Source of the DNA: Candidatus Bathyarchaeota archaeon | Lineage (GTDB): Archaea; Thermoproteota; Bathyarchaeia; Bathyarchaeales; DTEX01 | NCBI GenBank assembly: GCA_963714275.1 | Contig: CAVQNT010000007.1 | Span: 157,447-221,446, forward strand | Reading direction: 5' to 3' | DNA: 64,000 bases | In this document: positions 1 to 64,000 of the stretch, one piece after another | Position numbering within the stretch: position 1 is the first letter of the stretch | Layout of the letters: each line of letters begins with the position of its first letter | Notes under the pieces: model-generated | Database searches by the model: none | Told to the model about the DNA's origin: nothing | What the model saw: the letters and a program-made list of their open reading frames with translations, nothing else | Translations under genes and position numbers: made by a program

Positions 1-740
1 GTTGCTGTTGTGAATTGTCCCGTTTCTTTGAAGACTCTGAATCGGGATGCGTCTTTATACATTTTGACGTTGTGGAACGACACGACGACCGTTGAGGAGA
101 TGCTCTTAGCGATTTTCTGGTCGATCTCGCCCAGTTCCTCGTCAGTAAACTGGTAGACGTTGTGTTGTCCTTTACCGAAAACCCGCGTATATAGAATGTC
201 AGACTCAAAAGCTGGGTTCTCCCTCGAAAGGTCAACGCTGTGAACTATGCCTTGGTCGCTCATCAATTCGATCAGGTCTCGCGGAATGTTTTCACCTTCA
301 TTTTGCCTGACTTCCCAAACAAGCTTGGTTCCTTGATGATTTACGCTGTTCAGAAAGTTTTTTACAGCATCTATCTTTTTGGTGCTGAAACGGGTTCTGG
401 CTGGAGTCTCCAACACTAAAAACTTTGCCTTTAATACTTCGCAGACTTCGGTCATGACGTTGAAGGTTTTTATGGCTTCTTCGGTTGGCTCCATCTCGTA
501 AGTATGTGTTACGTCCTTGTGGCAACGGATAGCAAACTCGAAATCGCGCGGAACCCTTTCTCTCCAAGATTCAACTAGTTCAGCGCTTGGAACCTTGTAG
601 AATGTTGAGTTTACCTCGACGAAGTTGAAGGCTCTCGCGTACGCCTCTAACGATTTTAAGCCGGGAATCTGGAAGTAAGCCCATCCGCCGGTGCCTATGA
701 GGAGTTCCGCAATCTTCTCGTCACTGTTAATTACGTGCAA
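1..740 (-). CDS. DUF72 family protein (runs off the window edge)
   Basis: Manual translation gives LLIGTGGWAYF...AYARAFNFVEVNSTFYKVP, the typical DUF72 N-terminal motifs. In-frame TTG at 740; the start is uncertain. Confidence 0.85.
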   Translation of the reverse strand, partial: MHVINSDEKIAELLIGTGGWAYFQIPGLKSLEAYARAFNFVEVNSTFYKVPSAELVESWRERVPRDFEFAIRCHKDVTHTYEMEPTEEAIKTFNVMTEVCEVLKAKFLVLETPARTRFSTKKIDAVKNFLNSVNHQGTKLVWEVRQNEGENIPRDLIELMSDQGIVHSVDLSRENPAFESDILYTRVFGKGQHNVYQFTDEELGEIDQKIAKSISSTVVVSFHNVKMYKDASRFRVFKETGQFTTA

Positions 741-813
741 CAAATATTTTTCCCTAAAATATTAAAGCAATGTTTCATTTAAATCATATAAGTATATTCA
801 GGAGTGAAAGGGC

Positions 814-2325
814 GTGCATCACGAAATGATCTTAAAGCTTCGAAAACTTCAATCAATCTTCGTTGTATTATTGATTTGCCTAACTTTCCCAACGTTTACA
901 TCAGTCCGCTTAACGGAAGGACAAATAGAACAAAATTACACTTACTATGGCGTTGTGCCCTCAAAAATTTACGTATATACACTTAATGACGTGAACAACC
1001 TAACCTCAGGATGGATACTGGGAAACGAAACTGCACTTAACACGGGGTCTCCATTTCATAATGGCTTCACAGTTGCCTTGAAATCAATGCTTGCGATCGT
1101 TGCCTCTGAGGATGACACCAATATAGAAATTTTTGATCTATCGACAAGCAATCGGATTTCCTAAGATCATTTGAATGGCATGGGGAAGCTCCTTGTTTTA
1201 CTCGATAATGGCACGCAATTTAAAGTAGTCTCAGACAAGATGATTTCTGTTATGCTTTTGAATTATCAACAGAATCCTCCCGACAATGTTCAGGAGGGAC
1301 CGCTGCCCCACACCTTTTATCCGTCTATTAATGGCTTATATGTTGACAAAGAATTCGTGTTGATGGCTTCTGAACAAACAGCCACTATTCCAAACACGCT
1401 TTACACGATACTGACAATAGAAAGGTCCACAGTCACTGTTACTGATGACGAAGGCAACCAAAATTCGTATGTTCTTGATGCCAACTTTTACAAGTATTTG
1501 ATGTTTGAACCCTTCAGAGTTTACATAATTGAATCGACAGGCAACATCATGGTGCAGTCAGGCATAATATTGTCTGCTTTGGGAGGAGCCAACTACAGAA
1601 ATTCTTATCCTGCGCCTTCAGCTGAAGGAGGATTCGTCGGAAAGTTCTTCTTTGCAAGGTCAGAAACTGACTGGTACGCTGGAATGGATTATGGATACCT
1701 AGCATTGGCTTCTGAGGACACACAGGTGAAAGTGTTTGATCTTGACTCAAAACAAGTGATAAATGACTTTTCGGTACAAGGAGGAAGCGGAGTCTGGTTC
1801 AAACCTTTAGCAAACACCATAGCCGTGCAGAGCGACAAACCAATCACGCTGACGTTCATCAACAACGGCACCATCCAACAAAATCCAATAAAGTACGGCG
1901 TAGGAGTAATGTTCGTCGGCATTCAACCAACCGAAGACACTATGATTTATTTGCCCACAGCAGCGTACATCGAGGCATACTTCTTCGCAAACGAGGTAAC
2001 CCAACTGACAATTGACGGTTACACCCAAACAATTCAAGCGGATTCCAGCATTCTATACACATTGCCGGGAATTCACATGGTCAGTTCCGACGCCAACGTC
2101 GTTCTGCAAATTAACTTCTGGTCGAACGAACCTGAATACCAAGGTCTCTGGTTCACTGGCGCAGCAATATCGTGCATCGAAACAGTGGACGCTGTCCCAA
2201 CTGTAACGTTGACGCCTATTGAGGGCTTTCCGATCATATATGTAGTAATTGGAGCAGTTGTTGCTGGAGTCGCTGCAATTGTCGGCATTGTAGTAATGAG
2301 AAGACGCGGCGGCAAACCCAACTAG
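814..2325 (+). CDS. Membrane-anchored surface protein with IgGFc-binding-like beta domains (split at ~1164)
   Basis: N-terminal signal peptide, repeated IVASEDDTNIEI / LASEDTQVKV and VVSDKMI / VQSDKPI motifs, C-terminal TM plus RRR tail. ORFs 814-1164 and 1171-2325 are in the same frame, separated by a stop. Confidence 0.6.
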
Positions 2326-2562
2326 AGCACTCAAAGGTCTCAACTCATAAAATTCATGAAGAGATTAAAGACGATTCGAAATATTATTCAATATTGGAAC
2401 TATGATTTTTTTAAAGAAGGGAAGAATTTGTCAGGACTGCTCTTTGGCACAAGTGACTGGTCACATAAATATAAACTCTAATGTCATACAAAACAGACTA
2501 GACAATTTCATAGGCACTAATGATGAGATGATGGATTCATTTTGATAAATAAGAATGTTTTA

Positions 2563-5165
2563 CTAACTAAGCTTGATCTTCAATGTTTGACCTTTTTCTA
2601 TTAATGTAGGTTCCAGAAGCACTATGATGTTGTTTCGAGTCTTCTTAATTTTCGCGTTTATTTTTCTGCCTTTCAAAGTCATGGCCAAGGTATTATTTCT
2701 ATTTTCAACCTTGGGTAACTCAAGCATCTCTAGACGCAATGAACCATATTCGAGCTTAACACTGAACTCAGCGTCTTCCTTGTTTATTTTCTGTGAATAA
2801 AGACCCCAGCCAGTGGCTGTCGAAAAGAAGGTTCTGAAATCCTCCTGATTGACCTTAGGCGCGAACGCTAAGTACCTTTGTGGCGCGGAATACTTGAATC
2901 CCGTTAAAGCAAGAAGAACGGCGTAGCTCGCCATGGAACGGGCGTAATGGTGGCCACATTCAAATTCGTCCCACGGATTCCGCCTGTCCCCTCTGTGGCG
3001 TTCACGGACTCCTTTGACGATGGATAGTCCCTCTTTCAGCATATCTTCGTAAATCATGTGGCTGGCAACTTGGTATTCTATGCCACACCAGACTTCGTCA
3101 GCGAAATAAAAGGCGTATCCCGGGCGTTCTCCCTTTGGCCACGTGCATATGACTAACCCAGCGTCGTCGTTAACTGCGTAAATACGTAGAAAACAGGGGT
3201 GGTCAGACAAATTAGACTTCCAGTTGTACTTAAAGACCGAATTTAAAGCCTTTCTAACGTTGGATGCCTTGTAAAGGTACCCAAGACTAAGCATGTGCGC
3301 ATACCATTGTCCAATCATTTGGTCTGAAAGGCACCCTTTTCCGTACTGCCATTTTGGCCATTCTTTGAACAAATCGTCTTTCCCGTGTCTTTCAGTCATT
3401 TCTTGGTAATGTTTCGGCCAGATTCGATGAGCCATCGGATTCACTTTTTGTTCATAGTATTCGCTGTTGAACAGGTTTTCATCGGTCCACTTAGAACCCT
3501 TCCTGAACAGTTCGAAATATTCTCTGGCTTTATCGTACTCGTCGAACTTTTCTGCCATTTTTTGGGCTGCACGGAGAGCGGCAAGATAAAGGCTTCCCAT
3601 CATGGTGTTGGGTCCATAAAATTCAATATCGTAGGTGTTGTGCTGCATTCCTTCCATGACGCCATCTTTGTCAGCGTCCCAATACTTCCAAGCGAACTCT
3701 AATACTTTTTTTACAGTCGACCAGATTGACTTCAGCCACTCGTCGTCTCCAGAAATAAGCCATTCACGATACGCTTGGATGACTATACCCATCTGGCCAT
3801 CCCCAGCTGGATGAAAACTGGGTTCAGCCTTATTTCCAAGAGGCAAGGGCATGCGGAAGGTCATGAACCCATCTTTTTCAACGCAGTTGGTCAAATGCGC
3901 CTTAAGCATTGACCGTTGAAGGCTAGGAAAAATGTAGGGAAGAGCTTGGGCATAGTTCCAAACGTGCGTGCAAGAACCTTCGCAGCAGCCGTAAGTGTTA
4001 CCTGACCCTTCGAAACCGTAAAATGATCCATCCTCCAGACGCAAACAGGTCGTAGTCTTCAGGGTGGAAAGCTGGGAACTCACCGCATCCATGACGTGAG
4101 TGGGTAATGTTGTCGAAAGAAGCGAGTCGCGAAACAGACTTCGTTTCTTCTGAAAGACGTTTGAGGTTAGTAGCAGAATATTGGATGATCTCCCAAGCGT
4201 CTTTCCATACGCTTGAATAATAGTTTCTCCACGTGACAGATTTTTGTTGCTTGTCTTCTCTCCCCCAATAGCGTTCATAATTCGGGAAGTGCCAAGCAAG
4301 AATGAAAACAACTGAAGCCTTAGCGTGAGGTTTAATGACTATATTGGCTGCCACGGTTCCAGTGTTTGAACCTTCAATATTTGTCGGTGGAAAACCTTCT
4401 GAAAGAACAATTGCTTCCCAGAACTTAGATAATCTTGCATCCTTCCATCGGACCCAAACCGAAGAATCTGGACAAGTAGTGGCAAGAGCTATTGTTCCGT
4501 ATTTTGATGAATCAAAAGCAATCTTGGTGTTGGATAAGTAAAGCCCAGTAATTATGCCGTCTTTTCTTACTTCGTTATTTTGTCCGCCATCATCTCGATC
4601 GCCAATTATGTTGGTAAGATTTCCGTAAACTGTCGCTGAAACTTTTTTGTCGCTTGTATTTTCAAAACTGTAGACAAAAATAGCGACTGGAATGCTTGAG
4701 TCCTTTTCATTTAGTGGAATAAAAGGATTGAACGCCTCGAGAATTACTCTAAGCGGAACTTCATGATCCTCAAGCTCCAACGTGGCAGTGGGAAAGGTTC
4801 CTGTGAAGACAGACTTTTCCGAAATGCGGTAAACCTTGACCAACATCGTTTTTGTCATGTGAGGAAACAAGAGAATGACCTTCGCCAACATAAGACCCGC
4901 CAACAGGACCCTGCAAAATTCTGATGATTGGGGATTCATTGTTAGAATGTACCTTAAGCGTGAAGAAGGCGAATGGAATTACAAACCCTTTTGAGGGTTT
5001 GTTCATGATTTCGAAGTCTCGAAGTTGACCCCATCCTCCTAGGCTTACGGATCCTGTGCCGATTCCGCCTAAGGGGAAAGCGATTTCGTCTAGGTTCCGT
5101 CCGACGTATGAAAGTTGAGGTCCGATGTTGTTTAGGTCTTTCCGTGTGTACCGATTTTTTTCCAT
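2563..5165 (-). CDS. GH116 beta-glucosidase / glucosylceramidase (GBA2-like), frameshifted
   Basis: Motifs IAFPLGGIGTGSV, SCTHVWNYAQA, QHNTYDIEFYG, GCLSDQMIGQW and ECGHHYARSMASY are spread over three overlapping ORFs. Confidence 0.9.
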
Positions 5166-5371
5166 TTATGCCACCTTTTTAATGTATCTGTTGAATATAT
5201 GTTATTTTACATCAATACCAAATTCAAAAATAACATTAACGGTTTATTTAAAAAACTATTAACAGGCAACAAGGATAACCGTCCGAAAAACAATAACATG
5301 CTAGAAGAAAGAAATCCTGTAGCCAGTATGATTAATAAAAACAGTTAATTCAGTTTATTTTTTGGTTTTGG

Positions 5372-7730
5372 TTATTTTTGGGAACCGCTTTGAAGAAGCT
5401 CTGTAGACCTGAAAATTATCCTGTCCATGTCATCTATGTGGCTTCTGATGCCTAAGAGTTCTTTTTCAAGATTCGTTAACTTGTTTTGCAGCTTACTGTT
5501 TTCGAGCTCGAAAACTGCTTGGGTCAGTTCGCCTAATGAGTATCTTACGTCAAGTTCTATTATTTGGTCCTTTAACGAGGTAATGTCAGACTTCAAGGTT
5601 TATGATATGTTCAATTCGACTACGCCTTGTTGAAATCCATTTTTCAGAAACTGTGGTTAGACGCTGTTTGCAGATTGAAACCGCTTTTTCAGCCTGTTCA
5701 TGGTTGGTGATGAGCGACGGATTTTGGTTAAAGAATGATAAGTACTGTTCAATAATTGATAGTTCTTTGTCCATGGTGAGTGAGAATAACGCTGAATCAA
5801 TTTTTAATATTAAGCCTTCCCACTTTCCAAGACTCGGAGAGTAGACTGTTAATCCAGCCCTGGTTTCTGCCCAGTAATTGCTTTCTATAACGTCCGTGTA
5901 TCCTCTAACGTATCGGAGGTCTTCGCTTTTTGGGGCGACAATCGTCTTGACTGCTTTTGATTCTTTGTTTATGATCTCCTTGTTCTTAGATTTTTCAATT
6001 GTCGCCTTGGCTCTGATTACACTCCAAGTTTTCTCTTAAAACAAAAAGGTCCTCAACCGATGCAGATAGCCGTTTGCTGAGGTCTTCCGCAATGAAGTCA
6101 TATGCGCTCTGTGGAATCTCGCCATTTTTTATTAGCTTGGTGACTTCCTCAAGCCTTATGGATGTTTCTTCAATCTGCTTGGTGTACTGTTGAAAAGTGG
6201 TGATGTTGTCATTTATTTCATTTTCAAGATGTTTTGATGTAACTTCGGGAAGTGGAGTGATCTTTTTTTCTTCCTGCAGACGAACAGGCTGAAACTCGCT
6301 CAATTCAGTTTGAACATTTGCTAAACTCACGGTCAACACAGGCTTTTCGACACCTTTTGAACGCATGTACCTAAACAACGTGAAAATTGTTACAAGTGCG
6401 AAAATTACTGATGGCAGAAACAGGAGGCCTCTCCACTCGTACATGAGAAACTGAGTTCCCGTAACTACCAAGAATGAACTAAACCCTTCAGGGGGCGCGA
6501 AAAGATGGAAAACTTCTTCAAGCGTTTTTCCCTTAACCTCAATCTTGTGTAGGTCGTTTGTGCCAAGCCCTTTCTGTGCACTAAGCACCAAGCTTGGTAT
6601 CTTTTCAGCGTCAAAACCCATAATTGTCGAAGCTACGGTGTCAGTGGCTACTGGGTCTTTCCCAACAATTATTAAACCTAAGTCAACTGGATCTCCATCG
6701 TGTGGTCCTTCTCCCTCCATAGCAACTCTTCCATCAATGATTGTTAAGTTGATTTTTCTTGCTGAGTTAAGATCCGCTATGACGCCACCAAGGTAAGTGT
6801 CTCCTACCTGTGTACTGCATTATGAAGCTGCATGTGGTTTGCTGAATTTTGTACGCTATAGACCGAGCCCGCTGAAATGCCTACTAGGTTTTTCATCCCT
6901 AACGTAACAACAGCAGTGTTGTGGGTTTTCATGCAAGCAAGCGAAATGAAGACATCTGCTTCCACAACTTTACTATTGAACTTGAAACTATCAAAAACAT
7001 AACCCCCTCTGGGAACAGGAACATCAACAATGTCACCATAATTAAGATCGACCAGCTCCACTCCTGGAATACTAGCTATCGACGAGTACCCTAACAAATT
7101 GAAATTCGTCATAGTGTCGCCTTCTCCGGTTCCATCTCCAACCCAGATAACACTAGGGTTTCTCTGCTTAATGATGTTGATAAGCGCCTGCACAATGGCT
7201 GGATCTGTAGTGTCCGGAGGTGATTGGGGACGGACAATGTTTGGTTTTATGAGGACTTTTGCGCCTTCAGGAATTATGGACGCGATGCCTCCCAAATAGT
7301 CTAAAGCAGTCCGGAGAGACTGGTCCAAATCGTTGTTTTCTACCTGCACAACAGAAACTTCAGCAGCTTTCTGAGTAAGCGTCGTTCGAGATGCTATAAC
7401 ACTCCAAGGATTGAAAACGATGTTAAAGTACGCTGCCAGTCCTAAAGACAGGATTGTGAAACAAAGCAGCGTTGACAGAAGGATCAGATGTCCCCTTCTG
7501 GAACGAGTTGCCTTGTTGTAAGCTCTGGGGACAACATTTTTTATGAGGTTAACAAAAAAGGCAAAAAATGGGTAAACAAGAAATGTGTAACTGTTGACAG
7601 CAGCAGCCCTTTGGCAAGGATAAACGATGCGGGAAGGTTTTGTTCCAGATCTGTAAATCAGCCAAGCAATGCTGGCTAAACCGATGACTAGTGTGCTTTG
7701 GTTCAACCTTTTATAGAGATTCTTTGGCAT
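5372..7730 (-). CDS. DUF362 (Fe-S oxidoreductase-like) protein with TM helix and C-terminal CdvA-like coiled coil, frameshifted
   Basis: Motifs KPSRIVYPCQRAA, VLIKPNIV, MKTHNTAVVTLGMKNLVG, MEGEGP and DPVATD, then a TM helix and a coiled coil with GEIPQSAY and ELDVRYSLGEL. Confidence 0.7.
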
Positions 7731-7951
7731 GGAAACCAAATGTGAACCTTCTTGTTTTGTTCCTAGAATAATCTTTTTCGTCAAGTCTTATGAATATTTC
7801 TAAAAGAACAGAAAAATCTGCATTGGGCAATACCTTTTACCCGGTAACAATATAGCCGTCGCAAAAACATCATGCATTCCTTAACGATTATATTCTGAGG
7901 TTTTAAACCTTATAAATGAAGAAAATATGAAATTCTAATTAGTGATGTTCT

Positions 7952-8314
7952 ATGTCTGGAACAAATGAAGGAATAAAGTCGATGGCTGAACTTCTTCGTT
8001 CTGGGGCAACCATGACCAATCTGTCCTGCCCAGCGTGTTCTTCGCCCCTTTTCAGGTTAAAAAACAAAGTATTATGGTGTGCTCAATGCCAGAAGAAAGT
8101 GGTTGTAGTCAAGGAAGACGAAAAGGTTGAGGAACCTCAGATACCAACATCACTTGGTACGACAAAAACCGTTCTTACAGCCAAAATTTTGGAGATCAAA
8201 GAACGTATCCAAAAAGAAAGTGATCTTGACGAACTGCAAAAATTGAGCTCGGTTTTATCAACTTTGCTCGATGACCTCGACAAGGTAAAAAAGCTTAGAA
8301 AACAAAGACTTTGA
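7952..8314 (+). CDS. Autoantigen p27 / UPF0148 Zn-ribbon protein
   Basis: MAELLRSGATMTNLSCPACSSPLF...WCAQC. Confidence 0.85.
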   Translation: MSGTNEGIKSMAELLRSGATMTNLSCPACSSPLFRLKNKVLWCAQCQKKVVVVKEDEKVEEPQIPTSLGTTKTVLTAKILEIKERIQKESDLDELQKLSSVLSTLLDDLDKVKKLRKQRL

Positions 8315-8332
8315 TTGTTCAGAGGATAAAAC

Positions 8333-8884
8333 TTGATTGGGCTATACGAAAATTTTCCAGATGTTCATCATGGCATCGCACATTATTCGAGCACGGTTCC
8401 AACTCAGGACCTTCAGAGAACTTTGTTGCAGTTTCTGCGAAGGTTGAACGAAAAAAAGGAGAATCTGAGTCTCGCGGAATTTATTCGACACAAGGTTCGA
8501 GTAGAGTTGGATGTTGGAATAGCAGATGGGCTTGCCTTCGACTACCTGAACAAAGAGAACTTTAAACGCTGTTTGAACGAAATCTCAAAAAACGCGTTGC
8601 CTGCACTTGACCTATTCATTGTTGTCCGTTACTATGTTCCCGACGGAGCGAAACGGAGGCCACTTAAGTTCGATTATTTCTTAGTAAGGATTCTGTTCAG
8701 AGAGCAAGAAGTCGAGATGCTCGTTCATCATGAAAGAGGCCCACGTCATCTTGCTGTTGAGGAGCTTATCGAGTTTCATTTTAACAGAATCAATCGAGAA
8801 CTGAAGGCTCAAGGAATGAATCCTTTAGAACATGTTTTAACCCGACTGTCTAACTTTTTTAGTCGACCCAAAACCATAGCCTGA
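8333..8884 (+). CDS. Hypothetical protein
   Basis: 183-aa ORF following the p27 gene, protein-like composition. Confidence 0.65.
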   Translation: MIGLYENFPDVHHGIAHYSSTVPTQDLQRTLLQFLRRLNEKKENLSLAEFIRHKVRVELDVGIADGLAFDYLNKENFKRCLNEISKNALPALDLFIVVRYYVPDGAKRRPLKFDYFLVRILFREQEVEMLVHHERGPRHLAVEELIEFHFNRINRELKAQGMNPLEHVLTRLSNFFSRPKTIA

Positions 8885-9447
8885 ATGTCTTTGGCTGCTT
8901 CTTCCATAGACCGTTTGCCGTTAATGCGGATTAACTCTTTTTCTTGGACAAGTTTGAGGTAGATTTCCTCCACCTTTTTCTGTGTGTCAAGTTTTTCCAT
9001 GACTGACTTTGTACTTCGATATCGCTGTGTCAAGACCTTAACGGGAACATCGAGGTAAATGGCTAAGTCGGGTTTCAAAGCCTGATTGTTGATCTCTTTG
9101 ATCCAGTTTACACTTAGACCAGCTGCGCCTTGATAGGCTAGAGATGAATACACGTAACGGTCTGAGACCACTATCCTTCCTTTTTCTAACATAGGCTTAA
9201 CCTCGTTTACAATGTGGTCGGCTCTGTCCGCAGCGAACAGAAGAGCCTCGATAACCGTGGGTACGCGGTCTTTTCTTTGCAGAACGTATTTTCTTATGAA
9301 CCTGCCGATTTCTCTGTCGCTGGGTTCTGTCGTGAAGACTGCGTCGAAGCCTTTTTTGCATAGAGCCTCAACGAGTAGAACTGACTGCGTGGTTTTTCCG
9401 CTTTTGTCAAGTCCTTCGATGCAAACAAAAAATCCTTTTTGGTTCAC
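8809..9447 (-). CDS. tmk: Thymidylate kinase
   Basis: P-loop IEGLDKSGKTTQ, LLFAADRADH, DRYVYSSLAYQG. Confidence 0.95.
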   Translation of the reverse strand: MNQKGFFVCIEGLDKSGKTTQSVLLVEALCKKGFDAVFTTEPSDREIGRFIRKYVLQRKDRVPTVIEALLFAADRADHIVNEVKPMLEKGRIVVSDRYVYSSLAYQGAAGLSVNWIKEINNQALKPDLAIYLDVPVKVLTQRYRSTKSVMEKLDTQKKVEEIYLKLVQEKELIRINGKRSMEEAAKDIQAMVLGRLKKLDSRVKTCSKGFIP

Positions 9448-9674
9448 TTTCCATCACACGTTTTGAAGTCTATTAACGTTCCTGTTAGGCTGATCTTAAT
9501 CTGTTATATTAACACATTATATTCATTTTGATAACTGTCTTGGTTTAAATAATTTTAAACACTGATCCCCCCCTTTTACTGCTTGCTGCGCAACTCATTT
9601 AAAGGTCAAAGAAAAATTATTGGGCATGCAGGCTCTTGAAGTTGCGGAAGCACCGTTATCTTGGAGGATTAGTC

Positions 9675-10583
9675 ATGTTCAGGTTCAACAGTAAACAAAC
9701 GGTTTATGACATCGGCGGAGTAAAAGTAGGCGGAGAAGCAGGCGAAAACCCGACAGTCATGATCGGCAGCATCTTTTACAGGGGCGACAAAATCGTCAGG
9801 GACGAGAAAACGGGGGATTTTGACAGAGAAAAAGCCCGCGAAATGGTGTCTAAGGTTGAAGAAATGTGCGAGCGAACTGGACTCTCAGCCATGCTAGACG
9901 TGGTTTGCACCTACGCGGAGAACACACGAGGTTATCTGGAATTCGCAGCTGACGCTACACGTATGCCGTTGTTGGTAGATGCTGTTTCCGAGGAAGCAGC
10001 GCTGGCGGGAATGGATTGTGCTAAGGAACTTGGCATAATCGACAGGACAGTTTTGAACTCCATCACGCCTGAAACCAAAGAAAAAATCTTTGCAAAAATC
10101 AGAGAAACAGGCTTAAGGGCAGCTATACTTCTCACTTACAGCACAAAAGCCATAATTTCGTCGAAAGAAAGAATCATCCTCCTTGAAGCTATGCTTCCGA
10201 AGGCTGAAGCTGCGGGAATAGAGAAGACTCTTGTTGACACGGTTGTGGTTGACATCGCCACGCTTGGACTAGCATGCAAGGCGATTCGTGAAGTGAAAGA
10301 CAGGTTCGGACTTCCCGCTGGGTGTGGAGCTCACAATGCTATCTCTTCATGGAAAGCCCTCAGAGAAAAGAAGGATAAGTTATTGACTTCAACGTGTTCT
10401 TCAGTGGCGAACAGTCTGCCGGTGGCTTTGGGGGCGGATTTCGTTCTGTACGGTCCGATTAATGAGGCTGCTACTGTCTTTCCTGCTATTGGTTTAGTGA
10501 ATGCTGCGTATGGGCAGGGGTTGATGGAAGAGGGGAAACGGTTAAGCACGTCTCATCCAAGGTTTCGCATAGCCCGATTCTAG
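9675..10583 (+). CDS. mtrH: MtrH-family methyltetrahydropterin:corrinoid methyltransferase
   Basis: GGEAGENPTVMIGSIFY, GLPAGCGAHNA, GADFVLYGPI. GGAGG precedes the ATG at 9675. No other mtr genes are adjacent. Confidence 0.85.
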   Translation: MFRFNSKQTVYDIGGVKVGGEAGENPTVMIGSIFYRGDKIVRDEKTGDFDREKAREMVSKVEEMCERTGLSAMLDVVCTYAENTRGYLEFAADATRMPLLVDAVSEEAALAGMDCAKELGIIDRTVLNSITPETKEKIFAKIRETGLRAAILLTYSTKAIISSKERIILLEAMLPKAEAAGIEKTLVDTVVVDIATLGLACKAIREVKDRFGLPAGCGAHNAISSWKALREKKDKLLTSTCSSVANSLPVALGADFVLYGPINEAATVFPAIGLVNAAYGQGLMEEGKRLSTSHPRFRIARF

Positions 10584-10658
10584 CAGACACTATTCCGTAA
10601 GGCTTAATAATTGACGTAGAAACGAATTCTTCTTTAGCCAAAGTCGAAAGCTCCTCAA

Positions 10659-10737
10659 GCGGCTGTGGTCTAGTCTGGTCTTGGACTCAAGCCTTCCAAG
10701 CTTGCAATCCCGGGTTCAAATCCCGGCAGCCGCACCA
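10659..10737 (+). tRNA. tRNA-Gly (TCC), CCA encoded
   Basis: Acceptor stem GCGGCTG/CAGCCGC, anticodon arm CAAGC-CTTCCAA-GCTTG, T arm CCGGG-TTCAAAT-CCCGG, 3' ACCA. Confidence 0.95.
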
Positions 10738-10842
10738 CAATACTTTTTCTATAATCATTATAGACCTTTAGTCTGGTCTGATTTGTTCATCAACCGAATT
10801 TAAGTCACTAATATTTAAGTCCTAGTAATAAGGGAAATAAGA

Positions 10843-11118
10843 ATGAAGAATCTTATAATACATGAGAAATGGCTTAATCTTATTATGGTAGGTGAGAAAG
10901 TTTGGGAAATAAGAAGTCAAGATACAAAATTTAGAGGAGAAATAGGCTTAGGATATAGAGGACATCGGTATGGTACTTCTTTGTTAGTAGATGTAAAAGA
11001 GAATGTCTTTAGAAGAACTTAACAATATTTTGATAAACACAAAGTACCTTTACAGGATTTAAAGAAATATTTGCATGGAAAGAACTTTGGTTACACAACC
11101 TGTATTAGAACAACATGA
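10843..11118 (+). pseudogene. ASCH-domain protein, frameshifted
   Basis: MKNLIIHEKWLNLIMVGEKVWEIRSQDTKFRGEIGL contains the ASCH GxKxxExR motif; the frame breaks near 11010-11025. Confidence 0.7.
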
Positions 11119-11180
11119 CATTTTGGGTGTGAAAAACCGTAAAGTCACATAGATGATGTGTATATTCCTAGAGCAAGGAG

Positions 11181-12066
11181 GTGATAAAAATGAAAAGAAA
11201 CGATGACGATGACCATGACCATGAAAAGCAACCGTGGAGCTTTAATAAAAAACTGAGTGTCGTAATACTCATATGCATAATAGCAGGTGCAACAGCTGAA
11301 TTTAGCATAAGAATGATAGTAACGATACCAGCAGGTTACAAAGGAGTGGTATTGACATTTGGTCAAGCAGTATATGTTCTAGATGAAGGATTACATTTCA
11401 TCAATCCAATATCAGACCAAGTGGTTCTCATGAACATCATGATTAACAAAGTAGAAACTGAAGAATCAGCAGCATCTCAAGACTTGCAGGAAGTAACAGC
11501 CACTTTAGCTGTGAACTACAAACTAGAACCTGCATACGTTCTTGACACATATAAAAACATGAGGAATGAGTACGAAGATACTGTGATAAAGCCAAATATT
11601 GAAGAATGCATCAAAGCAGTAACTGCGACCTTTAAAGCAGAAGAACTCATAACAAAACGTGCGGAAGTCAAAGACTAAAGTGGATGAATTATTGAGTACA
11701 AGATTGCAACAGTACCACATTGATGTCATATCAGTGTCTATCACAAACTTCGCATTCTCAACCGAGTTCAACAAAGCCATAGAAGCGAAAGTTACTGCTG
11801 AACAGCGAGCATTGGAAGCAAAGAATAAGCTGGAGCAGATTAGATATGAGGCTCAGCAACAGGTCATTCAAGCTGAAGCATACTACAATGCAACGATAAC
11901 CAAAGCCAGAGCAGACTCAGAGGCTATGCTACTTCTAAAAATATCATTAAGTTCAGAATACCTACAGTATCAAGCATTGCTGAAATGGGACGGAAAACTG
12001 CCATATCTGTTTGGTGGTGGTGTGTTGCCGTTCATTGACATATCCACTAATTCCACAAAACCATAA
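11181..12066 (+). CDS. SPFH / prohibitin family protein (frameshift ~11675)
   Basis: TM, IPAGYKGVVLTFG, EGLHFINP, AASQDLQEV, FNKAIEAKVTAEQ, KWDGKLP. Confidence 0.9.
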
Positions 12067-12150
12067 CCTCTCTAGCTAACTCACTAGTTTTCATTGTTTG
12101 GTGACTAAAATCTCATATACAGCCATTAGCTAGCTAGCTATAATTTAACT

Positions 12151-12411
12151 TTAGTTTTCAAGATCCTCGTAAGCATTGTTGTATCCAGCATCATAAAGCT
12201 TAATCAGGACTTCATATAAATCCGTCGTGTGTCTTGAAATAGGCTTTCCCTCTTTCGTAGCATTAATGATAAAATTAGGATCGGTTTGAAGAAGAAAGTC
12301 CTTGATTATATTTAACTTATCCATTTCTTCTATTAATTTTGAAATTTCTTTTAATGCTTTTGTTACAGCTTCAGTCCTCTTATTTACTTGGCTCAATTCT
12401 TTTATCACCAA
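12151..12411 (-). CDS. Hypothetical protein
   Basis: 86-aa ORF in the AT-rich island. Confidence 0.4.
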   Translation of the reverse strand: MVIKELSQVNKRTEAVTKALKEISKLIEEMDKLNIIKDFLLQTDPNFIINATKEGKPISRHTTDLYEVLIKLYDAGYNNAYEDLEN

Positions 12412-12637
12412 TACGATTTAATTGAATTGGAATATTTATAGAGTATTAATCTTTCATACATTTAATAAATCCTAAGAAAACCTCTGTCTTTAAACTAGTT
12501 ATACTAGCTTAAACCTAGACATTAGCGATTCTTAGAATCCAAACTTGATTAATTATTTTATTTTTACAAATCCAAGATTTGGTTTATAGATTTATAAAAA
12601 GAATGTTTTTGTTATTCTGGAATTGTTTTCTTTTTGT

Positions 12638-13633
12638 TCATGTCCGCTGTGTTCTGTACATTGTGAAGCTTAGGACGCCGTTTCTGTAGAGCAGGTTTTC
12701 GATTTTTGGCTTTACAGGAACAGGGAGAGAGACCTGCCTGAAAAATTTCATGTCCATATAATCGGATGATATGACTACTTCGTGTTCTGAAACTTCGATT
12801 TTTATGTCTTTAGGGTCCAGCCCCGGCAGGTTAGCCAGAACCGTTATTCTGTCTTCGTCCACAAGAACGTCCACTAATGGCGAAATGACCATAGGAGATG
12901 AAACCGAGGCTGGCAGCTGCTCCTCAGGAACTATATGCTGTCTCTTTTTTGGCTTAACACTCATAACTTTAACAACCGCCATTCCTAGAGCGAAGCCTCC
13001 TATATGAGCCCAAAACGCCACGGACGAGGAGAGCCCAAAGAATGAACCTAATCCCATCAGAACTTGGTATAGAAACCAGAATCCTAGATAGTAGAAGGCT
13101 GGAATTTTTGTGAATGTTATGATGTAGACAATGTACACCACCGTTCTTATCCGAGCCTGCGGAAAAAGAAGAATGTAGGCTCCCAAAACAGCCGAAATTG
13201 CTCCCGAAGCGCCGATTGATGGTATAGCTAATTCTGGCGTAATGTAATTGCCAAGGTTAATGTAGCCCGAGATAAGGGCTGATGCGATGTGCGAAAATTC
13301 GGCGAACAAGCCCCCAATCAAGTAAAACAGTAGAAACTTCACGTGACCAAAGGTGTCTTCAACGTTGTCGCCGAAAATCCAAAGAAAAACCATGTTGCTT
13401 CCAATGTGCATGATGTCGGCGTGCAGAAACATGCTTGTAAAAAGGGTTTCCAGCCTTTCGCCTCGGATTATGTTTTCTGGGATAGTCCCATAAGTATAGA
13501 AAATGTCATATTGTGATTCTGGCTGAAGAAACATTAAGATGAAGACAGCGACGTTGATGGCGACCAGTCCCCAAGTCACATAGGGTTTCCGAGTCGGTCG
13601 ATTCTCATCTTGGATGGGAAAAACAGCGACCAT
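12638..13633 (-). CDS. Rhomboid intramembrane serine protease with C-terminal Hsp20/alpha-crystallin domain
   Basis: TSMFLHAD..H..SNM, catalytic GASG and AHIGGF. C-terminus ITVLANLPGLDPKDIKIEV...FFRQVSLP...YRNGVLSF. Confidence 0.88.
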   Translation of the reverse strand: MVAVFPIQDENRPTRKPYVTWGLVAINVAVFILMFLQPESQYDIFYTYGTIPENIIRGERLETLFTSMFLHADIMHIGSNMVFLWIFGDNVEDTFGHVKFLLFYLIGGLFAEFSHIASALISGYINLGNYITPELAIPSIGASGAISAVLGAYILLFPQARIRTVVYIVYIITFTKIPAFYYLGFWFLYQVLMGLGSFFGLSSSVAFWAHIGGFALGMAVVKVMSVKPKKRQHIVPEEQLPASVSSPMVISPLVDVLVDEDRITVLANLPGLDPKDIKIEVSEHEVVISSDYMDMKFFRQVSLPVPVKPKIENLLYRNGVLSFTMYRTQRT

Positions 13634-13755
13634 CCGCTCAACCTCGCAGTCAATAGCACCTTTTCTATACGAACATTAGAAACATAAAGGCTAAATAGTT
13701 TGGCTTCTTTTCCGCCATTACAATTTCTTGTTAAATAAGAATATCTGGTTGATTT

Positions 13756-14868
13756 TCATTTATGCCATGTCAGAAGATTTTCAATCATCCGTTTATAGAC
13801 TTGTATGCTTGCAGCGTATTCTGAGAGTTCAATGCGTTCATTTTTTGTGTGGCTTAACCTTGAGTCTCCAGGACCATACGTTATAGAAGGAACTCCAGTC
13901 TTAGCCCCAAAGATGTTCATGTCTCCTGTGCCTGTTTTTTTAAGGAATTTTAATGGTCCATCAGTGACTTCCACGATGGCTTTCTCCAATGCTTTTACCA
14001 AAAGCGTGGTTCTGTCAGCCACAAACGGCTCAACCTCATCCAAGACCATCGAAGCAACAGACACGTTGGGACAGTCAGAATGAAAGTCGTCAATGACTTT
14101 TTCAATAAAGTTTTCACACAAATTCGTTTTTACTGATGGAGGAAGTCTAATATCAACGTTAAAAAGGCACACGTCTGGAATACCGCCTGAAGTCCGTTGG
14201 CTGCTAACTTTAATTAAGCATGGAGTAATCGAATAAAAAATTCCTTGGGGTGATTGAAATTCAGTGCAAGCGGTCTTAATTTTGTTCCACAGTTCAAAGC
14301 CTTTTTCGATTGCGTTTTCGAGAAGATGTTGGGCGCCGACATGTCCAGAGGTCGTCTGACATTTTATTCGAAAATGTACTTTTCCTTTATAGGCGAATGT
14401 TATGTTCTTTGCTCCACTTGGTTCCCCGAAGATGGCATAATCCACGTCTAATTTTTCATGTAACAGTTGGCGAATTCCTTTTGATGTTTTTTCCTCTTCG
14501 ACAACTCCAGCTACGATTATTCTGCCTTTATTAAGGGTAGACTTGATGTCTGAGGATGCTGAAACCATGGCTGCCAAGGATGATTTTGCGTCGACAGCTC
14601 CTCTTCCATGTAGCCAATTGTTTTCCTTTTTTACTGGTATCCAGCCTGGAACAGTATCCATGTGACCGCAAAGAAGAATGGTCGGAGTCCCAGAACCAAA
14701 TTCTGCGTAAACATTTCCAGCCTTGTCTGTCCGAACTTTCTCAAAGCCATATCTAACAAGTTTGTCTTGTAGAAAAGTTGCCAGTTTTTGTTCTTTTCCG
14801 CTTGGGCTGTAGATTTGAAGCATCTCCTGAAGCAGTGAACAGAAGCTTCTTGATCCAATTTGTTTCAC
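13756..14868 (-). CDS. lysK: [LysW]-lysine/ornithine hydrolase (M20 family)
   Basis: GHMDTVPG, GRGAVDAK, EE, GEPS, GTGDMN, YGPGDSRLSHT; position in operon. Confidence 0.88.
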   Translation of the reverse strand: MKQIGSRSFCSLLQEMLQIYSPSGKEQKLATFLQDKLVRYGFEKVRTDKAGNVYAEFGSGTPTILLCGHMDTVPGWIPVKKENNWLHGRGAVDAKSSLAAMVSASSDIKSTLNKGRIIVAGVVEEEKTSKGIRQLLHEKLDVDYAIFGEPSGAKNITFAYKGKVHFRIKCQTTSGHVGAQHLLENAIEKGFELWNKIKTACTEFQSPQGIFYSITPCLIKVSSQRTSGGIPDVCLFNVDIRLPPSVKTNLCENFIEKVIDDFHSDCPNVSVASMVLDEVEPFVADRTTLLVKALEKAIVEVTDGPLKFLKKTGTGDMNIFGAKTGVPSITYGPGDSRLSHTKNERIELSEYAASIQVYKRMIENLLTWHK

Positions 14869-16112
14869 TCTTTAACTTGAGTTAGCTGAGTAATTCTTGA
14901 AACTTTTTTTTGGGCTTTGAGGATTTTCTTTTCTTCCTCTGACAAAATGTTTTTCAGGATTTCAGATGCCTTCTCGAGCTGGTTCATCTCTATTACGAGG
15001 GGAGGAAGGAAGCGGATGACGGTCTTACCTGCATACAAAAGGAGTAAACCTCTGTTAAGAGCATCCGTTAACATGTCGCCTATGAAGGTTCTGGACTCAA
15101 GCCCAATCATCAAGCCTAAGCCCCTGACTTCGCGTAGAATACGAAGATTGATTACCATTTCCTGCAAAATTTTGATGAATTTGTCTCCGAGGTCTCGAGC
15201 TCTGTCAGGCAGTTTTTCGTCGACTATTGCGTCAATCGTTGCAGACGCAGCTGCGCACGCAAGAGGGTTTCCGCCGAAAGTGCTCGAATGTTCCCCGACC
15301 TCAAGAGAGTCCATAATTTCGTCCTTTGCAATTGTGGCACCGATCGGTATACCCCCGCCCATCGCCTTTGAGACACACATTATGTCAGGCGTAACGCCCC
15401 AATGTTGAGACGCCCACATCCGTCCAGTTCGTCCGAACCCTGTTTGAACCTCGTCGAAGATGAGTACGACGCCTTTTTCGTCGCAAAGGTCCCTCAGTGC
15501 CTTCAGGTAACCGTCAGGAGCAACGTAAACTCCGCCTTCGCCCTGAACAGGCTCAACGATGACGGCTGCAGTTTTTTCAGTGACTGCTTCTTGGACTTTC
15601 TCGATTTTTCCGAACGGTACAAACTTGAAATTTTGTTCAATCAGATGCTGGAAGGAATTTCTATACTTGGGATTATGCGTTGCAGATAAGGCTCCGAGGG
15701 TTTTTCCGTGGAACCCTCTTGTCATACTTATGACTTCAGTCTTCTGAGTGTATTTCACCGCAGCCTTTAGGGCGCACTCGACCGATTCAGCTCCGCTGTT
15801 ACATAGGAAGACTTTGTTCAGCCCTTTGGGACATATCTTGACGAGCTTGTCGACGAGCTCAGCCCTTTTGTCATTGTAGAATGAGCCGTGGCATGAAATC
15901 AGCTTCTCGCACTGTTCCCGAATGGCAGCCACAACCTTCGGGTGACAATGGCCAACTAAACTAACGCCGTAACTGCTCATGCAGTCGATGTATGCTTTCC
16001 CGTTCGCGTCCCAAACTGTTGCCCCCTTACCCTTAACTAGAGCGACAGGAAACTTTTGGTAAACACCTGCGAGATGGGCATTCTCAGCTGCAATTATTTC
16101 GGCTTCATACAA
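14865..16112 (-). CDS. lysJ: [LysW]-aminoadipate semialdehyde transaminase
   Basis: Class III aminotransferase: EPVQGEGG, FDEVQTGFGRTG, SKAMGGG, STFGGNP. Confidence 0.9.
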   Translation of the reverse strand: MYEAEIIAAENAHLAGVYQKFPVALVKGKGATVWDANGKAYIDCMSSYGVSLVGHCHPKVVAAIREQCEKLISCHGSFYNDKRAELVDKLVKICPKGLNKVFLCNSGAESVECALKAAVKYTQKTEVISMTRGFHGKTLGALSATHNPKYRNSFQHLIEQNFKFVPFGKIEKVQEAVTEKTAAVIVEPVQGEGGVYVAPDGYLKALRDLCDEKGVVLIFDEVQTGFGRTGRMWASQHWGVTPDIMCVSKAMGGGIPIGATIAKDEIMDSLEVGEHSSTFGGNPLACAAASATIDAIVDEKLPDRARDLGDKFIKILQEMVINLRILREVRGLGLMIGLESRTFIGDMLTDALNRGLLLLYAGKTVIRFLPPLVIEMNQLEKASEILKNILSEEEKKILKAQKKVSRITQLTQVKE

Positions 16113-16911
16113 CAGTGATCACGGTTCCATTCTTGTGAGTTAATACGCTGGTGATAGGTTCCACTACTAGGCCTGAGGAAATAATGGCTTCTTTAGCTCC
16201 AGCCTTTAAGGCTTCAATCGAGGCTAGAACCTTCTTGTCCATCCCTGCCCCTATTCTTGGCAAAAGACTCTCCGCTTCCTTCATAGACAAAGCCTTAACG
16301 AACTCGCCTTTCATGAGAAGCCCCTGAACATCAGTTAAGAAGACAGCCTTGTCAGCCTTTAGTGCCCCTGCTATCTGGGCAGCTGCTCTGTCGGCGTCAA
16401 CATTCAGGAATTCGTAGTCTTCTCCAAGGGCTATCGGTGATACTACTGGAACGTAACCTTTCTCGACAAGCAGTCCAAGGATACCTGTGTCAACTTTAGC
16501 GATCCTCCCGGTGTAACCGCCATCAATAACGCGTTTCCTGTTGCGTTCATCGATTATGACCAGTTTTTTCTTGCGTTCAGCCCGAAGCATACCTGCGTCC
16601 AACCCAGCTAAGCCCACGGCGTTGATGCCCTTGCTTAATAGCCAACGGACTATTGCTTTGTTTATTTTTCCCGCCATAACCATCGTGAAAATTTCAACTG
16701 TCTCTTCATCCGTGTATCTGCTTCTAATGCCACTGGGTGAGGTGATGAAAGTTTGTTGTTTACCCAGTTTTTGAGCAATCGACGTTACCTCGTCTCCTCC
16801 CCCATGCACAATGACGAGCTTTTCGTTTTCTAAGACCTTCTTAATGTCGTCCGTAAGTTCGAGAGTAAGCCCTTTTTGATAGATATCGCCGCCTATCTTC
16901 ACAACGATCAA
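16105..16911 (-). CDS. lysZ: [LysW]-aminoadipate/glutamate kinase
   Basis: VVKIGG, VHGGG, SRYTD, LNVDADRAA. Confidence 0.92.
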   Translation of the reverse strand: MIVVKIGGDIYQKGLTLELTDDIKKVLENEKLVIVHGGGDEVTSIAQKLGKQQTFITSPSGIRSRYTDEETVEIFTMVMAGKINKAIVRWLLSKGINAVGLAGLDAGMLRAERKKKLVIIDERNRKRVIDGGYTGRIAKVDTGILGLLVEKGYVPVVSPIALGEDYEFLNVDADRAAAQIAGALKADKAVFLTDVQGLLMKGEFVKALSMKEAESLLPRIGAGMDKKVLASIEALKAGAKEAIISSGLVVEPITSVLTHKNGTVITVV

Positions 16912-16923
16912 GACTTTTCACCA

Positions 16924-17976
16924 TTAGACTGGATGCAAACCTGAATCCCACAAGCCTTCTTTTTCGTCCCATCCGCACATTAAGTTCATGTCCTGCACCG
17001 CGGTTCCAGCTGAACCCTTCATCAAATTGTCGAGAGCGGAAAGTAGTACCAGCCTATCTGAGTTTTCGTCAACCTCGAACCCTATGTCGCAGTAGTTGGA
17101 CCCAACAACAATCTTTGGGTCAGGATATCGGAAAACGCCTTTTCTATCTCGAACAAGCCTAATGAAAGGTTCCTGTCCATAGAAACCTCGGTAAATGCGC
17201 CAAATTTCGGGTACAGGTATGGGAGTTTTTAGGAAAACGTGACAGGTTCCTAAGATTCCTCGAACCATATTAACCGCATGCGCAGACATGGCAATAACCA
17301 CTTTTTCCTGAGCTATTAGGCTGACTCCTGCTCCATTTCAGCTGTATGTCGATGTCCCACGGGCTTGTACGGTCTGACGACGCTGTAATGTTCAGGATGA
17401 TGGGAAGAAAGTGAAGGTTTGCCTCCTGCGCCGGATGAACCTACCTTAAAGTCAGCAACTATCCTGTTTTTTTCGATGCTCCCAGACTTTACAATCGGAG
17501 GCTAAAGCCAATATGCCTGTTGCAGCCATGCATCCGGGAGCAGCCACCAGCTGAGCATTCTTTATCTCGTCTCTGTGAAGCTCTGGGAGACCATAAACCG
17601 CCTTTTCCAGCAGTTCGGGGCATCTGTGATTCCAGCTGTACCATTTCACATAATCTTCTGGATTTTTTAGTCTAAAGTCAGCACTTGCATCAATTACCTT
17701 TAAGCCTGTTTCGACGATTTTGGGCATAAAACCAGAGGAGATTCCATGCGGCGTAGCTACAAATAGCAGGTCACAACCGCCGACGATTTTTGTGGGTTCA
17801 GACATTACAAATTTAAGATTAGTTTGCCCTCTGAGGTTAGGGTGAACATGGTGAATGAATTCGCCAGCGTAACTGTTAGAGGTGGCAGCAGCAACCTCAA
17901 CCTTAGGATGTCTCAACAAGAGGCGAAGAAGCTCTCCGCCCACGTAACCGGAAGCGCCAAGAATAGCGACTTTCAC
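16924..17976 (-). CDS. lysY: [LysW]-aminoadipate-phosphate reductase (ArgC-like), frameshifted
   Basis: GASGYVGGELLRLL, ATPHG, DASADFRL, APGC, DNLMKGSAG; split by indels. Confidence 0.9.
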
Positions 17977-18837
17977 TTTTTGTTCACCTCAACTGCGTAT
18001 TTTATGATTTTACCCGGAATGTCAACCTTTGTCGCTGAGTATAATCCTCTGAACTCGACAGTACTGTTAACCTCATGAACCATTATTCCCTTCGAAGATT
18101 CCATGCAGTCAACAGCAAGGACGCCTCCGCCTACGGTTTTGGCAGCCTTTAACGCGATGTTTTCAAGTTCTCCTGTGACTGGGCAAGGCTCGCTTATTCC
18201 TCCTCTGGCAACGTTTGTTCTCCACTCGTCCTGAGGGGAATACCTGTACGAAGCCGCGACCACCTCGTTTCCGATAACGAGGATTCTTAGGTCTCTAGGT
18301 GGACGTTTCACGTACTCCTGAAGGTAATATGTCTGAAGCAAAGCGTTGTTCATTTGTTCTCTCGATTCTACGATGGCTTGGGCTGAGTCCCTGTCTCGAA
18401 CCAAGGCTATGAGCCGCCCCCAGCTTCCCACGACAGGTTTTGAGACAGCGGGGTAGCCGAGGTTTTCAAGGGCTTTGTGCACGCCTTCTTCCGTGAAAGC
18501 CACAAGAGTCTTAGGCGTCGGAATCCCCGCTTTAGTTAAAGCCAGCGTCGTATACAGACTTGTTCCCGCATGTCAACGAAACGTTTAATGGGTTGATCAC
18601 GTGTAACCCAGAATTTTCAAGCACCGCTGTCACATGTAAGCCTCTGAAATAGCTTACACAACGTTGGATGACTACCTCGCCATATTCTGCCTTCATTTTT
18701 TTCGGATTAATGGCAGTATCCAAAAACGTAGCTTTAGGATCAACGAGCTTCAGTTCTACTCCAGCCTTAGCTGCGGAACGAATTAAGGCCTTCTCGTCCC
18801 ATCGGATCCTGTCATAAACGAGCCCTATCTTGTTCAT
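17973..18837 (-). CDS. lysX: Alpha-aminoadipate/glutamate-LysW ligase (RimK family), frameshift ~18550
   Basis: YDRIRWDEKAL, QRCVSYFRG, KPVVGSWGRL, WRTNVARGG, HEVNSTVEF. Confidence 0.92.
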
Positions 18838-18843
18838 CGGGTT

Positions 18844-19044
18844 TTATTCGCCCCAGTCCTCTCCTTCGATTTCCGCCGTTCCAAGGCTTACCTTGCCATC
18901 GGAGCTGAGCTTCACTTCGTAATCCATTCCGCAGTCTGGGCAGCTCACAATTTCGCCTGAGATCACATCTTCTGGAATTTCGAGTTCAGCGTCGCATTCT
19001 GGACATTTTAACTGGAAGGTTAATGCCTCCTTACTTTGTCCCAT
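18844..19044 (-). CDS. lysW: Amino-group carrier protein LysW
   Basis: CPECD...CPDCG Zn ribbon and C-terminal EDWGE. Confidence 0.95.
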   Translation of the reverse strand: MGQSKEALTFQLKCPECDAELEIPEDVISGEIVSCPDCGMDYEVKLSSDGKVSLGTAEIEGEDWGE

Positions 19045-19152
19045 TACGAAGGTTATGATTTTCTTATAAACTTTTCGGAAAAATGAAGATTCTTTAGAAA
19101 ATGATTTATATAGCTGTTTTTTCTTTAATCAATTTGTGTTGGAGGACTTGAC
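19045..19152. promoter_or_regulatory. Divergent promoter region between lysW and the Lrp gene
   Basis: TATA-like TTATAAA (~19064) and TTTATATA (~19104) between divergent starts. Confidence 0.4.
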
Positions 19153-19605
19153 ATGTCCGAGGGACTTGACAACATAGACAGGGCAATTCTTGAGACTCTT
19201 CAAGACGACGCAAGAACAGCTTTAAGAAAGATCGCTGAAAAAACTGGCGTCAGCGAAGCAACAATTTTTGCTAGAGTCAAGAAGCTTCAGGAAAAAGGCA
19301 TAATAAAAAGGTTCACAGCGCTTGTCTCACCTGAACTACTGGGAAAAAGTCTTACGGCTTTCGTTCTCATAAATACGAACCCGAAAAGTTTGCAGACGGT
19401 TCTCGCCTCGTTGCAGGGCATGGAAGACGTTTATGAAGCATATGACATCACTGGGTCTTTTTATGCCATTGCCAAAATTCGTGCAAGCAGTCGTGAGGAA
19501 CTGGCGAAATTAATCGACCAAATAGGGTCAATCGATGGCGTGACAAGCACAGAAACCGCTATTGTTCTACGATGCATCAAAGAGGAGACTCGAGTAAAAA
19601 TATAA
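19153..19605 (+). CDS. Lrp/AsnC transcriptional regulator (LysM-like role inferred)
   Basis: LDNIDRAILETLQDDAR HTH, YDITGSFY; divergent from the lys operon. Confidence 0.9.
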   Translation: MSEGLDNIDRAILETLQDDARTALRKIAEKTGVSEATIFARVKKLQEKGIIKRFTALVSPELLGKSLTAFVLINTNPKSLQTVLASLQGMEDVYEAYDITGSFYAIAKIRASSREELAKLIDQIGSIDGVTSTETAIVLRCIKEETRVKI

Positions 19606-19799
19606 TTTTTCAATTGCCCATTGTGTTTTTTGATGCCTTTAGAAAAGTTTCGGAAATATCACATAATTATTTTACTAGCTAACCAGAGTCCTCATAAAGC
19701 CATGTCACATTTATAAGCGATTTTGAACCTTTGATGGATAACAATTTCCTGAGTAGAAAATCCTTTTTACCTTTCACAACAATATTTTTCTGGAAAAAA

Positions 19800-20426
19800 A
19801 TGAAAAAAAGAGACAAGAAAGTATCTGGTTCTAACCTTGGAAAAAATAAGGTCATAATAGTCAGTGGCACACCTGGCGTTGGCAAGTCAACCGTCTCAAA
19901 GCAATTGTCATCCAACCTCAGCTGTGGACTTGTTTCTATTGGGGATTTAGTCAAGGACGAAGGTTTATACACTCAAGTAGACCGTAAAAGAGACACTTTA
20001 GTTGCTGACATGAACCAGATTTCGAAACGTATAAACGGTATCATTTCAAATTCTTCTGAAATGTTAATCGTTGAGGGTCATTATGCTGTTGACGTTGTTC
20101 CTCTGGAATCTGTTAGTCTAGTCTTTGTTTTAAGACGCGATCCTGAAGAATTACGAGACATCCTTAGAAAACGTGGTTACGGAGAAGAAAAAGTCCGCGA
20201 AAATGTGGCCGCAGAGATTCTGGACGTTTGCTTATATGATGCTGTTGACAGATGCGGAGTCGAAAAAATCTGTGAGGTAAATGTTACAGGTCGAACAGCA
20301 GAAGAAGTAGTAAACGACGTTCAGCAAGTTCTTCAAGGAAAAAAGAAACATAAAATTAGAACCGTTGATTGGCTTGGTAAACTGAATTTTGAGGGAAAAC
20401 TTGACGAGTATTTGAAGGATTTTTGA
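19800..20426 (+). CDS. AK6/Fap7-type adenylate kinase
   Basis: VSGTPGVGKST, VEGHY, RGYGEEKVRENVAAE; start uncertain. Confidence 0.88.
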   Translation: MKKRDKKVSGSNLGKNKVIIVSGTPGVGKSTVSKQLSSNLSCGLVSIGDLVKDEGLYTQVDRKRDTLVADMNQISKRINGIISNSSEMLIVEGHYAVDVVPLESVSLVFVLRRDPEELRDILRKRGYGEEKVRENVAAEILDVCLYDAVDRCGVEKICEVNVTGRTAEEVVNDVQQVLQGKKKHKIRTVDWLGKLNFEGKLDEYLKDF

Positions 20427-20472
20427 CTGCCAGGTTCTATCACTTAATGTAACATTCATACCTAGGTTGTTG

Positions 20473-21045
20473 TTACCTGTCGAAAAAGATGTTTTTTCCT
20501 GTTAATGAAAGTGGAATGCCAATTATTACATCAGCGTCCAGAAGCTGTAAATCCTTGGCTGCTGCACCCGCTGTGTACATGATTCTGTTGTCGATGTTAA
20601 GTTCGCTAGCCATTCTTACCGCAGAGCCTAAGGCTATCCCCAAATCCATTGCCTCAAAAATGCATATTGGTCCAGCGTAATCTTCGCCCTTCTTTTTCTC
20701 TGCTTTAATGAAGTCAGCGCACGTTGCGTTGCCGCATGCTCCGCAGTTAAGCGGGTTTTCTGGAACCTTAGGCGTGGTTCCCTTGACTCCGATAAGCACT
20801 ATTAACTGGGATTTTCTTATTGATTGGGCGTCTCTTTTGAATGCTGGAAGCGAGTTTCTTTTTTGTTCTACATGGCGTTCCATGGCGTCTGCTAGGTCAT
20901 TTTTTTCTTTTCCTGAGATTATGGCTGTTGTTATCCTGTCGACTCCTCGACCTTTAGGCGCTGTCCTTGCGCTAGACGCAATAAGATTCGCGGCTTCAGC
21001 GATGGCTTGTTCCACAATTTGTTCGTCTCTTGTTATTGGCAACAT
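20473..21045 (-). CDS. DUF2148 ferredoxin-like domain protein
   Basis: ARTAPKGRG, NCGACGNATC, DLGIALGSA, DNRIMYTAG. Confidence 0.85.
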   Translation of the reverse strand: MLPITRDEQIVEQAIAEAANLIASSARTAPKGRGVDRITTAIISGKEKNDLADAMERHVEQKRNSLPAFKRDAQSIRKSQLIVLIGVKGTTPKVPENPLNCGACGNATCADFIKAEKKKGEDYAGPICIFEAMDLGIALGSAVRMASELNIDNRIMYTAGAAAKDLQLLDADVIIGIPLSLTGKNIFFDR

Positions 21046-21114
21046 TGTTACCTCTTTTATGTAAGTGTTTATTGTGTTTCTACCTTTATAATGATGGATC
21101 TAATTGATTTACGC

Positions 21115-21277
21115 TAAATTTTACCTCTAAACTCAAACTTTTTCTTTTTTATTCTTTTTCTACCTTTCTCTGTATCCCATTAGACGTGTACATGGTTTAG
21201 TGTGTGTGTACTTGTACCAGTTCTCTTTTAGTACAGTACATTTCAACAGTGGTTTTGTATTTTGTATGTTTTTTTGT
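21115..21277 (+). repeat. ~163-bp non-coding repeat, copy 1 (copy 2 at 29658-29821)
   Basis: Near-identical direct copies (about 5 differences), both starting at TAAATTTTA. Confidence 0.9.
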
Positions 21278-21392
21278 AGAGAGAGAGTATAAGTTAGCTG
21301 ACTATGAGAGTAAGGGAGAGAAAAGGCGTGAGTTAAAGGAAGGAGGAGTCAAAATTTGATCCACAAATATCTGACGTGCGTGTTGGCCCAGA

Positions 21393-21803
21393 TTACGGCT
21401 GCTTGAAGTCTACACTACTCTCAGGTTGTGTGCTTAACACCTGCTCAGCTGCAACCGGTGCTTTAACCATAAATGATGTTTCTGTTCCGCTAACGCCATC
21501 GCTTGCTTTTACAGTGTACATTCCTGTTGTTGCATCAGGCCCGTAGGTTGTAAAGAAAAGTCCTTCCGCGCCAGATTCTATAAGCCAATTACTAAGAGTA
21601 CCATCAGGCCTTATTACTTCAACATCAACCTTCGCATTTGACACGAAAAAAAAGCCAGAAATGGTGACCGTTTCATCAGGATCATAATTTGATTTATCCG
21701 TCGAAATTGCCGCAACAGTGCGAGAAGATTTCGTTACTATTACCACTGTTGACAATAATGTCAGGAATACTATTAGTATCACGACCGAAACTCTGTTTTT
21801 CAA
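21393..21803 (-). CDS. Secreted Ig-like/surface protein, probably truncated
   Basis: Signal peptide, ISTDKSNYDPDETVTISG, GMYTVKASDG. Confidence 0.6.
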   Translation of the reverse strand: MKNRVSVVILIVFLTLLSTVVIVTKSSRTVAAISTDKSNYDPDETVTISGFFFVSNAKVDVEVIRPDGTLSNWLIESGAEGLFFTTYGPDATTGMYTVKASDGVSGTETSFMVKAPVAAEQVLSTQPESSVDFKQP

Positions 21804-21877
21804 TTTTTCTCATCCCAAAGCACGCGCTTGTGCTCATATAGAATCTGTCTTCGGGCAGATAAGACTTATGGCAGAGG

Positions 21878-21996
21878 AGTCAGCTAGCTATTGAATTTAC
21901 AGCCACTTGTGTATTTGTTTGTGTGATATACGGGATACATGCGTGGATACAAGTAGAAAGAAAGAATATATAAGAAGAAGAAAAGCTTAAAATTTA
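21878..21996 (-). repeat. Linker-arm-core element
   Basis: AGTCAGCTAGCTA linker, GTGTGATATAC arm, TAAAATTTA core at 21988. Confidence 0.75.
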
Positions 21997-22065
21997 ATTC
22001 CTATAAACAAACGTTCAGATATTTAGTTTCTGTGCTAGTATTGCGGGCAAGTCTTAAATTCCGTT

Positions 22066-22518
22066 ATGGTAACAATTTTCATGATTAGAATGTCAGAGAA
22101 AGATGGGTTAAGTGTGCGTGAGCGAGCTCAGATTAAAGCAATTACTAGTTGGACAGATGAGCAAATCAGTAATTTGTCACCAAAGATGTTAAAATTTTTA
22201 AAATTGGCTAAAACCCAAGATTACAAGATGATTGCTGAAGTCGTCCGGTCAGAAAATTGTAGTTTTAAACTAAAAAAGGGAGACAAGCTTGTTTTTGGTT
22301 CCGCAGGAATATTGCTTCGGGACGAATCTACTGCAAATCTGTGCCTCTGGGCAATAGCTCCTCTACTACCATTTAACTACATGATTTACGACCGTCTTTA
22401 CGAAGAACTTGATCCTAACGATATTTTTCCTGATCATGTTAAGTGTACTGATGTCGGAGTAGCGTGTGGCGGTTTTGGTGAAGTTCTCTTTAAAATCTCT
22501 TGCCAAAAAGAGAGATAG
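22066..22518 (+). CDS. TIGR04076-like Cys-containing protein
   Basis: AEVVRSENCSFKLKKGDK, NLCLWA, KCTD...EVLFKI. Confidence 0.55.
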   Translation: MVTIFMIRMSEKDGLSVRERAQIKAITSWTDEQISNLSPKMLKFLKLAKTQDYKMIAEVVRSENCSFKLKKGDKLVFGSAGILLRDESTANLCLWAIAPLLPFNYMIYDRLYEELDPNDIFPDHVKCTDVGVACGGFGEVLFKISCQKER

Positions 22519-22833
22519 TCACTCAGCAATGCCCTAAATAGGAAATATGTTGCTAAATCAAAAAGTAAAAAGCCTTCTTGAAAGGCTGGAGAAAGAAGAT
22601 TGACGCCAAATTCGTTTAAGCCACCTAAAATTGTTGAGTTTGAAAAGGAAAAATATAATATTACATGAAATTCACAAAAAAAATTTTAGTGAAGGTCTAA
22701 TTAGTTTAAATTGTAAACTTTTATGATGTCATTTATTTATTTTTTCAGTGGGCATTAGAACCTTTCATATAATGATATTTATAAACAAGGCTTCCTACTA
22801 TATTGTAATACAACGTGTGAGGAAGATAAAGTT

Positions 22834-23121
22834 TTGTCTAGAGAACCAGAAGTAATGTTTGTAGGCATAAAACCGCCGATGAGCTATGTTTTGGGTATCA
22901 TCACCGTTTTTAGTAAATCGGACATTAAAGAAGTTACGTTGAAGGCGAGAGGACAAGCGATAAACACCGCTGTTGACGCAGCTGAAATTGCTAGGCATAG
23001 ATTCATGAAAGAACTGAATGTAAGCAAAATCAGTATAGGAACGGAAGAGATGCCATCGAGAGAAGATGGAAATAAAAACAGAAACATATCAACTATCGCA
23101 ATAACCTTGACACGGCAGTAA
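22834..23121 (+). CDS. albA: Alba DNA/RNA-binding protein
   Basis: VFVGIKPPMSYVL-like start, LKARGQAINTAVDAAEI, IGTEE, ISTIAITL. Confidence 0.9.
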   Translation: MSREPEVMFVGIKPPMSYVLGIITVFSKSDIKEVTLKARGQAINTAVDAAEIARHRFMKELNVSKISIGTEEMPSREDGNKNRNISTIAITLTRQ

Positions 23122-23186
23122 GCCAGTCAGCTAGAGAAAGAAGAAGCGTTGAACGAAGAAAATAATACCTATCCGTTCTTGCCAAT

Positions 23187-23423
23187 TTAGATTCTGATGA
23201 GGAAAACCATGTCCTTGGTATAGATTTTTCTTTCTTCAGTAGCGTGGTTTCTGTATGGCAAGCTGGATTTTGTGCGGATAGCCACTTTCTCTATTTTAAC
23301 GAAGTGGTCATGTGTGCACTTGACTGCTATGACTTTCTCGCTTTCGCTGATCCACACTATGTGGGCATTATGTCCCTCAGGACATTTATAAACGTCTCCA
23401 ACCTTCAAATCCATTCTTGTCAA
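23187..23423 (-). CDS. Small hypothetical protein (CPEGH...C motif)
   Basis: 78-aa ORF. Confidence 0.45.
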   Translation of the reverse strand: MTRMDLKVGDVYKCPEGHNAHIVWISESEKVIAVKCTHDHFVKIEKVAIRTKSSLPYRNHATEERKIYTKDMVFLIRI

Positions 23424-23610
23424 CCTTCAAAACAATCCTTTTTAGTGATTGTTAACCCGAGATAAGAACCCTTTCCTTCTTGATTATACGGAGTATTTCT
23501 TGCGTCGCCAAAGATATTTGGTGGCTGCAAGATCAAAGGGATCAATATCTTTTATACGGTTTTGATTAAGACTAGGACTTTCAATATATCATAGTCTGGA
23601 ATAAAAACCA

Positions 23611-23710
23611 TTAGTGAGCTAGAACGTTTTTGTGTGATATACGATATACTGAGCAAACAGAAGCGGATAAGAAATAAAAAAAGAGAGAGAAAGATTAGAT
23701 TTTAGTCCAA
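23611..23710 (-). repeat. Linker-arm-core element (arm shared with 29815-29898)
   Basis: TTAGTGAGCTAG linker, TGTGTGATATACGATATACTGAGCAAACAGAAGCG arm, TAGATTTTA core. Confidence 0.8.
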
Positions 23711-23803
23711 CCAACCAACCAACACAAGACTTTGATGCTCAACACACCTCAAGGGCATGTGAACAAAAACTTTTATTGACTGACTATCATTCTTAATATC
23801 GAA

Positions 23804-24154
23804 ATGGATTCTTCAAAGTTAATGTTGACTGCCTTGAGATTCAATGAAAGAATCAACCAGCAGGACTTGGAAGGTTTAACTGAATTAATGACCAATGACC
23901 ACACATTCATAGATAACTCAGGAAACGTCACTAAAGGCAAAGATGTTATGAAAGAGGGTTGGAGAGATTTCTTTAAGAAATATCCTGATTACCGAAACAT
24001 ATTCACCTGCGTGACAATTCAAAACAATGTCGTTGTTATGGTTGGCTATTCTATCTGCTCCTACAAACCACTCGATGGCCCAAACATGTGGGCTGCTAAA
24101 GTACGCGGTGGGCATATCTCCGAATGGAGAGTTTATTGGCTAAATAAAAGGTAA
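23804..24154 (+). CDS. NTF2/SnoaL-like protein
   Basis: FNERINQQDLEGLTELMTNDHTFID, FPDY-like motif, ISEWRVY. Confidence 0.8.
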   Translation: MDSSKLMLTALRFNERINQQDLEGLTELMTNDHTFIDNSGNVTKGKDVMKEGWRDFFKKYPDYRNIFTCVTIQNNVVVMVGYSICSYKPLDGPNMWAAKVRGGHISEWRVYWLNKR

Positions 24155-24252
24155 GAGTAAAACTCTATCCAGCAAAGTCTCAATGATGGTTACTAATCAC
24201 TTCTGCCTGTTTGGCTTACTATTTGCTTTCCAGCCTTTTGGTGAAGAGCTAG

Positions 24253-25243
24253 CTAGGTTAGGGTCTTAAGCATACTTTCAGCATTTTCAATTGAAACATC
24301 TGGACCTATCTCGCTGTAGAGTATAAGTCCACCGTTGAATCCTTTAAAACCTCGGATTATTTGCTTCACTAGTTTTCTGACTTGGCTTGGTGTTCCAAAC
24401 GGCAACATATATTGTCGGTCTACGTCAGCGGCTAAGCACAGTTTTCCTCCGAACCTTTCTCTTATAGTCTGTATGCCCATGAGGCTAACTTGGATGTTTG
24501 CGACGTCAAGGCCTATCTCGATCATGTCGGGAAGCATGTCAATTACATATCCGTCGCTGTGAAAAAACAGGTGTTTTCCCTTCTTGCGGACTTGGTCAAA
24601 CATTTTTTTGTAAACAGGTTTGAAGATCCGTCTCCACTGTTCTGATTTTATCATGAGCCTCTGTTGGGTTCCCCAGTCGTCACCGAACATGACACCGTCA
24701 ACGTCCATTTCGAGCATTAACTTAAGCCGTTGAAGATTATAATCCGCAATCTTGTCAATTAATATGAAAAGCTCCTTTCTGCCCATAACGATGTCCAAAA
24801 GAATTTTCTCAAAACCTCTAAGGTAATGCAGCCTGTGCCAGATGCTACCACCATCAGCCAACAGATATTTTGAATGATCAGCTTCACGGACGGATTTTTG
24901 AACTTCCTCCATGCCAAGCTGGGGATCTGGAAGATAGTATGCTGTAAGGTTCTCCCAGTCAGCTAGAGGATGATGCACTGGCTGACCTATGACGCCATTC
25001 TGCAGGTTTCTCCAAATGACGCCCCACTCGTCTTGATAGGCTCCTTTACTCCACGATTGACTCTACTCTAGGGTTCTAGCCATGCCGTAAGCAGCAGCGA
25101 AATCCTGTGGATATTTCTCGTAAAGCTTTTTTCAGAGCATCATCTCGAGGTCCGGGGGGAACAGCTAAGTTATAGCATCCGTTCGGAATTCTGTCAGGTT
25201 CTTCGAACTCTATTGCTCTTATTACTCTTTCTCGTGAGTTCAT
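24253..25243 (-). CDS. Uroporphyrinogen decarboxylase / methyltransferase (URO-D/MtaA) family protein, frameshifted
   Basis: MNSRERVIRAIEFEEPDRIP, DEWGV, FGDDWGTQ, FHSDG, LPFGTP; the stop codon is supplied by a TAGCTAGC linker. Confidence 0.85.
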
Positions 25244-25372
25244 GAATAATAACCAAGACAATGTCCTGCACAGGATATATATAGCGCGTATTATAGGGCT
25301 GTGCAATTTGTAAGGTAGACTATTGTTGGTAATTAATTAAAGCTTTTAAAATCGACCTTAATATTTTTCTTT

Positions 25373-26752
25373 ATGCTTCAGATTTCTGTTGTAGGTGCAG
25401 GCAGTATCTTTTTCACAGGTAGGCTTATAGTGGATTTGTGTTTAACAAGAAGTCTATCTAACAGCACTGTTGTTCTGATGGATATCGATAAGAAACGCCT
25501 AAACATGATGTACAATTTAGCCACCAAATATGCAAGAGAGATGAACACCGACTTAAATATAAAGAAGACAATGGACAGAGAAGAGGCTTTGAATGGCGCG
25601 GACTTCGTTATTGACACAGTAAAGGTCGGTGGCTATGAGCCGATGGAGATTGAACGAAAGATCGCTGAGAATCACGGCTACTACAGAGGTTTAGGTGACA
25701 GGGTTAGCGACTATTACGGTGGTATTGGAGCATTCCATCAGTTGAAATTTTTCTTAGACTTGGCCAGAGATGTGGAAGAAGTCTGCCCAGACGCTTGGTT
25801 GTTACAAGCTGCAAACCCCATATTCGAAGGTACAACTTTGGTGTCCAGAGAAACTAAGGCGAAGGTGATTGGAGTCTGCCATGGGCATTTTAGTTACACA
25901 GATATTGTGAAGACTCTTAATTTAAAACAAGAGGACGTTCAGGTTTTAATCGCAGGTTTTAACCATAACATTTGGCTTTTAAGTTTCTTACACAACGGTA
26001 AAACCATTTATCCAATGCTTGATCAGTGGATTGAGAAGAAAGCTGAGAAATATTGGAAAAGCGATGAATATCTGAATAGTCCGCCTTGGGTTGCTGAGCA
26101 GATGTCACCAGCTGCGGTGGACATGTATAGGATGTATGGCCTCTTTCCAATAGGAGACACAGTGAGAAGTGCATCACCTTGGTGGTACCATACAGATTTG
26201 ATGACAAAACAGAGATGGTACGGTCCCACTGGCGGGTTTGACTCAGAAATAGGATGGTCAATATACTTAAATTCACTTAAAGAGATGCTAGAACAAATGC
26301 GTGTTTGGTCTAGTGATCCTGCTGTCGCTTTGACAAAAGAGTATCCTCCAACTTTTAGTGGAGAACAGCATATACCTCTCATCGATGCAATCGTAAACGA
26401 CAAAGAGGTACAATTGCAGTTAAATATACCAAATAAAGGAGCGATTTCTGGCATACCAGACGATGTTGTCGTAGAGGTTCCGATGGTAGTTGGCACCACA
26501 CGTGGTGGTCGAAAGACGGTGACAGCCATGCATGTAGGCCAATTGCCTAAACGTCTTATGTTACATGTTTTGATGCCTAGGATGTTTAGGATGGAACAAA
26601 TTCTTCAAGCCTTCTTAGAGGGTGATAGGAAAAGTCTGCTTCTTATGATAACTGAAGATCACAGGACAAGATTATTCGAAGATGCAAAAATGCTCTTAGA
26701 GGAACAATTAGGACAGTCTTGGAATTCCGAGGCAGCTAAACTTTATAAATAG
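25373..26752 (+). CDS. GH4 NAD-dependent alpha-glycosidase
   Basis: VVGAGSIFF, QAANP, GVCHGH, AGFNHNIW, GEQHIP, VVEVP. Confidence 0.92.
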   Translation: MLQISVVGAGSIFFTGRLIVDLCLTRSLSNSTVVLMDIDKKRLNMMYNLATKYAREMNTDLNIKKTMDREEALNGADFVIDTVKVGGYEPMEIERKIAENHGYYRGLGDRVSDYYGGIGAFHQLKFFLDLARDVEEVCPDAWLLQAANPIFEGTTLVSRETKAKVIGVCHGHFSYTDIVKTLNLKQEDVQVLIAGFNHNIWLLSFLHNGKTIYPMLDQWIEKKAEKYWKSDEYLNSPPWVAEQMSPAAVDMYRMYGLFPIGDTVRSASPWWYHTDLMTKQRWYGPTGGFDSEIGWSIYLNSLKEMLEQMRVWSSDPAVALTKEYPPTFSGEQHIPLIDAIVNDKEVQLQLNIPNKGAISGIPDDVVVEVPMVVGTTRGGRKTVTAMHVGQLPKRLMLHVLMPRMFRMEQILQAFLEGDRKSLLLMITEDHRTRLFEDAKMLLEEQLGQSWNSEAAKLYK

Positions 26753-26761
26753 TGAGTAAAA

Positions 26762-28065
26762 ATGAATCGCCGTAAGAGCTTGAAACATTCATGGTTCGTA
26801 ACCATAATGCTGTTCTTGTTTAGATCATTTCACACTGCGGACATTTTTGTAATTTCAGTCGTTCTTCCACAGATCCTTGATGAATTTCAAATCACATACG
26901 CGGGCGGAGGTCTCATATTTACTGCAACTTTCTTCATGGCAGTTGCCCTGTATCCAGTTTGGGGTTACTTATTTGACAGGTACTCAAGGAAGGCGCTCAT
27001 TAGCCTATCTGGCATAATATGGGGATTTACTACATGTCTCAACGCTGTATCAAGAACCTTTTCAGAATTCTTTTTAACTAGGACTCTTACTGGTATTGAC
27101 GACACACCTCCTTCGGGTATGAATACTTAGTTAGTGATTACTTTCCTCCTATGAGTAGAGGTAAACCTCTGGGACTGATTAATGCCACAGCAGCCTTCGG
27201 TGCTTTAATTGGGACAATATTAGGCGTGATTGTGGGTTATGTAACAGGCTGGAGAATGTTATTCTACATAACTGGAGGAGTTGGAATACTAATGGCAATA
27301 TTGGTTTATTTTACAGTCAAAGATATTCCTCGTGGAAGTCTGAACCTGAGCTAGAAGACCTTAAGATCAAAGAAGGTCTTTACAAAATAAATTTTAAAGA
27401 ATTATTTTCATTAGTCAAGAAAAAGTCTCAGCTGTTCCTCAGTCTGCAGGGATTTTTTGGAGTATTTCCGTGGCAGGTGCTTCAAGCTTGGGTTTTCACA
27501 TACATGGTCGAGGAGAGAGGTTTTGATGCAGGGCTTTCTATGTATATAATGTTGATCTGGCTTGTGAGTATGATCATAGGAAATCTAGTTGGCGGGATGC
27601 TCGGAGATGTGCTCTTTAAAAGAGATATTAGAGGAAGAGTGATTTTAGGCGTAGTTGTTGTATTTCTTTCACTCCAGCGTTGTATTTTACTATTATGTGG
27701 CCTCAGGGGGATGTTTTCGGATTCACAGTCGCAGGTACCTTAGCATCTTTCATACTGCCTATGGCTGGCCCGAACGTTTCTGCCGCAGTAATGGACATAG
27801 CTGAACCAGAAGTTAGAAGTTCAGCAGATGCTTTACTTAGAATTTTTGAATATGGCGGTTCTTCTGCACTCCTTTAATATCAGGATATCTCGCGGACATG
27901 TATGGATTAGGATTGGGCATACTCTATATTTCAGTTACAACATGGATAATGTGTGGTATACTCTTCATAATACTCACATTTGTTATATCCAAAGATATTC
28001 TTGAGCTAAGGAAGAAAATGGCTGAAAGAGCAGAAAAGCTTAAGGCACTTCCTTTGTCTCAATGA
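26762..28065 (+). CDS. MFS transporter, several frameshifts
   Basis: Hydrophobic helices, WGYLFDRYSRK motif A; fragments are collinear. Confidence 0.8.
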
Positions 28066-29554
28066 TATGCTTATACACTTCTGCGCTCTTTCTTGGAAAC
28101 CTGGCTTTTGTTTTTAAGTCTACAGCATATAGACCGAACTTCATTTTGAAACCCGAAGCCCATTCATAGTTGTCCGTTAAAGCCCAGTGGAAATAGCCTC
28201 TAACATCCAGTTTATCTCTATTTATGGCTTTGTCCAGCTCTCTTAATTGCTCCGTTATAAACTGTGGTCTTAATTTGTCTTCAGAATCAGCTATCCCATT
28301 TTCCGTCACAAACATTGGTTTGCCATATTTTGACATAAGTTTTAAGGCATCTGTTAAGCCTTCAGGGTATAGTTCCCAGCCAAAGTCAGATGTTGGCCTG
28401 CCATCCTTTGAGATGCTGTTTGGTTTGCAATTGTTTCCGTAATCAGTTACCATCTCCGGTACAAATGGAATTCCTGCAAAAAGTTTCGCTAAAATCGACT
28501 TTCCATGTCTGATTACGTTCCGGCTATAATAGTTGACACCTATCCAGTCTAACCTGTTCTCTAAGTAGTGCTTAGTTTCATCTTTTTCCCTTTTTCCATT
28601 TAGATTTTCGTCAAGCCACCCTTCAGAAGCGGCTTCTATAAAGTATGAATTGTGAATATGACTGGCATAAGCGCTGGCTCCACTATCAAGTTTTGGGTTG
28701 TAAGGAACCATAGGAGACACGTTTTGAATCGCGCCCACTTCGACTGAAGAGTTGCTATTCTGATTGGCTTTGACTTTGTCCCATTCTTTGATTGCATCAT
28801 AGGCTCTTGCATGAGCAACAACCATGTTTCCTAAAACCCTTTTAAAGGCAGTAAAGTTCATTAAGCCAGGCGGAAAATACGCCACTTCAGGGAGAAGATA
28901 ACCGCTTTCTGCAACAACCACGGGCTCGTTAAAGGTAGCCCAGAAATCCACAAGATCTCCAAGCTTCCACGCTAAGTAAGCTACATACTTCCAAAACTCA
29001 ATGATCGTATCCTCATCAAGCCACCCCCTAAACCCAGCCTTTAACTTTGAATTCCTAGCTACTATCGGGTCATGAATCCAAAGGGGTAAAGTAAAATGGT
29101 TAAGACAAACGTACGGCTCAATTCTTCTCTCCTTCAAATCCAAAATCATCAGCCGATAATGGTTTAAAGCATCATTATTCGCGAATTTTTCGAGCTTCTC
29201 AATGAAACCTTCTTCAGCATGTATTCCGGAAATCCTTCCATCATCCGACTTTTCAACATTCACCTTCAATTCTCTGGTACTATTTGGAAATATTCTGCTC
29301 CACTCAATACCAAGCCTATAAACGTTCAACCTAAGATCGGAGGAAATCTTGTGATCTTCTTTGTAGAGAAACCAGTAATTTGGTCCGTCTTCAGGAAATT
29401 CTCCACTGACAGCTTTCTTCTCTATGTTCTGTCTGTCATGAACCCAAACAAACCAGTCAGTATTTCCGTCTAGAGATGCACGAGATAGGTCACCCATTTC
29501 AGACTGAAAGCCACAAGACGATACTCCCCACAAAAACTTGTCAGGAAAAACCAT
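28040..29554 (-). CDS. GH1 beta-glycosidase (archaeal BgaS/LacS-like)
   Basis: FLWGVS..GFQSEMG, IEWSRIFP, TFNEP, VTENG, DNYEWASG. Confidence 0.93.
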   Translation of the reverse strand: MVFPDKFLWGVSSCGFQSEMGDLSRASLDGNTDWFVWVHDRQNIEKKAVSGEFPEDGPNYWFLYKEDHKISSDLRLNVYRLGIEWSRIFPNSTRELKVNVEKSDDGRISGIHAEEGFIEKLEKFANNDALNHYRLMILDLKERRIEPYVCLNHFTLPLWIHDPIVARNSKLKAGFRGWLDEDTIIEFWKYVAYLAWKLGDLVDFWATFNEPVVVAESGYLLPEVAYFPPGLMNFTAFKRVLGNMVVAHARAYDAIKEWDKVKANQNSNSSVEVGAIQNVSPMVPYNPKLDSGASAYASHIHNSYFIEAASEGWLDENLNGKREKDETKHYLENRLDWIGVNYYSRNVIRHGKSILAKLFAGIPFVPEMVTDYGNNCKPNSISKDGRPTSDFGWELYPEGLTDALKLMSKYGKPMFVTENGIADSEDKLRPQFITEQLRELDKAINRDKLDVRGYFHWALTDNYEWASGFKMKFGLYAVDLKTKARFPRKSAEVYKHIIETKEVP

Positions 29555-29613
29555 TTTAACCAAACCAAAATGAGAAAAAGGCATATATAAAATTAGGGTT
29601 CGATTAAACAAGG

Positions 29614-30019
29614 GCTAGCTAGCTATAGCGCGTGAGAACGTTAGAGTGTGTGGAGGGTAAATTTTATCTCTAAACTCAGACTTTTTCTTTTTTATTCTTT
29701 TTCTACCTTTCTCTGTGTCCCATTTAGACATGTACATGGTTTAGTGTGTGTGTACTTGTACCAGTTCTCTTTTAGTACAGTACATTTCAACAGTGGTTTT
29801 GTATTTTGTATGTTTTTTTGTGTGATATTCGATATACTGAGCAAACAGAAGCGTATAAAATAAATAATTAGAGAGAGAAAAAGATTAAAATTTAGTCCCC
29901 AAACCTAAACATTGTCTTTCTTTCTTTTATTCTCTCTCTACCTTACTCCGTATCACGTATATCGTGTATATCACACACAACACAAATAAAAAACCCTAAA
30001 CAGTAGCTGACTGGCTTAG
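29614..30019. repeat. Composite non-coding element with two cores and three arm types
   Basis: Linker 29614, core 29658, arm matching 21115-21277, arm matching 23627-23708, core 29886, arm matching the reverse complement of 45467-45562, linker 30004. Confidence 0.85.
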
Positions 30020-30078
30020 TTATCTAATGCGAGAAGTTTTAAACAACTGATTAATAAAAAGGTGATTTCAGCTATCAA

Positions 30079-30324
30079 TTAACATTTGAATTGGTGATTC
30101 AAAGACTGTTTTGTGCTTTTGTCTTCGTCTTGAAAGATGAATAGGTCGTCTATTGAAGTTTTTAGGATTTTGGCTATGTCATGTGCAAGTTTTAGTGAAG
30201 GATTATATTTGCCCTTCTCAAGGTAGAGTATGGTTTCTCGTCTTACGCCCGCTTTTTTAGCTAAATCTTCTTGTGTTAGGTCGTATCTTGCTCTAAGCTC
30301 TTTGATTCTCGTTCTGAAGGACAT
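30079..30324 (-). CDS. XRE-family HTH regulator
   Basis: [32 protein letters not shown]. Confidence 0.9.
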
Positions 30325-30653
30325 CAGGAGTCGCCTCTCCTGTTGAAGAGTAAGCGTAATCCAATGAACGACAGACTGTATGATAGAAGCGACACTATCA
30401 GTGCGTATCCTACTTCAAAAACATATGAACCGTAAAATTCTTTAGATATGATATTCACTGCTAGAAGTGCTATCGTAAAGTATTGACCGATATAGAAAGC
30501 GTATGTCGCTGCTTTTCCAGTAATTCTCTGTGTTCGTTCATCCTTTAAAGGATAGCCAGACCTCCTTTCTTTGATGAGCATCCATGCAATTATGACGCCT
30601 AGCCCAATGATTATTGCAGCTATCCCGCCAGAAGTAATTACCCAAAGATCCAC
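30324..30653 (-). CDS. DUF2178-like membrane protein
   Basis: [12 protein letters not shown] motif, TM helices, coupled to the XRE gene. Confidence 0.75.
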
Positions 30654-30835
30654 TACGATCCCCTCCCAGCCAGACTTTTTCCCCCACCCTCTTTCTTTGC
30701 CTTAATAATGGTGATGATTGACAACAGCATTCCAGCCCCGATAAACGAATAGCCAATCAGCCGATCTGAACCAAATATAATACCGAGGATTACTAACGTA
30801 CTTCCGAGAGTTGTAAGTTCTTGAGTCTTCATCAT
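30653..30835 (-). CDS. Small two-TM membrane protein
   Basis: 60 aa, overlaps the start of the DUF2178 gene. Confidence 0.55.
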   Translation of the reverse strand: MMKTQELTTLGSTLVILGIIFGSDRLIGYSFIGAGMLLSIITIIKAKKEGGGKSLAGRGS

Positions 30836-30949
30836 TTACACGCCTCCATTACTTATTTTACACTTTTTATTATGTTTTTCTAACTCTATGTTATATAAAA
30901 CACACATCACTTATTTAAAACTTTTGGTTTCCTAATAGCTAAGCTCAGC

Positions 30950-31115
30950 TAAGAAGAAAAAACGTTCAAAAAGAAATTGAAAAGTATAAAAATAAGAAGT
31001 GTCTATGTTTTCGTAACGAAAAACTAAAACAAAAAAGTGAATTAAATGACGTATAAGCGAAGTAATAGAGAATCCCGAAAGACGCATCGAAGGCATCCTA
31101 AAAAGAAGGAAAAAG
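30950..31115 (+). repeat. 166-bp repeat, copy 1 (inverted copy at 38358-38523)
   Basis: Reverse-complement match with no mismatch found by eye. Confidence 0.92.
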
Positions 31116-31205
31116 CTAGCTCAGCTCAGTAGGACTACTAAGAATTCTAGTCTTTCCTACTTCTTCTAATCCAAGTCGCACAAATATAGTATTTATTAAC
31201 TAAAT

Positions 31206-32280
31206 CTAAAAAAGTCTCTTCACATAATCCAAAATCATCGAAGGCCTATCATACATAAGTGAAAGTTCAGCGACACAAAGCAAGTAGCAGCCAACTTCCG
31301 CAGATAATTTACAATCTTTAAACTTTATCCTAAGCTGTTCAGCTTTTTCCGAATACCATATCTCTTTCAAACTATGTTCAAGAGCATTACCTAGGGAGTA
31401 GCAATCGTAGAGCCCAAGCGAGCAAAGGGCGCCAACTTCACCGGATGGAGACACTCCGATCTGCAAAGAAAGAGGGTGACAAGAAAAGTCGCCTTTGTTC
31501 TTCACTCAGCTCCAAGTAGGCTGCGGTATTCTGTAAGACTTTCCTGTACTGATGCTTTTTGAGGTAAAGAAGTCTACTCATAATTTTGTCTACATGATCC
31601 CAATCATTCAAAGTCATAATATCAACATCATCTGAAAATTTACCTATGTATGTGCCTTGACCGCAAACCTCGGGCAACTTAAAAATCGGAGAAAACGTTA
31701 TTCCGCTATTCAAACTATCAGCTAACGACAAAAGAGCTTCAATGTCATTCATAGTATGCGACCCAGTAATGATGGAGTTAATATTCGTCGACAGCCCATA
31801 ATCCTGCGCTATCTTAATACCCTCTACTGCCTTTAAAAACAGCCCTTCGATGCCGCGTGTTTTATCGTGGCGACTGTCAGGAAAATCGATGCTTACGCTG
31901 ACAATGTCAAGGTTTCTGTGTATTTCGGGCATTCTTTTTGCTAATAAATATCCGTTCGTAAGTACAAGGGTAGAAAGCCCAACCTCATCAGCATTTTTTA
32001 GAATCGCAGGCAAATCCTTTCTTAAGAGAGCTTCGCCGCCCGTAAAAACTGCGGTCAAACATCCCAAGTCATAAGCGTCTCTAACGATCTTGTTGATTTC
32101 TTCTGTGTTCATCTCTTTAACAGGTTGAGATTTCCAGAAATCGCAGAAGGGGCACCTTGCATTGCATCGGTGCGTAACAGAAAGGCTGAGAAGAATAGGA
32201 ACAGGTCTCCTTAGAACATAGTTTCCAACAAACGATTTTAAAGCATTCCGGATGGGAAACTCCCTAAGGGGATACCTCAT
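31206..32280 (-). CDS. Radical SAM protein with SPASM/twitch domain, frameshift ~31505
   Basis: CNARCPFC, FTGGE, LTNG, SVSID; C-terminal Cys cluster. Confidence 0.88.
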
Positions 32281-32346
32281 GAACCAATTTTTATTAAGTG
32301 TCGATACAAAAAGGTTGTGTCAAATGCCCCAATTGCGCAAAACAAT

Positions 32347-33420
32347 CTACAAGACAGAGGATGGCTCCTTAAAGGTTTTAAACCCAACCCATTGCGCCGC
32401 AACGTAACCTATTATGATTCTTGACCAGAACGTTAAGATTCTGGTGAGAACCGTTGCCGCTGCACTTGTGCCTGATGGTACACCGAATGCCGTGAAAAGC
32501 GAAGCCATGACAATCTCTATAAACCCGAGTTCAGAGGGTATGCCGAACGGAATCGCTTGAACCGCCAACATCAATGAGTAAACCACAACAACTGCAAGGA
32601 AGGAAACGTTGAAACCAATTGCGTAAAAGACAAGAAACATCGTTGAAATGTCAAAAAACCAAGCTATAATCAAAAGCAATAAAGGTTTAAACAGCCATTT
32701 TGGGTTTTTACTAAAGACTTCCATGTTTCCGTGAAAGGCTTGAAGAATTGAGTGCAGTTTAGTCTTAATTTTTGAAAGGCTCCAACGACCACGGAAAAGC
32801 CACACAAAAAAGTTCAGTAGCCAATTTATCGCTTTCCAAGTTTTCTCCTCCTCAAAAAAAATCAGATAGCAAATTAGAATCAGCGAAGTCACACTGCCAA
32901 AAATTTCGAACCATATTACAAATAGAACCGTCTGTGGCAGTGTGAAGCTTACCGTCAACAAAACAGAACCAAACACAAGACCACCTATAGTCACAGCCAT
33001 CGACAAAATTCTGTTTCCCATGACTGACGCTGCAATTTTCCCCGCGTTTTCACCAGTTTCCCTAGCCATCAAATAAATTTTAACAATGTCGCTACTCACA
33101 GATTCGAAGGGAATAATGAAGTCCACAAATATGCCGGTCCAAATAAAAAGAAACACTTTTTTTAAGACAGATTTAACGGAAGTCAGCTTAAGGAGAAGAT
33201 GCCAAGAAAATGAATACAAGGTTATATTCAGAACCGAGACAATTGCAGCCAATAAATAGAAAAAAATGTTTCCACCAGCGTTCGAGAGTGCATCAACCAT
33301 CTCGGGAATGTCCACGAAAAAGTGAAGGTAAGCAACAAAGAATAGTAGACCAAAAATGAGGTAAAGAACCATTCTTGGGCTGACTTCTACCTTACGTTCA
33401 GTCATCGTCGTAAACACCAA
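32347..33420 (-). CDS. Flippase-like (LPG synthase TM / AglD2-like) membrane protein
   Basis: Multi-TM, PFGIPSELGFIE, RILTFW. Confidence 0.8.
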   Translation of the reverse strand: MVFTTMTERKVEVSPRMVLYLIFGLLFFVAYLHFFVDIPEMVDALSNAGGNIFFYLLAAIVSVLNITLYSFSWHLLLKLTSVKSVLKKVFLFIWTGIFVDFIIPFESVSSDIVKIYLMARETGENAGKIAASVMGNRILSMAVTIGGLVFGSVLLTVSFTLPQTVLFVIWFEIFGSVTSLILICYLIFFEEEKTWKAINWLLNFFVWLFRGRWSLSKIKTKLHSILQAFHGNMEVFSKNPKWLFKPLLLLIIAWFFDISTMFLVFYAIGFNVSFLAVVVVYSLMLAVQAIPFGIPSELGFIEIVMASLFTAFGVPSGTSAAATVLTRILTFWSRIIIGYVAAQWVGFKTFKEPSSVL

Positions 33421-33548
33421 TTCTTGATAGGGGTATACTAAACTGCATTAATTTACAAAGGAATATTTATTTCGTTATCTAAAAACACAATTTTAAATGA
33501 AAAGGCTTTTCTATTATATATGAATATTTCTCCTACCGTGGGACAAGC

Positions 33549-33884
33549 GTGACACAATATTCGTTAAAGGAACTTACAGTCGAATACTTCAACCGAAGAG
33601 GTTACGAAGTAAAAAAAGACCAACCCCAAGAAGAACTTAATACTCCTGCAAAGTTCGACCTAATCGTCAGCAAAAGCAAAGAAATACACCCCGTAAGAAT
33701 CAAAGAGTGGAACAGGACAGTCGGCGTCAACATCGTCATTAATATGGACAAGGCTTCAGTAAAATCAGGATTCTCAAGCCCTATCCTGGTGTCAGAAAAA
33801 TTCAGCGAACACGCAAAAGCCTACGCCACTCGAAGAGGAATCATGCTGATCACAAAGTTCGAAATCATGCGAAGCCTAAGATAA
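33549..33884 (+). CDS. Mrr-like PD-(D/E)xK restriction-endonuclease-fold protein
   Basis: YFNRRGYEV, FDLIV, IKEWNRTVGV, FSEHAKAYA. Confidence 0.7.
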   Translation: MTQYSLKELTVEYFNRRGYEVKKDQPQEELNTPAKFDLIVSKSKEIHPVRIKEWNRTVGVNIVINMDKASVKSGFSSPILVSEKFSEHAKAYATRRGIMLITKFEIMRSLR

Positions 33885-33934
33885 CCGCTTCAAACAAAAG
33901 ATAATTATTCAGTAAATTTTCTAACTTAGAGAGG

Positions 33935-34132
33935 TCACTTTCTTTCGTTTAGATGCATAGTAGCGATTCCTGTAAGCACGAAAAGCCAAGCATAAATCAA
34001 ACCTGCATAAATAATAAACCAAGAGTTTTGTCTAACCATGTCGCTTAATGATCCCCCAAGAGAACCCACAAAAAGAGCAGTCACGACCCATAATATTGTG
34101 GTTCGTTTGCTAAGTTTTCCCACAAAAAACAC
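33935..34132 (-). CDS. Small membrane protein or fragment
   Basis: Two hydrophobic helices. Confidence 0.35.
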   Translation of the reverse strand: MFFVGKLSKRTTILWVVTALFVGSLGGSLSDMVRQNSWFIIYAGLIYAWLFVLTGIATMHLNERK

Positions 34133-34162
34133 TGTAGACCTATCCGACTTAATAATTTTATT

Positions 34163-34870
34163 TTAATTTGAAGGCATAACGGGTTTCAGCGCACGCTTAT
34201 AGTTTTTTCGTTTCATCTGAAACTTTCCGGTTCTTTCAATATATTGAAATGCCAAAATCGAAAACGTAAGCCAGAATACCCCTAGTAGGTATCCTCCTAA
34301 AACATCGCTGAACCAGTGAACGTTAAGGTAAAGTCTATCAAAGCCTATAATAAATTCTATTGCAACAGAAAACGTGCTTGATAACGTTTTCCCATTTGAA
34401 GATTTCGAATGTTGAAATACAAAATAGGCGAGTAAACCAAAAAAAACTACAGAACCTGCGACGTGACCGCTTGGAAAAGAAAATCCTGTTTCTTGCATTA
34501 TTCCGTTTAAGGGTCTTTCTGAATGCACTAACATTTTAAACATTGTAATTATCGCTGCATCCCCACCCATTACTCCTACAAGCAACAACGCATTCTTCTT
34601 GTAGTTTTTGTAAAAAAGGCACGCTGCTATTAACAGAGATGCTGCAAACAAGGGAGTAGTGTCAAAACAATAAGCAACTATCTCAGATATTTGCGTGAGT
34701 GAACTCGTTTGGATTGATGCCGACCAAGAGTTCACGTTCGCATCTATCGAAACAAAGATACTCTTCAACAAAGCCACAAAAAGAAACCCAATCAAAGACA
34801 ATGCAGAAATAAAAAAAGCCACTAATTGACCCCAGGAAAAATCCCTCAAGATGGAATCCCTAGTCTCCAT
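34163..34870 (-). CDS. PAP2 family membrane phosphatase
   Basis: K..V..ERP, SFPSGH, RLYLNVHWFSDV. Confidence 0.9.
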   Translation of the reverse strand: METRDSILRDFSWGQLVAFFISALSLIGFLFVALLKSIFVSIDANVNSWSASIQTSSLTQISEIVAYCFDTTPLFAASLLIAACLFYKNYKKNALLLVGVMGGDAAIITMFKMLVHSERPLNGIMQETGFSFPSGHVAGSVVFFGLLAYFVFQHSKSSNGKTLSSTFSVAIEFIIGFDRLYLNVHWFSDVLGGYLLGVFWLTFSILAFQYIERTGKFQMKRKNYKRALKPVMPSN

Positions 34871-34929
34871 AAAACATCATTCAATCAAACAGATTTAAAT
34901 CTAGATCTTTTCTAAACTTATCTCACATA

Positions 34930-35054
34930 AAAATTTTAATCCCCACACACTTCTTCACTTATACGCTCTTGCTTTCCTTCTCTAATTCACTCACATACAT
35001 ACACTCTCTTTAAAAAAACAAACAAAAAAAACGCACAACGCATAGTTAGCCAGT
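34930..35054 (+). repeat. Core-arm-linker element
   Basis: AAAATTTTA-ATCCCC core, G-poor arm, TAGTTAGCCAGT linker. Confidence 0.65.
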
Positions 35055-35164
35055 CGATCAATACGGAAAAAGTCATGTTCCTCAACAGTTTTCTCATCAA
35101 ATTCTTTTGGAATTCCTTATCAGTTCGAGTGGACACATGTGAGAATACCTTGGTATTGAAGAGA

Positions 35165-36330
35165 TCAGACGGACTCGTTTTCCCAAATATAGAAGTTCAC
35201 GGGTAAGAGTGACTCGAGAAATTGTGCATCAGGAGGCAAGCTGAACTCGGAACTAGGTGTGCCAGGACCAAAGATGAGACGTACAATCTGGCGATTGGAC
35301 AATGTCAATGGTCTTGGAAAGTCGGACGCCTTCCTAACCGTGACCCCCTCGGACGAGAACCCGATCTCAACTCGCTGTTCAGTCCCTTCGATCGCAAGGG
35401 CAATAGTACGGCTACCTTGGAACCCCAAGTCGCGATACCTTTGACCTAACTGATACGCGAAGCCTCGCAATGTCGCCTCAAGATCGATTATTTTGATCAT
35501 TCGTTGGCAAGTTACATGCCACCATGCGCTTATAGAGAAGAACGTGGCGTTCAGCGGATGTGACCACGGCGAGTTAACGTGCAGCACCTCGCTTCCAAGA
35601 TTTTCAATTAAGTGCACGAGGATAGCGCGTATTCCTTCAGCAACTCCTCCGAACTCAACAACCTCCTGCTCCCTTTCGCGCGGATCAGCTACTACGTACG
35701 CATCTATTCCTTCATCACTTCGTGCCAGCCAGACCTGCTTTCCCTTACGCCCCAAGAGCATCTCGTAAAGTTTACGGGTGCGCTTAATCCCCATCGCTTC
35801 CCCATCATGTATAGCGATTATCGCATCGATCTCCTCCGAAGATGCACCATACGGGCTAACCTTATGGCTTGTCGAGGTGCCCACGACGCTGAGGGAATAG
35901 TGTGATATGTCAAAGTGCCATTGGTGGCCTGCGTTTTCCCAGCCGAAGCGCCCGTAGCGTTGCCTGTCGCCCCCTAGGTCAGAAAAGGCGTAGCCCTTCT
36001 CTTGCATCAGTGATATGCAATAGTTTAACAGCTGCGTCATGAGCCCAAGACCTCGGTATGATGGCCAAGTGGACACGACGGTGATACCCGCAACTTTCAA
36101 ATTGCCTCCCTCTACTAGCAACGTTTGATCAACATACTCTACGAGACTTACGACCTTAGGACCATCCTTCATAATAAGACAGTTTTTGATCTTCTCAGCC
36201 TGTGGGAAAAAGCAGTGCGGCCAACATGCCTCCACTGTCTCTATCGCTGAGAAAACATTCATCAGCTAACTTCACGATCGAATCAAAATCGTCCAGAGAA
36301 GCTCGAAACGGCCCTTCGATCATTTTTCAT
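35165..36330 (-). CDS. Eis-like GNAT acetyltransferase (5' frameshift)
   Basis: VSTWPSYRGLGLMTQLL, YGRFGWE, C-terminal SCP2-like region. Confidence 0.78.
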
Positions 36331-36616
36331 AGCCTCGCAAGATATTGGATATCTTAATCCATATTAGAGTTAACAAGTTGAACCATCTTTTGGACTTAAA
36401 CTAACTTATGATAACACAAGGTAACAAATGTGTGTGGGCTAGCTGACCTACAGGTCATGAGTTCGTCGTCGTGGTTGCGTCGTAGTCGTCGTCTCGTCGT
36501 CAGCGTTTAACTAGCTTCCTGAAGAAGAAAAAAATGCGCATGTGCAACATATATTGATTTGAAGCGCACTCTGGAAAGATAGAGATTATATCGCATTTTA
36601 AGAATTTTGACTGTTT

Positions 36617-37399
36617 TCAAATTTGAAGTCTATGTGACAAAAAAGCACCAGGAGATGCTAGATTAAGTTCACTACTCGTAAAAGGTAAAACGCATCCTGT
36701 AATGAATCTGCCTGCTTCCGAGCACAGGAAAGCGACACTTTCAGCGATGTCTTGGGGGGAAGTAGTAATCCTTTTCTGCCAAGCAGTTCCATGGTTACAC
36801 TGCTCAATGGCTTCCTCCAGACTTTTTATCGCAGGTACCGGACTAGGCGCGATAATGTTAGTAGTCACGCCATATGACCATGCTTGAACCTGTGCAAGAA
36901 GCAATGCTTGCGCTCTGGCTGCCTTGCCCACATTATAGGAGTAAGCAGGCGGTAGTTTCGTTGGATGCAGAGCTATGCCAATAAGCCTTCCCCACTTTCG
37001 TTTATATATATCTGGCAAAACAAGTGGCATCAAGTAGAAAAGTGGCGCAATCTCATGGTGAACATCCTCAAGTGTAGCAGTCGGATCAAGTTTATCAATT
37101 GGTTGTGGATGCCAGCCACCGCCAGGACCAACCATACAAATGTCAACCTGATTGAAGCGTTCGACAGCCATATCAACTAGCTTCTTACACCCATCGGCTT
37201 CGAAAACATTAGCTTGTACGGCAATTGCACTACCACCACGACTCTCAATGTAGTCAACGATCGCTTTGGCGCTCTCTTTACTCGTGCGATAATTTACAAC
37301 AACCTTTGCACCTTCACGAGCCAGAGTCAGTACGGTGCTACGACCCATACCACTACCTGCGGCTCCTGTTACAATCGCAACCTTACCTTCACAAATCAT
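36617..37399 (-). CDS. SDR family oxidoreductase
   Basis: VAIVTGAAGSGMGR, YNVGK, PQDIAESVAFLCS. Confidence 0.88.
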   Translation of the reverse strand: MICEGKVAIVTGAAGSGMGRSTVLTLAREGAKVVVNYRTSKESAKAIVDYIESRGGSAIAVQANVFEADGCKKLVDMAVERFNQVDICMVGPGGGWHPQPIDKLDPTATLEDVHHEIAPLFYLMPLVLPDIYKRKWGRLIGIALHPTKLPPAYSYNVGKAARAQALLLAQVQAWSYGVTTNIIAPSPVPAIKSLEEAIEQCNHGTAWQKRITTSPQDIAESVAFLCSEAGRFITGCVLPFTSSELNLASPGAFLSHRLQI

Positions 37400-37599
37400 G
37401 CTTAAACTATCCTATACTTTGTGTTAATTCTTCTCGCCAATATTGTAATTTACCTTTTTAATGATCCATCGTTCAATCCCGCATAAGAATATAGAATTAA
37501 ATGTTTTTTTGTTTTTCTATAAATAGAAGAACGATCTCGCTAGCTAGCTTTCTCGGCTAGCGAGCAAAGAAAACGCACAAGCAAAGTCAAAGATGAACC

Positions 37600-37737
37600 T
37601 TATTCAGGATTTATCCCGCGTTGGAGGAGAAGGTGTTTTTCTAGAATTAATTGTACGTAGTCTGATCGTGATCTGCGAGCCTTTCTGCTTTCTTCATCCA
37701 GCGTTTTTATGAGTTCTTTTATGAGGGCTACAGTGAT
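37600..37737 (-). pseudogene. 5'-truncated ribbon-helix-helix protein fragment
   Basis: ITVALIKELIKTLDEESRKARRSRSDYVQLILEKHL; no start codon, with an in-frame TGA in the linker two codons upstream. Confidence 0.6.
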
Positions 37738-37780
37738 TAGTCAGCTTGCTCGAGGTAGCGGAGATGACGATACTTAGTAA

Positions 37781-38110
37781 TTATGGACGATTTGGAAAAT
37801 AATAAGGTAATGTGTCATACGATGAAGGTTCTGTTCCTTTATCCCTAACCCTTCGCTCTTTTTTATGTTTACGTTTGGCAACTCTGATGACCTCTCCTTC
37901 TTCAATTACCCTGTAAGCCTCTGATAAACCCCTTTGATGCAGAAACCTTTTAACAAATGCTTTTACACTCTTTGTCAACAATTTTTCTTCTCCTACATCC
38001 AAAACTAAAGATTCACCCTTAACAGCAATTGAAACTCGAATTCTTGACTCAAGAAAGTCAGAAAGATAATCCCGTTCTTCTTTCATTTCACTCACGTCAA
38101 CTGTTATCAA
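37781..38110 (-). CDS. Ribosomal protein eL22-like protein
   Basis: LSDFLESRIRV and KAFVKRFLHQRGLSEAYRV resemble eL22 FLQERIKV and KYLTKKYLKKNNLRDWLRV. Confidence 0.6.
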   Translation of the reverse strand: MITVDVSEMKEERDYLSDFLESRIRVSIAVKGESLVLDVGEEKLLTKSVKAFVKRFLHQRGLSEAYRVIEEGEVIRVAKRKHKKERRVRDKGTEPSSYDTLPYYFPNRP

Positions 38111-38267
38111 TGCTAATCTATTCCATAATAATTGAAATCTAAATATGCAAATATTTGCCTTTTTGAAAAAACCGTAAAGTGGAAGTCAGCTAGAAAAGAT
38201 TCATTCCTACTTCTACAGATATTTATAGCAAGCACCTTCGAGAATGACAACTGCATAGCTCAGCTAG

Positions 38268-38345
38268 CATCATCCATGTCGGTAATCCCTGTTCTTCTTC
38301 AACAACGACTGTGAGAGTATCAGTTGCAGTATTCCCGGCTGCGTC
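38268..38345 (-). pseudogene. 26-codon internal fragment of a PKD/Ig-domain surface protein
   Basis: DAAGNTATDTLTVVVEEEQGLPTWMM, bounded on both sides by linkers. Confidence 0.6.
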
Positions 38346-38357
38346 TTAGCTCGCTGA

Positions 38358-38523
38358 CTTTTTCCTTCTTTTTAGGATGCCTTCGATGCGTCTTTCGGGA
38401 TTCTCTATTACTTCGCTTATACGTCATTTAATTCACTTTTTTGTTTTAGTTTTTCGTTACGAAAACATAGACACTTCTTATTTTTATACTTTTCAATTTC
38501 TTTTTGAACGTTTTTTCTTCTTA
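38358..38523 (-). repeat. 166-bp repeat, copy 2 (inverted)
   Basis: Reverse complement of 30950-31115. Confidence 0.92.
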
Positions 38524-38555
38524 ATAAAATTTTTATGAGATGTATTTATTCAATC

Positions 38556-39740
38556 TTATTTTTTCTTCATGAATTGGAGGTTCTTTGCAATCAATTTGTT
38601 CAATGTAGCCACTGAGGTATGTGTCCTGTAACCATCGGCAGGTGTATTAAGGCAATAGTCGACCAGTTTTTCAACCGTTGTTGTAGCGACATGCATCCTA
38701 GTATCGGAGGAAGCATAGTAAATATATACTTCGCCATTATCCTTTTTAATCCAACCATTAGTAAACAAAACATTTGATACGTCCCCTACCCTTTCTTCTC
38801 CATCGGGAGCCATAAAATAGCCGCCCGGAGTAGCAATTACTTTCCAAGGCTCTTTCAGATCGGTCATGAACATATAAAGCACGTATCGCAAGCCTGCAAC
38901 GCAACCACGAACTCCATGGGCAAGATGCAGCCATCCTTTATCTGTTTTAATGGGTGCAGGGCCCTGGCCGTTTTTCACTTCTTTAACGGTATGATAAACA
39001 CGAGGCTCAATGATAAGTTCGTCCCTAACTTCGGCATTTTCCATGCTGTCAATTAAAGCCCAGCCAATGCCACCGCCCGAACCGGCATCGATAAAGCTGT
39101 CCTGTGGACGGGTGTACAACGCATATTTGCCGTCAATAAATTCTGGATGTAGTACCACGTTACGTTGTTGGCTCCTGGTTTTCAGGTCTGGCAAGCGTTC
39201 CCATAGCACAAGGTCTTTTGTACGAACAATGCCCGCTTTTGCTACAGCAGACGACAGGTCACCTGCAGGTGCATCGGGGTCTTTACGCTCCGAACAAAAA
39301 ATTCCGTAAATCCAGCCATCTTTATGCTGTGTAAGACGCATGTCATAAACGTTGGTTTCGTCTTTGTCGATATTGGGAAGTGCAATGGGATAATCCCAGA
39401 AACGCCATTGTTCAATGCCATTTGGGCTTTCTGCCACGGCAAAAAACGATTTGCGGTCCCAGCCTTCAACACGTACTATCATTAAATAACGTTTGTTAAA
39501 CAGAATAACTCCGGAATTGAATGCAGCATTGATACCAATGCGTTGCATTAAGTTGGGATTGGTATTGTAGTCGAGATCATAACGCCAAAATACCGGGGCA
39601 TGTTCAGCCGTAAAAATAGGATATTTATAGCGATCGTAAATGCCGTTACCATTTTCACATTTTTCATTTCGTCGCATTATAAGTCTTTCATGACGTTTAA
39701 ACAACTTCTTTACCTGGTTATCGAAATCATTTTTATTCAT
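38556..39740 (-). CDS. GH130 4-O-beta-D-mannosyl-D-glucose phosphorylase-like protein
   Basis: [61 protein letters not shown]. Confidence 0.9.
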
Positions 39741-39907
39741 TGGCTTTCTGTTGTTAATTTTTGAATTTATTAATATAAAACTATTTGAAGATTTTTTGAT
39801 ATTAGTTTACCCAAAAATACCAGTTTGTATTGGGATAGGGAATGTTAAAATATATCGGTTTTTAATACGAATTTTTAAATGCTTGCACATATGTTTTAGG
39901 TTTGAAT

Positions 39908-39955
39908 GCTAGCTAGCATGGGTTTGGGGACTAAAATTTAAGCTGAGCTAACTAA
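39908..39955. repeat. Minimal linker-core-linker element
   Basis: GCTAGCTAGC-ATGGGTTTGGGGAC-TAAAATTTA-AGCTGAGCTAACTAA. Confidence 0.75.
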
Positions 39956-40052
39956 AAGCTAAAAAGGAGAGATGCGGTTCCCCCAGCTTTTTCTTTATTC
40001 TTCCACGTTCAGCCTTAGCGCTGTTAATGCGAAAAGGAACATTGCTATTAGT

Positions 40053-40868
40053 TTAGGTTGACGGATTGGTTTGGGGTACTAGTTTTATTTGGTAGAGGTT
40101 TGGCCAGTCTTTGCCTGTTACGTAGAGTCTGTCATTTTCGGCGTCGTATGCAATTCCGTTCAGGACAGCTTCAGAGTTCAAAGTGGTTGCGTTTTGTAGT
40201 CCTGTGAGGTCTATCCACGCTTTGACTTGTCCTATTTCTGGATTGATTACTGCGATTGTATGCGTTTCCCAGATGTTGGCGTAAACGTCGCCGTTGATGT
40301 ACTCTACTCGTTAATGTTTACTACGGATGTGTTGCCGTCGTGCACTTGGATTTGCCCTGTCCGCTGAAACGTGGTTGGGTCAAGGAAGTATAAGTTGTCT
40401 GAGCCGTCACTCATGATTAGCTGTTTGTCGTCGAAGGTCAAGCCCCAACCCTCCGTTGGATAAGTAAAATTTCCCAGCAAAGTAAAAGTGGTTTTGTCGT
40501 AGACGAAGCCTATATGTGACTGCCATGTTAGACTGGATGATGGTGTTGTTTACGATGGTTATGCCTTCGCCGAAATACTGGCTTGGAAGCGCAACCTCCT
40601 GCAAGACATTACCTGTTGTCAAGTTCACACGACGTAAAGATGAACTGCCATAAAGTCCTGTGCTCTCATACAGAAAACCATCTGAGTACACGAGTCCCTC
40701 CGTGAAGGCATTTGTGTCATGCGGATACGTGTTGACGACAGTGTAGGTGTAGTGTATCACGGTGGAGTTTGCTGTAGGTTTATCACTGTTCAAGAAAACC
40801 AGTATTGAGGCACCCAGAACAAGCATGACTACTATGAGCAACGTGGCTACGACAAACGGCTTCTTCAT
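40053..40868 (-). CDS. Glutaminyl-peptide cyclotransferase (type I), frameshifted
   Basis: YPHDTNAFTEGL, LYESTGLYGSS, FGEGIT; downstream frames give EGWGLT, VLNGIAYD, VTGKDWP. Confidence 0.88.
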
Positions 40869-40943
40869 TGCCCTTTAGGTAGCAAATTCTCATTAATAGG
40901 CAAAACGGCTAAATCCGCCATTTTTTTTCTTCTGCAAAGCTGA

Positions 40944-41492
40944 CTATTTTGCTTTTTCTCTATCTTCTGTTGATCGCTTTTGGCAGTAATATCTGAATAA
41001 ATTGTATCTCTGCAGGCGTGGCCAGCCAGTCTTTGCATAAATTAGTTTTTCTGGATTTTTCTTCAACCAGTTCATCATATGGAAGAAGCTCTTTGCCTTT
41101 TTCTCATCTCTCTCTTTTACTGGCTCATAACCCAAGTTTCTGATTTCGTCAAGGTATGCTATCTCTATCAACCTTTGCGGCTCCCCAGTGACTGTGATTC
41201 TTTCAATTTGACTGCTGCCATACATCTCTCTTAAACGATCTACTGCTTCGTCGAAGATGTAGCCTTTGCAGATTTGAATTTGTTCGTCTTTCTTGATTTG
41301 GAGTTTACCCAGCAGTTGAAACACGATATTCGAAGCTTGCTTCAGATACTCTTTTGATTGAAATCGTGGATATCTGAAGTATTTAACATCCAAGATATCG
41401 TATCTAAATTCCTGAGTCTCGCAGCGAAAGGCGCCTATGACCAAGCCAAAAAGTAGGTCGCCTATGCCTGCATCGTCAACAATTATTGTCAT
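40944..41492 (-). CDS. RNase H-fold protein (RNase HII-like N-terminal motif)
   Basis: IIVDDAGIGDLLFGLVIG resembles the RNase HII DEAGRG motif; KTGW at the C-terminus. Confidence 0.5.
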   Translation of the reverse strand: MTIIVDDAGIGDLLFGLVIGAFRCETQEFRYDILDVKYFRYPRFQSKEYLKQASNIVFQLLGKLQIKKDEQIQICKGYIFDEAVDRLREMYGSSQIERITVTGEPQRLIEIAYLDEIRNLGYEPVKERDEKKAKSFFHMMNWLKKNPEKLIYAKTGWPRLQRYNLFRYYCQKRSTEDREKAK

Positions 41493-41895
41493 CTAACCCA
41501 TCCTCTTGTGTAAGAGATAAATGAACCATACGCACGTTTATGAAAACGCGCCATATGTGCCTTATATTGTTTGTTTCTTGGATTTTGTCACTCAAAACGA
41601 TGCGAAAGAACTTACGGTCACCCACCATGTGCCCTACAGCAGGTCCACCGACTACAAACTAGTCAGTAGCCAGCTATATATTTAGCGCTTAAACATTTAA
41701 ACACTTTAACCAATACAATTATAAGCAAGTAAGCATATAATACTTTACGTAGATAAGCAAGTTTAAGGTGGACAGAAATGATAACAAAACAAATAGCAAA
41801 AGTAGCACTTTACGGCAAAAGACAGTTTGCATATTGGAAGAACGCCTAGCATGTGCGAATCGTGCATTAAAAACTAACATTGGTTGGTAATTGAA

Positions 41896-42039
41896 TTGGG
41901 TCGAATTAGCGTGGATCTGCCAGATGAACTGGAGAAGAAGCTCAGGTTTAAGACCATCGAGCGATTTGGCGGGAAAAAAGGCGACTTATCCAAAGCCGTT
42001 GAAGAAGCCATAAAAACATGGGTCGCCAAAGAAAAATAG
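41896..42039 (+). CDS. Small ribbon-helix-helix protein
   Basis: Manual translation MGRISVDLPDELEKKLRFKTIERFGGKKGDLSKAVEEAIKTWVAKEK. Confidence 0.8.
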   Translation: MGRISVDLPDELEKKLRFKTIERFGGKKGDLSKAVEEAIKTWVAKEK

Positions 42040-42185
42040 ATGCGTGAACTTAATCATCCTCCCCGCCCCTTTTTAGTGCAGACTTCATTAAACATATTTT
42101 TTCACTTTTTCATTCTTCGATTCCTTTGCAACAAGTTGCAAGTTTTATATTCGTTTGTTATCAGATCACTATTAGGGAGTGAAAT

Positions 42186-42480
42186 ATGACTCATTATGTA
42201 ATACTTGGAAAATGGACACAACAAGGTATCAAAACCATTAAATTGACGCGCTTTCTAACAAGAGTAGAAGACACGCATAAAGCGAAAGAGTATAGAGGCG
42301 GAAAAATGGCGCTCTTTTACGCATGTCGGTGAATATGATTTCATCGTATTCGTCAAAATACCAAATGACGAAGCGATGATGAAAAGCCTCCTTTGACTCG
42401 ATAGCTGAGGAAACGTTCGCACTAAGACATTGAAAGCGTGGACAGAACTCGAGGGAGCCAAGGTTATTCATGAACTAACG
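42186..42480 (+). pseudogene. GYD-domain protein, disrupted
   Basis: MTHYVILGKWTQQGIKTI...GEYDFIV...GNVRTKTLKAW with indels and stops. Confidence 0.7.
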
Positions 42481-42548
42481 AACGATTGGGATGGGCGATA
42501 TTGGCAAACAGAAGATACTCAAAAATCAATGTAGCATCTTCATTACTG

Positions 42549-42938
42549 TCAAAAACTAAATAGTGAACGATTATAGCCGTCTTTTAAAATAGCCTTTCTG
42601 TCGCCTAGATTTTCAAAAAGGTGATGATTACAAAATACGTATACTTCTGGGCTTAATATAAGGAGTATCAGTATTTCTTCTAGATTTTCTAATTTGGTGA
42701 CGCCAATTCGGACAATAGTGTTATCAAACTCAAGATAGTTGTTGCTTAAGGCCCTTAATTCCTCAAGATGGCTATCATCTTCGAAAGGGAACTCTAATAC
42801 AGCATAAATTCCTTTGCCAATCTCATATCCTATAACTAAATTAATCAGTGGAAGATAGTGTTCAGGTTTCAAGTTTGGGACTTCTTTTAGAACATCTGCC
42901 TTGGACACATCAAGTTTCTGAAATATGACGTCTTTCAA
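42549..42938 (-). CDS. Hypothetical protein or fragment
   Basis: 129-aa ORF. Confidence 0.35.
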   Translation of the reverse strand: MKDVIFQKLDVSKADVLKEVPNLKPEHYLPLINLVIGYEIGKGIYAVLEFPFEDDSHLEELRALSNNYLEFDNTIVRIGVTKLENLEEILILLILSPEVYVFCNHHLFENLGDRKAILKDGYNRSLFSF

Positions 42939-43916
42939 ACGAGCGATTTCAGCAGTAACCTCCTTTTCACAACGTTTAGCGCCGATAATTCAGATTTTTT
43001 GGTTCTCTAGTCACTCATTACGGTGTGTGCTTTATATACTGGGCAATTTCTAGGTTCAATCTTTGATTTGTAAGATTAACAATTTTACTGTAAGCTAATG
43101 ATCTCTTCAAGGTGATACATATGGATGATCCATCAACTCAATTTGAGGTACGTCTTGCGAGAAAATTCGTTTACGCGGACCCTGACAAGTGCGAAGGGCC
43201 GTTGTGTTTGCGAATACATCTGCTCGTTCAATAAGGCGAATACATCGAACAAGATAAATCATCACCTCACTTCGATAGACTTATATTAAACGAAATGTCA
43301 TAAGTATTGTCAACAAGGAGCAAAAAAGATGAGCAAAAAGGAAACCGAAGTCCAAAAAGTGGGTGTCACTATAAACGCAGAAAATAGATGCGTTTTTGCC
43401 AGCTGGTTTTCCCTCCTGATGAACAGTTCTGGAGAAGGTTATCCTCTTATACCTCGCCCTTAGATGGGGAATGGGAACGGAATTTAAAACTATAAAGAGG
43501 GCAAAATGGGAAAATATGCGCATGTGGTAAATGGGTTCAGCTATATCGCTAAAATAGCCCGTCGATAATGGCTAGAACATAGTATTTCATGCAAGAAGTA
43601 AATAGTACAATGTTTACTATGATAAAAATTCTTACGAATAGATTATGGAAAAATAGATGCGTTTTTAGCCAGTGCACTGTCTCATGATAAAAATGAACTA
43701 GTTCTGGGAGAAGGTATTGATCACTGCTGTAATAAGCCTCGCCAACTTAAAAAGAAAGTCGAAGCCCCTTAAGGATTTGAACATAAGAACAATAAATTAG
43801 TGAAAGTTAGGTGAAAGACCCGATAAAAAAGTTTTGGAATATAAAGACATCAAGTTTAAAGCCACAATCTCGCTGACTTAGTTTTTTCCCGTCTTACTGA
43901 GTTAGTTAGCTATAAA

Positions 43917-44234
43917 CTATTCTTTTCTAATAACGGAGATGGTGCATCTTGTCGCTAATGCTGCTATTGCGCCCAAGGCTGCCAGCCAAGGAGCCAATAA
44001 TGTTCCTACAATACCTGCCCAAGCTGGTATCTCTAAGAGGGTCTTACCATTCTCGTCCTTCACGAGGATTCTTGCTATGTCCCCCTCATGAAGTAGATCC
44101 TTGATTTTCGCAACAAGCTCCTCTGAGCGGACTGTAAACTCCTCTTTTACAGCTTTACCTACATGAGCTCCACATTTTGAACAAAAATTGGTTCCTTCAG
44201 ACAGGTCGGTTCCGCAACTTTCACACTTAACCAT
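43917..44234 (-). CDS. Zinc-ribbon plus DUF4342 protein
   Basis: CESCG...FCSKCG, KIKDLLHEGDIARI, LLEIP. Confidence 0.85.
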   Translation of the reverse strand: MVKCESCGTDLSEGTNFCSKCGAHVGKAVKEEFTVRSEELVAKIKDLLHEGDIARILVKDENGKTLLEIPAWAGIVGTLLAPWLAALGAIAALATRCTISVIRKE

Positions 44235-44379
44235 TTTGTTCTCCTCTTAAAGTATCTCGTTCCTTATCTGAATGTTAATTGTAACGTCTCATTATATGTA
44301 TTTTACTATTTTTTGGAGTAATTGAGTTTCTGTTAAACAAAAAAGGGAGTTGGAAATCTCCAAGTCGGCTTGGTGATTT

Positions 44380-45054
44380 CTATTGTTTCCGCGCATAGAT
44401 GGACTCTGTCTTGTAGCCTATTCTTCTCCAACCATCGTATAAATACGCGTATATCGTGTAGTACCCCGTTTCCTTGGGTGTGAACTCAGCGGTGTAACGG
44501 GCTTCCTCTCCAACGGGAAGATCCTTTATATCTATTGTGGCCTGCTCTTCAGACTTTCCTGAGGGGGTTTCCACCCAGAATTCCAGTTTCAGTCCCGTAC
44601 TTTTTTTCAAGCCCTTAATGGTTGCCTCGGCACTGATGGTCTTTCCAATTGTTGTATACGGGTTTGAAAGCACTAGTAGGCGTCCGATTTCCGCTTTTTC
44701 CTCGCTTAACTTGATATTCGTCCAACCGGATTCCCACCTGAAGTATTTTCCATCCTTACGTGCTTTGATGGTGACGTATACATTAGCTGATCCTATTGCA
44801 TTAACCCTGAAAACCACTTCTTTCTCTTCATTCGGCCCCAAATCCGGAAGGTAGTGTCCAGCCCCAAATAACCCTGTTCCATAAACCGTTAGATTATATG
44901 TATCCAGAGAGTGCAATTGTATGTCAAGGTCTTTAAGAGTTTCACTTCCTATGTTTTTCAGTTTCAATGTTACCCAGTTAGTTCCTATATCTATCTCTGA
45001 AGGAGTCAATTCATAATCGATAGGGTACTTATATTTCCACATTGTTGTTGTCAT
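44380..45054 (-). CDS. Hypothetical protein with two Ig-like (CARDB-like) domains
   Basis: LKNIGSETLKDL, DLGPNEEKEV, ETGYYTIYAYL. Confidence 0.6.
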   Translation of the reverse strand: MTTTMWKYKYPIDYELTPSEIDIGTNWVTLKLKNIGSETLKDLDIQLHSLDTYNLTVYGTGLFGAGHYLPDLGPNEEKEVVFRVNAIGSANVYVTIKARKDGKYFRWESGWTNIKLSEEKAEIGRLLVLSNPYTTIGKTISAEATIKGLKKSTGLKLEFWVETPSGKSEEQATIDIKDLPVGEEARYTAEFTPKETGYYTIYAYLYDGWRRIGYKTESIYARKQ

Positions 45055-45160
45055 TTTCCATCAACCTTCAATTGCTTATCCACAAAACATCTTATGTGCT
45101 TGTTCACTTATAAGGATATGATTGCTTAAATGTTAAGCGCTAAACATGGTCTAGCTCAGC

Positions 45161-45325
45161 TCACTTACCAGTAAATGGATTTTTCCCTTTAATAATTCTG
45201 ATAAGTATCACGATTACAGCGATGACCAGCAGTACATGGATTAGCCCACCAATTGTGAAAGAGCCGACAACTCCTAATAGCCAAAGAATCAAAAGAACCA
45301 CGACTATAAGTGTCAATAAATCCAT
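45161..45325 (-). CDS. lmo0937-family small membrane protein
   Basis: Manual translation MDLLTLIVVVLLILWLLGVVGSFTIGGLIHVLLVIAVIVILIRIIKGENPFTGK; the TGA stop begins a linker. Confidence 0.85.
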   Translation of the reverse strand: MDLLTLIVVVLLILWLLGVVGSFTIGGLIHVLLVIAVIVILIRIIKGKNPFTGK

Positions 45326-45466
45326 TTTCTAACCTCCATATCTTGTTTGGTACTAGTTTCTCGCTCTTCTGCCTTAACCTACTGATTCATATGTTAATGA
45401 TGTATATATTTTTGCTTTATAGAATATTTAATTTTTTTGGGGGTATTTTCTCTATTATTCTGGGTA

Positions 45467-45690
45467 TGTGTGATATACACGATATACATGATACGGAGTA
45501 AGGTAGAGAGAGATAGAATAAGAATAGAAGAATAAGAGAAAAAAGGAAAGTGGGTTTGGGGTTAAATTTTAATCTTTCTCTGGCTCACTCTGACGCTCAC
45601 ACAAGTCTCTCTCTCACTCTCTCTGTGTCACAGAGACAGACACGCACACACGACACAACACACACATACTAGCTAACTAGCTAGCTAAGC
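45467..45690. repeat. Two-armed core element ending in a five-stop linker
   Basis: GGGTTTGGGGT-TAAATTTTA-ATCTTTCTC; right arm resembles 55561-55667; linker CTAGCTAACTAGCTAGCTAAGC. Confidence 0.85.
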
Positions 45691-45807
45691 TTGAGGTAAT
45701 GCTCACAAATCTTGGTCATCATATATCAGTCAATTGTGGAACGTTGTATCCAATGACATTTCCTTTACCATCAACTTGAAAAACGATGGTAGTCGTTTTT
45801 TGAGTTC

Positions 45808-45996
45808 TTAACTAAATTCTATTTTTGCTTCTACGATCCAATAGTCGTTTTCTTTCCAAACCTTCGGTATGTTAAGGACTCTGTAAAACTTAAAATCTTT
45901 TTTATCAATGTGAAACGGAATCATGGCTTCTACGAAGTTCTTCTGAACCCAGTCAACGATGCTCGTGTTTAGAGTTTCTATTTCCAAATGTTCCAT
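45808..45996 (-). CDS. Small hypothetical protein (may extend by frameshift)
   Basis: 62-aa ORF between linkers. Confidence 0.45.
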   Translation of the reverse strand: MEHLEIETLNTSIVDWVQKNFVEAMIPFHIDKKDFKFYRVLNIPKVWKENDYWIVEAKIEFS

Positions 45997-46229
45997 ATCA
46001 CACCACTACTAGCACAAATGCCCATCCGAATATTTAAAATTATAATCACCAAGTTAGTTAGCTAAGGGGTATGGTCTGAAAGATGAAGACTTGAAAGAGC
46101 TAATCCTCATGGAGAATCTCAAGGAGAACTACGTTGATGAATAACTTGAAAGGATTCGTTGAAGCATATCAGTCATCTAGCTTTCTGTTTTTGTTTTCGC
46201 TTCGCAGACATGCAAAACTCGCTTTGAAT

Positions 46230-46604
46230 TTAGACATTTACGATTCTTACAACCTCCTCTGCTGAGATTGTCCTCACTATCTCCTTCGTGATTGCGTTTT
46301 TAATATATACGGACCTATCAGATTGGGATCTTTGAAGACGGAAACCTCTTGGTAGATCCAATCTTTTTCTGAGCTCCTTCAACTCAGGATCAGTTGAGCC
46401 ATGTTTACTTTTAATGAAAAAAGTTACGTGCTTCTTTGCAGTGACTGCCGCTAATCTGTATCTTCCATCGGGTGGAAGTTTAATTTCGCGTGGAAGCTCG
46501 TGGTATCTACAACTATCGCAGCTTTCAACTCGTATTTTACGACGTTTACAATAATCATTAAAGTAGTGTCTACAGCCCTCGCAATTGTAGCTCCATTGTC
46601 TCAC
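46230..46604 (-). CDS. Cys-rich basic hypothetical protein
   Basis: CEGCRHY...C...SCDSC N-terminus. Confidence 0.5.
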   Translation of the reverse strand: MRQWSYNCEGCRHYFNDYCKRRKIRVESCDSCRYHELPREIKLPPDGRYRLAAVTAKKHVTFFIKSKHGSTDPELKELRKRLDLPRGFRLQRSQSDRSVYIKNAITKEIVRTISAEEVVRIVNV

Positions 46605-46715
46605 TAATATTTAGGAGGAGATTTATTAAAACTTTTTAAGATTTATTATGTATTAAACTCATAAAGCGACTTATAGCTGAGTTAGCAAAAGATATATATT
46701 GACTTTGTTAATTAT

Positions 46716-47069
46716 TTGGCAGTAACACGAAAGGAAGGTGATATTATGGCTAAATTGGGAAGCATCGAGTTAGTAGCCGATAAAGACGTTAAGAAAGGGG
46801 AGGAAACAAAAATCAATGATCTCTTTACATCAAGTGAGCAGAGGAAAGAGTTTGAGTTACTAGAGGATGTTACAAGAGATAAAACAGGGATTAAGGTCAC
46901 CATAGCTAAAGTTGGATCATTTGATACTAAAGCCGACACCTCTAAAAAGAAGGGAGAAAAGACAAACTGCTGTGTGCTTCTAAAATACGCCGATCTTTCA
47001 AAGAATCTCAAAGCATCTGAAGACATAAAAAAGGGTGACAAGCTAGGCGTAACGATCGAAACTCTATAG
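46716..47069 (+). CDS. Hypothetical Lys-rich protein
   Basis: Internal repeat DVKKGE/DIKKGD; SD-like GGAAGGTG before the ATG at ~46746. Confidence 0.55.
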   Translation: MAVTRKEGDIMAKLGSIELVADKDVKKGEETKINDLFTSSEQRKEFELLEDVTRDKTGIKVTIAKVGSFDTKADTSKKKGEKTNCCVLLKYADLSKNLKASEDIKKGDKLGVTIETL

Positions 47070-47521
47070 AACATTAAGACAATTTGATACTTTTCAGAAA
47101 GTATGCTCTTCTTCCTTTTTTGTTTATAGCCCGCCGATAAGTTTTTCTCTTCTCTTTTTAAATTTTCTCATGACGGTTAAGTTACCTATTACATATTTGA
47201 CTTCCTAGTGAGCTGGGTTAATTTAAAACTCTTTGAAATCATCCTATTCCAATACTTTTCAAGCAACGAGTATATCCTTTTAGTCGAAAGGATATACGCA
47301 TTTTTTTATTTGATTGAGTTATACTGCTTTGAACTAGACTTAACAGCGTAACAAGGCATAGGTCTTTCTTGAACCTGATAAAGTCAAAAACACCAATCAA
47401 ACTGAACCAAAGGTTGGTGGTGGTGGTGATTAAAATTTAATCCCAAACCCAAATTTACTTACTCTTAACAATAGGAAAGTATTTGTACAAATAAAAAATA
47501 AAAGGAAGTTTGATGTGGGGC

Positions 47522-49192
47522 TTAATATTCTGGGGGCATGCCTCCATAACCGCCGCCTGGCATTCCGCCAGGTCCGCCCGGACCCCCTGGTGGCATAGGA
47601 GGAGTCTTCATCTTTCTAGACGCGATGATGTCATCGATCTTCAGTATCATTGTAGCTGCTTCAGTGGCTGACTTGATTGTCTGCTTCTTCACCACTAGTG
47701 GCTCATAGACTTCAAGTTTCCTCATGTCTTTAATTTTACCATCGAACACGTCGACGCCAGCCCATGTCTGTCCTTTCTCATGTTGAACTCTGAGGTCTGA
47801 GGTTATGTCAATTGGGTCGAGTCCTGCGTTCTCGCCTAGTGTTACTGGGATAATTTCCATTGCGTCTGCGAAGCTCTGGACAGCCAGCTGCTCTCTTCCC
47901 GGAAGCGTTTCAGCGTATTCTCTGAGTGCCTTGGCTAGTTCCATTTCAGGAGCTCCGCCTCCAGCCACTATTTTTGGTTCCTGTACTACATCTCGGACTA
48001 CGCATAGAGCGTCGTGTATGGATCTTTCTGCTTCGTCAACGATCCTTTCTGTTCCTCCGCGGATGAGTATAGCTACTGCATGCGGGTTTTTGCATCCTTC
48101 TACGAATGTCATTTTATCGTCGCCGATCTTTCTTTCCTCGACAATCGCAGCGTAACCTAGATCTTTCTTTGTCATGTCCTGCAGGTTAGTAACTACTTTT
48201 CCACCTGTGGCTTTAGCCAGCTTTTCCATATCGGATTTCTTAGCACTTTTTATAGCTACGATTCCTTTTCTAGCTAAGAAATGTTGGACCATGTCGTCTA
48301 TGCCTTTCTGGCAGATCACCACGTTCGCTTCGGTTGCAGCTATCTTTTCAACCATGTCTCGAAGCATGTTCTCCTCCTCATGGAGAAAGGCTTCCATCTG
48401 CTCAGGTGTTTCAATGTTGATCTTGGCATCGAACTCGGTCTTTTCTATTTCAAGTGCCATGTCTAACAGCACGATTTTGGCTTTTTCGACACGTTTGGGC
48501 ATGCCTGGGTGGACGACTTCCTTGTCTAGGATTATGCCCTTGATAAGTTTGGTGTCTGTCATTGATTCGCCGGGCTTCTTTTCAACCATGATGTCGTCTA
48601 GGTCCGCTCTGTATTCTTCTCCGACCTTTTGTGCCACGTAAAGAATGGCATCTACTGCTATGTCTGCCAGCATGTCGCGGTTTTCAGCCACTAGCTTGCT
48701 TGCCATCGACGTCATGGCAACTTTTTTTAATGGTTCTTTGTCTAGTGGTGATACTGTAATGGCTATTTTCTCTAGGGTCGCTAGTGCTTTGTCAGCGGCT
48801 TTTCGGTAACCGTCTATTACCACGGTTGGATGAACGTTCTTGTTCAGAAGGTCCTCTGCCTTTGAGAGGAGTTCTCCTGCTACGATCACTGACGTTGTTG
48901 TTCCGTCGCCGACCTCATCGTCTTGGGTCTTTGCTACTTCAACCATCATCTTAGCTGCTGGGTGCTCCACGTCCATCTCATCGAGAATTGTTCGTCCATC
49001 GCTGGTTATAGTCACATCACCCATGCTATCAACAAGCATCTTGTCCATGCCTTTGGGTCCAAGTGCGCTCCTAACAGCTTCTGCTATTACCTTGGCTGCC
49101 ATTATGTTGTTATGTTGCGCTTCTCTTCCTCTAGATCTGCTAGCCCCTTCCCTTAAGATCAATACAGGTACTCCGCCTTGTTGTACAGACAT
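47522..49192 (-). CDS. thsB: Thermosome (group II chaperonin) subunit with GGM-like tail
   Basis: [28 protein letters not shown]. Confidence 0.93.
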
Positions 49193-49248
49193 TATTTATT
49201 TTCCTCCATTTTCTTGTTCTTTTAATTTGTTCGATTCTAATCAGTTTC

Positions 49249-50895
49249 TTAGTACTCGCCCTCTTCTCCCATCCCTGGGCCTTTAGGCATTGTTTCTTTA
49301 GGTTTAGTAGCAGCAATGATGTCGTCGATCCTTAGAATCATGCATGCAGATTCGGTGGCGGATTTTATCGCCTGTTCCTTTACGCTTAAAGGTTCGATGA
49401 CGCCCATTTCGTACATATTGGCAACTTTGCCCGTAAAAACGTCAACGCCCATATATTGGCCTTTAGGTTTCTCGTGGGCTGTTCTTAAAGCAACTGAGAT
49501 GTCGATTTGCTCTAAACCAGCATTCTCAGCTAGTGTTTTAGGTATTGCTTCTAAGGATTCTGCAAAGGCGTTAACTGCCAGTTGCTCTCTTCCACCGACC
49601 TTAACTGCGTAGTCGCGAAGTTCCCTAGCCACTTCAGCCTCTGCAGCTCCGCCTCCTGCAACGACGTTGTTCTTCCTAAAAACATCAGCTACAACAGATA
49701 AGGCGTCGTGCATGGCACGTTCAGCCTCATCTACCATCCTCTCTAAACCTGCACGGATCAGAATTGAGACGGATCTTGGATCCTTGCACCCTTCAATGAA
49801 AACCATTTTGTCGTCTCCGATCTTACGTTCCTCGACAAGGCCAGCGTAGCCCAAGTCTTCCGGCTTTAAGTCGTCGAGGTTTGTAACAATCTTTCCGCCA
49901 GTAGCCCTTGAAAGCTTATCCATGTCAGACTCCTTTGCGCGTCGAACGGCAAGGATGCCTTCTTTCGCTAGGAAGTGCTGTGCCATGTCGTCGATTCCTT
50001 TCTGGCAAACTAGGACATTAGCTTTTGATCTTTTGATCTTCTCGACCATATCCCTGAGCATGTTAGTCTCCTTGTCTAGAAACGCCTTTATTTGAGTTGG
50101 GTCTCGTATCCTGATCTCAGCGCTGATCTCTGTTTTCTTAACTTCCAAAGCCGCATTTACGAGAGCAATTTTAGCTTTTTCCACACGTTTAGGCATGCCA
50201 GAGTGAACTACTTCCTTATCTAATATTATGCCCCTTACAAGCTCTGTTTCAAGAAGGCTTTTGCCCTCTTTCTTAATAATCTGGATGTTATCAATGTCAA
50301 CCACAGTCTGTTCCCCACGTTTTTCAGACACCTGCTTTACTGCTTCGATAGCGATGTCGGCGAAGTGTTCCCTTGCTGTGCCAACGGCTTTGCTACTCAT
50401 CGACGTTACAGCAACCTTCTTCAACGTTTTTTTGTCGTCTAATTCCACCGTTATGCCTATCTTGGCTAATACCTCCATGGCTTTTTGAGATGCCTTTCTA
50501 TAACCACCAACGATAACTGTTGGATGAATGTTCTGATCCAAAAGTTCTTCTGCCTTCTTCAGTAGTTCTCCTGCTATAATAACCGCGGTTGTAGTTCCAT
50601 CACCCACCATGTCGTCCTGTGTTTTGGCTACTTCAACAATCATTTTAGCCGCTGGATGCTCAATATTCATATCCTTAAGGATTGCTGCCCCATCGTTCGT
50701 TATGGTTATGTCGCCCATGCTGTCGATGAGCATCTTGTCCATTCCGCGTGGACCAAGAGTAGTTTTGATTGTGTCAGCAACCGCCAACGCAGCTGCAATG
50801 TTGTTTTTTTGGGCTTCTTTTCCCCTATTCCTAGAAGTCCCTTCTTTCAGAACAAGTACTGGTTGCCCAGACTGAGTTTGCGTCAAATATGCCAT
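49249..50895 (-). CDS. thsA: Thermosome (group II chaperonin) subunit
   Basis: [23 protein letters not shown]; the alpha/beta assignment is tentative. Confidence 0.93.
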
Positions 50896-51069
50896 ATCTA
50901 TCTCTCCTCAATATTCCATCATGTTGTTTTATTGATTAACCACATAAACTATTATGTGTTTACCGCCTTATAAGGGTAGATATCTAGCTAGCCAGCTTTT
51001 TCAGTTTCCTACAATGAACTTTAGATCACTTGTTCAGTTATGGTATTTAGCACGCTTAGCTCAGCTAGC

Positions 51070-51387
51070 GCTGAAGGAGACAAAGTATGTGTTCGTTTTA
51101 AAATTGATATTGGACCGCACACAGGTGAATTCAATTTGGTAGGGATTAAAGTATCCCCGACGGGCAAGAAGTCAACAGTTAAGTCTATTCAAATATGGCG
51201 TATAGCTGATGGCAAGGTTGTAGAACAAGAATCAGTAGCAGACGAATTGGATCTCATGAGACAAATGGGTCTTATCGTACCCACAGAAGAAGGGAAAAAA
51301 AACTCTTTCCAGAGAACGCCACGTAACTGCATTGGAGGCAATGCAGCAATCGGTATGTCTATCGATGAACTTGCATTCAAGCCTTAA
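51070..51387 (+). pseudogene. 5'-truncated SnoaL-like ester cyclase fragment
   Basis: Homology begins at AEGDKVCVRF...HTGEF...PTGKK...DGKVVE, immediately after the linker at 51056-51069. Confidence 0.75.
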
Positions 51388-51410
51388 TCGATAAGTGAAA
51401 TTTATCTTCC

Positions 51411-51839
51411 CTACCCCAGCTTGGGTACAAGACCAAGTTGCTGTGCCAAGCCCAAGGTATCGTATCTTACCCATGATTCCGCGAACTTACCTCCTACAAT
51501 GCGGTCAATATAGATCTCCCACATTATCACTTTTTTATTAGTGGGTGGGATCCCCTTAGGTTCGCCCTTGTGTGTTCCAGTCCATGTATGGCGTACCGCT
51601 ACCTTGTCTCCTTCGACGACCATGTCCTCAATTGTGAAATGAATGTCTGGAAACACTCTGTACCACTCGCTGCAATCTTGTTTAAAGTCCTTGATGCCGC
51701 GTATGTCCTCGCCAGTGCCACTATGCGTGACGAAGTCAGTGGCGCATAACTCGTCTATTGCAGCCATGGCAGCTGCCTTCCCTTTGTTTAACTCCCCAAT
51801 AAAACGGCGTTCAAGCGCCTTAATTTCTTCTGCTGACAT
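51411..51839 (-). CDS. SnoaL-like ester cyclase
   Basis: FPDIHFTIEDMVVEGDKVAVR, GTHKG, PPTNKKV. Confidence 0.9.
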   Translation of the reverse strand: MSAEEIKALERRFIGELNKGKAAAMAAIDELCATDFVTHSGTGEDIRGIKDFKQDCSEWYRVFPDIHFTIEDMVVEGDKVAVRHTWTGTHKGEPKGIPPTNKKVIMWEIYIDRIVGGKFAESWVRYDTLGLAQQLGLVPKLG

Positions 51840-52133
51840 AAACTATCACCTCCTTTCAGTCTGGGCTTCAATGTCCATTATGAAGATTTTTATATTAATT
51901 ATTTTGCTGACGAATATTCTGGAGAAACAGATGCTCACTAGAACTAGTAACCTAGCTAGCTTACCCTATGAAACGTTCCGTTTTAAAGTCAAGGTAACGA
52001 GTCTGAGGTTTCCCAGCTAACTAACTAATTCTATGTAAAACTATTATATTTGGGTAATATTATTATTTACATAATATATGTTCCAAAATCAATCAAGCCA
52101 AATATAATAAAAGAAATGAGAGATTGGTAAATA

Positions 52134-52625
52134 ATGGATATAAAGGAACGTTTAGTGGCTATTGGAAAATCGATTATTGCATATACAATATTAATTATTT
52201 TCTTCTTATTTTGCGTGTTTTTTTTGGGAATTAGGGACACAAAATTAATGCTCGTTATTGCATTTAGTTCAATTTTTATAATGTCATTCGTGGTAGTTTT
52301 TTTTCAAGAACAAAAAGCCAAAAAACCTAAACTATATATTGGCAACCTTAAGTGGGTAGAGAATAGACCTTCGCTTCAAACACCATATCTTCGTGTTTAT
52401 GGTGAAGTATGGAATGTAGGCAAAAGGACCGCCCACAATTGTAAACTTAAAGTAGTGGCTAATCAAGGAACAGTTAAAGCGATAGACACAGAAATATCTC
52501 TAGGCTCAATAGATATCAATCAAAAGAAGAGCGTGGACGAAAACATTTATTATGATGGTGAACCTCTCACAAGTAAAACTTTTCATCCAGAATGGACAGA
52601 AAAGAAGAAGAAGAAAAAAGACTGA
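52134..52625 (+). CDS. Membrane protein with C-terminal Ig-like (FxLYD-like) domain
   Basis: Two TM helices, VYGEVWNVGKRTA; AT-rich. Confidence 0.55.
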   Translation: MDIKERLVAIGKSIIAYTILIIFFLFCVFFLGIRDTKLMLVIAFSSIFIMSFVVVFFQEQKAKKPKLYIGNLKWVENRPSLQTPYLRVYGEVWNVGKRTAHNCKLKVVANQGTVKAIDTEISLGSIDINQKKSVDENIYYDGEPLTSKTFHPEWTEKKKKKKD

Positions 52626-52641
52626 AATTTAATCAATTCAA

Positions 52642-53382
52642 CTATCTATTATCCAGTGTCTTTAACAATTCTTGGGCTTTTTGTCCGATACGTTCGGCGA
52701 TTCGGTTGGCTATCTTCTCACCTAATTCATGAGAGGCGTAAATCCTAGGGTCGCGGCCAAAGATGCCTGCTTCTTTTATTCCTTCTTCGCTCTTCAAGTC
52801 TTCTTTCTTGATTTGTTCCATGTCCACGAGTTCTGGTCTTAGGTACATCATGAGCGAGGTTTCCCAGTGTGCAGCGTGATCCATCTTGTCATCTGTTAAA
52901 TCGTAGAGGTCTCCTTCCATCATTGCAAATCCCGTAGCCTTCCTAGTCTTCTTAATTGTGTCAACAGCTGTCTCTATTGCATTCTTCTGTTGTTCAACAT
53001 CGTGACCTGTTACGCCTACGATAACTTGGAACCCCACGTCGACTAATCCTAAGAAGATTTTTTCGTATAACCCTTCTATAAGTTTTTTTCCATACTCGTC
53101 ATCATAGTCAAAAAAGTTCATCGTCCACGGATGCCACTTATTGAGGAACCCCCAATAGGTCGGTGGGACGACCACGCCTCCAAACTTCTCAGCCGTTCTT
53201 ATGAGAATATTGTAAGCCTTGAGGGTATCATTCCCTAAAGGTAGATGCCTTCCATGCCACTCTAAGGAACCGAAGGCACAATATGCCACAGGAAACTTGG
53301 ATACTGCCTCATCCAGTTCATGGGGAAGCATTTCCTCATATCGAACTTTCCGTTTTGTCAGTTTCATCATAAATCTCCTCAA
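52642..53382 (-). CDS. Creatininase family protein
   Basis: GSLEWHGRHLPLGND, GH, DHAAHWETS. Confidence 0.88.
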   Translation of the reverse strand: MRRFMMKLTKRKVRYEEMLPHELDEAVSKFPVAYCAFGSLEWHGRHLPLGNDTLKAYNILIRTAEKFGGVVVPPTYWGFLNKWHPWTMNFFDYDDEYGKKLIEGLYEKIFLGLVDVGFQVIVGVTGHDVEQQKNAIETAVDTIKKTRKATGFAMMEGDLYDLTDDKMDHAAHWETSLMMYLRPELVDMEQIKKEDLKSEEGIKEAGIFGRDPRIYASHELGEKIANRIAERIGQKAQELLKTLDNR

Positions 53383-53480
53383 ATTGAAGGATGCTTTGTT
53401 GCCTACTTAAATTCGTTTCTAGCTAGAATCTCCCATTTTGTGAACAGCATTTTATCAGGGAGACCCCTTTCCAGCTTCAG

Positions 53481-53599
53481 TAACTGGCTAGCTATGTAAT
53501 TGTTTTTGTTTGTGTTTGTTTGTTTAGCCTTGTATTGGTAAGTTTGAGTATTGAAGTATAAGGGCGTAAGTAAGTATGGGTTGGGGGAACTACATTTTA
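53481..53599 (-). repeat. Linker-arm-core element
   Basis: TAACTGGCTAGCTA linker, TG-rich arm, GGGTTGGGGGAAC-TACATTTTA core. Confidence 0.65.
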
Positions 53600-53725
53600 G
53601 CTGCAGCTGCTTTTGGATATAGCTCAAAATAAGAGGCGCATTTAGTATTCTATATGCGTGTAGAATTATTTCTAATATGATGTATGAAACTCCTACGCCT
53701 ATAACGGATTATATAGTGTTACACT

Positions 53726-54145
53726 TCATTTTTCATTTGCTTCAACAACGCCTTTGTTCCAAGAACCTATTTCAATAAGATTGCCCTCGGGATCTGTGAT
53801 CATTGAAGATCGCATTCCCCATGGCTCATCTCGGGGTTTGTAAACCGGTATGGCCCCTGCGCTTATAACTCGAGAATATTCTTTATCCACATCTTCAAAC
53901 CGTGGTAAGTCTAATGCTAATTCAAATGTACCGTTTAGACCTTTTGGATAATCAGGTTTCTTTCCAAGCAGCTTAGGCAATTCTGATCTTTCGTACATGG
54001 AGAATCGTATTCCATGATGTTTAAACTCAGCGTACGGTCCTTTCCCGTCCCATTCGATTTCAAAGCCCAAAACGTCTCGATAGAAAGCGACCATTTTTTG
54101 TAAATCTTGTACAAACAAGCCAATCATATCAAACCTTGTACCCAT
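53726..54145 (-). CDS. VOC / glyoxalase family protein
   Basis: FYRDVLGF, EPWGMRS, DPEGNLIEI. Confidence 0.9.
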   Translation of the reverse strand: MGTRFDMIGLFVQDLQKMVAFYRDVLGFEIEWDGKGPYAEFKHHGIRFSMYERSELPKLLGKKPDYPKGLNGTFELALDLPRFEDVDKEYSRVISAGAIPVYKPRDEPWGMRSSMITDPEGNLIEIGSWNKGVVEANEK

Positions 54146-54165
54146 ATTAAACCCAGCTATCCAAT

Positions 54166-55512
54166 TTATTTGTCGGGAAAAGTAAGCAAGGTCATTAGCT
54201 CAGATATATCTTGCACCTTCTCCAGTGACAATACAGTCTCTGCAATCTGCTCTGCCCGACTTTGGGAGAGAACTCGCAACGCACATTTCATGTACTTGTC
54301 CATGACTTCCTCATCACTAACTATGATTGGGTCAGTGGGCTTTGGACATACCTTCTTGTATTCAGTGCCATCTTTCAGTCTGATAGCTATAGGGATTTCT
54401 CCTCCTAATGGCAACTCGGGAGCAGCCCATTCTGGATGGACAACCATCTTTACCTTGTCTCGGAAGGCTATGACCTGTGGGTGATTCACCCTTTCAGTAC
54501 TGTAGCTCTCTATCCATGGTTTCTTATCCAGAAAACAACAGGCAATACTGTGTGGCAGGCTAAATCTAGCCTCCTCTTCATCTTTCGGGTGATGGAACCG
54601 TATTGTATTGGCAAATACTGGGGAAACATCGACCTGTATGCTTTCCACATCATCCGCAGAAATGTTGTGAGCCTTTATGAGTTCAATAAAGCCATCAATG
54701 GGGTGCATTTCCAGAAAGCAGCAAGGATATTTTTTAATGCCAATATTCTTCGCTCGGTATGGCTCTCCTAATTTCGGGAATAGAGTAGGCTTCCCCAGCC
54801 ACGCCGTGCAAGTATCCCCTAGGCATCTCCAATGATATCTGGCTGGCCCGTGAGACCATGCTTAGCCAACATTGCCGAAGCTATCCCATTCCTCCCAGCA
54901 AGTCCTGCTTCGAAGAGGTGTGAGCCTGTACCGGTCTGGCTCAGAATGCGCCAGCTTGGTATGGGAAGCAGCAACACTTACCGCCATTGTTGTTTTTTCT
55001 AATCCGAGTTTCAACATCTTAGCTGAAGAGGCCGCCACACCTATCGTGCAGAAGGAAGGAGCAATGCCCCGCGACGAAGAAGCATCTTAACAGACTGGCA
55101 AAGATAACTTTCCGGCTATGTCCCAGGCTATGACAAATGCCTCGATGACTTCTTTTCCTGAAACGTGAAGCTTCTCTCCAAGAGCAAAGACGCCGGGAAA
55201 GATTCCTACGCTGTAAATCAAGTCAGGGATGATATCGTCCTCTAACTCTGTAGAGTGAGACGTAGTCCCATTTGCAAGTGCCGCGTACTCCGCTGAAGTG
55301 CGAAAACCAGCACCGAAAACTCCAGCCTCCTGAGGTGCCGCGCATTCTTTTACATAACTTATTACGGCTTTGCCAGCACCAGTATTAACACCAGCTAAGG
55401 TCATACCTACACCACTCAGAAGGACGTTTTTAACGTGTTTTACAAGAGCCGAGTCAAAGTCATCAAAAGTAGTCTTATGGGCAAACTCAGCTATGTCCCT
55501 CGTTGTCCCCAT
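54166..55512 (-). CDS. MmgE/PrpD family protein, frameshifted
   Basis: AALANGTTSHSTELEDD, HPIDG, ARFSLPH. Confidence 0.85.
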
Positions 55513-55551
55513 ATTAGACCCTCTTTAGTTAATTACTGAAAGTTAGTGTAT

Positions 55552-55667
55552 TAAAATTTAATCTTTCTCTGCCACGCTTAGACGCTCACACAGACTCTCT
55601 CTCTCTGTGTCACACAGACAGAGACACATACAGACAGACACAGACACACACAACTAAGCTAGTTAGC
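55552..55667 (+). repeat. Core-arm-linker element (paralog of 45563-45690)
   Basis: TAAAATTTA-ATCTTTCTCT, GACGCTCACACA, CA/GA tract, CTAAGCTAGTTAGC. Confidence 0.8.
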
Positions 55668-55833
55668 CTATAGTAAGACAGTTAGTCAGAGAGATATAGT
55701 TAGAAAGATATAGGCAGAGAAAAAGATTAAGCGCGCGTTGTTTATGAATTATCTATATGATTGCTTTTAAGAAAAATACAAATCGAGGAACACTGTTTTT
55801 TTATTAATATTGTGGTCTTGGAGTGAATATTAA

Positions 55834-57084
55834 ATGACTGAAAAAACGAATCCTCTTGATTCTGCCCTGCAACAGCTGAATATAGCTACTCAGATGTTGA
55901 ATATTGATCCAGGTATTTATGAGATCCTCAAGTACCCAAAAAGAACACTCACGGTATCTGTGCCCGTGAAAATGGATGATGGCGAAATCAAGGTTTTCAC
56001 TGGATACAGGGTTCAACATACCGATGCAAGAGGTCCGTATAAGGGGGGAATTCGATATTACCCAGAAATGAATTTAGATGAAGTAAAAGCCCTAGCCATG
56101 TGGATGACATGGAAATGCGCTGTGACAGATATCCCTTATGGCGGTGCCAAGGGCGGAGTCTCTTGTTACCCCAAGGAAATGTCAATAGGCGAGTTAGAAC
56201 GAATGACACGAAGATATACTTCCATGATTTTTCAGTTTATAGGTCCTTATAGTGATGTTCCTGCCCCAGATGTTTACACTGATTCCCAGACTATGGCTTG
56301 GATTATGGACACCTACAGCCAGATTAAAGGATATTTAGTACCAGAAGTTGTTACAGGTAAGCCATTGCATCTAGGTGGATCAGAAGGAAGAGAGGAAGCA
56401 ACATCCTTAGGCGTCGTCTTTTGTATAAAAGAAGCATACAAAGAAAAAAAGATAAAATTAAAAGGAGCATCCGTGGCTATTCAAGGCTTCGGAAAAGTCG
56501 GATGGAATGTGGCTAAAATCCTTCATGGAGAAGGCTGCAAAATAACCGCTCTTAGCGATTCCAAGGGCGGTATTTACAATCCTGATGGAATAAACCCAAA
56601 TAAAGTCTTTGAATACAAAACACAAACAGGTTCTGTTTTAAGCTACAGTAACTGTAAAAACATAACCAATGAAGAGTTATTAGAATTAAATTGTGACATT
56701 TTGATTCCTGCCGCGATTGAGAACCAGATAACACGGAAAAATGCTGGAAACATTAAGGCAAAGTTGGTGGCAGAGGCTGCTAATGGTCCAACTACTTCAG
56801 ATGGCGGCAAAATTCTCAATGAGAAGGGAATCTTCGTCATCCCAGACATTTTAGCCAACGCTGGCGGCGTCACAGTAAGCTATTTTGAATGGGTGCAAAA
56901 CCTCCACCGTGAACACTGGCCTAAAGAAGAAGTAAACTCGAAGCTTAGAGACAAAATCATTAATGCTTATAGAGATGTTAATCTTATGGCAAAGAAAAGA
57001 GAAGTGGATATGAGAACTTCAGCCATTATGCTAGCAGTGAGAAGAGTGGCAGACGCGTTGAAATCTCTTGGAATATGGCCATAA
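55834..57084 (+). CDS. gdhA: Glutamate dehydrogenase
   Basis: GPYKGGIRY, GGAKGG, DVPAPD, QGFGKVG, EAANGP, NAGGVTVSYFEW. Confidence 0.95.
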   Translation: MTEKTNPLDSALQQLNIATQMLNIDPGIYEILKYPKRTLTVSVPVKMDDGEIKVFTGYRVQHTDARGPYKGGIRYYPEMNLDEVKALAMWMTWKCAVTDIPYGGAKGGVSCYPKEMSIGELERMTRRYTSMIFQFIGPYSDVPAPDVYTDSQTMAWIMDTYSQIKGYLVPEVVTGKPLHLGGSEGREEATSLGVVFCIKEAYKEKKIKLKGASVAIQGFGKVGWNVAKILHGEGCKITALSDSKGGIYNPDGINPNKVFEYKTQTGSVLSYSNCKNITNEELLELNCDILIPAAIENQITRKNAGNIKAKLVAEAANGPTTSDGGKILNEKGIFVIPDILANAGGVTVSYFEWVQNLHREHWPKEEVNSKLRDKIINAYRDVNLMAKKREVDMRTSAIMLAVRRVADALKSLGIWP

Positions 57085-57136
57085 TCAACGATCGGTCGAA
57101 TACAAAAAAAGAGTGTTCAAACGAAGTGATTATCAA

Positions 57137-57251
57137 CTAGCGCTAGCTAGCTTTGGGTTTGGCGCGCGCATTTTTGTGTGTGCGTGTTTTTTGTTTGTTG
57201 TGTGTATTGTATCTCTGTCTCTGCCTGTGTGTCTCTGTGTCTGTGTGTAAG
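57137..57251 (-). repeat. Linker plus TG-rich arm (core absent)
   Basis: CTAGCGCTAGCTAGC followed by a ~98-bp TG/TC tract. Confidence 0.6.
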
Positions 57252-57452
57252 TTACTTTTCTCTTTGTTTTATGATTACTAGATCTCCATCAATAGTAACT
57301 ATGCCAAACCGTGCCATCATCGTTATTTTCTCTTCTACGGTACGCTTTGTTTCTTCATTCTCCCCAAAAGCGCGGATGATCTCTTGTCTTTTTGCTTTAC
57401 CGTTATTTTTCATGAGATACTGATGTATCATATAATCTTGTACCTCAGACAT
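57252..57452 (-). CDS. Small winged-helix-like protein
   Basis: 66 aa, helix-helix-helix-beta hairpin pattern (FGIVTIDGDLV). Confidence 0.5.
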   Translation of the reverse strand: MSEVQDYMIHQYLMKNNGKAKRQEIIRAFGENEETKRTVEEKITMMARFGIVTIDGDLVIIKQREK

Positions 57453-57799
57453 AGATTCACCATGTTATAAATGTCACGAAGAACTTATGTAAGTTTCTAT
57501 TCACACACCAAGGAAACTTCAGAATATTCGGTGTGCAAGTATTTTGTGTGTGGTTTTTTTATTTTTTTTGTGTTCCATTCTCTCACGCTTTGGGAAGTTG
57601 GCTGCTTCTTGCTTTGTGTTGCTGAGCTTTCGCTTATGTGATGGGCCTTCGATGATTTTGGATTATGTGAAGAAACTCCTCTAAACTTGGTTAATATATA
57701 ATATTAATCTTAAATCACATATTTAGAAATCATAAATTTTATGTGCGATTTCGTGTAAATGTGGTTAGATAACAATGTTGTATAAAATTCATAAAATAG

Positions 57800-58288
57800 G
57801 TGGCTATTATGACCCGAGGTAAACCTTGGACTTTTGATGAGGAAAAGCAGCTCAAAAAAATGCTTGGAAATGGAACATCCATAGAAATTGTTGCGGATAA
57901 ACTCGGCAGGAAAGTTGATGCTGTTAGAATGAAGATTGTGCGTCTCGGCTTGTCAAATGTTGTTGAACATTCGTATAGAACAACAACTTTGAAGATGCCT
58001 AAAGATCTTTTCAGCGTTGAGGAAGCTTTGCAGTTTTTGGCTGCTGCGTTGAAGGCTTCTGTTCAGCCGGGGCTGGATAAGGTTGAGGTTCAGAGGCTTA
58101 ATGCTGTTGCGAACCTTGCTAAGACGTACAAGGAGATTTTGGCGGACTATGTTAATTATCGGGGGATTGAAGAACAAATAGTTGAGATGCAAGAGAAATA
58201 TAGTGTTCTTCTAGATAATGCGATCGAGGAGTCCAAGCATAACGCTTCCAAGGTAGCAGAGGCTTCAGACCAAAAAGCGGAATATTGA
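57800..58288 (+). CDS. Myb-like HTH plus coiled-coil protein, possibly of mobile-element origin
   Basis: GKPWTFDEEKQL...VADKLGRKVDAVRMK HTH. Confidence 0.6.
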   Translation: MAIMTRGKPWTFDEEKQLKKMLGNGTSIEIVADKLGRKVDAVRMKIVRLGLSNVVEHSYRTTTLKMPKDLFSVEEALQFLAAALKASVQPGLDKVEVQRLNAVANLAKTYKEILADYVNYRGIEEQIVEMQEKYSVLLDNAIEESKHNASKVAEASDQKAEY

Positions 58289-58620
58289 GGTTCCTTTTAT
58301 CGCTTGAGTTACAGTGCCCATCGAGGATCCTGCCATATTTCTTATTCAGATAGTTTACGTTAAGCCGACTACTGACGAAGTTATCTTCGAAATGTTTCTG
58401 GAGAAGCTATTTTTGTCTGCAAAAAATATTAACTTTTGACCTAAATTGTCTAGAAAATAAAGAAAGATGTTCTTTAATTTGGTTTCAATATTTATATATA
58501 TATAAAAATTAATTCTTAATTCAGTATAAATTAAGGAGGTATATCGAAAAATACTTCTTAAATGAATCATAAATTTTTTTAATTTTTCTCGTCTGCTTCT
58601 GTTAAGAAGGGGAATAATGA

Positions 58621-59050
58621 GTGGAGAATTCTAAAGACTTAAAATTATTCGTTGACGAGCTTCGGAAAGAATGGAAAGCCATGTGGTATTCCATGATTGA
58701 TGACAAAGTTAGGGCTGAAGGTATTGCGGACAAAACCTATGAACGTTTGTTTGTTGATCGTGGGCTTATTTTGTTTGCTTCGAGAAATTTTAGTCCGCCT
58801 GAGTTTCATGAGAATCTTAAGTAAATATTTGTCTTCTGATGAAGCGGAAAGATTTAATCCAAACCCTCTTAGGGGTGGAGTGAGGAAGTTTATTCGGGAA
58901 TACATAACTGTTCAGAAAAAGTCCAGTTTTAAACTTAAAGAAGAGACAAGAGTTGCGTTAGAAGAAATGAAAAGTCATCAGCAGCTCAAACATGGTGGAA
59001 GAGGATGGCTTCACCTAACAATGGACGAAGCCTGTAAAAAGCAATCTTGA
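58621..59050 (+). CDS. Hypothetical protein, frameshift ~58815
   Basis: Two overlapping collinear ORFs. Confidence 0.5.
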
Positions 59051-59308
59051 ATTTTTGAAATGAAAATAGCAAGCTCAGCTAACACACTTGACCCAAATAG
59101 TAGAACAGGCACAAAACGACAACAAAAGGAAAATCGGGATTACTTTCTACTTCAACAGGCATCGGCTCTTAATCTAAGAATCAAACAGCCTCATGATCTT
59201 CCCTTCTTAGCTAGCTAAATTAAAATTTAATCTTTACGAACTAAATTGAGATAGTTTTCGCGAAGTCTTTTTAAGAAACTTGTCAAATAAAACGAAATGA
59301 TGGTTGAT

Positions 59309-60101
59309 ATGTCTAGGTTCTTTAAGCGAAAGAAGAAGGAAGAGAAAGAAGGAAGAGAAAAAAGAAGAGAAAGAGGAAAGTTTGTTGAAGCAACTATGTG
59401 GAGACGATGAAAAACTATATGATGTTCTTGCAACTCTCCTGTATTTGAATCCTATAGCGGGAATATCCAAAACGGATCTCGAGATCCTCATCGAAGAAGC
59501 AGAGAAAAGCAACACGGAAAAAAATTATGAAGAGGCAATTCTCAAAAATAGAATGGTACTGGATAAGGCCATTTTCGAAGCCACTCAAAATCCGAGGGAA
59601 AAGAGTAGATACATCAAAGTCATCCAAGACCTCGCGTCGAAGACCGTACATATGACGGAGAAAACAAAAGAAGGGGTAGAGAAGAATGGACTCACCGACC
59701 AAGTTGCTTCCCTTGAGAGAAGAATTAAGAATTATAAATTTATTAGCGAAAGAATCGAAGACGTACTAAACGTAGACTTCTCAATTTTACAATGAGATAT
59801 TAGTAACGCTGGGAGAAACGGAGAGGCGCGAAGCAAGACGAGAAGAGAGAAGAGAAGCTGAGAGCGAAGAAACGAGAATAGAAGAAGAAGAAAAAGAGAA
59901 ACGAGAAAAGAGAATAAAAACGAGAAGAGAGATGGGAAGAGAAGAGAGAGAAAAAAGTGAGATTGAAGAGCAAAAAGAAGAGCGAAAAGCAAAGGAGAGG
60001 CACGAAGCAAGAGGAGAAGAGAGAAGAGAAAGGCTGAGAGCGAAGAAACGAGAATAGAAGAAGAAGAAAAAGAGAAACGAGAAGAGAGAAGAAAAAGATA
60101 A
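59309..60101 (+). CDS. Helical protein with long E/R/K-rich C-terminal tail, frameshifted
   Basis: ORF 59304-59795 continues in another frame as ERREARREERREAESEETRIEEEEKEKRE; TAA at 60099. Confidence 0.6.
59821..60089 (+). repeat. ~93-bp coding direct repeat (59821-59913 and 59995-60089)
   Basis: GCTGAGAGCGAAGAAACGAGAATAGAAGAAGAAGAAAAAGAGAAACGAGAA occurs twice. Confidence 0.85.
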
Positions 60102-60339
60102 AAATTTAATCCAAAACCCATTCTGTTCTATTCTGTGTATGCTCTCTACATTACTCTTTACTCTACTCTATTCTCTCCTATCACAATATACGATAAGGCT
60201 TCTTCATTAATCAGCGTTTCAAGTGTCTGACTATATCCGACTTTTATTCTTGGAATTTCGAGAGTGCAACAAGTTCTTTAAGGTTAAAAGGGTTTGGGGG
60301 TTAAAATTTACCTACCCGAATAAAGGGTAATTGCATTAG

Positions 60340-60612
60340 CTAGCTAGCTATTCCGAATTCTTGTAGGTTGTAGAATTGTTGAAGGTATTCTACGCCTTTT
60401 TCAGTGGTTTTAATTAAGCCACCGTTATTTTCAGAGTTTGCGATTAATCCTGCTTTTGTGAGTTTTTCTAGGTATTCATCCAGCATTTTGAAGTTCATGT
60501 TGGCTCCGTATACTATTCTTGTTTTTTTGGTGCCTTTTCTCGCAATTTTCAGGATCTCGGCAACAATTTCCAGGTTACTTCTTCTTTGGGACATATACAT
60601 TTTGGTTAACAT
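60340..60612 (-). CDS. Archaeal winged-helix regulator (HTH_45-like)
   Basis: RRSNLEIVAEIL, KKTRIVYGANMN, TTEKGVEYL; the stop lies in a TAGCTAGC linker. Confidence 0.85.
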   Translation of the reverse strand: MLTKMYMSQRRSNLEIVAEILKIARKGTKKTRIVYGANMNFKMLDEYLEKLTKAGLIANSENNGGLIKTTEKGVEYLQQFYNLQEFGIAS

Positions 60613-60896
60613 TGTTTCTTACCTCGCTTTCTAATTAAGGTTCCATATATGCCAGAGAAGCCTATTTTAAGGTTTTCTAACAGAAAAAGACAGTTTTTAC
60701 CAATATTGAACAAAAGAAAACGTTTTTTGCCACATAAAGAAAAACGACCATACTATTTCTTGTTTATGGAAAAAAATAATTCAATTTGCCAAATTTTGAG
60801 AAAAAGCTCAGCTGAATTGCATTTTTCCAAAGCAGTTATTGATCACAGTAATTTTGTTCATGTTTTGGTTGATTTCTTAGAAATGGAGGGTCTGTT

Positions 60897-61238
60897 TTGG
60901 TTAGGTATATAAGAAAGTCCAGAAGAGGAAATCGTAAAAAATTGGAGATTATACGAGACATTTTGCTTGTTGTAGCTGACTCTGGGGAATATGGTTCTAG
61001 GAAGACCCATATTATGTATGGGGCGAATTTGAGTGACGGACTACTAACTAGGTATCTTAATGATGCTTTAAACGCGGGTCTTGTTAAAGAAGAGAGTTCA
61101 AATTATTTCATTACAGAAAAAGGTAAAGTTTTCCTTGAAACTTTTAAAGATTACACAAGAAAAAAGACGGATATCGAGAAGCGTACAGTTTACCTGACGA
61201 ATGGAAGAAAAACGTTGGAACAGCTAATAGTATCCTGA
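60897..61238 (+). CDS. Archaeal winged-helix regulator (HTH_45-like)
   Basis: RKKLEIIRDIL, RKTHIMYGANLS, ITEKGKVFL. Confidence 0.85.
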   Translation: MVRYIRKSRRGNRKKLEIIRDILLVVADSGEYGSRKTHIMYGANLSDGLLTRYLNDALNAGLVKEESSNYFITEKGKVFLETFKDYTRKKTDIEKRTVYLTNGRKTLEQLIVS

Positions 61239-61291
61239 ATATGTTGATCTAAATTTTTTTATTTCTTTGCATTTTGAAGAAGTAGGATTTT

Positions 61292-61811
61292 ATGGCCAAA
61301 TTTTCTTTTCTGCACACTATCACAATCTACCTAGTATTATCATTACTGTTTTTGCCAGCCATCTTCAAAGCTAGTTCAACATACAACGAAAATGCGGATT
61401 CCTCCTCAACGCAGCAGGCTGAAGAAGTCTGTTTCATCAGCTTACGACGTGGTTTTAAAGGCTGAAAGCGCTGGGGCTAATGTTACTAATCTAATAATGA
61501 AGCTAAATGAGGCTGCGTCATATCTATCAACGGCTAAGAACCTGTTAAGAAACGAAGATCCTGATGGTGTTGCTGAGCTTACTTACAGTTCGATTGAAAT
61601 AGCCGAAAGTGTCAAAGTTGAAGCCACTAGTCTAAAAGCTTCAGCTCTGGCAGATCGTGACTTCGCCAACAAGATTTCTTTAATAATTTCAACTGTTGTG
61701 GTTTCAATCTTCCTTGTTTTCATGTTCTCTCTTTGGCAGGTATTCAAGAGATTTTATGTGCGTAAATTTTTGGATTTGACTCCTAAGGTTGTTTCTGATG
61801 TTAAGTCTTGA
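61292..61811 (+). CDS. Secreted/membrane helical protein, frameshift ~61410
   Basis: Signal peptide from 61292, AESAGANVTNLIMKLNEA, C-terminal TM. Confidence 0.65.
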
Positions 61812-62395
61812 AGATTGGGGGACAATATTCTTGTTAACAAGCATTGCTGGGGCACTTGTAATTGGGTCTCCGGCTTTGGCACTTGTCCTTCCTTCTCAGG
61901 CTGGTGAAAAGTTTTCTGAGCTTTACATTTTAGGTCCAAACCGATTGGCTGAGGACTACCCGTTTAACGTGAAGGCTGGCGAGAACTACAAGGTTTATTT
62001 GGGCATCGGCAACCACATGGGTTCTTCAGCCTACTACACCTTGTATGTGAAGTCTCGGAATCAAACTGAGCCTCTGCCTAATTCTACTGATGGTACACCC
62101 AGCCCCCTATCTGCCCTTTATGAGTACAGGATGCTTCTTCGTGACGGCGAAGTTTGGGAGGCACCTTTCAATTTTTCTTCTAAGTAATTTCTTTTTTTCT
62201 GGGAATAGTTGCAGTATTTATTATTTATCAATTAATAGTGAAACTCTTAATATTAGTAAGACAGCTTTGTGGGATTCTGGGAACAAGGGTTACTTTTTTG
62301 AGCTTTTCTTTGAGCTTTGGATTTATGATCCTCAGTCAGAGGTTTTTTCTTTCCATAACAGGTTCACTGGAATCTGGTTAAACATGACAGCATAG
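61789..62395 (+). CDS. DUF1616 domain protein, frameshift ~62180
   Basis: EKFSELYILGP, AEDYP, GIGNHMG, FELW. Confidence 0.8.
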
Positions 62396-62424
62396 TAGGC
62401 AAAACAGGTTTATGGAGGTGAGAC

Positions 62425-62667
62425 ATGATGAAAGACAGAATAACTGGAGCTTTGATTCTTGTTGGCGGAGTAGGATTTGCATTACTTTATTCATATTTGG
62501 TTCTCTTCTCTCTTTGGAGCTATTATGCGTTGGTTGCATTAGCTTTGGCTGCTGTACTAGGTCTTTCGGGTATAGCCTCTTGGATTGGATACACTATGGC
62601 TACGACTCCTCCACCTACTCCAATTGGTGAACTTGAGAAAGAAAAAGAGGATGAAAAGCCAGCCTAA
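62425..62667 (+). CDS. Small two-TM protein, DPM2-like pattern
   Basis: DRITGALIL...LLY...WIGYTMATTPPP. Confidence 0.7.
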   Translation: MMKDRITGALILVGGVGFALLYSYLVLFSLWSYYALVALALAAVLGLSGIASWIGYTMATTPPPTPIGELEKEKEDEKPA

Positions 62668-62770
62668 AACATAGAAAGGCGTCTTGCTCTATTGCATATT
62701 TCGTTCAATTTGGAGCATTTTGAATATTTCTTCAATACTGGTTAGTTAGAAAACTTTGGGAGGTATTTGA

Positions 62771-63886
62771 CTGAAGATTCCTTTAGCTAAGCCCATATTT
62801 GATGATGAGATGAAGTCTGCAGCAGTAGATGCACTGCAGAATGAAAGGTTCGTTTTAGGTGAAAGTGTCTTCAAATTTGAAGAGGAGTTTGCCAGGTATT
62901 GCGGAACCAAGTATGCTGTTTCGACAAGTTCTGGAACTAGTGCATTACAGCTTTCTCTTCTTGCTTTGGGTGTTGGGCTGGGTGATCAAGTTATCACTTC
63001 TCCTTTCTCTTTTATTGCCACTGCGAATGCTGCCTTACATAACGGTAGCTTACCTGTTTTTGCTGATGTAGAGGTCAAGACTTACAATATTGACCCAAAA
63101 ATTATTAGAGAAAAGGTGACTGAAAAGGTTAGAGCTGTAATTCCTGTTCATCTTTTTGGTTTTCCAGCTGACATGAATTCAATTTTGGGGTCTTGTCAGG
63201 GGCACACGCTTGCTGTTGTTGAGGATGCATGTCAAGCTCATGGGGCTGAATATTTCGGGCGGAAGGTTGGCACGATTGGGGATGCTGGTTGCTTCTCTTT
63301 CTATTCTTCTAAGAATATGACCGTTTGTGGCGATGGGGGTATGGTTGTTACCAACAATGAGGAAGTTGCGGAGAAGGTTGCTCGGTTAAGGGATTGTGGT
63401 AGAGTTTCACATTATGAACATGATTTGATTGGTTATACGGCTAGGTTAAACACAGTAAACGCTGCTATTGGTAGGGTTCAGCTTAGGAGGCTTGATGAGT
63501 GGAATGCGAAGAGGCGTGAACATGCTATGCTGTATGAGAGTCTTTTATCCGGTCTTGATGACATTATTCTTCCTCCAGGCGAGAATCCTAATGTCAAGCC
63601 TGTTTATCATCTATATGTCATCATCGTCATCACGAGTTTTAGGAACCAGTTGAAGGATTGGCTTGAGAAGAACGGAATTCAGTGTGGCATTCATTATCCA
63701 ATTCCGATTCATTTACAACCAATTTATAGGAAGTTGTTTGGTTACAGTAAAGGGGATTTTCCTAATTCTGAATTTTTGTCTGAGACTGTTCTAAGCCTGC
63801 CTATGTTTCCTGATCTTAAACGAGAAGAGGTCAAGTACATCTGCGAAAAAATAGGCGAATTTTTTATCCATAAAAATGTGGGGTGA
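62771..63886 (+). CDS. DegT/DnrJ/EryC1/StrS nucleotide-sugar aminotransferase
   Basis: SSGTSAL, EDACQAHGA, FSFYSSKN, GDGG, LSLPMFP. In-frame KIPLAKP upstream of the ATG suggests a CTG start at 62771. Confidence 0.92.
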   Translation: MKIPLAKPIFDDEMKSAAVDALQNERFVLGESVFKFEEEFARYCGTKYAVSTSSGTSALQLSLLALGVGLGDQVITSPFSFIATANAALHNGSLPVFADVEVKTYNIDPKIIREKVTEKVRAVIPVHLFGFPADMNSILGSCQGHTLAVVEDACQAHGAEYFGRKVGTIGDAGCFSFYSSKNMTVCGDGGMVVTNNEEVAEKVARLRDCGRVSHYEHDLIGYTARLNTVNAAIGRVQLRRLDEWNAKRREHAMLYESLLSGLDDIILPPGENPNVKPVYHLYVIIVITSFRNQLKDWLEKNGIQCGIHYPIPIHLQPIYRKLFGYSKGDFPNSEFLSETVLSLPMFPDLKREEVKYICEKIGEFFIHKNVG

Positions 63887-63890
63887 TGTT

Positions 63891-64000
63891 TTGAAGAAAG
63901 TTAATGTGGCCGTCATTGGTGCTGGTTATTGGGGTAAAAAGGTTATAAGCGAATATGCTAGGCTCTCGAAAGAGGATTCTGACCTGCACTTATTCGGAGT
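63891..64000 (+). CDS. Gfo/Idh/MocA oxidoreductase (partial)
   Basis: MKKVNVAVIGAGYWGKK. Confidence 0.75.
   Translation, partial: MKKVNVAVIGAGYWGKKVISEYARLSKEDSDLHLFG

Follow-up and report, generated by a model that had tools for sequence, protein, structure and literature searches.

Short AGCT tracts at block ends in the mosaic non-coding DNA of a Bathyarchaeota genome

We know of no described mechanism that accounts for AGCT tracts at the seams between copied or newly acquired blocks of a mosaic genome. The window studied here is a stretch of 64,000 nucleotides from Candidatus Bathyarchaeota archaeon, in which a sequence-only reading had listed degenerate multi-frame stop linkers and interpreted them as scars of a DNA-joining process; that interpretation as a whole is partly supported, and the underlying observation is partly confirmed. 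Polymerases are able to lengthen hairpin-forming repeats in the absence of a template (PMC13061963, which lists Ogata and Miura 2000, on an archaeal polymerase, among its references).

The listed strings are present at all 42 sites, and 40 of these lie between genes by the calls of a crude home-made caller. The multi-unit motif ascribed to all of them stood for 21 of the 42, which have at least two AGCT or at least two CTAG within 22 nt; the rest are weak one-unit look-alikes (e.g. those at 35043, 40938 and 43872). Stops in all six frames within 22 nt were found at only 9 of the 42, against 0.6% of random intergenic 22-mers of the window, and the five period-4 stops at 45669 were confirmed. 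The sites and blocks of the window are as follows (strand given where one applies; C2, C4 and C6 are contigs of this genome, and G002 is a sister species):

12072..12087, linker CTAGCTAACTCACTAG, 6 bp past the stop of a split Band_7 gene
12127..12140, linker TAGCTAGCTAGCTA, six-frame stops; 10 bp past the stop of ORF 12151-12411(-)
21096..31205, mosaic segment, missing between two blocks that adjoin each other in G002:C24; made of pieces matching six further G002 contigs; contains nine listed linkers
21278..23626, 2349-bp insertion with four ORFs, one of them Alba, into an intergenic element that is repeated; empty site at 29815-29821, with a 7-bp overlap TTTTTGT
21293..21304, weak linker GTTAGCTGACTA, 15 bp within the left end of the 2349-bp insertion
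21878..21890, linker AGTCAGCTAGCTA
23121..23134, linker AGCCAGTCAGCTAG, directly past the Alba stop; two G002-matching blocks end/start at 23117 and 23133
23611..23622, linker TTAGTGAGCTAG, 6 bp within the right end of the 2349-bp insertion
24247..24262, linker AGCTAGCTAGGTTAGG, gives the stop of URO-D fragment 24253-24978(-)
29614..29628, linker GCTAGCTAGCTATAG, then CGCG; six-frame stops
30004..30019, weak linker TAGCTGACTGGCTTAG
30933..30952, linker TAATAGCTAAGCTCAGCTAA, adjoins the duplicated 166-bp block on its left
30950..31115, + strand, 166-bp block; its other copies, at 38358-38523 (reverse) and C4:126356-126492, match it at 100% and 94% identity, and the AGCT strings on the flanks differ from copy to copy
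31114..31131, linker AGCTAGCTCAGCTCAGTA, adjoins the right end of the 166-bp block
35043..35055, weak linker TAGTTAGCCAGTC, end of a repeated intergenic module
36438..36449, weak linker GCTAGCTGACCT
36508..36517, weak linker TAACTAGCTT
37539..37549, linker GCTAGCTAGCT, six-frame stops
37737..37750, linker TTAGTCAGCTTGCT; the same point in paralogous C6:312831-315348 holds a three-gene 2.5-kb cassette with linkers on its flanks
38186..38193, weak linker TCAGCTAG, end of a block common to C6:315349-315756
38256..38269, linker TAGCTCAGCTAGCA
38346..38359, weak linker TTAGCTCGCTGACT, adjoins the second copy of the 166-bp block
39908..39918, linker GCTAGCTAGCA, adjoins a TATA/GGGTTTGGGG module
39941..39954, linker AGCTGAGCTAACTA, six-frame stops
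40938..40946, weak linker AGCTGACTA, gives the stop of ORF 40944-41492(-)
41659..41676, weak linker CTAGTCAGTAGCCAGCTA
43872..43881, weak linker GCTGACTTAG
43897..43912, linker CTGAGTTAGTTAGCTA, directly past the stop of ORF 43917-44234(-)
45151..45164, linker CTAGCTCAGCTCAC, last four bases overlap the stop end of small ORF 45161-45325(-)
45669..45692, the window's longest tract CTAGCTAACTAGCTAGCTAAGCTT, left joint of the 368-bp block
45685..46052, + strand, 368-bp block, matching C6:453741-454108 at 98.6% identity
46054..46065, linker TTAGTTAGCTAA, right joint of the 368-bp block, with six-frame stops
46169..46182, weak linker TCAGTCATCTAGCT
46674..46686, weak linker TAGCTGAGTTAGC
47205..47215, weak linker CTAGTGAGCTG
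50984..50997, linker CTAGCTAGCCAGCT, upstream of the thermosome gene
51056..51069, linker TTAGCTCAGCTAGC
51944..51961, linker CTAGTAACCTAGCTAGCT
52015..52028, linker AGCTAACTAACTAA, six-frame stops
53419..53426, linker CTAGCTAG
53481..53494, linker TAACTGGCTAGCTA, start of a repeated GT-rich module (blocks common to C2:946193 and C2:357519)
55654..55667, linker CTAAGCTAGTTAGC, after a CA-rich tract
57137..57152, linker CTAGCGCTAGCTAGCT, then GGGTTTGG, GCGCGCGC and a GT-rich tract
59067..59082, linker TAGCAAGCTCAGCTAA
59207..59218, linker TTAGCTAGCTAA, six-frame stops
60336..60350, linker TTAGCTAGCTAGCTA, gives the stop of ORF 60340-60612(-); blocks common to C2, C6 and G002:C9 begin there

The core of the tracts is the self-complementary AGCT (the same string can be read as CTAG, TAGC or GCTA), repeated every 4 or 5 bp. 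AGCT-AGCT spacings of 4 bp were observed 138 times (12 expected) and of 5 bp 145 times (13 expected), and other palindromic tetramers gave no such periodic spacing. Stop codons, which had been taken for the unit, are barely enriched at spacing 4 (TGA 241/205 and TAA 420/371, observed/expected), and the extra fifth base is G or C rather than A or T (C 96, G 65, T 19, A 16); the unit is not a stop codon. In 100 dinucleotide shuffles of the window, AGCTAGCT averaged 1.18 ± 1.14 occurrences (largest 5) against 13 observed, and AGCTSAGCT 0.56 ± 0.76 (largest 3) against 9. Over the whole genome, the CTAG/AGCT octamers CTAGCTAG, TAGCTAGC and AGCTAGCT occur at 10.3, 9.5 and 6.6 times the expectation of an order-3 Markov model, the octamer excess in intergenic DNA only being 3.5-4.6-fold over order 4, and contig C2 has 24 strict loci where an order-3 simulation gave one; the frequency is thus far above that expected from composition.

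As the sequence-only reading had proposed, the tracts mark joints between DNA pieces. Among intragenomic duplicated blocks, a linker overlaps 57 of 1050 intergenic ends (control 15.6 ± 3.9, taken at random nearby intergenic sites unmatched for distance to gene ends, so that, with tracts themselves enriched at stop codons, the signal could be partly indirect). A linker lies 1-10 bp outside 53 of the 1050 ends (control 14.6 ± 3.7) and 1-10 bp inside only 9 (control 13.9), linkers at the end or just outside it being 3.6-fold commoner than in the local controls, and for blocks of at least 90% identity one is present at 54 of 292 ends, against ~9.7 expected. The single AGCT behaves alike (outside 140 ends vs 55 expected, inside 52 vs 55), while GATC, TTAA, TGCA, A8/T8 and (GC)n gave no comparable outside-end signal at duplicated blocks. 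Homology resumes beyond the tract at none of 177 linker-abutting block ends. At one and the same end, the 166-bp block carries a different tract in each of its three copies. The 368-bp block is flanked by tracts left and right in the window, and its C6 copy has one on a single side.

The association extends to syntenic blocks shared by this genome (G000) and G002 (217 aligned blocks covering 661,563 bp at 87.0% identity). At the block ends in G000, AGCT stands just outside in 30 cases (control 11.7 ± 3.0, with a maximum of 20) and inside in 13 (control 11.0); at those in G002 the association is weak (14 outside vs 9.6 ± 2.8). Intergenic AGCT pairs number 0.85 per 10 kb in G002-aligned DNA and 6.95 in genome-specific gaps (~8-fold), so that the tracts, nearly all of which are intergenic, do not occur at the same rate in conserved intergenic DNA but gather in the lineage-specific mosaic parts. 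Their claimed near absence from housekeeping blocks also held up: the 7-kb block 12597-19608, syntenic with G002, contains none of the listed sites and one AGCTGAGCT, at 18903. The tract may be extra, non-templated sequence: two G000-specific insertions start with a tract exactly at the joint, and none of 51 empty sites in this comparison holds a tract. Orthologous tracts of G000 and G002 differ by whole units (AGCTAGCTAGCT vs AGCTAGCT). Across the class the trait is patchy; of 251 genomes, 20 contain exact GCTAGCTAGCTA, which is abundant in only ~5.

We tentatively read the tracts as made or used where DNA is broken and joined in non-coding stretches of a mosaic accessory genome. A staggered break within the AGCT palindrome might be filled in and re-joined, which would duplicate a single 4-bp unit and at times add one base; a DNA fragment, captured or duplicated, may or may not come to sit between the joined ends, and an AGCT tract would remain at every such joint. 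The break, the fill-in and the joining are inferred, and so are any enzyme and whether the tract is the scar or the target. Since a tract stops most or all of the six frames, it would persist only outside genes and would end any frame entering it; we take translation insulation to be a by-product, at most secondarily selected. Several observations count against the break-and-join reading. Most rearrangements occur without a tract, some being classical integrations at tRNA 3' ends, and only ~15-20% of block ends have one, so tract-making would be one process among several. The tracts of the 2349-bp insertion lie 15 bp and 6 bp inside its ends and not at the joint, and neither the G/C fifth base nor the frequent GACT/CACT units are predicted by simple fill-in. 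Nor was an enzyme found among the families searched: this genome has no Y1, TnpB, IS4/5, IS630, RT, Ku or MjaI gene, neither Ku nor RT occurs in any of the 7 genomes of its genus, and an MjaI-type nuclease is found in 0 of 5 tract-rich genomes, while the LigD phosphoesterase domain is present in 6 of the 7, tract-free ones included. The co-distributed enzyme that had been suggested was thus not found, the numerous tyrosine recombinases not tracking tract presence.

Ordinary simple-sequence DNA, with no dedicated joining system, is a less probable alternative. The tracts would be AGCT microsatellites that arise and change size through slippage or self-priming of hairpins, confined to the DNA outside genes since they hold a stop in every frame, commoner in young, unconstrained DNA, and serving as dispersed microhomologies, passive crossover points for illegitimate recombination. 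Other repeats are indeed enriched genome-wide (GCGCGCGC 18-fold, CACACACA 3.3-fold) and favour intergenic DNA ((CG)n 52 of 56, AAACCC 13 of 13). Unit number varies between orthologous sites, decayed units (AGTT, AACT, GGCT, TGCT) edge the tracts, and linker columns are conserved no better than other intergenic columns (0.824 vs 0.823, over just 210 columns, which mostly fall within genes). In this genome the gene for the mismatch-repair protein NucS/EndoMS reads as two pieces out of frame with each other, yet the tract-rich G138 and G102 have it intact. Unlike the products of free-running slippage, however, the tracts are short and narrowly sized (of 295, 246 have two units and 47 have three, with a maximum of six), and irregular 5-bp-spaced tracts already stand at the joints of a 100%-identical, hence very recent, duplication. 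A crossover within shared microhomology would leave the tract in both copies, whereas it stands beyond the copied block and mostly in a single copy (one copy only at 100 ends, both at 28, neither at 257); (CA)n and (GA)n are symmetric about block ends.

Selected cis-elements of expression, the functional side of the sequence-only reading, are an unlikely explanation; they would be universal translation stops/insulators or signals for transcript 3' ends, positioned between cassettes or behind genes. Tracts overlap called stop codons in 34 cases (control 11.6 ± 2.6) and come within 10 bp of one in 66 (control 35.4), with no enrichment at gene starts (3 vs 6.1). The middle unit of TAGC-NNN-CTAG is TGA 15 times and TGG once (~0.3 expected for each), and six-frame stops are overrepresented at the listed sites, as given above. 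In a 16-kb stretch of the tract-rich G138, 5 of the 13 tract loci were seen by eye in contact with an ORF stop or no more than 6 bp from one. Against this, tract contact with ORF ends is partly automatic because any frame meeting a six-frame stop ends there, the periodicity is that of AGCT and not of stop codons, and the fifth base is mostly C or G though A or T would yield as many stops or more. The TGA-bearing strand shows no orientation to the 3' end of the neighbouring gene (73 vs 84), median distances to genes are ~150-280 bp, a duplicated gene leaves its tract behind, and conserved intergenic DNA has few tracts though such signals should be needed there as well.

Still more doubtful is a binding site for a lineage-specific DNA-binding protein (nucleoid protein, roadblock, boundary factor or methyltransferase target) that would come and go with the tracts. 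A palindromic 12-14-mer has the size of a dimer site, the narrow size range and strictly non-coding placement agree with one, and so does the patchy, lineage-specific distribution. Variable 4/5-bp spacing and unit number would be unusual for a fixed site, though, and tracts keep no fixed distance to starts or stops; the reading leaves the stop of homology at the tract unexplained, and no candidate protein was identified.

Known mobile DNA, whether integron attC sites, IS5/IS630-type target-site duplications or excision footprints at CTAG, or Y1-moved REP-like elements, is very improbable as the source. In its favour are the fit of the units to a YTAR target, the cassette-like exchange between linkers (C6:312831-315348 vs window 37748-37777) and 18 tyrosine recombinase matches in the genome; but G001, with 13 integrase matches, is tract-free. 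Y1_Tnp, TnpB and DDE_Tnp_1 (IS4/5 transposases) are absent from G000, IS630 (DDE_3) is found in 0 of 5 tract-rich genomes, self-comparison of the genome revealed no high-identity IS family, and neighbouring linkers have no orientation relation.

An artefact of adaptor/linker sequence or assembly mis-joins is scarcely credible: CTAGCTAGCTAG resembles commercial three-frame stop linkers, and several split genes of this genome could be sequencing errors, but the tracts, which are diverse and degenerate, turn up in genomes from at least four families that were assembled independently and at orthologous places in G002, and many are spanned with few differences by independent metagenome contigs of other public runs (X1 record 4 over 36220-37975; X1 record 7 and X2 record 16 over 46014-46780).

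Set beside known systems, the linker pairs differ from integron attC sites in showing no attC-like folding (z-scores -1.4 to +1.1 in all eight tested stretches), and the CTAG, CTAA and TTAG units presumably fit the YTAR target of IS5-type elements.

All 42 of the 42 strings listed by the sequence-only reading are present in the window, 40 of them outside gene calls, and they comprise two objective classes plus a remainder of one-unit look-alikes. Of the 42 sites, 21 hold at least two AGCT or at least two CTAG in 22 nt. Multi-frame stops had been taken as the hallmark of the strings, and a six-frame stop within 22 nt is found at 9 of the 42, vs 0.6% of random intergenic 22-mers from the window. 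Chance is ruled out as the source of the motif frequency, by shuffles and by Markov models alike. The window has 13 copies of AGCTAGCT vs 1.18 ± 1.14 (largest 5) in 100 dinucleotide-preserving shuffles, and 9 of AGCTSAGCT vs 0.56 ± 0.76 in dinucleotide-preserving shuffles. Across the assembly (2.64 Mb in 10 contigs, 41–44% G+C), CTAGCTAG, TAGCTAGC and AGCTAGCT reach 10.3, 9.5 and 6.6 times the order-3 Markov expectation, and in intergenic DNA alone the motif family stands at 3.5–4.6 times the order-4 expectation. Loci within one mismatch of (AGCT)3 number 92, with 90 intergenic and 9 in the window.

The repeating unit proved to be the palindrome AGCT, not the stop codon as first proposed. The spacing between consecutive intergenic AGCT is 4 bp in 138 cases, vs 12 expected, and 5 bp in 145, vs 13; at spacing 4, TGA (241 observed, 205 expected) and TAA (420 observed, 371 expected) are barely enriched, and no other palindromic tetramer gives a periodicity signal in intergenic DNA. 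One result pointing to stops is the middle unit of TAGC-NNN-CTAG, which is TGA in 15 cases and TGG in 1. Where a fifth base is present it is C (96), G (65), T (19) or A (16), and the tract edges are one-mismatch units: AGTC, AGTG, AGTT, AACT, GGCT and TGCT.

The structural core of the original claim, that joints of accessory DNA are marked by these strings, is upheld by their association with the ends of duplicated blocks. Comparison of the genome with itself yielded 1168 non-self matches and 1050 intergenic block ends; as controls we took random nearby intergenic positions, irrespective of distance to gene ends, with home-made gene calls. A linker, i.e. a short AGCT run with units 4 or 5 bp apart, overlaps the block end in 57 of the 1050 (local controls 15.6 ± 3.9) and lies 1–10 bp outside it in 53 (14.6 ± 3.7), vs 1–10 bp inside it in 9 (13.9). 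At blocks of at least 90% identity, 54 of 292 ends have a linker overlapping or just outside, vs about 9.7 expected. Even the single AGCT is found just outside 140 ends and just inside 52, with 55 expected in each position. GATC, TTAA, TGCA, A/T runs and (GC)n show no outside-end pattern at block ends, and CA runs, GA runs and a TATA module are symmetric about them, as parts of the copied blocks. Homology resumed past the tract in 0 of 177 cases, and at block ends the tract is present in one copy only 100 times, in both copies 28 times and in neither 257 times.

Individual alignments illustrate this. A 166-bp block has two identical copies in the window (30950-31115 and 38358-38523) and a third, at 94% identity, on contig C4; at the same end, each of the three has its own AGCT string. 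A 368-bp block (45685-46052), 98.6% identical to C6:453741-454108, has tracts on both sides in the window and on one side at C6. Where C6:312831-315348 has a tract-flanked, three-gene, 2.5-kb cassette, the window has 30 bp (37748-37777) instead. The number of fully covered inter-linker segments does not discriminate (14 vs 7–19 in controls), random segments inside larger repeats being covered likewise. A 9.1-kb inverted duplication (C2:80457-89565 and C2:962456-971573; 98.1% identity) has clean ends, both free of AGCT tracts, and aligns without indels at tracts.

From the sister species (G002) we compared 1.03 Mb (60 stretches from the 40 largest contigs) of a 2.1-Mb genome; the alignment comprises 217 blocks and 661,563 bp with a mean identity of 87.0%, shared blocks lying at 86–98%. 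The enrichment at synteny breakpoints expected from the sequence-only reading is seen on the side of our genome, where AGCT lies just outside 30 of 265 intergenic block ends (11.7 ± 3.0, maximum 20) and inside 13 (11.0), and where AGCT pairs overlap 2 ends, lie outside 5 and inside 0 (0.8, 1.0 and 1.0); on the sister side the signal is weak, with AGCT outside 14 ends vs 9.6. The tracts are not equally common in conserved intergenic DNA. Intergenic pairs number 9 per 106,007 bp (0.85 per 10 kb) in aligned DNA vs 19 per 27,347 bp (6.95 per 10 kb) in genome-specific gaps between collinear blocks, and 214 per 519,343 bp (4.12 per 10 kb) in the remaining DNA; for conservation of tracts inside aligned blocks, the comparison offered a single intergenic tract. 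Within the window, the segment 12597-19608, syntenic with G002 contig C44 at 89%, has no listed site. The segment 21096-31205, which falls between two blocks adjacent in G002 contig C24 and is a patchwork of matches to six other G002 contigs, carries nine, and 50900-60340 has no G002 DNA match except one of 80 bases (57600-57677). Among the 27 window matches of at least 150 bp to G002, 5 of 54 ends touch a listed tract (23117, 23133, 30948, 31126 and 60347).

Insertions and deletions between the two species gave small numbers: a pair stands exactly at the joint start in 2 of 23 insertions in our genome, and none of the 51 empty sites contains one. Several others are plain integrations beside tRNA 3' ends; two G002 insertions follow tRNA-like 3' ends. 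At C1:77972-79801, a 1.8-kb insertion relative to G002:C17:506-520 is flanked by a direct repeat (…GGGGCTCCA) that resembles a tRNA 3' end; this is classical integrase-type integration, unrelated to AGCT tracts.

We lean, tentatively, toward the reading that the tracts are made or used at break-and-join events. Alternatively, they could be passive microsatellites acting as microhomology, which we hold to be somewhat unlikely. Unit number does vary between close relatives, as a microsatellite's would: two orthologous sites in the two species have 3 vs 2 units, and 3 units vs an irregular tract. The broad length range with long alleles that would also mark a microsatellite is absent from the 295 tracts of spacing 4 or 5, of which 246 have two units, 47 three, one four and one six. 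Break-and-join is favored over passive microsatellites because the tract lies outside the copied block, because it is usually in one copy only, and because copies of even a 100%-identical duplication differ in their tract.

Tracts are concentrated in islands on C2 (280–400 kb and 900–990 kb), C4 (90–156 kb), C5 (140–190 kb), C6 (450–490 kb), C7 (130–221 kb, which includes the window at C7:157447-221446), C9 and C10. The window itself holds ordinary metabolic genes, several truncated or split, which are either real pseudogenes or assembly indel errors:

11181-12066, Band_7, read in two frames
17452-18503, ArgC, read as two ORFs
24253-24978, URO-D, without about 96 N-terminal profile positions
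40407-40868, glutaminyl cyclase, half only
54166-55512, PrpD, two pieces with a 378-bp gap

Rfam gave one match in the window, a tRNA at 10659-10734, and a fragment of this tRNA recurs at C2:876465.

Tracts avoid genes automatically, since a six-frame stop is impossible inside an open frame. That they are a selected expression signal is, we think, distinctly unlikely. They overlap called stop codons 34 times vs 11.6 ± 2.6 expected; gene starts show no enrichment, the strand of AGCTGAGCT that carries the stop shows no preference for facing gene ends (73 vs 84), and median tract–gene distances are about 150–280 bp. A back-up stop for the upstream gene was rejected because the stop-bearing strand is not oriented toward that gene. 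A putative protein-binding site is a still less probable reading. Neighboring tracts show no orientation relation, and pairing of neighboring linkers as TIRs or direct repeats was also rejected.

The tracts co-occur with intergenic low-complexity modules: GCGCGCGC, CA and GA runs, and a module with 56 copies genome-wide, [GAGAGAAAGA]-TTAAAATTTAAT-CCCCAAACCC, alternatively [GAGAGAAAGA or GTGTGTGCA]-TTAAAATTTAAT-CCCCAAACCCAAACCC. The 56-copy module looks like an archaeal BRE/TATA promoter followed by a C-rich leader; its flanks are G-rich on the left and C-rich on the right, and differing left and right arms occur in shuffled combinations that meet at the TATA-like palindrome. The module lies in the window at about 29885, 39921 (minus strand), 45552 (minus strand), 47430 and 60099; a search of 927 kb of related metagenome loci gave no copy. 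GCGCGCGC is 18-fold enriched and 52 of 56 CG runs are intergenic; CA/GT and GA runs are enriched and almost wholly intergenic, and AAACCC hexamer repeats are intergenic in 13 of 13 cases. Simple repeats of this sort lie in the window at, for example, 57160-57167 and 45600-45668. A repeated string of about 35 bp with a TATA-like core, (C)AAGTATAAAAAATCGCAACCTAAATCGACGCA, abuts AGCT tracts in both species (G002:C17:400-450 and 3120-3150; C1 of our genome at about 75300 and 79900), and GCGCGCGCTA adjoins AGCT tracts in a distant genome, G138, too.

Two of the enzymes proposed as co-distributed with the tracts fared poorly: a Pfam search found no RVT_1 (reverse transcriptase) in the genome, and tyrosine recombinases gave 18 matches there and 13 in the tract-free genome G001. 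Several of the recombinases (matches include C2:307530, C4:14996, C6:369715, C2:557968 and C10:22212) adjoin repeated 0.3–2-kb blocks of 75–91% identity on C2, C4, C5, C6 and C10, a pattern suggestive of several related integrated elements.

Known mobile-element signatures are very improbable as the explanation. The Pfam families sought for IS/MITE footprints, RAYT, TnpB, RT, Ku, IS630 and MjaI were all without a match in the genome. Specifically, Y1_Tnp has 0 matches in our genome and G002, TnpB and DDE_Tnp_1 have 0 each in ours, and DDE_3 (IS630) is found in 0 of 5 tract-rich genomes, as is RE_MjaI, whose control matched in M. jannaschii and which covers the MjaI type only among AGCT/CTAG-specific enzymes. 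The 0 of 5 for Y2_Tnp carries no information, its control matching nowhere. None of 7 genomes from the genus, ours included, has Ku, and LigD is represented by a stand-alone phosphoesterase domain only, in 6 of the 7, tract-free ones among them. Self-comparison revealed no IS-like family with near-identical copies and terminal repeats; its content is paralogous genes and intergenic modules at 70–100% identity. Integron attC sites were rejected on folding: stretches with paired linkers 50–100 bp apart folded no better than shuffles in 8 of 8 cases (z −1.37 to +1.07). NucS loss as a common cause was rejected as well, the gene being intact in G002 and in the tract-rich G138 and G102. NucS/EndoMS lies in our genome at C7:43251-43611 in contig coordinates (outside the window) as two overlapping pieces in different frames; it is in a single frame in G002, G138, G102, G001, G054, G110 and G151.

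An artefact is scarcely credible: contigs from other public runs span many tracts. Parts of 29500-39400 were found in 24 runs from 19 studies. Among the fragmentary contigs of four runs, which break at repeats, no empty site or strain-level polymorphism at a tract was resolved; AGCTAGCTA or AGCTATCTAA joints had a shorter side of only 20–21 fitting letters, some on the repeated TATA module, and were left uncounted. A metagenome scan with thermosome found no strain-level relatives, the best match having 87% protein identity. In four sediment metagenomes, contig depth over 40616-41943, 43936-45263 and 46592-47255 is 5- to 60-fold above neighboring bins. These stretches correspond to ORFs at 40944-41492, 44380-45054 and 46716-47069, none with a firm Pfam family, with loose contig ends at their borders; they may be common to more abundant organisms or relatives. 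The G002 match to ORF 40944-41492 is 71% only.

Across the class, counts of the exact 12-mer GCTAGCTAGCTA are 31 in our genome and 7 in G002, and a search of the 29 other nearest genomes gave none. It is present in 20 of 251 sampled genomes and abundant only in G138 (80), G102 (53) and G084 (37), which belong to one family, in G143 (22), from another, and in our own; a reversed control pattern has 0–9 occurrences in the same sample. Loci in G138 and G102 were inspected by eye. In a 16-kb stretch of G138, AGCTAGCT occurs 16 times vs 0.17 expected, many copies touching ORF stops; AGCTSAGCT is not enriched there, which makes the 5-bp variant particular to the lineage of our genome.

At least four families of the class have the tract mark, and most of their relatives lack it. 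An undescribed gene-capture or joining system in several lineages, putting single genes and gene fragments into non-coding DNA, capping the joints with AGCT tracts as a six-frame insulator and spreading horizontally, is an unlikely proposal on present evidence; such spread would account for the scatter of tract-rich genomes among tract-free relatives. A dedicated system, if true, would be a new archaeal route of gene acquisition with a natural translation insulator. Without one, the tracts remain a clear example of how a sequence-specific hotspot of mutation or recombination shapes genome architecture. They offer a simple searchable mark for the seams of the large, strain-specific accessory mosaic in uncultured sediment archaea.

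A literature search at title and abstract level found no published description of such tracts. Several known systems are partly similar. Integron cassettes are also single genes or small groups bounded by short recurring elements, with presence or absence at the same point of paralogous loci, and their elements too are concentrated in accessory DNA. An attC site measures 57–141 bp, its two inverted core-site pairs fold into an imperfect hairpin, and an array has one shared orientation of cassettes and sites with an adjoining IntI integrase; the element here is 8–24 bp, without an attC-like imperfect hairpin, and neighboring linkers show no orientation bias. REP, BIME and BOX elements are, like the tracts, short palindromic intergenic repeats in hundreds of copies, often after genes, and BIME-like mosaics occur here (tracts with the TATA/CCCAAACCC module and GC, CA and GA runs). 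In the REP/RAYT system, a REP hairpin with a conserved 5' tetranucleotide accompanies a RAYT (Y1) gene; our genome has no RAYT/Y1, and its unit is a tandem tetramer instead of a 20–40-nt hairpin. These bacterial elements differ further in that the tracts lie outside copied blocks and the trait is in archaea.

Transposon footprints can likewise be tandem 4-bp CTAG, CTAA or TTAG units where DNA was inserted; target sites are YTAR for IS5 and CTAG or TA for IS630. The inserted pieces here are instead unrelated ordinary genes without terminal repeats, and no matching transposase or IS copy was found. Template-free or hairpin-primed extension by polymerases, an archaeal one among those cited, yields short self-complementary tandem repeats at DNA ends (PMC13061963). 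This extension is known only in vitro, and its action in the cell or an AGCT product would be conjecture. On the break-and-join reading, the scars of Ku/LigD NHEJ would resemble the tracts in several respects: a palindromic 4-bp unit is duplicated at the joint with an occasional single extra base, fragments are captured between ends, and scars persist only where frameshifts are harmless. Mycobacterial NHEJ, acting on 5' overhangs and blunt ends, leaves fill-in duplications and adds single bases. Unlike those scars, the extra base here is G or C, Ku is absent, and no sequence-specific nuclease was found; since one tetramer recurs genome-wide, an NHEJ-type origin would need a sequence-specific break.

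Follow-up and report, generated by a model that had tools for sequence, protein, structure and literature searches.

Which process distributed one short, nearly palindromic core with exchangeable flanks along a Bathyarchaeia genome is the question raised by positions 21 to 60 kb of the window, as we call the whole 64,000-nucleotide stretch of DNA analysed here. Exact copies of the motif TAAAWTTTA number 13 in the window, against a mean of 2.54 (sd 1.59, max 7) in its dinucleotide shuffles, and 13 or more matches were reached in 0 of 100 shuffles. The 14 core sites listed in a preliminary description of this DNA all exist, ten as exact cores (21115, 21988, 29658, 29886, 39932, 45563, 47431, 55552, 59221 and 60302) and four with one mismatch (23696, TAGATTTTA; 34930, AAAATTTTA; 53591, TACATTTTA; 60100, AAAAATTTA). 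The exact matches at 27388, 33074 and 57733, which were not listed, are devoid of arms and look like chance occurrences; an additional armed core with one mismatch, also unlisted, was found at 52623, in a candidate junction at 52620-52634 (GACTGAAATTTAATC, 2 mismatches). The core occupies the middle of a 15-bp palindrome, GATTAAAWTTTAATC, and the recurring half-sites around it (…AGAAAGAT-, -ATCCCCAAACC and -CTCTAAACTC) do occur in varied combinations, as initially reported. Genome-wide, a recognisable arm accompanies 73 of the 135 exact cores, and in GTDB genomes at least 113 stretches contain the junction GATTAAAWTTTAATCTTTYTC, Bathyarchaeia representing 71 among the 80 listed.

We estimate at about 75% the probability that the window is a patchwork of old junctions, the core being the centre of a 15-bp target duplicated by casposon-like, polymerase-less Cas1 transposons. 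The arms correspond to the terminal inverted repeats (TIRs) of these transposons. The assignment of the core to a target-site duplication and of the arms to TIRs is based on the 15-mers, mostly in direct orientation, that flank inverted repeats enclosing Cas1. Sixteen Bathyarchaeia units bounded by inverted repeats were examined, in this genome (G000) and on 11 other contigs (contigs of 12 genomes in all), and the 15-mer directly flanks the inverted repeats of these 16 units. It forms direct repeats in 13 of them (C4, C2 and C7 of G000, L121, L122, L128, L129, L131, L132, L135, L137, L145 and L199), inverted ones in two (L148 and L117, the inverted repeat of the latter extending 12 bp past the core) and an unclear arrangement in L115. 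The direct orientation is unambiguous in some units because their 15-mers are clearly non-palindromic: L128 has GACTAAACTTTCGCC at either end, L135 has GATAAAACTTTACC, and the C2 unit is flanked on both sides by GAC…ATC. Of the 16 bounded units, 14 enclose a Cas1 gene, which is frameshifted in one unit and reduced to a fragment in L199; the Cas1 match of L132 lies inside the unit and the sole match of L148, a C-terminal one, outside.

Three full-length Cas1 elements are present in this genome, each with core and arm repeated in inverted orientation at its two borders: C4:99117/105162 (121 bp, 100% identity), C2:931104/937509 (113 bp, 99%) and C7:143212/147628 (about 79 bp, 84%), the last located 10 kb upstream of the window. 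Together with 27 fragments, mostly covering residues ~300-342, they constitute the 30 Cas1 loci of the 2.6-Mb genome, which harbours 116 armed cores; 24 of these loci are at most 3.5 kb from an armed core, compared with 20.6% of random positions (p = 6e-12). Among pairs of neighbouring cores whose facing arms belong to one type, 15 of 18 have an identical central base on the + strand, against 19 of 49 other pairs (genome-wide; binomial p = 0.0075, Fisher p = 0.002).

The elements are 3-8 kb in size. In the 14 bounded elements the longest open frame does not exceed 551 aa and most reach at most 380 aa; the Pfam search over the scanned element ORFs returned Cas1, one MTase and a PQQ propeller only, and neither these open frames nor the Pfam search on scanned ORFs revealed a PolB. 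The Cas1 protein, 344 aa long, is matched over its full length by the generic cas1 model alone, no extra C-terminal HTH domain was found in it by model search, and its best solved relative is the CRISPR Cas1 4n06 (E = 4e-24), the casposase 6opm of M. mazei scoring E = 4e-11. As in family 2 casposons (Aciduliprofundum boonei AciBoo-C1 and Methanosarcina mazei), Cas1 is the only recognisable integrase, the target is strongly sequence-specific, and TIRs are combined with a target duplication in direct orientation, measuring 15 bp here, 15 bp at a specific target for the A. boonei casposase (PMC5137440) and 14 bp in M. mazei (PMC4779613). Tandem copies with one common duplication and solo-TIRs, described for M. 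mazei in PMC4779613, have their counterparts here too. The Bathyarchaeia elements nevertheless depart from casposons by the absence of PolB from the ORFs scanned, a polymerase gene being attributed to all identified casposons in a 2023 review (PMC9939771), by their smaller size (8-20 kb in casposons), by a Cas1 without C-terminal HTH, by a target that is a free-standing palindrome instead of a tRNA or EF-2 gene end, and by the far higher copy number reached in this genome.

By analogy with characterised casposases, the putative Cas1 integrase would attack the target GATTAAAWTTTAATC at staggered positions 15 bp apart, and repair would then double the 15-mer, so that every insertion would be enclosed between two direct copies. 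As the target would thereby be regenerated, newer elements could land beside older ones; cores with two arms would represent the abutting ends of two elements with one common duplication, and successive adjacent insertions could build series of cores spaced by a few kb. Most copies are by now reduced through decay to solo ends or to units made of arms only.

The window between 21 and 60 kb is such a decayed array; it holds about 15 junctions, most of them solo ends or ends that abut, and a single remnant of a Cas1 tail. At its left end, the 15-mer CGC-TAAATTTTA-CCT (21112-21126, core 21115) bears an arm on the right only, of the CTCTAAACTC type (21124-21277, + strand), which is 96-99% identical to 29667-29821. 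The next unit (21878-21999, − strand) consists of a linker (21878-21890), a CT-type arm (21891-21987) and the 15-mer of core 21988. Core 23696 is the centre of a two-armed junction (23617-23785, 15-mer 23693-23707), with a linker (23617-23622) and a CT arm (23623-23695) on its left and a CCAACC-type arm (23705-23776) and a linker (23777-23785) on its right. Cores 29658 and 29886 delimit an arm-only unit of 240 bp (29655-29897), where the 21115-type arm (29667-29821) faces a CT arm of the 23696 type (29815-29885). A CCC-type arm (29895-30003) followed by a linker (30004-30021) extends rightward from core 29886 (29895-30021, + strand); this arm is homologous to that at 45455-45562, both being about 110 bp long, inverted and 15.7 kb apart. 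Core 34930 is associated with a CCC/CACA-type arm (34939-35042) and a linker (35043-35055; whole unit with the 15-mer 34927-35055, + strand). A compact unit at 39908-39954, missing from the matching GH130 flank of the closest relative, G002, comprises a linker (39908-39917), a 12-nt CCC flank (39920-31), the core (39932-39940) and a second linker (39941-39954).

Another two-armed junction, around core 45563 (45455-45688, 15-mer 45560-45574), joins the CCC-type arm (45455-45562) to a CT-type arm (45572-45668) and a linker (45669-45688); over its first 29 nt, the CT-type arm matches exactly the end beside a Cas1 fragment on contig C9. A perfect 15-mer, GATTAAAATTTAATC (47428-47442), with the short flanks ATCACCACC leftward and ATCCCAAACCCAAA rightward, forms the junction 47412-47453, 83 bp downstream of a thermosome gene. 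Core 53591, a variant, carries on the − strand a CCC-type arm (53495-53590) and a linker (53486-53494; unit 53486-53602), and core 55552, on the + strand, a CT-type arm (55561-55651, with 79% identity to the arm on the right of 45563) and a linker (55652-55668; unit 55549-55668), with GDH located 274 bp downstream of the core. A linker (59205-59220) directly adjoins on the left the 15-mer of core 59221 (59218-59232). The variant core 60100 bears leftward a CT/purine-rich arm with a G-poor run of 109 nt (59991-60111, − strand), and between it and core 60302 lies a miniature decayed Cas1 element (60109-60313), with short CCC-type ends facing each other and an identical central base in both cores. 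The preliminary description mentioned no recombinase gene in the window, which holds for intact genes but overlooks, in this element, a Cas1 C-terminal remnant of about 100 bp (60161-60265, − strand, ~residues 302-340, at most 76% identity to intact copies).

This is the only inter-core segment of the window with an element gene remnant. Inverted arms recognisable at sequence level were found for no consecutive cores of the window and for 4 of 67 pairs genome-wide. Since the arms are unmatched and the central base is common to only 4 of 12 consecutive pairs, the array is no clean series of duplication pairs. The genes between junctions, among them those for the thermosome, GDH and glycosidases, may mostly be host DNA or passively trapped DNA.

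The arm-to-linker distances reported earlier are real, amounting to 91-109 nt in six cases (leftward, +97 for core 21988 and +96 for 53591; rightward, +109 for 29886, +104 for 34930, +97 for 45563 and +91 for 55552) and 72 nt in one (23696, rightward, +72). The G-poor bias away from the core was likewise recovered: a run of at least 60 nt reading outward occurs in 9 of 30 half-sites, against 10% of random intergenic positions of the same region, and the named arms contain 2-13% G across their first 90 nt. Several arm sequences exist (CT-rich, CCCAAA-rich and CA-rich), all G-poor reading into the element, often with a stop-rich CTAG/TAAC linker motif 70-110 nt into the arm. Genome-wide, a linker is found within 400 bp of only 49 of 270 half-sites, and 91% of the 302 clusters of (CTAG)n-type linkers are more than 150 bp from any core. 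As RNA the arms are nearly unstructured (MFE -1.3 to -16 kcal/mol, z -2.0 to +0.1).

Comparison with relatives is constrained by their distance, genes sharing 72-91% nucleotide identity at species level and metagenome contigs 85% amino acid identity at best. At core 34930, a 91% homology with G002 spans the non-coding upstream region of PAP2 and stops at 34941 (0-3 bp from the core); G002 has the same core, but beyond it a CT arm and a decayed Cas1 element of about 500 bp. Homology with G002 also ends at 21095, 20 bp before core 21115, and another homology end lies at 60347, 37 bp from a core. Three of the 14 block ends of G002 fall within 40 bp of a core, which is not significant once block ends are restricted to positions between genes (binomial estimate, p ~0.16). 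The proposal that the fixed core is the site of action of a site-specific integrase is supported, and the swapped flanks are well accounted for as ends of different mobile elements with one common core.

The preliminary description tentatively attributed these sites to a tyrosine recombinase, as attC- or Xer/pdif-like crossover sites separating exchangeable gene cassettes. Site-specific insertion stands, and in integron attC sites and Acinetobacter pdif modules short conserved sites also bound gene-sized modules with flanks that vary by site; pdif is a 28-bp XerC/D site and attC a folded site of 57-141 bp, as opposed to the 15-bp palindrome found here. Direct core repeats around an insert would also be expected from the site-specific recombination of a circle, one core is common to different half-sites, and block order is completely different between G000 and G002. 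The integron or Xer analogy itself is very improbable: the window has no PF00589 match, only 3 of 13 tyrosine recombinase genes are within 3.5 kb of an armed core (20.6% expected at random), genes occur in both orientations, the suggested folding check gave no attC-like fold in the arms, and the elements bear inverted terminal repeats and Cas1, with a repeat as long as the casposase duplication (PMC5137440). That description had named TIRs with target-site duplications of a known MITE as the outcome contrary to its proposal; TIRs and duplications are what the elements possess, yet they are no known MITE. Cores could alternatively be symmetric TATA-box/BRE promoter modules or bidirectional terminators, with arms copied as unstructured leaders (“mobile promoters”) and a secondary link to Cas1. 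The AT-rich, TATA-like core, its purine-rich BRE-like flanks reading inward, the weak RNA structure of the arms and the position of GDH would fit this idea, which we regard as quite improbable, as neighbouring genes point away from the core in 131 cases and toward it in 103 (counted on either side of 117 cores that overlap no gene with a score of 20 or more), core-to-start-codon distances are variable, the hexamers enriched upstream of 1373 genes (TTATAT, TTTATA and TAAATA) are not those of the core, genes have their own TATA closer to the start (e.g. 29581-29590), and the direct 15-mer repeats around inverted repeats are left unexplained.

A different, though unlikely, origin would be an independent REP/BIME-like host repeat, the core with short CCCAAA-type flanks, of the approximate form (K)10-GGAT-TAAAWTTTA-ATCC-(M)10 and spread by other means, where Cas1 transposons merely prefer to land, many armed cores of the window then being unoccupied or formerly occupied copies of it instead of transposon ends. 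Opposite the CT arm, 80% of 107 junctions from other genomes have C as the fourth base of the flank (ATCC), and about 10 A/C-rich nt follow with G at most 8% to position 14, then background; this flank is not accounted for by simple insertion into random host DNA. Of the 73 armed exact cores, moreover, 26 combine CCC with CT, more than any other pairing of arms, CCC-type sequence is present outside both ends of CT-type Cas1 elements (C4 and C2 of G000, L131 and L129), and compact units such as 39908-39954 have a 12-nt CCC flank alone. Against a host repeat stand the long true inverted repeats of CCC-type arms on the Cas1 elements of C7 (~79 bp), L117 and L121, the rarity of the expected empty form, the CCC/CCC two-armed core (2 of 73), the absence of armed cores from 699 kb of related metagenome contigs without elements, and the lack of such flanks on elements with non-palindromic duplications (L128). 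Some IS elements, e.g. IS1397, target REP/BIME palindromes, and should the CCC-flanked core be a host repeat, the Cas1 transposons may similarly insert into a short dispersed palindrome, with the difference that those IS elements use a DDE transposase.

The proposed insertion of Cas1 transposons into the core also resembles CRISPR array growth by Cas1-Cas2 as presented in PMC5137440 and PMC9939771: a Cas1-family integrase, putative here, would act on the two edges of a short repeat that is partly palindromic, each insertion doubling the repeat so that repeats alternate with inserted DNA. Unlike in CRISPR arrays with their 30-40-bp spacers, neither cas2 nor effector genes were recognised in the scanned elements, the symmetric cores show no leader polarity and are irregularly spaced by 0.2-8 kb, and the inserts are kb-sized with inverted ends.

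The 2.64-Mb genome, assembled in 10 contigs, carries in the window (C7:157447-221446) two thermosome genes, a GDH gene and several glycoside hydrolase genes, at a coding density of about 79% as estimated with a crude gene caller, and has, from 21 kb onward, extended intergenic regions whose DNA is strand-asymmetric and of low complexity. The sequence TAAAWTTTA occurs in the window as 13 exact matches against 2.54 expected. All 14 core sites listed in a preliminary description of this DNA are present, ten of them exact and four with one mismatch, and three exact cores outside that list (27388, 33074 and 57733) are devoid of the G-poor flanks reading away from the core, hereafter referred to as arms. 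The core lies in the middle of a longer, 15-bp palindrome (hereafter 15-mer): 12-mers from GATTAAAWTTTAATC top the genome-wide 12-mer counts, followed in rank by CCCAAACCCAAA and AGCTAGCTAGCT. Outward from the core, the flanks start mostly with ATC on both sides and can then be sorted into a small number of G-poor types (ATCTTTYTCT, ATCCCCAAACCC, ATGCACACAC and ATTCCTTCC); the G-poor bias initially noticed in the arms is borne out. Genome-wide, 73 of the 135 exact cores carry at least one arm of these types (armed cores), the commonest pairing being that of a CCC-type (CCCAAA-rich) with a CT-type arm (n = 26), and no correlation was found between the central base and the arm type. Another abundant sequence, GGTCTGATTTGTGT with its neighbours, is among the top 12-mers with approximately 21-27 genome copies and is, as far as seen, unrelated to the cores.

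An all-versus-all comparison of 270 half-sites revealed that the arms recur with different partners and that homology begins at the core, in agreement with the swapped combinations of half-sites originally described. Ends of internal duplications fall within 15 bp of a core in 8/270 cases versus 0.2-0.3% in controls, a figure that partly restates the repeated nature of the arms. The arm-to-linker distances first reported are correct to within a few bases and the stop-rich linker is frequent inside arms, but the core-arm-linker module proposed at that stage is not general: a linker is present within 400 bp in 49 of the 270 half-sites, and of the 302 (CTAG)n-type linker clusters in the genome, 278 being intergenic, 9% are no more than 150 bp away from a core, as are 4% of random intergenic positions. 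Besides being common in the interior of arms, the linker is a separate and far more widespread motif. Linkers of the (CTAG)n and TAGCTSAGCTA forms are palindromic, with stops in all frames, and are mostly found far from cores; examples in the window are located at 29614-29628, 45669-45688, 57139-57152 and 60335-60350.

Near-identical facing arms, 4.4 to 6.4 kb apart, were found on contigs C4, C2 and C7, each pair enclosing a Cas1 gene, frameshifted in the C2 element and intact in that of C7 (C7:144193-145224). In total, tblastn identified 30 Cas1 loci in the genome, three of them full-length and the rest mostly remnants of the last ~40 residues, and 24 of these loci are within 3.5 kb of an armed core, compared to 20.6% for random positions. 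The Cas1 of the elements is 344 aa long, and its residues 10-335 match PF01867 (E = 8e-46) and TIGR00287 (E = 5e-47). The generic cas1 model spans its entire length, with no HTH extension, and none of the type-specific NCBIfam Cas1 models passes its own cut-off. Among solved chains, phmmer places it closer to the CRISPR Cas1 4n06 (4e-24) than to the Methanosarcina mazei casposase 6opm (4e-11). No other nuclease or recombinase family was detected in the 20 element ORFs scanned, leaving Cas1 as the sole integrase candidate there. A pair of 173-bp inverted arms with 99% identity, starting at cores with inverted central bases, also bounds a 5.4-kb segment on contig C6 (469855-475247). It encloses no Cas1 gene, a weak isolated tblastn match to a Cas1 fragment being present at its right edge (474846-474950, E 2e-4), and contains genes which we take, from reading their translations, to be Alba-like, TFE-like and OB-fold.

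The search was extended to 57 loci encoding related Cas1 from species-representative genomes, nearly all of them Bathyarchaeia. Including the three elements of the source genome, 16 units bounded by inverted repeats (31-157 bp) were identified, of which 14 enclose a Cas1 gene or Cas1 fragment, and the units are flanked by a 14-15-bp repeat which is direct in 13 of the 16, inverted in two (L117 and L148) and ambiguous in one (L115). The flanking 15-mer is identical to that of the source genome at the units of L117, L122, L129, L131, L137, L145 and L199. Variants are found in L128 (GACTAAACTTTCGCC), in L132 and L135 (GATAAAACTTTACC) and in L121 (GATTTAATTTTTAT), and the non-palindromic ones are unmistakable direct repeats, immediately outside the inverted repeats. 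In the source genome, the sole asymmetric position of the palindrome, the central W, is identical on the plus strand at both ends of all three intact elements (C4, C2 and C7), and the C2 element displays an asymmetric variant, GAC…ATC, in direct orientation at both ends. The central base is likewise shared by 15 of 18 neighbouring cores with facing arms of the same type (one of these pairs duplicating another), versus 19 of 49 other neighbours. We consider it probable, with about three chances in four, that the core is a target-site duplication and that the junctions formed by core and flanks are the ends or scars of a polymerase-less family of Cas1 transposons; the site-specific insertion suspected in the preliminary description was the right idea.

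The flank opposite the CT-type arm has its own conservation, with a C at the fourth position (ATCC) in 80% of 107 junctions from other genomes, followed by about ten more A/C-rich, G-poor nucleotides (G at most 8% up to position 14) before background composition is reached. Symmetric flanks may belong to the target, in the manner of the 18-bp 'leader' of A. boonei; the palindrome may otherwise be a host repeat in itself, existing independently of the elements, or these flanks may be stumps of CCC-type ends. The distribution of the repeat fits with a mobile element, since both the 15-mer and the CT-type junction are patchily spread. The perfect 15-mer is found in three of 41 sampled relatives, all of this genus (18 sites in the source genome, 3 in G002 and 1 in G004), and at least 113 stretches of GTDB genomes contain the CT-type junction, the matches listed being mostly from Bathyarchaeia. 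No armed core was found in 699 kb of metagenome contigs, consisting of 80 loci retrieved with the creatininase-like protein encoded at 52642-53370 (best 85% amino acid identity).

Comparison with relatives was at the species level. In three members of the genus (G001, G002 and G004), the block ending at 21045-21095 adjoins an inverted block corresponding to 33897-31206; in the source genome the two are separated and re-oriented, and the first core (21115) lies 20 bp past the end of homology. The blocks of PAP2 (34228-34941), GNAT (35165-36404), GH130 (38529-39791) and the gene at 60347-60731 are on different contigs or far apart in G002, and the coincidence of G002 block ends with cores is not significant when ends are confined to intergenic DNA (p ~0.16 by our estimate), so that this comparison is of qualitative value. 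The PAP2 block retains 91% identity with G002 through core 34930 inclusive, past which a CCC-type arm in the source genome is opposed to a CT-type arm and a decayed Cas1 element of ~500 bp in G002 (L282:7400-7905, on G002 contig C44), composed of a CA-type end, a Cas1 tail, a linker, a CT-type end and the core. This element sits between the homologues of position 19608 and of the PAP2 block, the source genome being continuous at 19608. The different arms past a common core suggest that the same target was used by different elements. At the sites of the three intact Cas1 elements, the genus relatives have diverged too far for an empty-site comparison and show no synteny.

The preliminary description had likened the array to integron or Xer/dif modules, an analogy that proved wrong. 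An integron array combines IntI and an adjacent attI with attC sites forming imperfect hairpins and with co-oriented cassettes; here, IntI is absent from the window, attC-like hairpins are lacking in the six arms folded and genes are found on both strands. These arms fold no better than their shuffles (z from -2.0 to +0.1), with the exception of 29830-29960 (z = -3.1), a two-armed stretch in which the purine-rich arm pairs with the pyrimidine-rich one. As for a pdif module, the dif site of XerC/D-type recombinases comprises 28 bp, made up of two recombinase arms and a 6-bp spacer, and the conserved unit here is a 15-bp palindrome near which tyrosine recombinases are not enriched: of 13 such genes, 3 are found at most 3.5 kb from an armed core, versus 20.6% at random. 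PF00589 has no match in the window; along the contig its nearest match, C7:58020-58499, comes ~99 kb before the window start. Ordinary promoters or terminators are also an unsuitable explanation. Genes beside cores point toward and away from them about equally and at varying distances; the hexamers enriched upstream of 1373 genes (TTATAT, TTTATA and TAAATA) differ from those of the core; and genes such as that of GH1 have their own TATA box between the repeat and the start codon, all of which argues against a role of the cores as BRE/TATA-type signals. A tRNA was the sole Rfam match. Some units may resemble MITEs, short transposase-less elements with terminal inverted repeats (TIRs) and a target duplication, mobilised in trans: the 3.2-kb unit L199:2642-5831, with ~100-bp inverted ends and identical direct 15-mers, contains a Cas1 fragment and a gene for a 443-aa secreted PQQ-type beta-propeller and nothing else, and is possibly a cargo-carrying non-autonomous derivative.

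Casposons described so far are rare, a genome usually having one to three of them, and occupy the ends of tRNA or EF-2 genes or a few intergenic sites. The Bathyarchaeia elements share with them Cas1, TIRs and a direct target-site duplication, and differ in their target, a 15-bp palindrome, and in their abundance (116 armed junctions and 30 Cas1 loci in 2.6 Mb). They also differ in gene content: known casposons have a family B DNA polymerase gene, whereas no DNA polymerase family was detected in Pfam scans of the element ORFs scanned. With a span of 3.2-7.7 kb and longest frames of 200-551 aa in 14 elements, this Cas1 family appears polymerase-less and small. In the literature, a 15-bp duplication is described for the A. 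boonei casposase (PMC5137440), tandem casposons with one common duplication as well as solo-TIRs are described in Methanosarcina (PMC4779613), and a 2023 review attributes a polymerase gene to all identified casposons (PMC9939771). Our literature search found no paper on casposons in Bathyarchaeia; the supplementary tables of casposon surveys, outside this search, might list some.

One further protein of 165 aa is conserved in the elements (L027:9617-10150 on contig C4, with relatives in L122, L129 and the C2 and C7 elements). It displays the motifs RFNFR, WDLE and SYRAWCF and has 226 database clusters of relatives and no Pfam family. Its AF2 model (pLDDT 88.9) aligns with VIA-align Z scores of 4.7-6.2 to 13 primase/PrimPol-type (AEP) chains, all weak and below Z 8, and Foldseek returned no match at E <= 0.001 (E 0.09 or more); a weakly AEP-primase-like fold predicted in this way is a lead only. 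We tentatively suggest, while holding it rather doubtful as a whole, that these are Cas1 transposons without PolB, possibly with the 165-aa primase-polymerase-like protein instead, which would integrate into a free-standing 15-bp palindrome and regenerate their target each time. The kb-scale arrays of palindromes and inserts would then be a living large-scale analogue of the process by which a casposon target is proposed to have given rise to CRISPR arrays, and ends recognised in trans could carry ordinary genes as cargo, as suggested by the PQQ-propeller unit of L199. If confirmed, these elements would offer a simple symmetric target for studying site measurement and recognition by Cas1 integrases, their natural arrays of regenerated targets would bear on the origin of CRISPR repeats, and they would account for the fragmentation of Bathyarchaeia short-read assemblies and the scrambled gene order in these regions.

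Under the transposon reading, each arm in the window would be an element end on its own side of the common 15-mer. The 205-bp segment 60109-60313, between cores 60100 and 60302, has short facing CCC-type ends, the same central base and a Cas1 C-terminal remnant (60161-60265), and is, on this reading, a collapsed element. Elsewhere between window cores, the search for element genes turned up no further remnant, and none of the other consecutive core pairs of the window has inverted arms at the sequence level, the central base being common to 4 of 12 consecutive pairs. The unit 29655-29897 consists of arms alone, one a copy of the arm at 21115 and the other of that at 23696. In this unit and in 60109-60313, both short (205-240 bp) and bounded by cores, the two arms resemble each other over no more than the first ~12 nt, if at all. 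The right arm of 45563 begins with 29 nt identical to the end beside the Cas1 fragment on contig C9 and is 79% identical to the 55552 arm; homology in inverted orientation also links the arms 29895-30003 and 45455-45562, 15.7 kb apart. Truncated or split genes, namely a URO-D fragment without its N-terminal third (24253-24978), a glutaminyl cyclase fragment without its C-terminal half (40407-40868) and an MmgE/PrpD gene in two pieces (54166-55512), are signs of decay and rearrangement in this region. The window array is old and rearranged.

Other repeats were observed in the window. Inverted low-complexity repeats, CA-rich/TG-rich and 76-89% complementary (55727-55740 and 57155-57175; 55611-55652 versus 57208-57252), lie on either side of the GDH gene, and the arm-like sequences there end at GC-rich mini-palindromes (GCGCGCG) instead of the AT-rich core. 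A separate repeat of ~171 nt, with no Rfam match, is present in inverted copies with 99% identity at 30950-31120 and 38353-38523, and a part of ~110 nt adjoining it recurs at 31186-31299 and 57593-57704. The repeat is 87-98% conserved in G002 (C124 and C50) and G004 (C98) and is located where homology blocks terminate; in the case of the GH130 block, 6 bp separate it from the left end. The two thermosome subunit genes are adjacent (47522-50895), their homologues being on separate contigs in five of five genus relatives, and further thermosome paralogues are found on contigs C3 and C6 of the source genome.

Follow-up and report, generated by a model that had tools for sequence, protein, structure and literature searches.

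A probable relic of a PKD-anchor surface-protein gene between short, lineage-specific intergenic linkers in a Bathyarchaeota genome

What is a 26-codon scrap of an apparent surface-protein gene doing between two short motifs that recur in the intergenic DNA of the same genome, and what are those motifs? The question is raised by positions 38268-38345 (minus strand) of a window of 64,000 nt, the whole stretch of DNA analyzed here (G000:C7:157447-221446), in the genome of a Candidatus Bathyarchaeota archaeon (G000; 2.64 Mb in 10 contigs, 42-44% G+C, 91% complete). The minus-strand reading of the scrap, DAAGNTATDTLTVVVEEEQGLPTWMM, lies between TAGCTCAGCTAGC (38256-38268) and TTAGCTCGCTGAC (38346-38358), hereafter the left and right linkers, and both flank it as the first-pass annotation of this DNA had described. 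The 26 codons run from 38345 to 38268 and overlap the left linker by a single base, which ends codon 26 and opens the linker; the unique core of the scrap is 77 nt (38269-38345), the 78th base being the shared one. A TAA within the right linker closes the PKD frame directly upstream of the D that opens the scrap. At the left linker there is no stop, and the frame stays open for 14 further codons. By our estimate, an open stretch of 26 codons in one of six frames is unremarkable by itself. Because a stop lies directly upstream and a start codon is absent, the scrap is a relic and not a gene; the intact frame with start and stop expected of a PKD-anchor gene is missing from it. Judged by its translation and by a profile of PKD tails, it holds a last beta-strand, an acidic spacer and the first residues of an anchor. 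In itself, the scrap is an ordinary pseudogene fragment.

The PKD-tail profile (40 nodes, 9 tails) had as its seeds the last PKD strand and the anchor of loci L038-L046, and was compared with all 78,270 stop-to-stop peptides from the six frames of the genome. The scrap ranked first with 38.6 bits (E 3.2e-9), 25 bits above the runner-up (13.7 bits, E 0.19), scores from a profile that is partly circular, its seeds having been gathered with a locus (L035) itself found via the scrap and seven of the nine seed loci also being among the scrap's own six-frame matches. The genome-wide E value bears out the first-pass proposal that the scrap is an internal piece of a PKD surface-protein gene without a start of its own. 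Its alignment pairs scrap residues 1-29 with profile positions 7-33, so homology sets in with the first codon past the right linker and fades out some three residues inside the left one; the six conserved family residues that precede the matched stretch are replaced here by linker and module. These limits of homology support the bounding by linkers that had been claimed.

In 401 genomes of the class, searched in six frames, the scrap had weak matches, the best of which (E 4.3e-4 per genome) is not significant on its own over 401 genomes. Many of these matches align scrap residues 1-28 inside ORFs of 390-1,100 aa. Two of the loci, L035 and L036, encode a NosD/beta-helix region, PKD_4 and a transmembrane anchor (Pfam E 1.6e-36 and 5.6e-24), and at their C-termini a short spacer joins the last PKD strand to G/A-F-P-x-W, after which come a hydrophobic helix and a basic tail. 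The scrap agrees with them in order and spacing: it conforms to the last-strand motif D-x-[AS]-G-[NS] ... T-x-T-V-x-V of the PKD domains of anchored proteins, has the short spacer and carries the anchor start GLPTW (G-[FL]-P-x-W). Whereas the PKD-anchor surface proteins of the class are several hundred residues long, the scrap keeps only about 26-32, and besides the start codon it lacks the hydrophobic helix of about 20 residues and the basic tail. A degenerate-pattern scan for its first ten residues, DAAGNTATDT, found this exact decapeptide at no fewer than 121 metagenome loci. Among the matches listed, it lies at the ends of Ig-like domains in the 40 rows inspected, and two of these rows (L119 and L077) share the architecture of domain end, anchor, basic tail and stop. 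The tail profile and the matched proteins together support the earlier description of the peptide as the end of a PKD/Ig domain running into a membrane anchor.

General searches were silent. For the scrap read as 40 aa, Pfam returned no family at E <= 10, with the PKD models PF18911 and PF00801 below their gathering threshold; about 17 of the 80-85 positions of a PKD domain remain in the scrap. The same 40-aa reading, compared with longer proteins, drew 52 candidates from 5.8 billion protein clusters, none at E <= 10. This silence and the shortness of the frame would suit a chance likeness, in which the 78 bases are plain spacer DNA or the 3' part of a micro-ORF transcript, as would the micro-ORF of the neighboring module, which extends eight codons into the scrap. 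We find this hardly credible in view of the first rank and the 25-bit gap, of the exact ten-residue word shared with natural loci at domain ends, and of the correct spacing from the domain end to the G-[FL]-P-x-W anchor start. The scrap is very probably, on these sequence comparisons, a genuine relic of a gene for a PKD-domain, C-terminally anchored surface protein.

The first-pass annotation had argued that the scrap favors capture or repair of broken fragments, and had suggested a tBLASTn or BLASTn search of the genome and of the co-occurring metagenome for the donor gene. In blastn-short and tblastn searches of its own genome the scrap found no donor, and its core DNA had no match in 40 relatives, where only the flanking modules were matched. 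No donor gene was found in the genome itself, the 40 relatives, the 401 class genomes or the 121 metagenome loci listed. DNA identity of the scrap to PKD tails was at best 49/78 among the metagenome loci listed and 24-29/48 for tails of the class, and blastn against 33 PKD loci returned chance words only. PKD genes are likewise absent from the 91%-complete genome, which has 0 matches for PF18911 and PF00801 and 0 matches for the C-termini of L035 and L036, and a six-frame search showed no second PKD remnant. The C-terminal 100 residues of L035, used as a query, retrieved PKD-anchor proteins from 140 of 301 genomes of the class, including the same-genus genome G004. With no donor found, a pasted-in origin of the scrap is something that we infer, and erosion of a resident gene could also have left the scrap.

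The surroundings of the scrap are composite. In minus-strand order they comprise a GH130 gene, a repeated module, the right linker, the scrap, the left linker, a 62-nt segment, a third linker and a 109-aa gene, and the scrap sits in a mosaic, non-syntenic stretch just downstream of the GH130 gene. The GH130 phosphorylase gene (38556-39740, minus strand; Pfam PF04041, E 8.6e-25) is the sole part of the neighborhood with an ortholog in each of G001-G005, and its DNA is 91% identical to G002:C57 from 38529 onwards, the homology ending at 38529. The right linker forms the junction between the relic and the module. The latter (38359-38523, minus strand; 165-171 nt) has a TATA-like box and a very small basic ORF, and its other copies lie at 30950-31120 (inverted, 99% identical), on contig C4 of the same genome, in G002 (two) and in G004 (one). 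All of the copies begin exactly at the edge of the right linker (query position 259/260). The linkers on copies of this one module differ, and one copy is flanked by near-identical direct repeats. The 23-codon core of the basic ORF shows 11 synonymous and 1 non-synonymous codon differences among the five other copies. In the copy next to the scrap the micro-ORF is 35 aa long (38320-38427, minus strand), crossing the right linker and eight scrap codons in a frame other than that of the PKD reading; in four of the five other copies it stops one codon past the 23-aa core, and in three the stop lies inside the adjacent linker. In other contigs the module is preceded by other linker variants, as loose ends.

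On the other side of the scrap, the 62-nt segment (38194-38255) lies between two linkers; its first 16 or so minus-strand nucleotides may continue the anchor helix, and the remainder shows homology to an intergenic unit of G002:C44. The third linker, AGTCAGCTAG (38184-38193), is an in-line insertion in otherwise continuous sequence, as judged against G002:C44 (7 extra nt) and a paralog on C6. Beyond it lies the 109-aa gene with its upstream region (37778-38182, minus strand), a duplicated cassette with a 95% identical copy at G000:C6:315349-315752; no Pfam family matched the protein. Rfam found only a tRNA in the window, the predicted fold of the region was no better than that of shuffles on either strand (z 0.06 and 0.95), a search by eye for C/D-box sRNA features gave nothing convincing, and among the sequencing runs listed as containing the locus there was no RNA run.

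Contigs from runs X3 and X4, which belong to two other public studies, bridge the locus from the 5' part of the 109-aa gene through the linkers, the 62-nt segment and the scrap to the start of the module. The X3 contig (471 nt) covers 37938-38416 and the X4 contig (430 nt) covers 37946-38376. Since contigs from two other studies span the mosaic, its arrangement is not an assembly artefact. The samples differ by small indels in all three linkers. In the left linker, base 38261 is missing from X3 and X4, which gives a TAGC-repeat form. In the right linker, X2-X4 have G>A at 38356 and an extra T after 38358. Around the third linker (38183-38189), X2, X3 and X4 carry differing deletions of 1-4 nt. 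The scrap itself varies at one position only, 38313 (G>A in X4), and this change is synonymous in the PKD frame.

The linkers belong to a larger family. Allowing up to 2 mismatches, the left motif has 10 matches in the window where 0.93 are expected and the right motif 6 where 1.27 are expected; none of 100 shuffles reached 10 for the left motif, and the right motif also gave 0/100. The most over-represented 10-mers of the genome include TAGCTAGCTA, TAGCGCGCGC, TAGCT[CG]AGCT and TAGTGAGCTA. Counted on both strands, TAGCTAGCTA occurs 90 times against 1.2 expected, and TAGCTSAGCTA variants are enriched 20-24-fold. The linkers can be read as short, palindrome-like arrays of T(N)AGC units, the left one, for example, as TAGC+TCAGC+TAGC. 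In the window their length is 10-23 nt, and the distances between them are irregular, ranging from tens to hundreds of nucleotides. On a crude ORF map (ORFs of at least 100 aa, about 75% of the genome), 83-100% of the occurrences of five linker motifs fall in the roughly 25% of the genome outside such ORFs. They are present in convergent, divergent and tandem gaps with no sharp preference for a distance to gene starts or ends, and their orientation relative to gene direction (12:10, 14:8 and 13:14) shows no strand bias. Conservation of the flanks ends one or two bases out. Mildly clustered, they concentrate in islands rich in duplicated segments.

Outside this lineage the motifs are rare. TAGCTSAGCTA occurs 52 times in the genome and 0-5 times in each of 40 relatives, and TAGCTAGCTA 45 times in the genome, 17 times in G002, 4 times in G004 and 0-3 times elsewhere. 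At orthologous sites in G002 (11 examined, about 6 of them informative) the linkers appear as small in-line insertions (4 nt, about 12 nt) or differ by one central base. The linkers are a lineage-specific, almost purely intergenic and hypervariable motif family. The extra central base of TAGCT-S-AGCTA is near-unique to this assembly, and it is missing at 38261 in two samples; this variant may therefore be a base-calling artefact at a modified palindrome.

The relation of linkers to the ends of homology was then measured on duplicated segments, defined as self-matches with a minimum of 120 nt and of 80% identity, and intergenic positions were taken from the same crude ORF map. Of 637 intergenic match ends, 99 (15.5%) have a linker no more than 15 nt outside the match, compared with 14.5 +/- 3.9 for random intergenic positions (maximum 22 in 50 draws). 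A looser test on all intergenic self-hits gave 4.4% versus 2.6%, and the well-defined duplications were used in its place. At 77 such ends the sequence past the linker was compared: homology resumes at 1, is ambiguous at 1 and does not resume at 75. The first-pass view that the linkers are not promoters or terminators is supported by these counts, as the excess at breakpoints and the lack of strand bias argue against either role. For 490 boundaries (245 pairs), a linker is present in one copy at 107, in both at 13 and in neither at 370. AGCT, CTAG, TAGC or GCTA is found at the linker-less partner boundary in 21 of the 107 (9.1% at random positions), a weak 2-fold excess. The genome also holds 122 intergenic scraps of ORFs found elsewhere in it; the ends of such scraps of long ORFs are fuzzy, and 15 of 244 (6.1% versus 2.3%) carry a linker. 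Linkers at both ends of one duplicated copy were seen in 8 cases, with about 9 expected if the ends were independent. A linker is therefore the mark of one junction, and a pair of linkers around a piece, as at this scrap, is not the rule; the idea that pieces are sealed by linkers on both sides fails when it is taken generally.

The linkers are tied to true breakpoints of homology, confined to intergenic DNA and to one lineage, hypervariable and free of strand bias. Together with their symmetry, these properties point to a DNA-level break-and-join process and not to a promoter, a terminator or an RNA. Our main reading, to which we give a probability of about one half, is that the scrap is a dead fragment of a lost or foreign PKD-anchor gene and that the flanking linkers are junction marks of such recombination at the DNA level. 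Unrelated segments of DNA would have been joined by break-and-join (illegitimate) recombination, with linkers marking the joints, and the scrap, instead of being left by erosion at the site, would have been pasted in from a lost or foreign gene. We lean to pasting because copying and pasting of fragments is certain within the islands, given their duplicated segments and ORF scraps. The linkers might be written during the joining event or might themselves provoke it; one conceivable route is that they act as fragile palindromes, which would be broken and then rejoined by Ku-independent end joining. Against reading linkers as junctions stand those that are in-line insertions in continuous sequence, as well as the share of intergenic duplicate ends that carry one, only 15.5%.

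In the alternative of erosion in place, a resident PKD gene was broken up step by step by deletions and by insertions such as the 171-nt module and the neighboring cassettes, and the linkers are small insertions or scars. When the 13 nt of the left linker are removed, the scrap runs in frame into hydrophobic residues like those of the family's anchor, a possible continuation of six residues, and the tail-profile score is 42.3 bits, compared with 36.7 for the core alone, 40.0 for the unaltered sequence and 36.9-38.0 for the remaining frames. The gain of 5.6 bits over the core, set against controls of 36.9-40.0, is a weak hint that the relic may once have been longer and that the left linker arrived later; the gain is small, however, and hydrophobic residues match easily. 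Erosion would also agree with the in-line insertions represented by the third linker and by several linkers compared with G002, and with the PKD-anchor proteins of G004, a member of the same genus. However, six-frame searches reveal no further PKD remnant in the genome, and the GH130 orthologs of G001-G005 have neither a PKD tail nor any of the neighbor genes of this locus within about 0.2-1.9 kb on either flank. On balance we consider erosion possible but doubtful.

The form of the linkers recalls the excision footprints of transposons. DDE transposons that target TA or CTAG (Tc1/mariner/IS630, IS5) leave short palindromic insertions with a variable centre, and the linkers would then be footprints or target duplications composed of target bases and a few terminal bases, with the modules as non-autonomous cargo. 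Palindromes with a variable centre (TAGCT|AGCTA, TAGCT-S-AGCTA) are what a target plus both inverted ends would give, and the short in-line insertions lie at sites that are continuous, or 'empty', in G002. The clustering in duplication-rich islands and the near-identical direct repeats around one module copy fit as well. However, DDE_3, DDE_Tnp_1, the TnpB domain and the Y1 transposase (PF01797) have 0 matches each in the 91%-complete genome, conservation does not reach past the motif, and one end of a copy carries a linker independently of the other. To our knowledge, footprints of TA- or CTAG-targeting DDE elements do not bound unrelated segments. We see only a slim chance that this explanation is right.

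We also considered that the linkers are sites for a lineage-specific dimeric protein that binds or modifies DNA (a regulator, nucleoid protein, methylase or nuclease); that they stand at module edges would then reflect the reuse of functional units. Strictly intergenic, dyad-symmetric 10-15-mers without strand bias could serve in this way, and they contain GCTAGC, AGCT and GCTNAGC, which we take to be known restriction-type palindromes. Binding sites would not be expected to vary so strongly in length and sequence between strains and between copies, to lack a fixed distance to gene starts or ends, or to be nearly absent from same-genus genomes that share the genes; the odds of this role appear slimmer still.

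The linkers invite comparison with known systems, of which BIME/REP mosaics, filler DNA at end-joining junctions, excision footprints and, more loosely, CRISPR arrays come nearest; for each of these, one or more of the defining features examined is lacking here. The BIME/REP elements of enterobacteria and pseudomonads are fast-evolving, lineage-specific, intergenic palindromic units that occur in mosaics and form stem-loops of 20-40 nt. The linkers likewise are intergenic, lineage-specific and palindromic and are combined into mosaic intergenic stretches; they differ in being 10-15-nt T(N)AGC arrays with no stable stem-loop and a fold no better than shuffles, in the lack of a cognate RAYT in the genome (the Y1 transposase), and in their position at breakpoints between unrelated segments. 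Junctions made by non-homologous (NHEJ) or microhomology-mediated (MMEJ) end joining contain filler DNA and captured fragments, and here too arbitrary pieces, gene fragments among them, are joined at junctions with extra short sequence. Microhomology-mediated end joining in archaea is the subject, to judge by excerpts of that source, of PMC12281630. Unlike filler DNA, which is random or templated nearby, the linker junctions are stereotyped TAGC units, and Ku was found in 0 of the 7 genomes of the genus. CRISPR arrays resemble the locus in that unrelated or foreign pieces lie between short, partly palindromic repeats, but their repeats are identical, at least 24 nt long and regularly spaced around uniform spacers, whereas the linkers are non-identical, 10-15 nt long and irregularly placed around pieces of about 20 nt to kilobases. 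Cas1 has 7 matches in the genome, 2 of them full length; as a candidate for the linker enzyme it was rejected, its presence not tracking the linkers within the genus. Integron attC sites, at about 57-141 nt, are far longer than the linkers.

The texts returned by our full-text literature searches held no description of motifs of the T(N)AGC linker type, and the family, together with its link to junctions, looks like something not described before, akin to mosaic intergenic repeats. That the linkers represent a new kind of process for joining fragments has a modest chance. In its strongest form, the proposal would be that a break-and-join activity of this lineage writes T(N)AGC arrays at the joints and pastes arbitrary DNA, including pieces of genes absent from the genome, into intergenic plasticity islands; we hold this to be rather improbable. 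If true, it would be a form of fragment capture in archaea that leaves a stereotyped signature at its junctions and differs from CRISPR adaptation, integrons and known transposition.

If linkers are indeed written or used in joining, they would be a legible trace of illegitimate recombination in a lineage of uncultured archaea, each linker flagging a past rearrangement. Genome plasticity, the capture of gene fragments and the origin of mosaic intergenic DNA, very small genes with a stop supplied by a linker among it, could then be counted from sequence, and the finding would point to a repair or recombination activity in archaea without Ku. Should they instead be fragile palindromes or binding sites, they would still constitute a new and sharply lineage-restricted family of intergenic repeats.

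The 165-171-nt module that starts at the right linker edge (window 38359-38523) recurs at window 30950-31120, at G000:C4:126356-126483 in another contig of the source genome (G000), and at L002:863-1028 and L003:1384-1537. It contains a TATA-like box and a 23-codon micro-ORF encoding a very basic peptide, MTYKRSNRESRKTHRRHPKK[KR]EK, for which no family was found in Pfam. Among the five copies other than 38359-38523, codon differences in the micro-ORF are 11 synonymous versus 1 non-synonymous, and in four of these five the reading frame ends one codon past the 23-codon core. Inspection of the flanks showed that the stop lies within the adjoining linker for three of these four.

PKD-domain genes gave 0 matches in the whole G000 genome when PF18911, PF00801 and the C-terminal tail of L035, a PKD-anchor protein locus from the class, were used as queries. 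Within the class, 140 of 301 genomes carry PKD-anchor proteins, and a same-genus relative (G004) is among them.

The linker variant TAGCT-S-AGCTA occurs 52 times in the G000 assembly versus 0-5 times per genome in 40 relatives, and its central base at window 38261 is missing in two other samples. The variant stems from one of two causes: a change specific to the lineage and very recent in origin, or base calling that errs systematically where the palindrome is modified.

Duplicated and fragmentary sequences were also found. A 109-aa gene with no known family in Pfam (window 37781-38110) is duplicated together with its upstream region at G000:C6:315349-315752, with 95% identity, and the linker side differs between the two copies. 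Besides two full-length Cas1 genes (G000:C7:144376-145197 and G000:C4:100381-101202), the genome holds five fragments with partial Cas1 matches; short copies of the Cas1 gene 3′ end region are dispersed in its intergenic DNA, one of them at window 60194-60259. Low-complexity tracts, built of CTCT/GTGT/CACAGAGACAGACA words or AG-rich 43-nt repeats, were found again across several intergenic gaps (window 45605-45650, 55587-55650, 57208-57252 and 59814-60095).

A second dispersed intergenic motif, TGGGTTTGGGG..TAAAATTTAATC, lies at window 29876-29905, 39918-39938, 45551-45574, 47428-47451 and 60090-60119, and its 10-mers are enriched 7-10-fold across the genome. At window 39908-39951 this motif is enclosed by a linker pair merely 21 nt apart. 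Finally, two repeats designated A and B directly adjoin each other at window 29658-29880; within window 21115-23692 they stand apart, at 21115-21277 and 23627-23692, with a 2.3-kb gene-bearing segment between them. Linkers lie close to both ends of this segment, and a short T-rich overlap (TTTTTGT) is present at both of its edges; the segment looks like an insertion.
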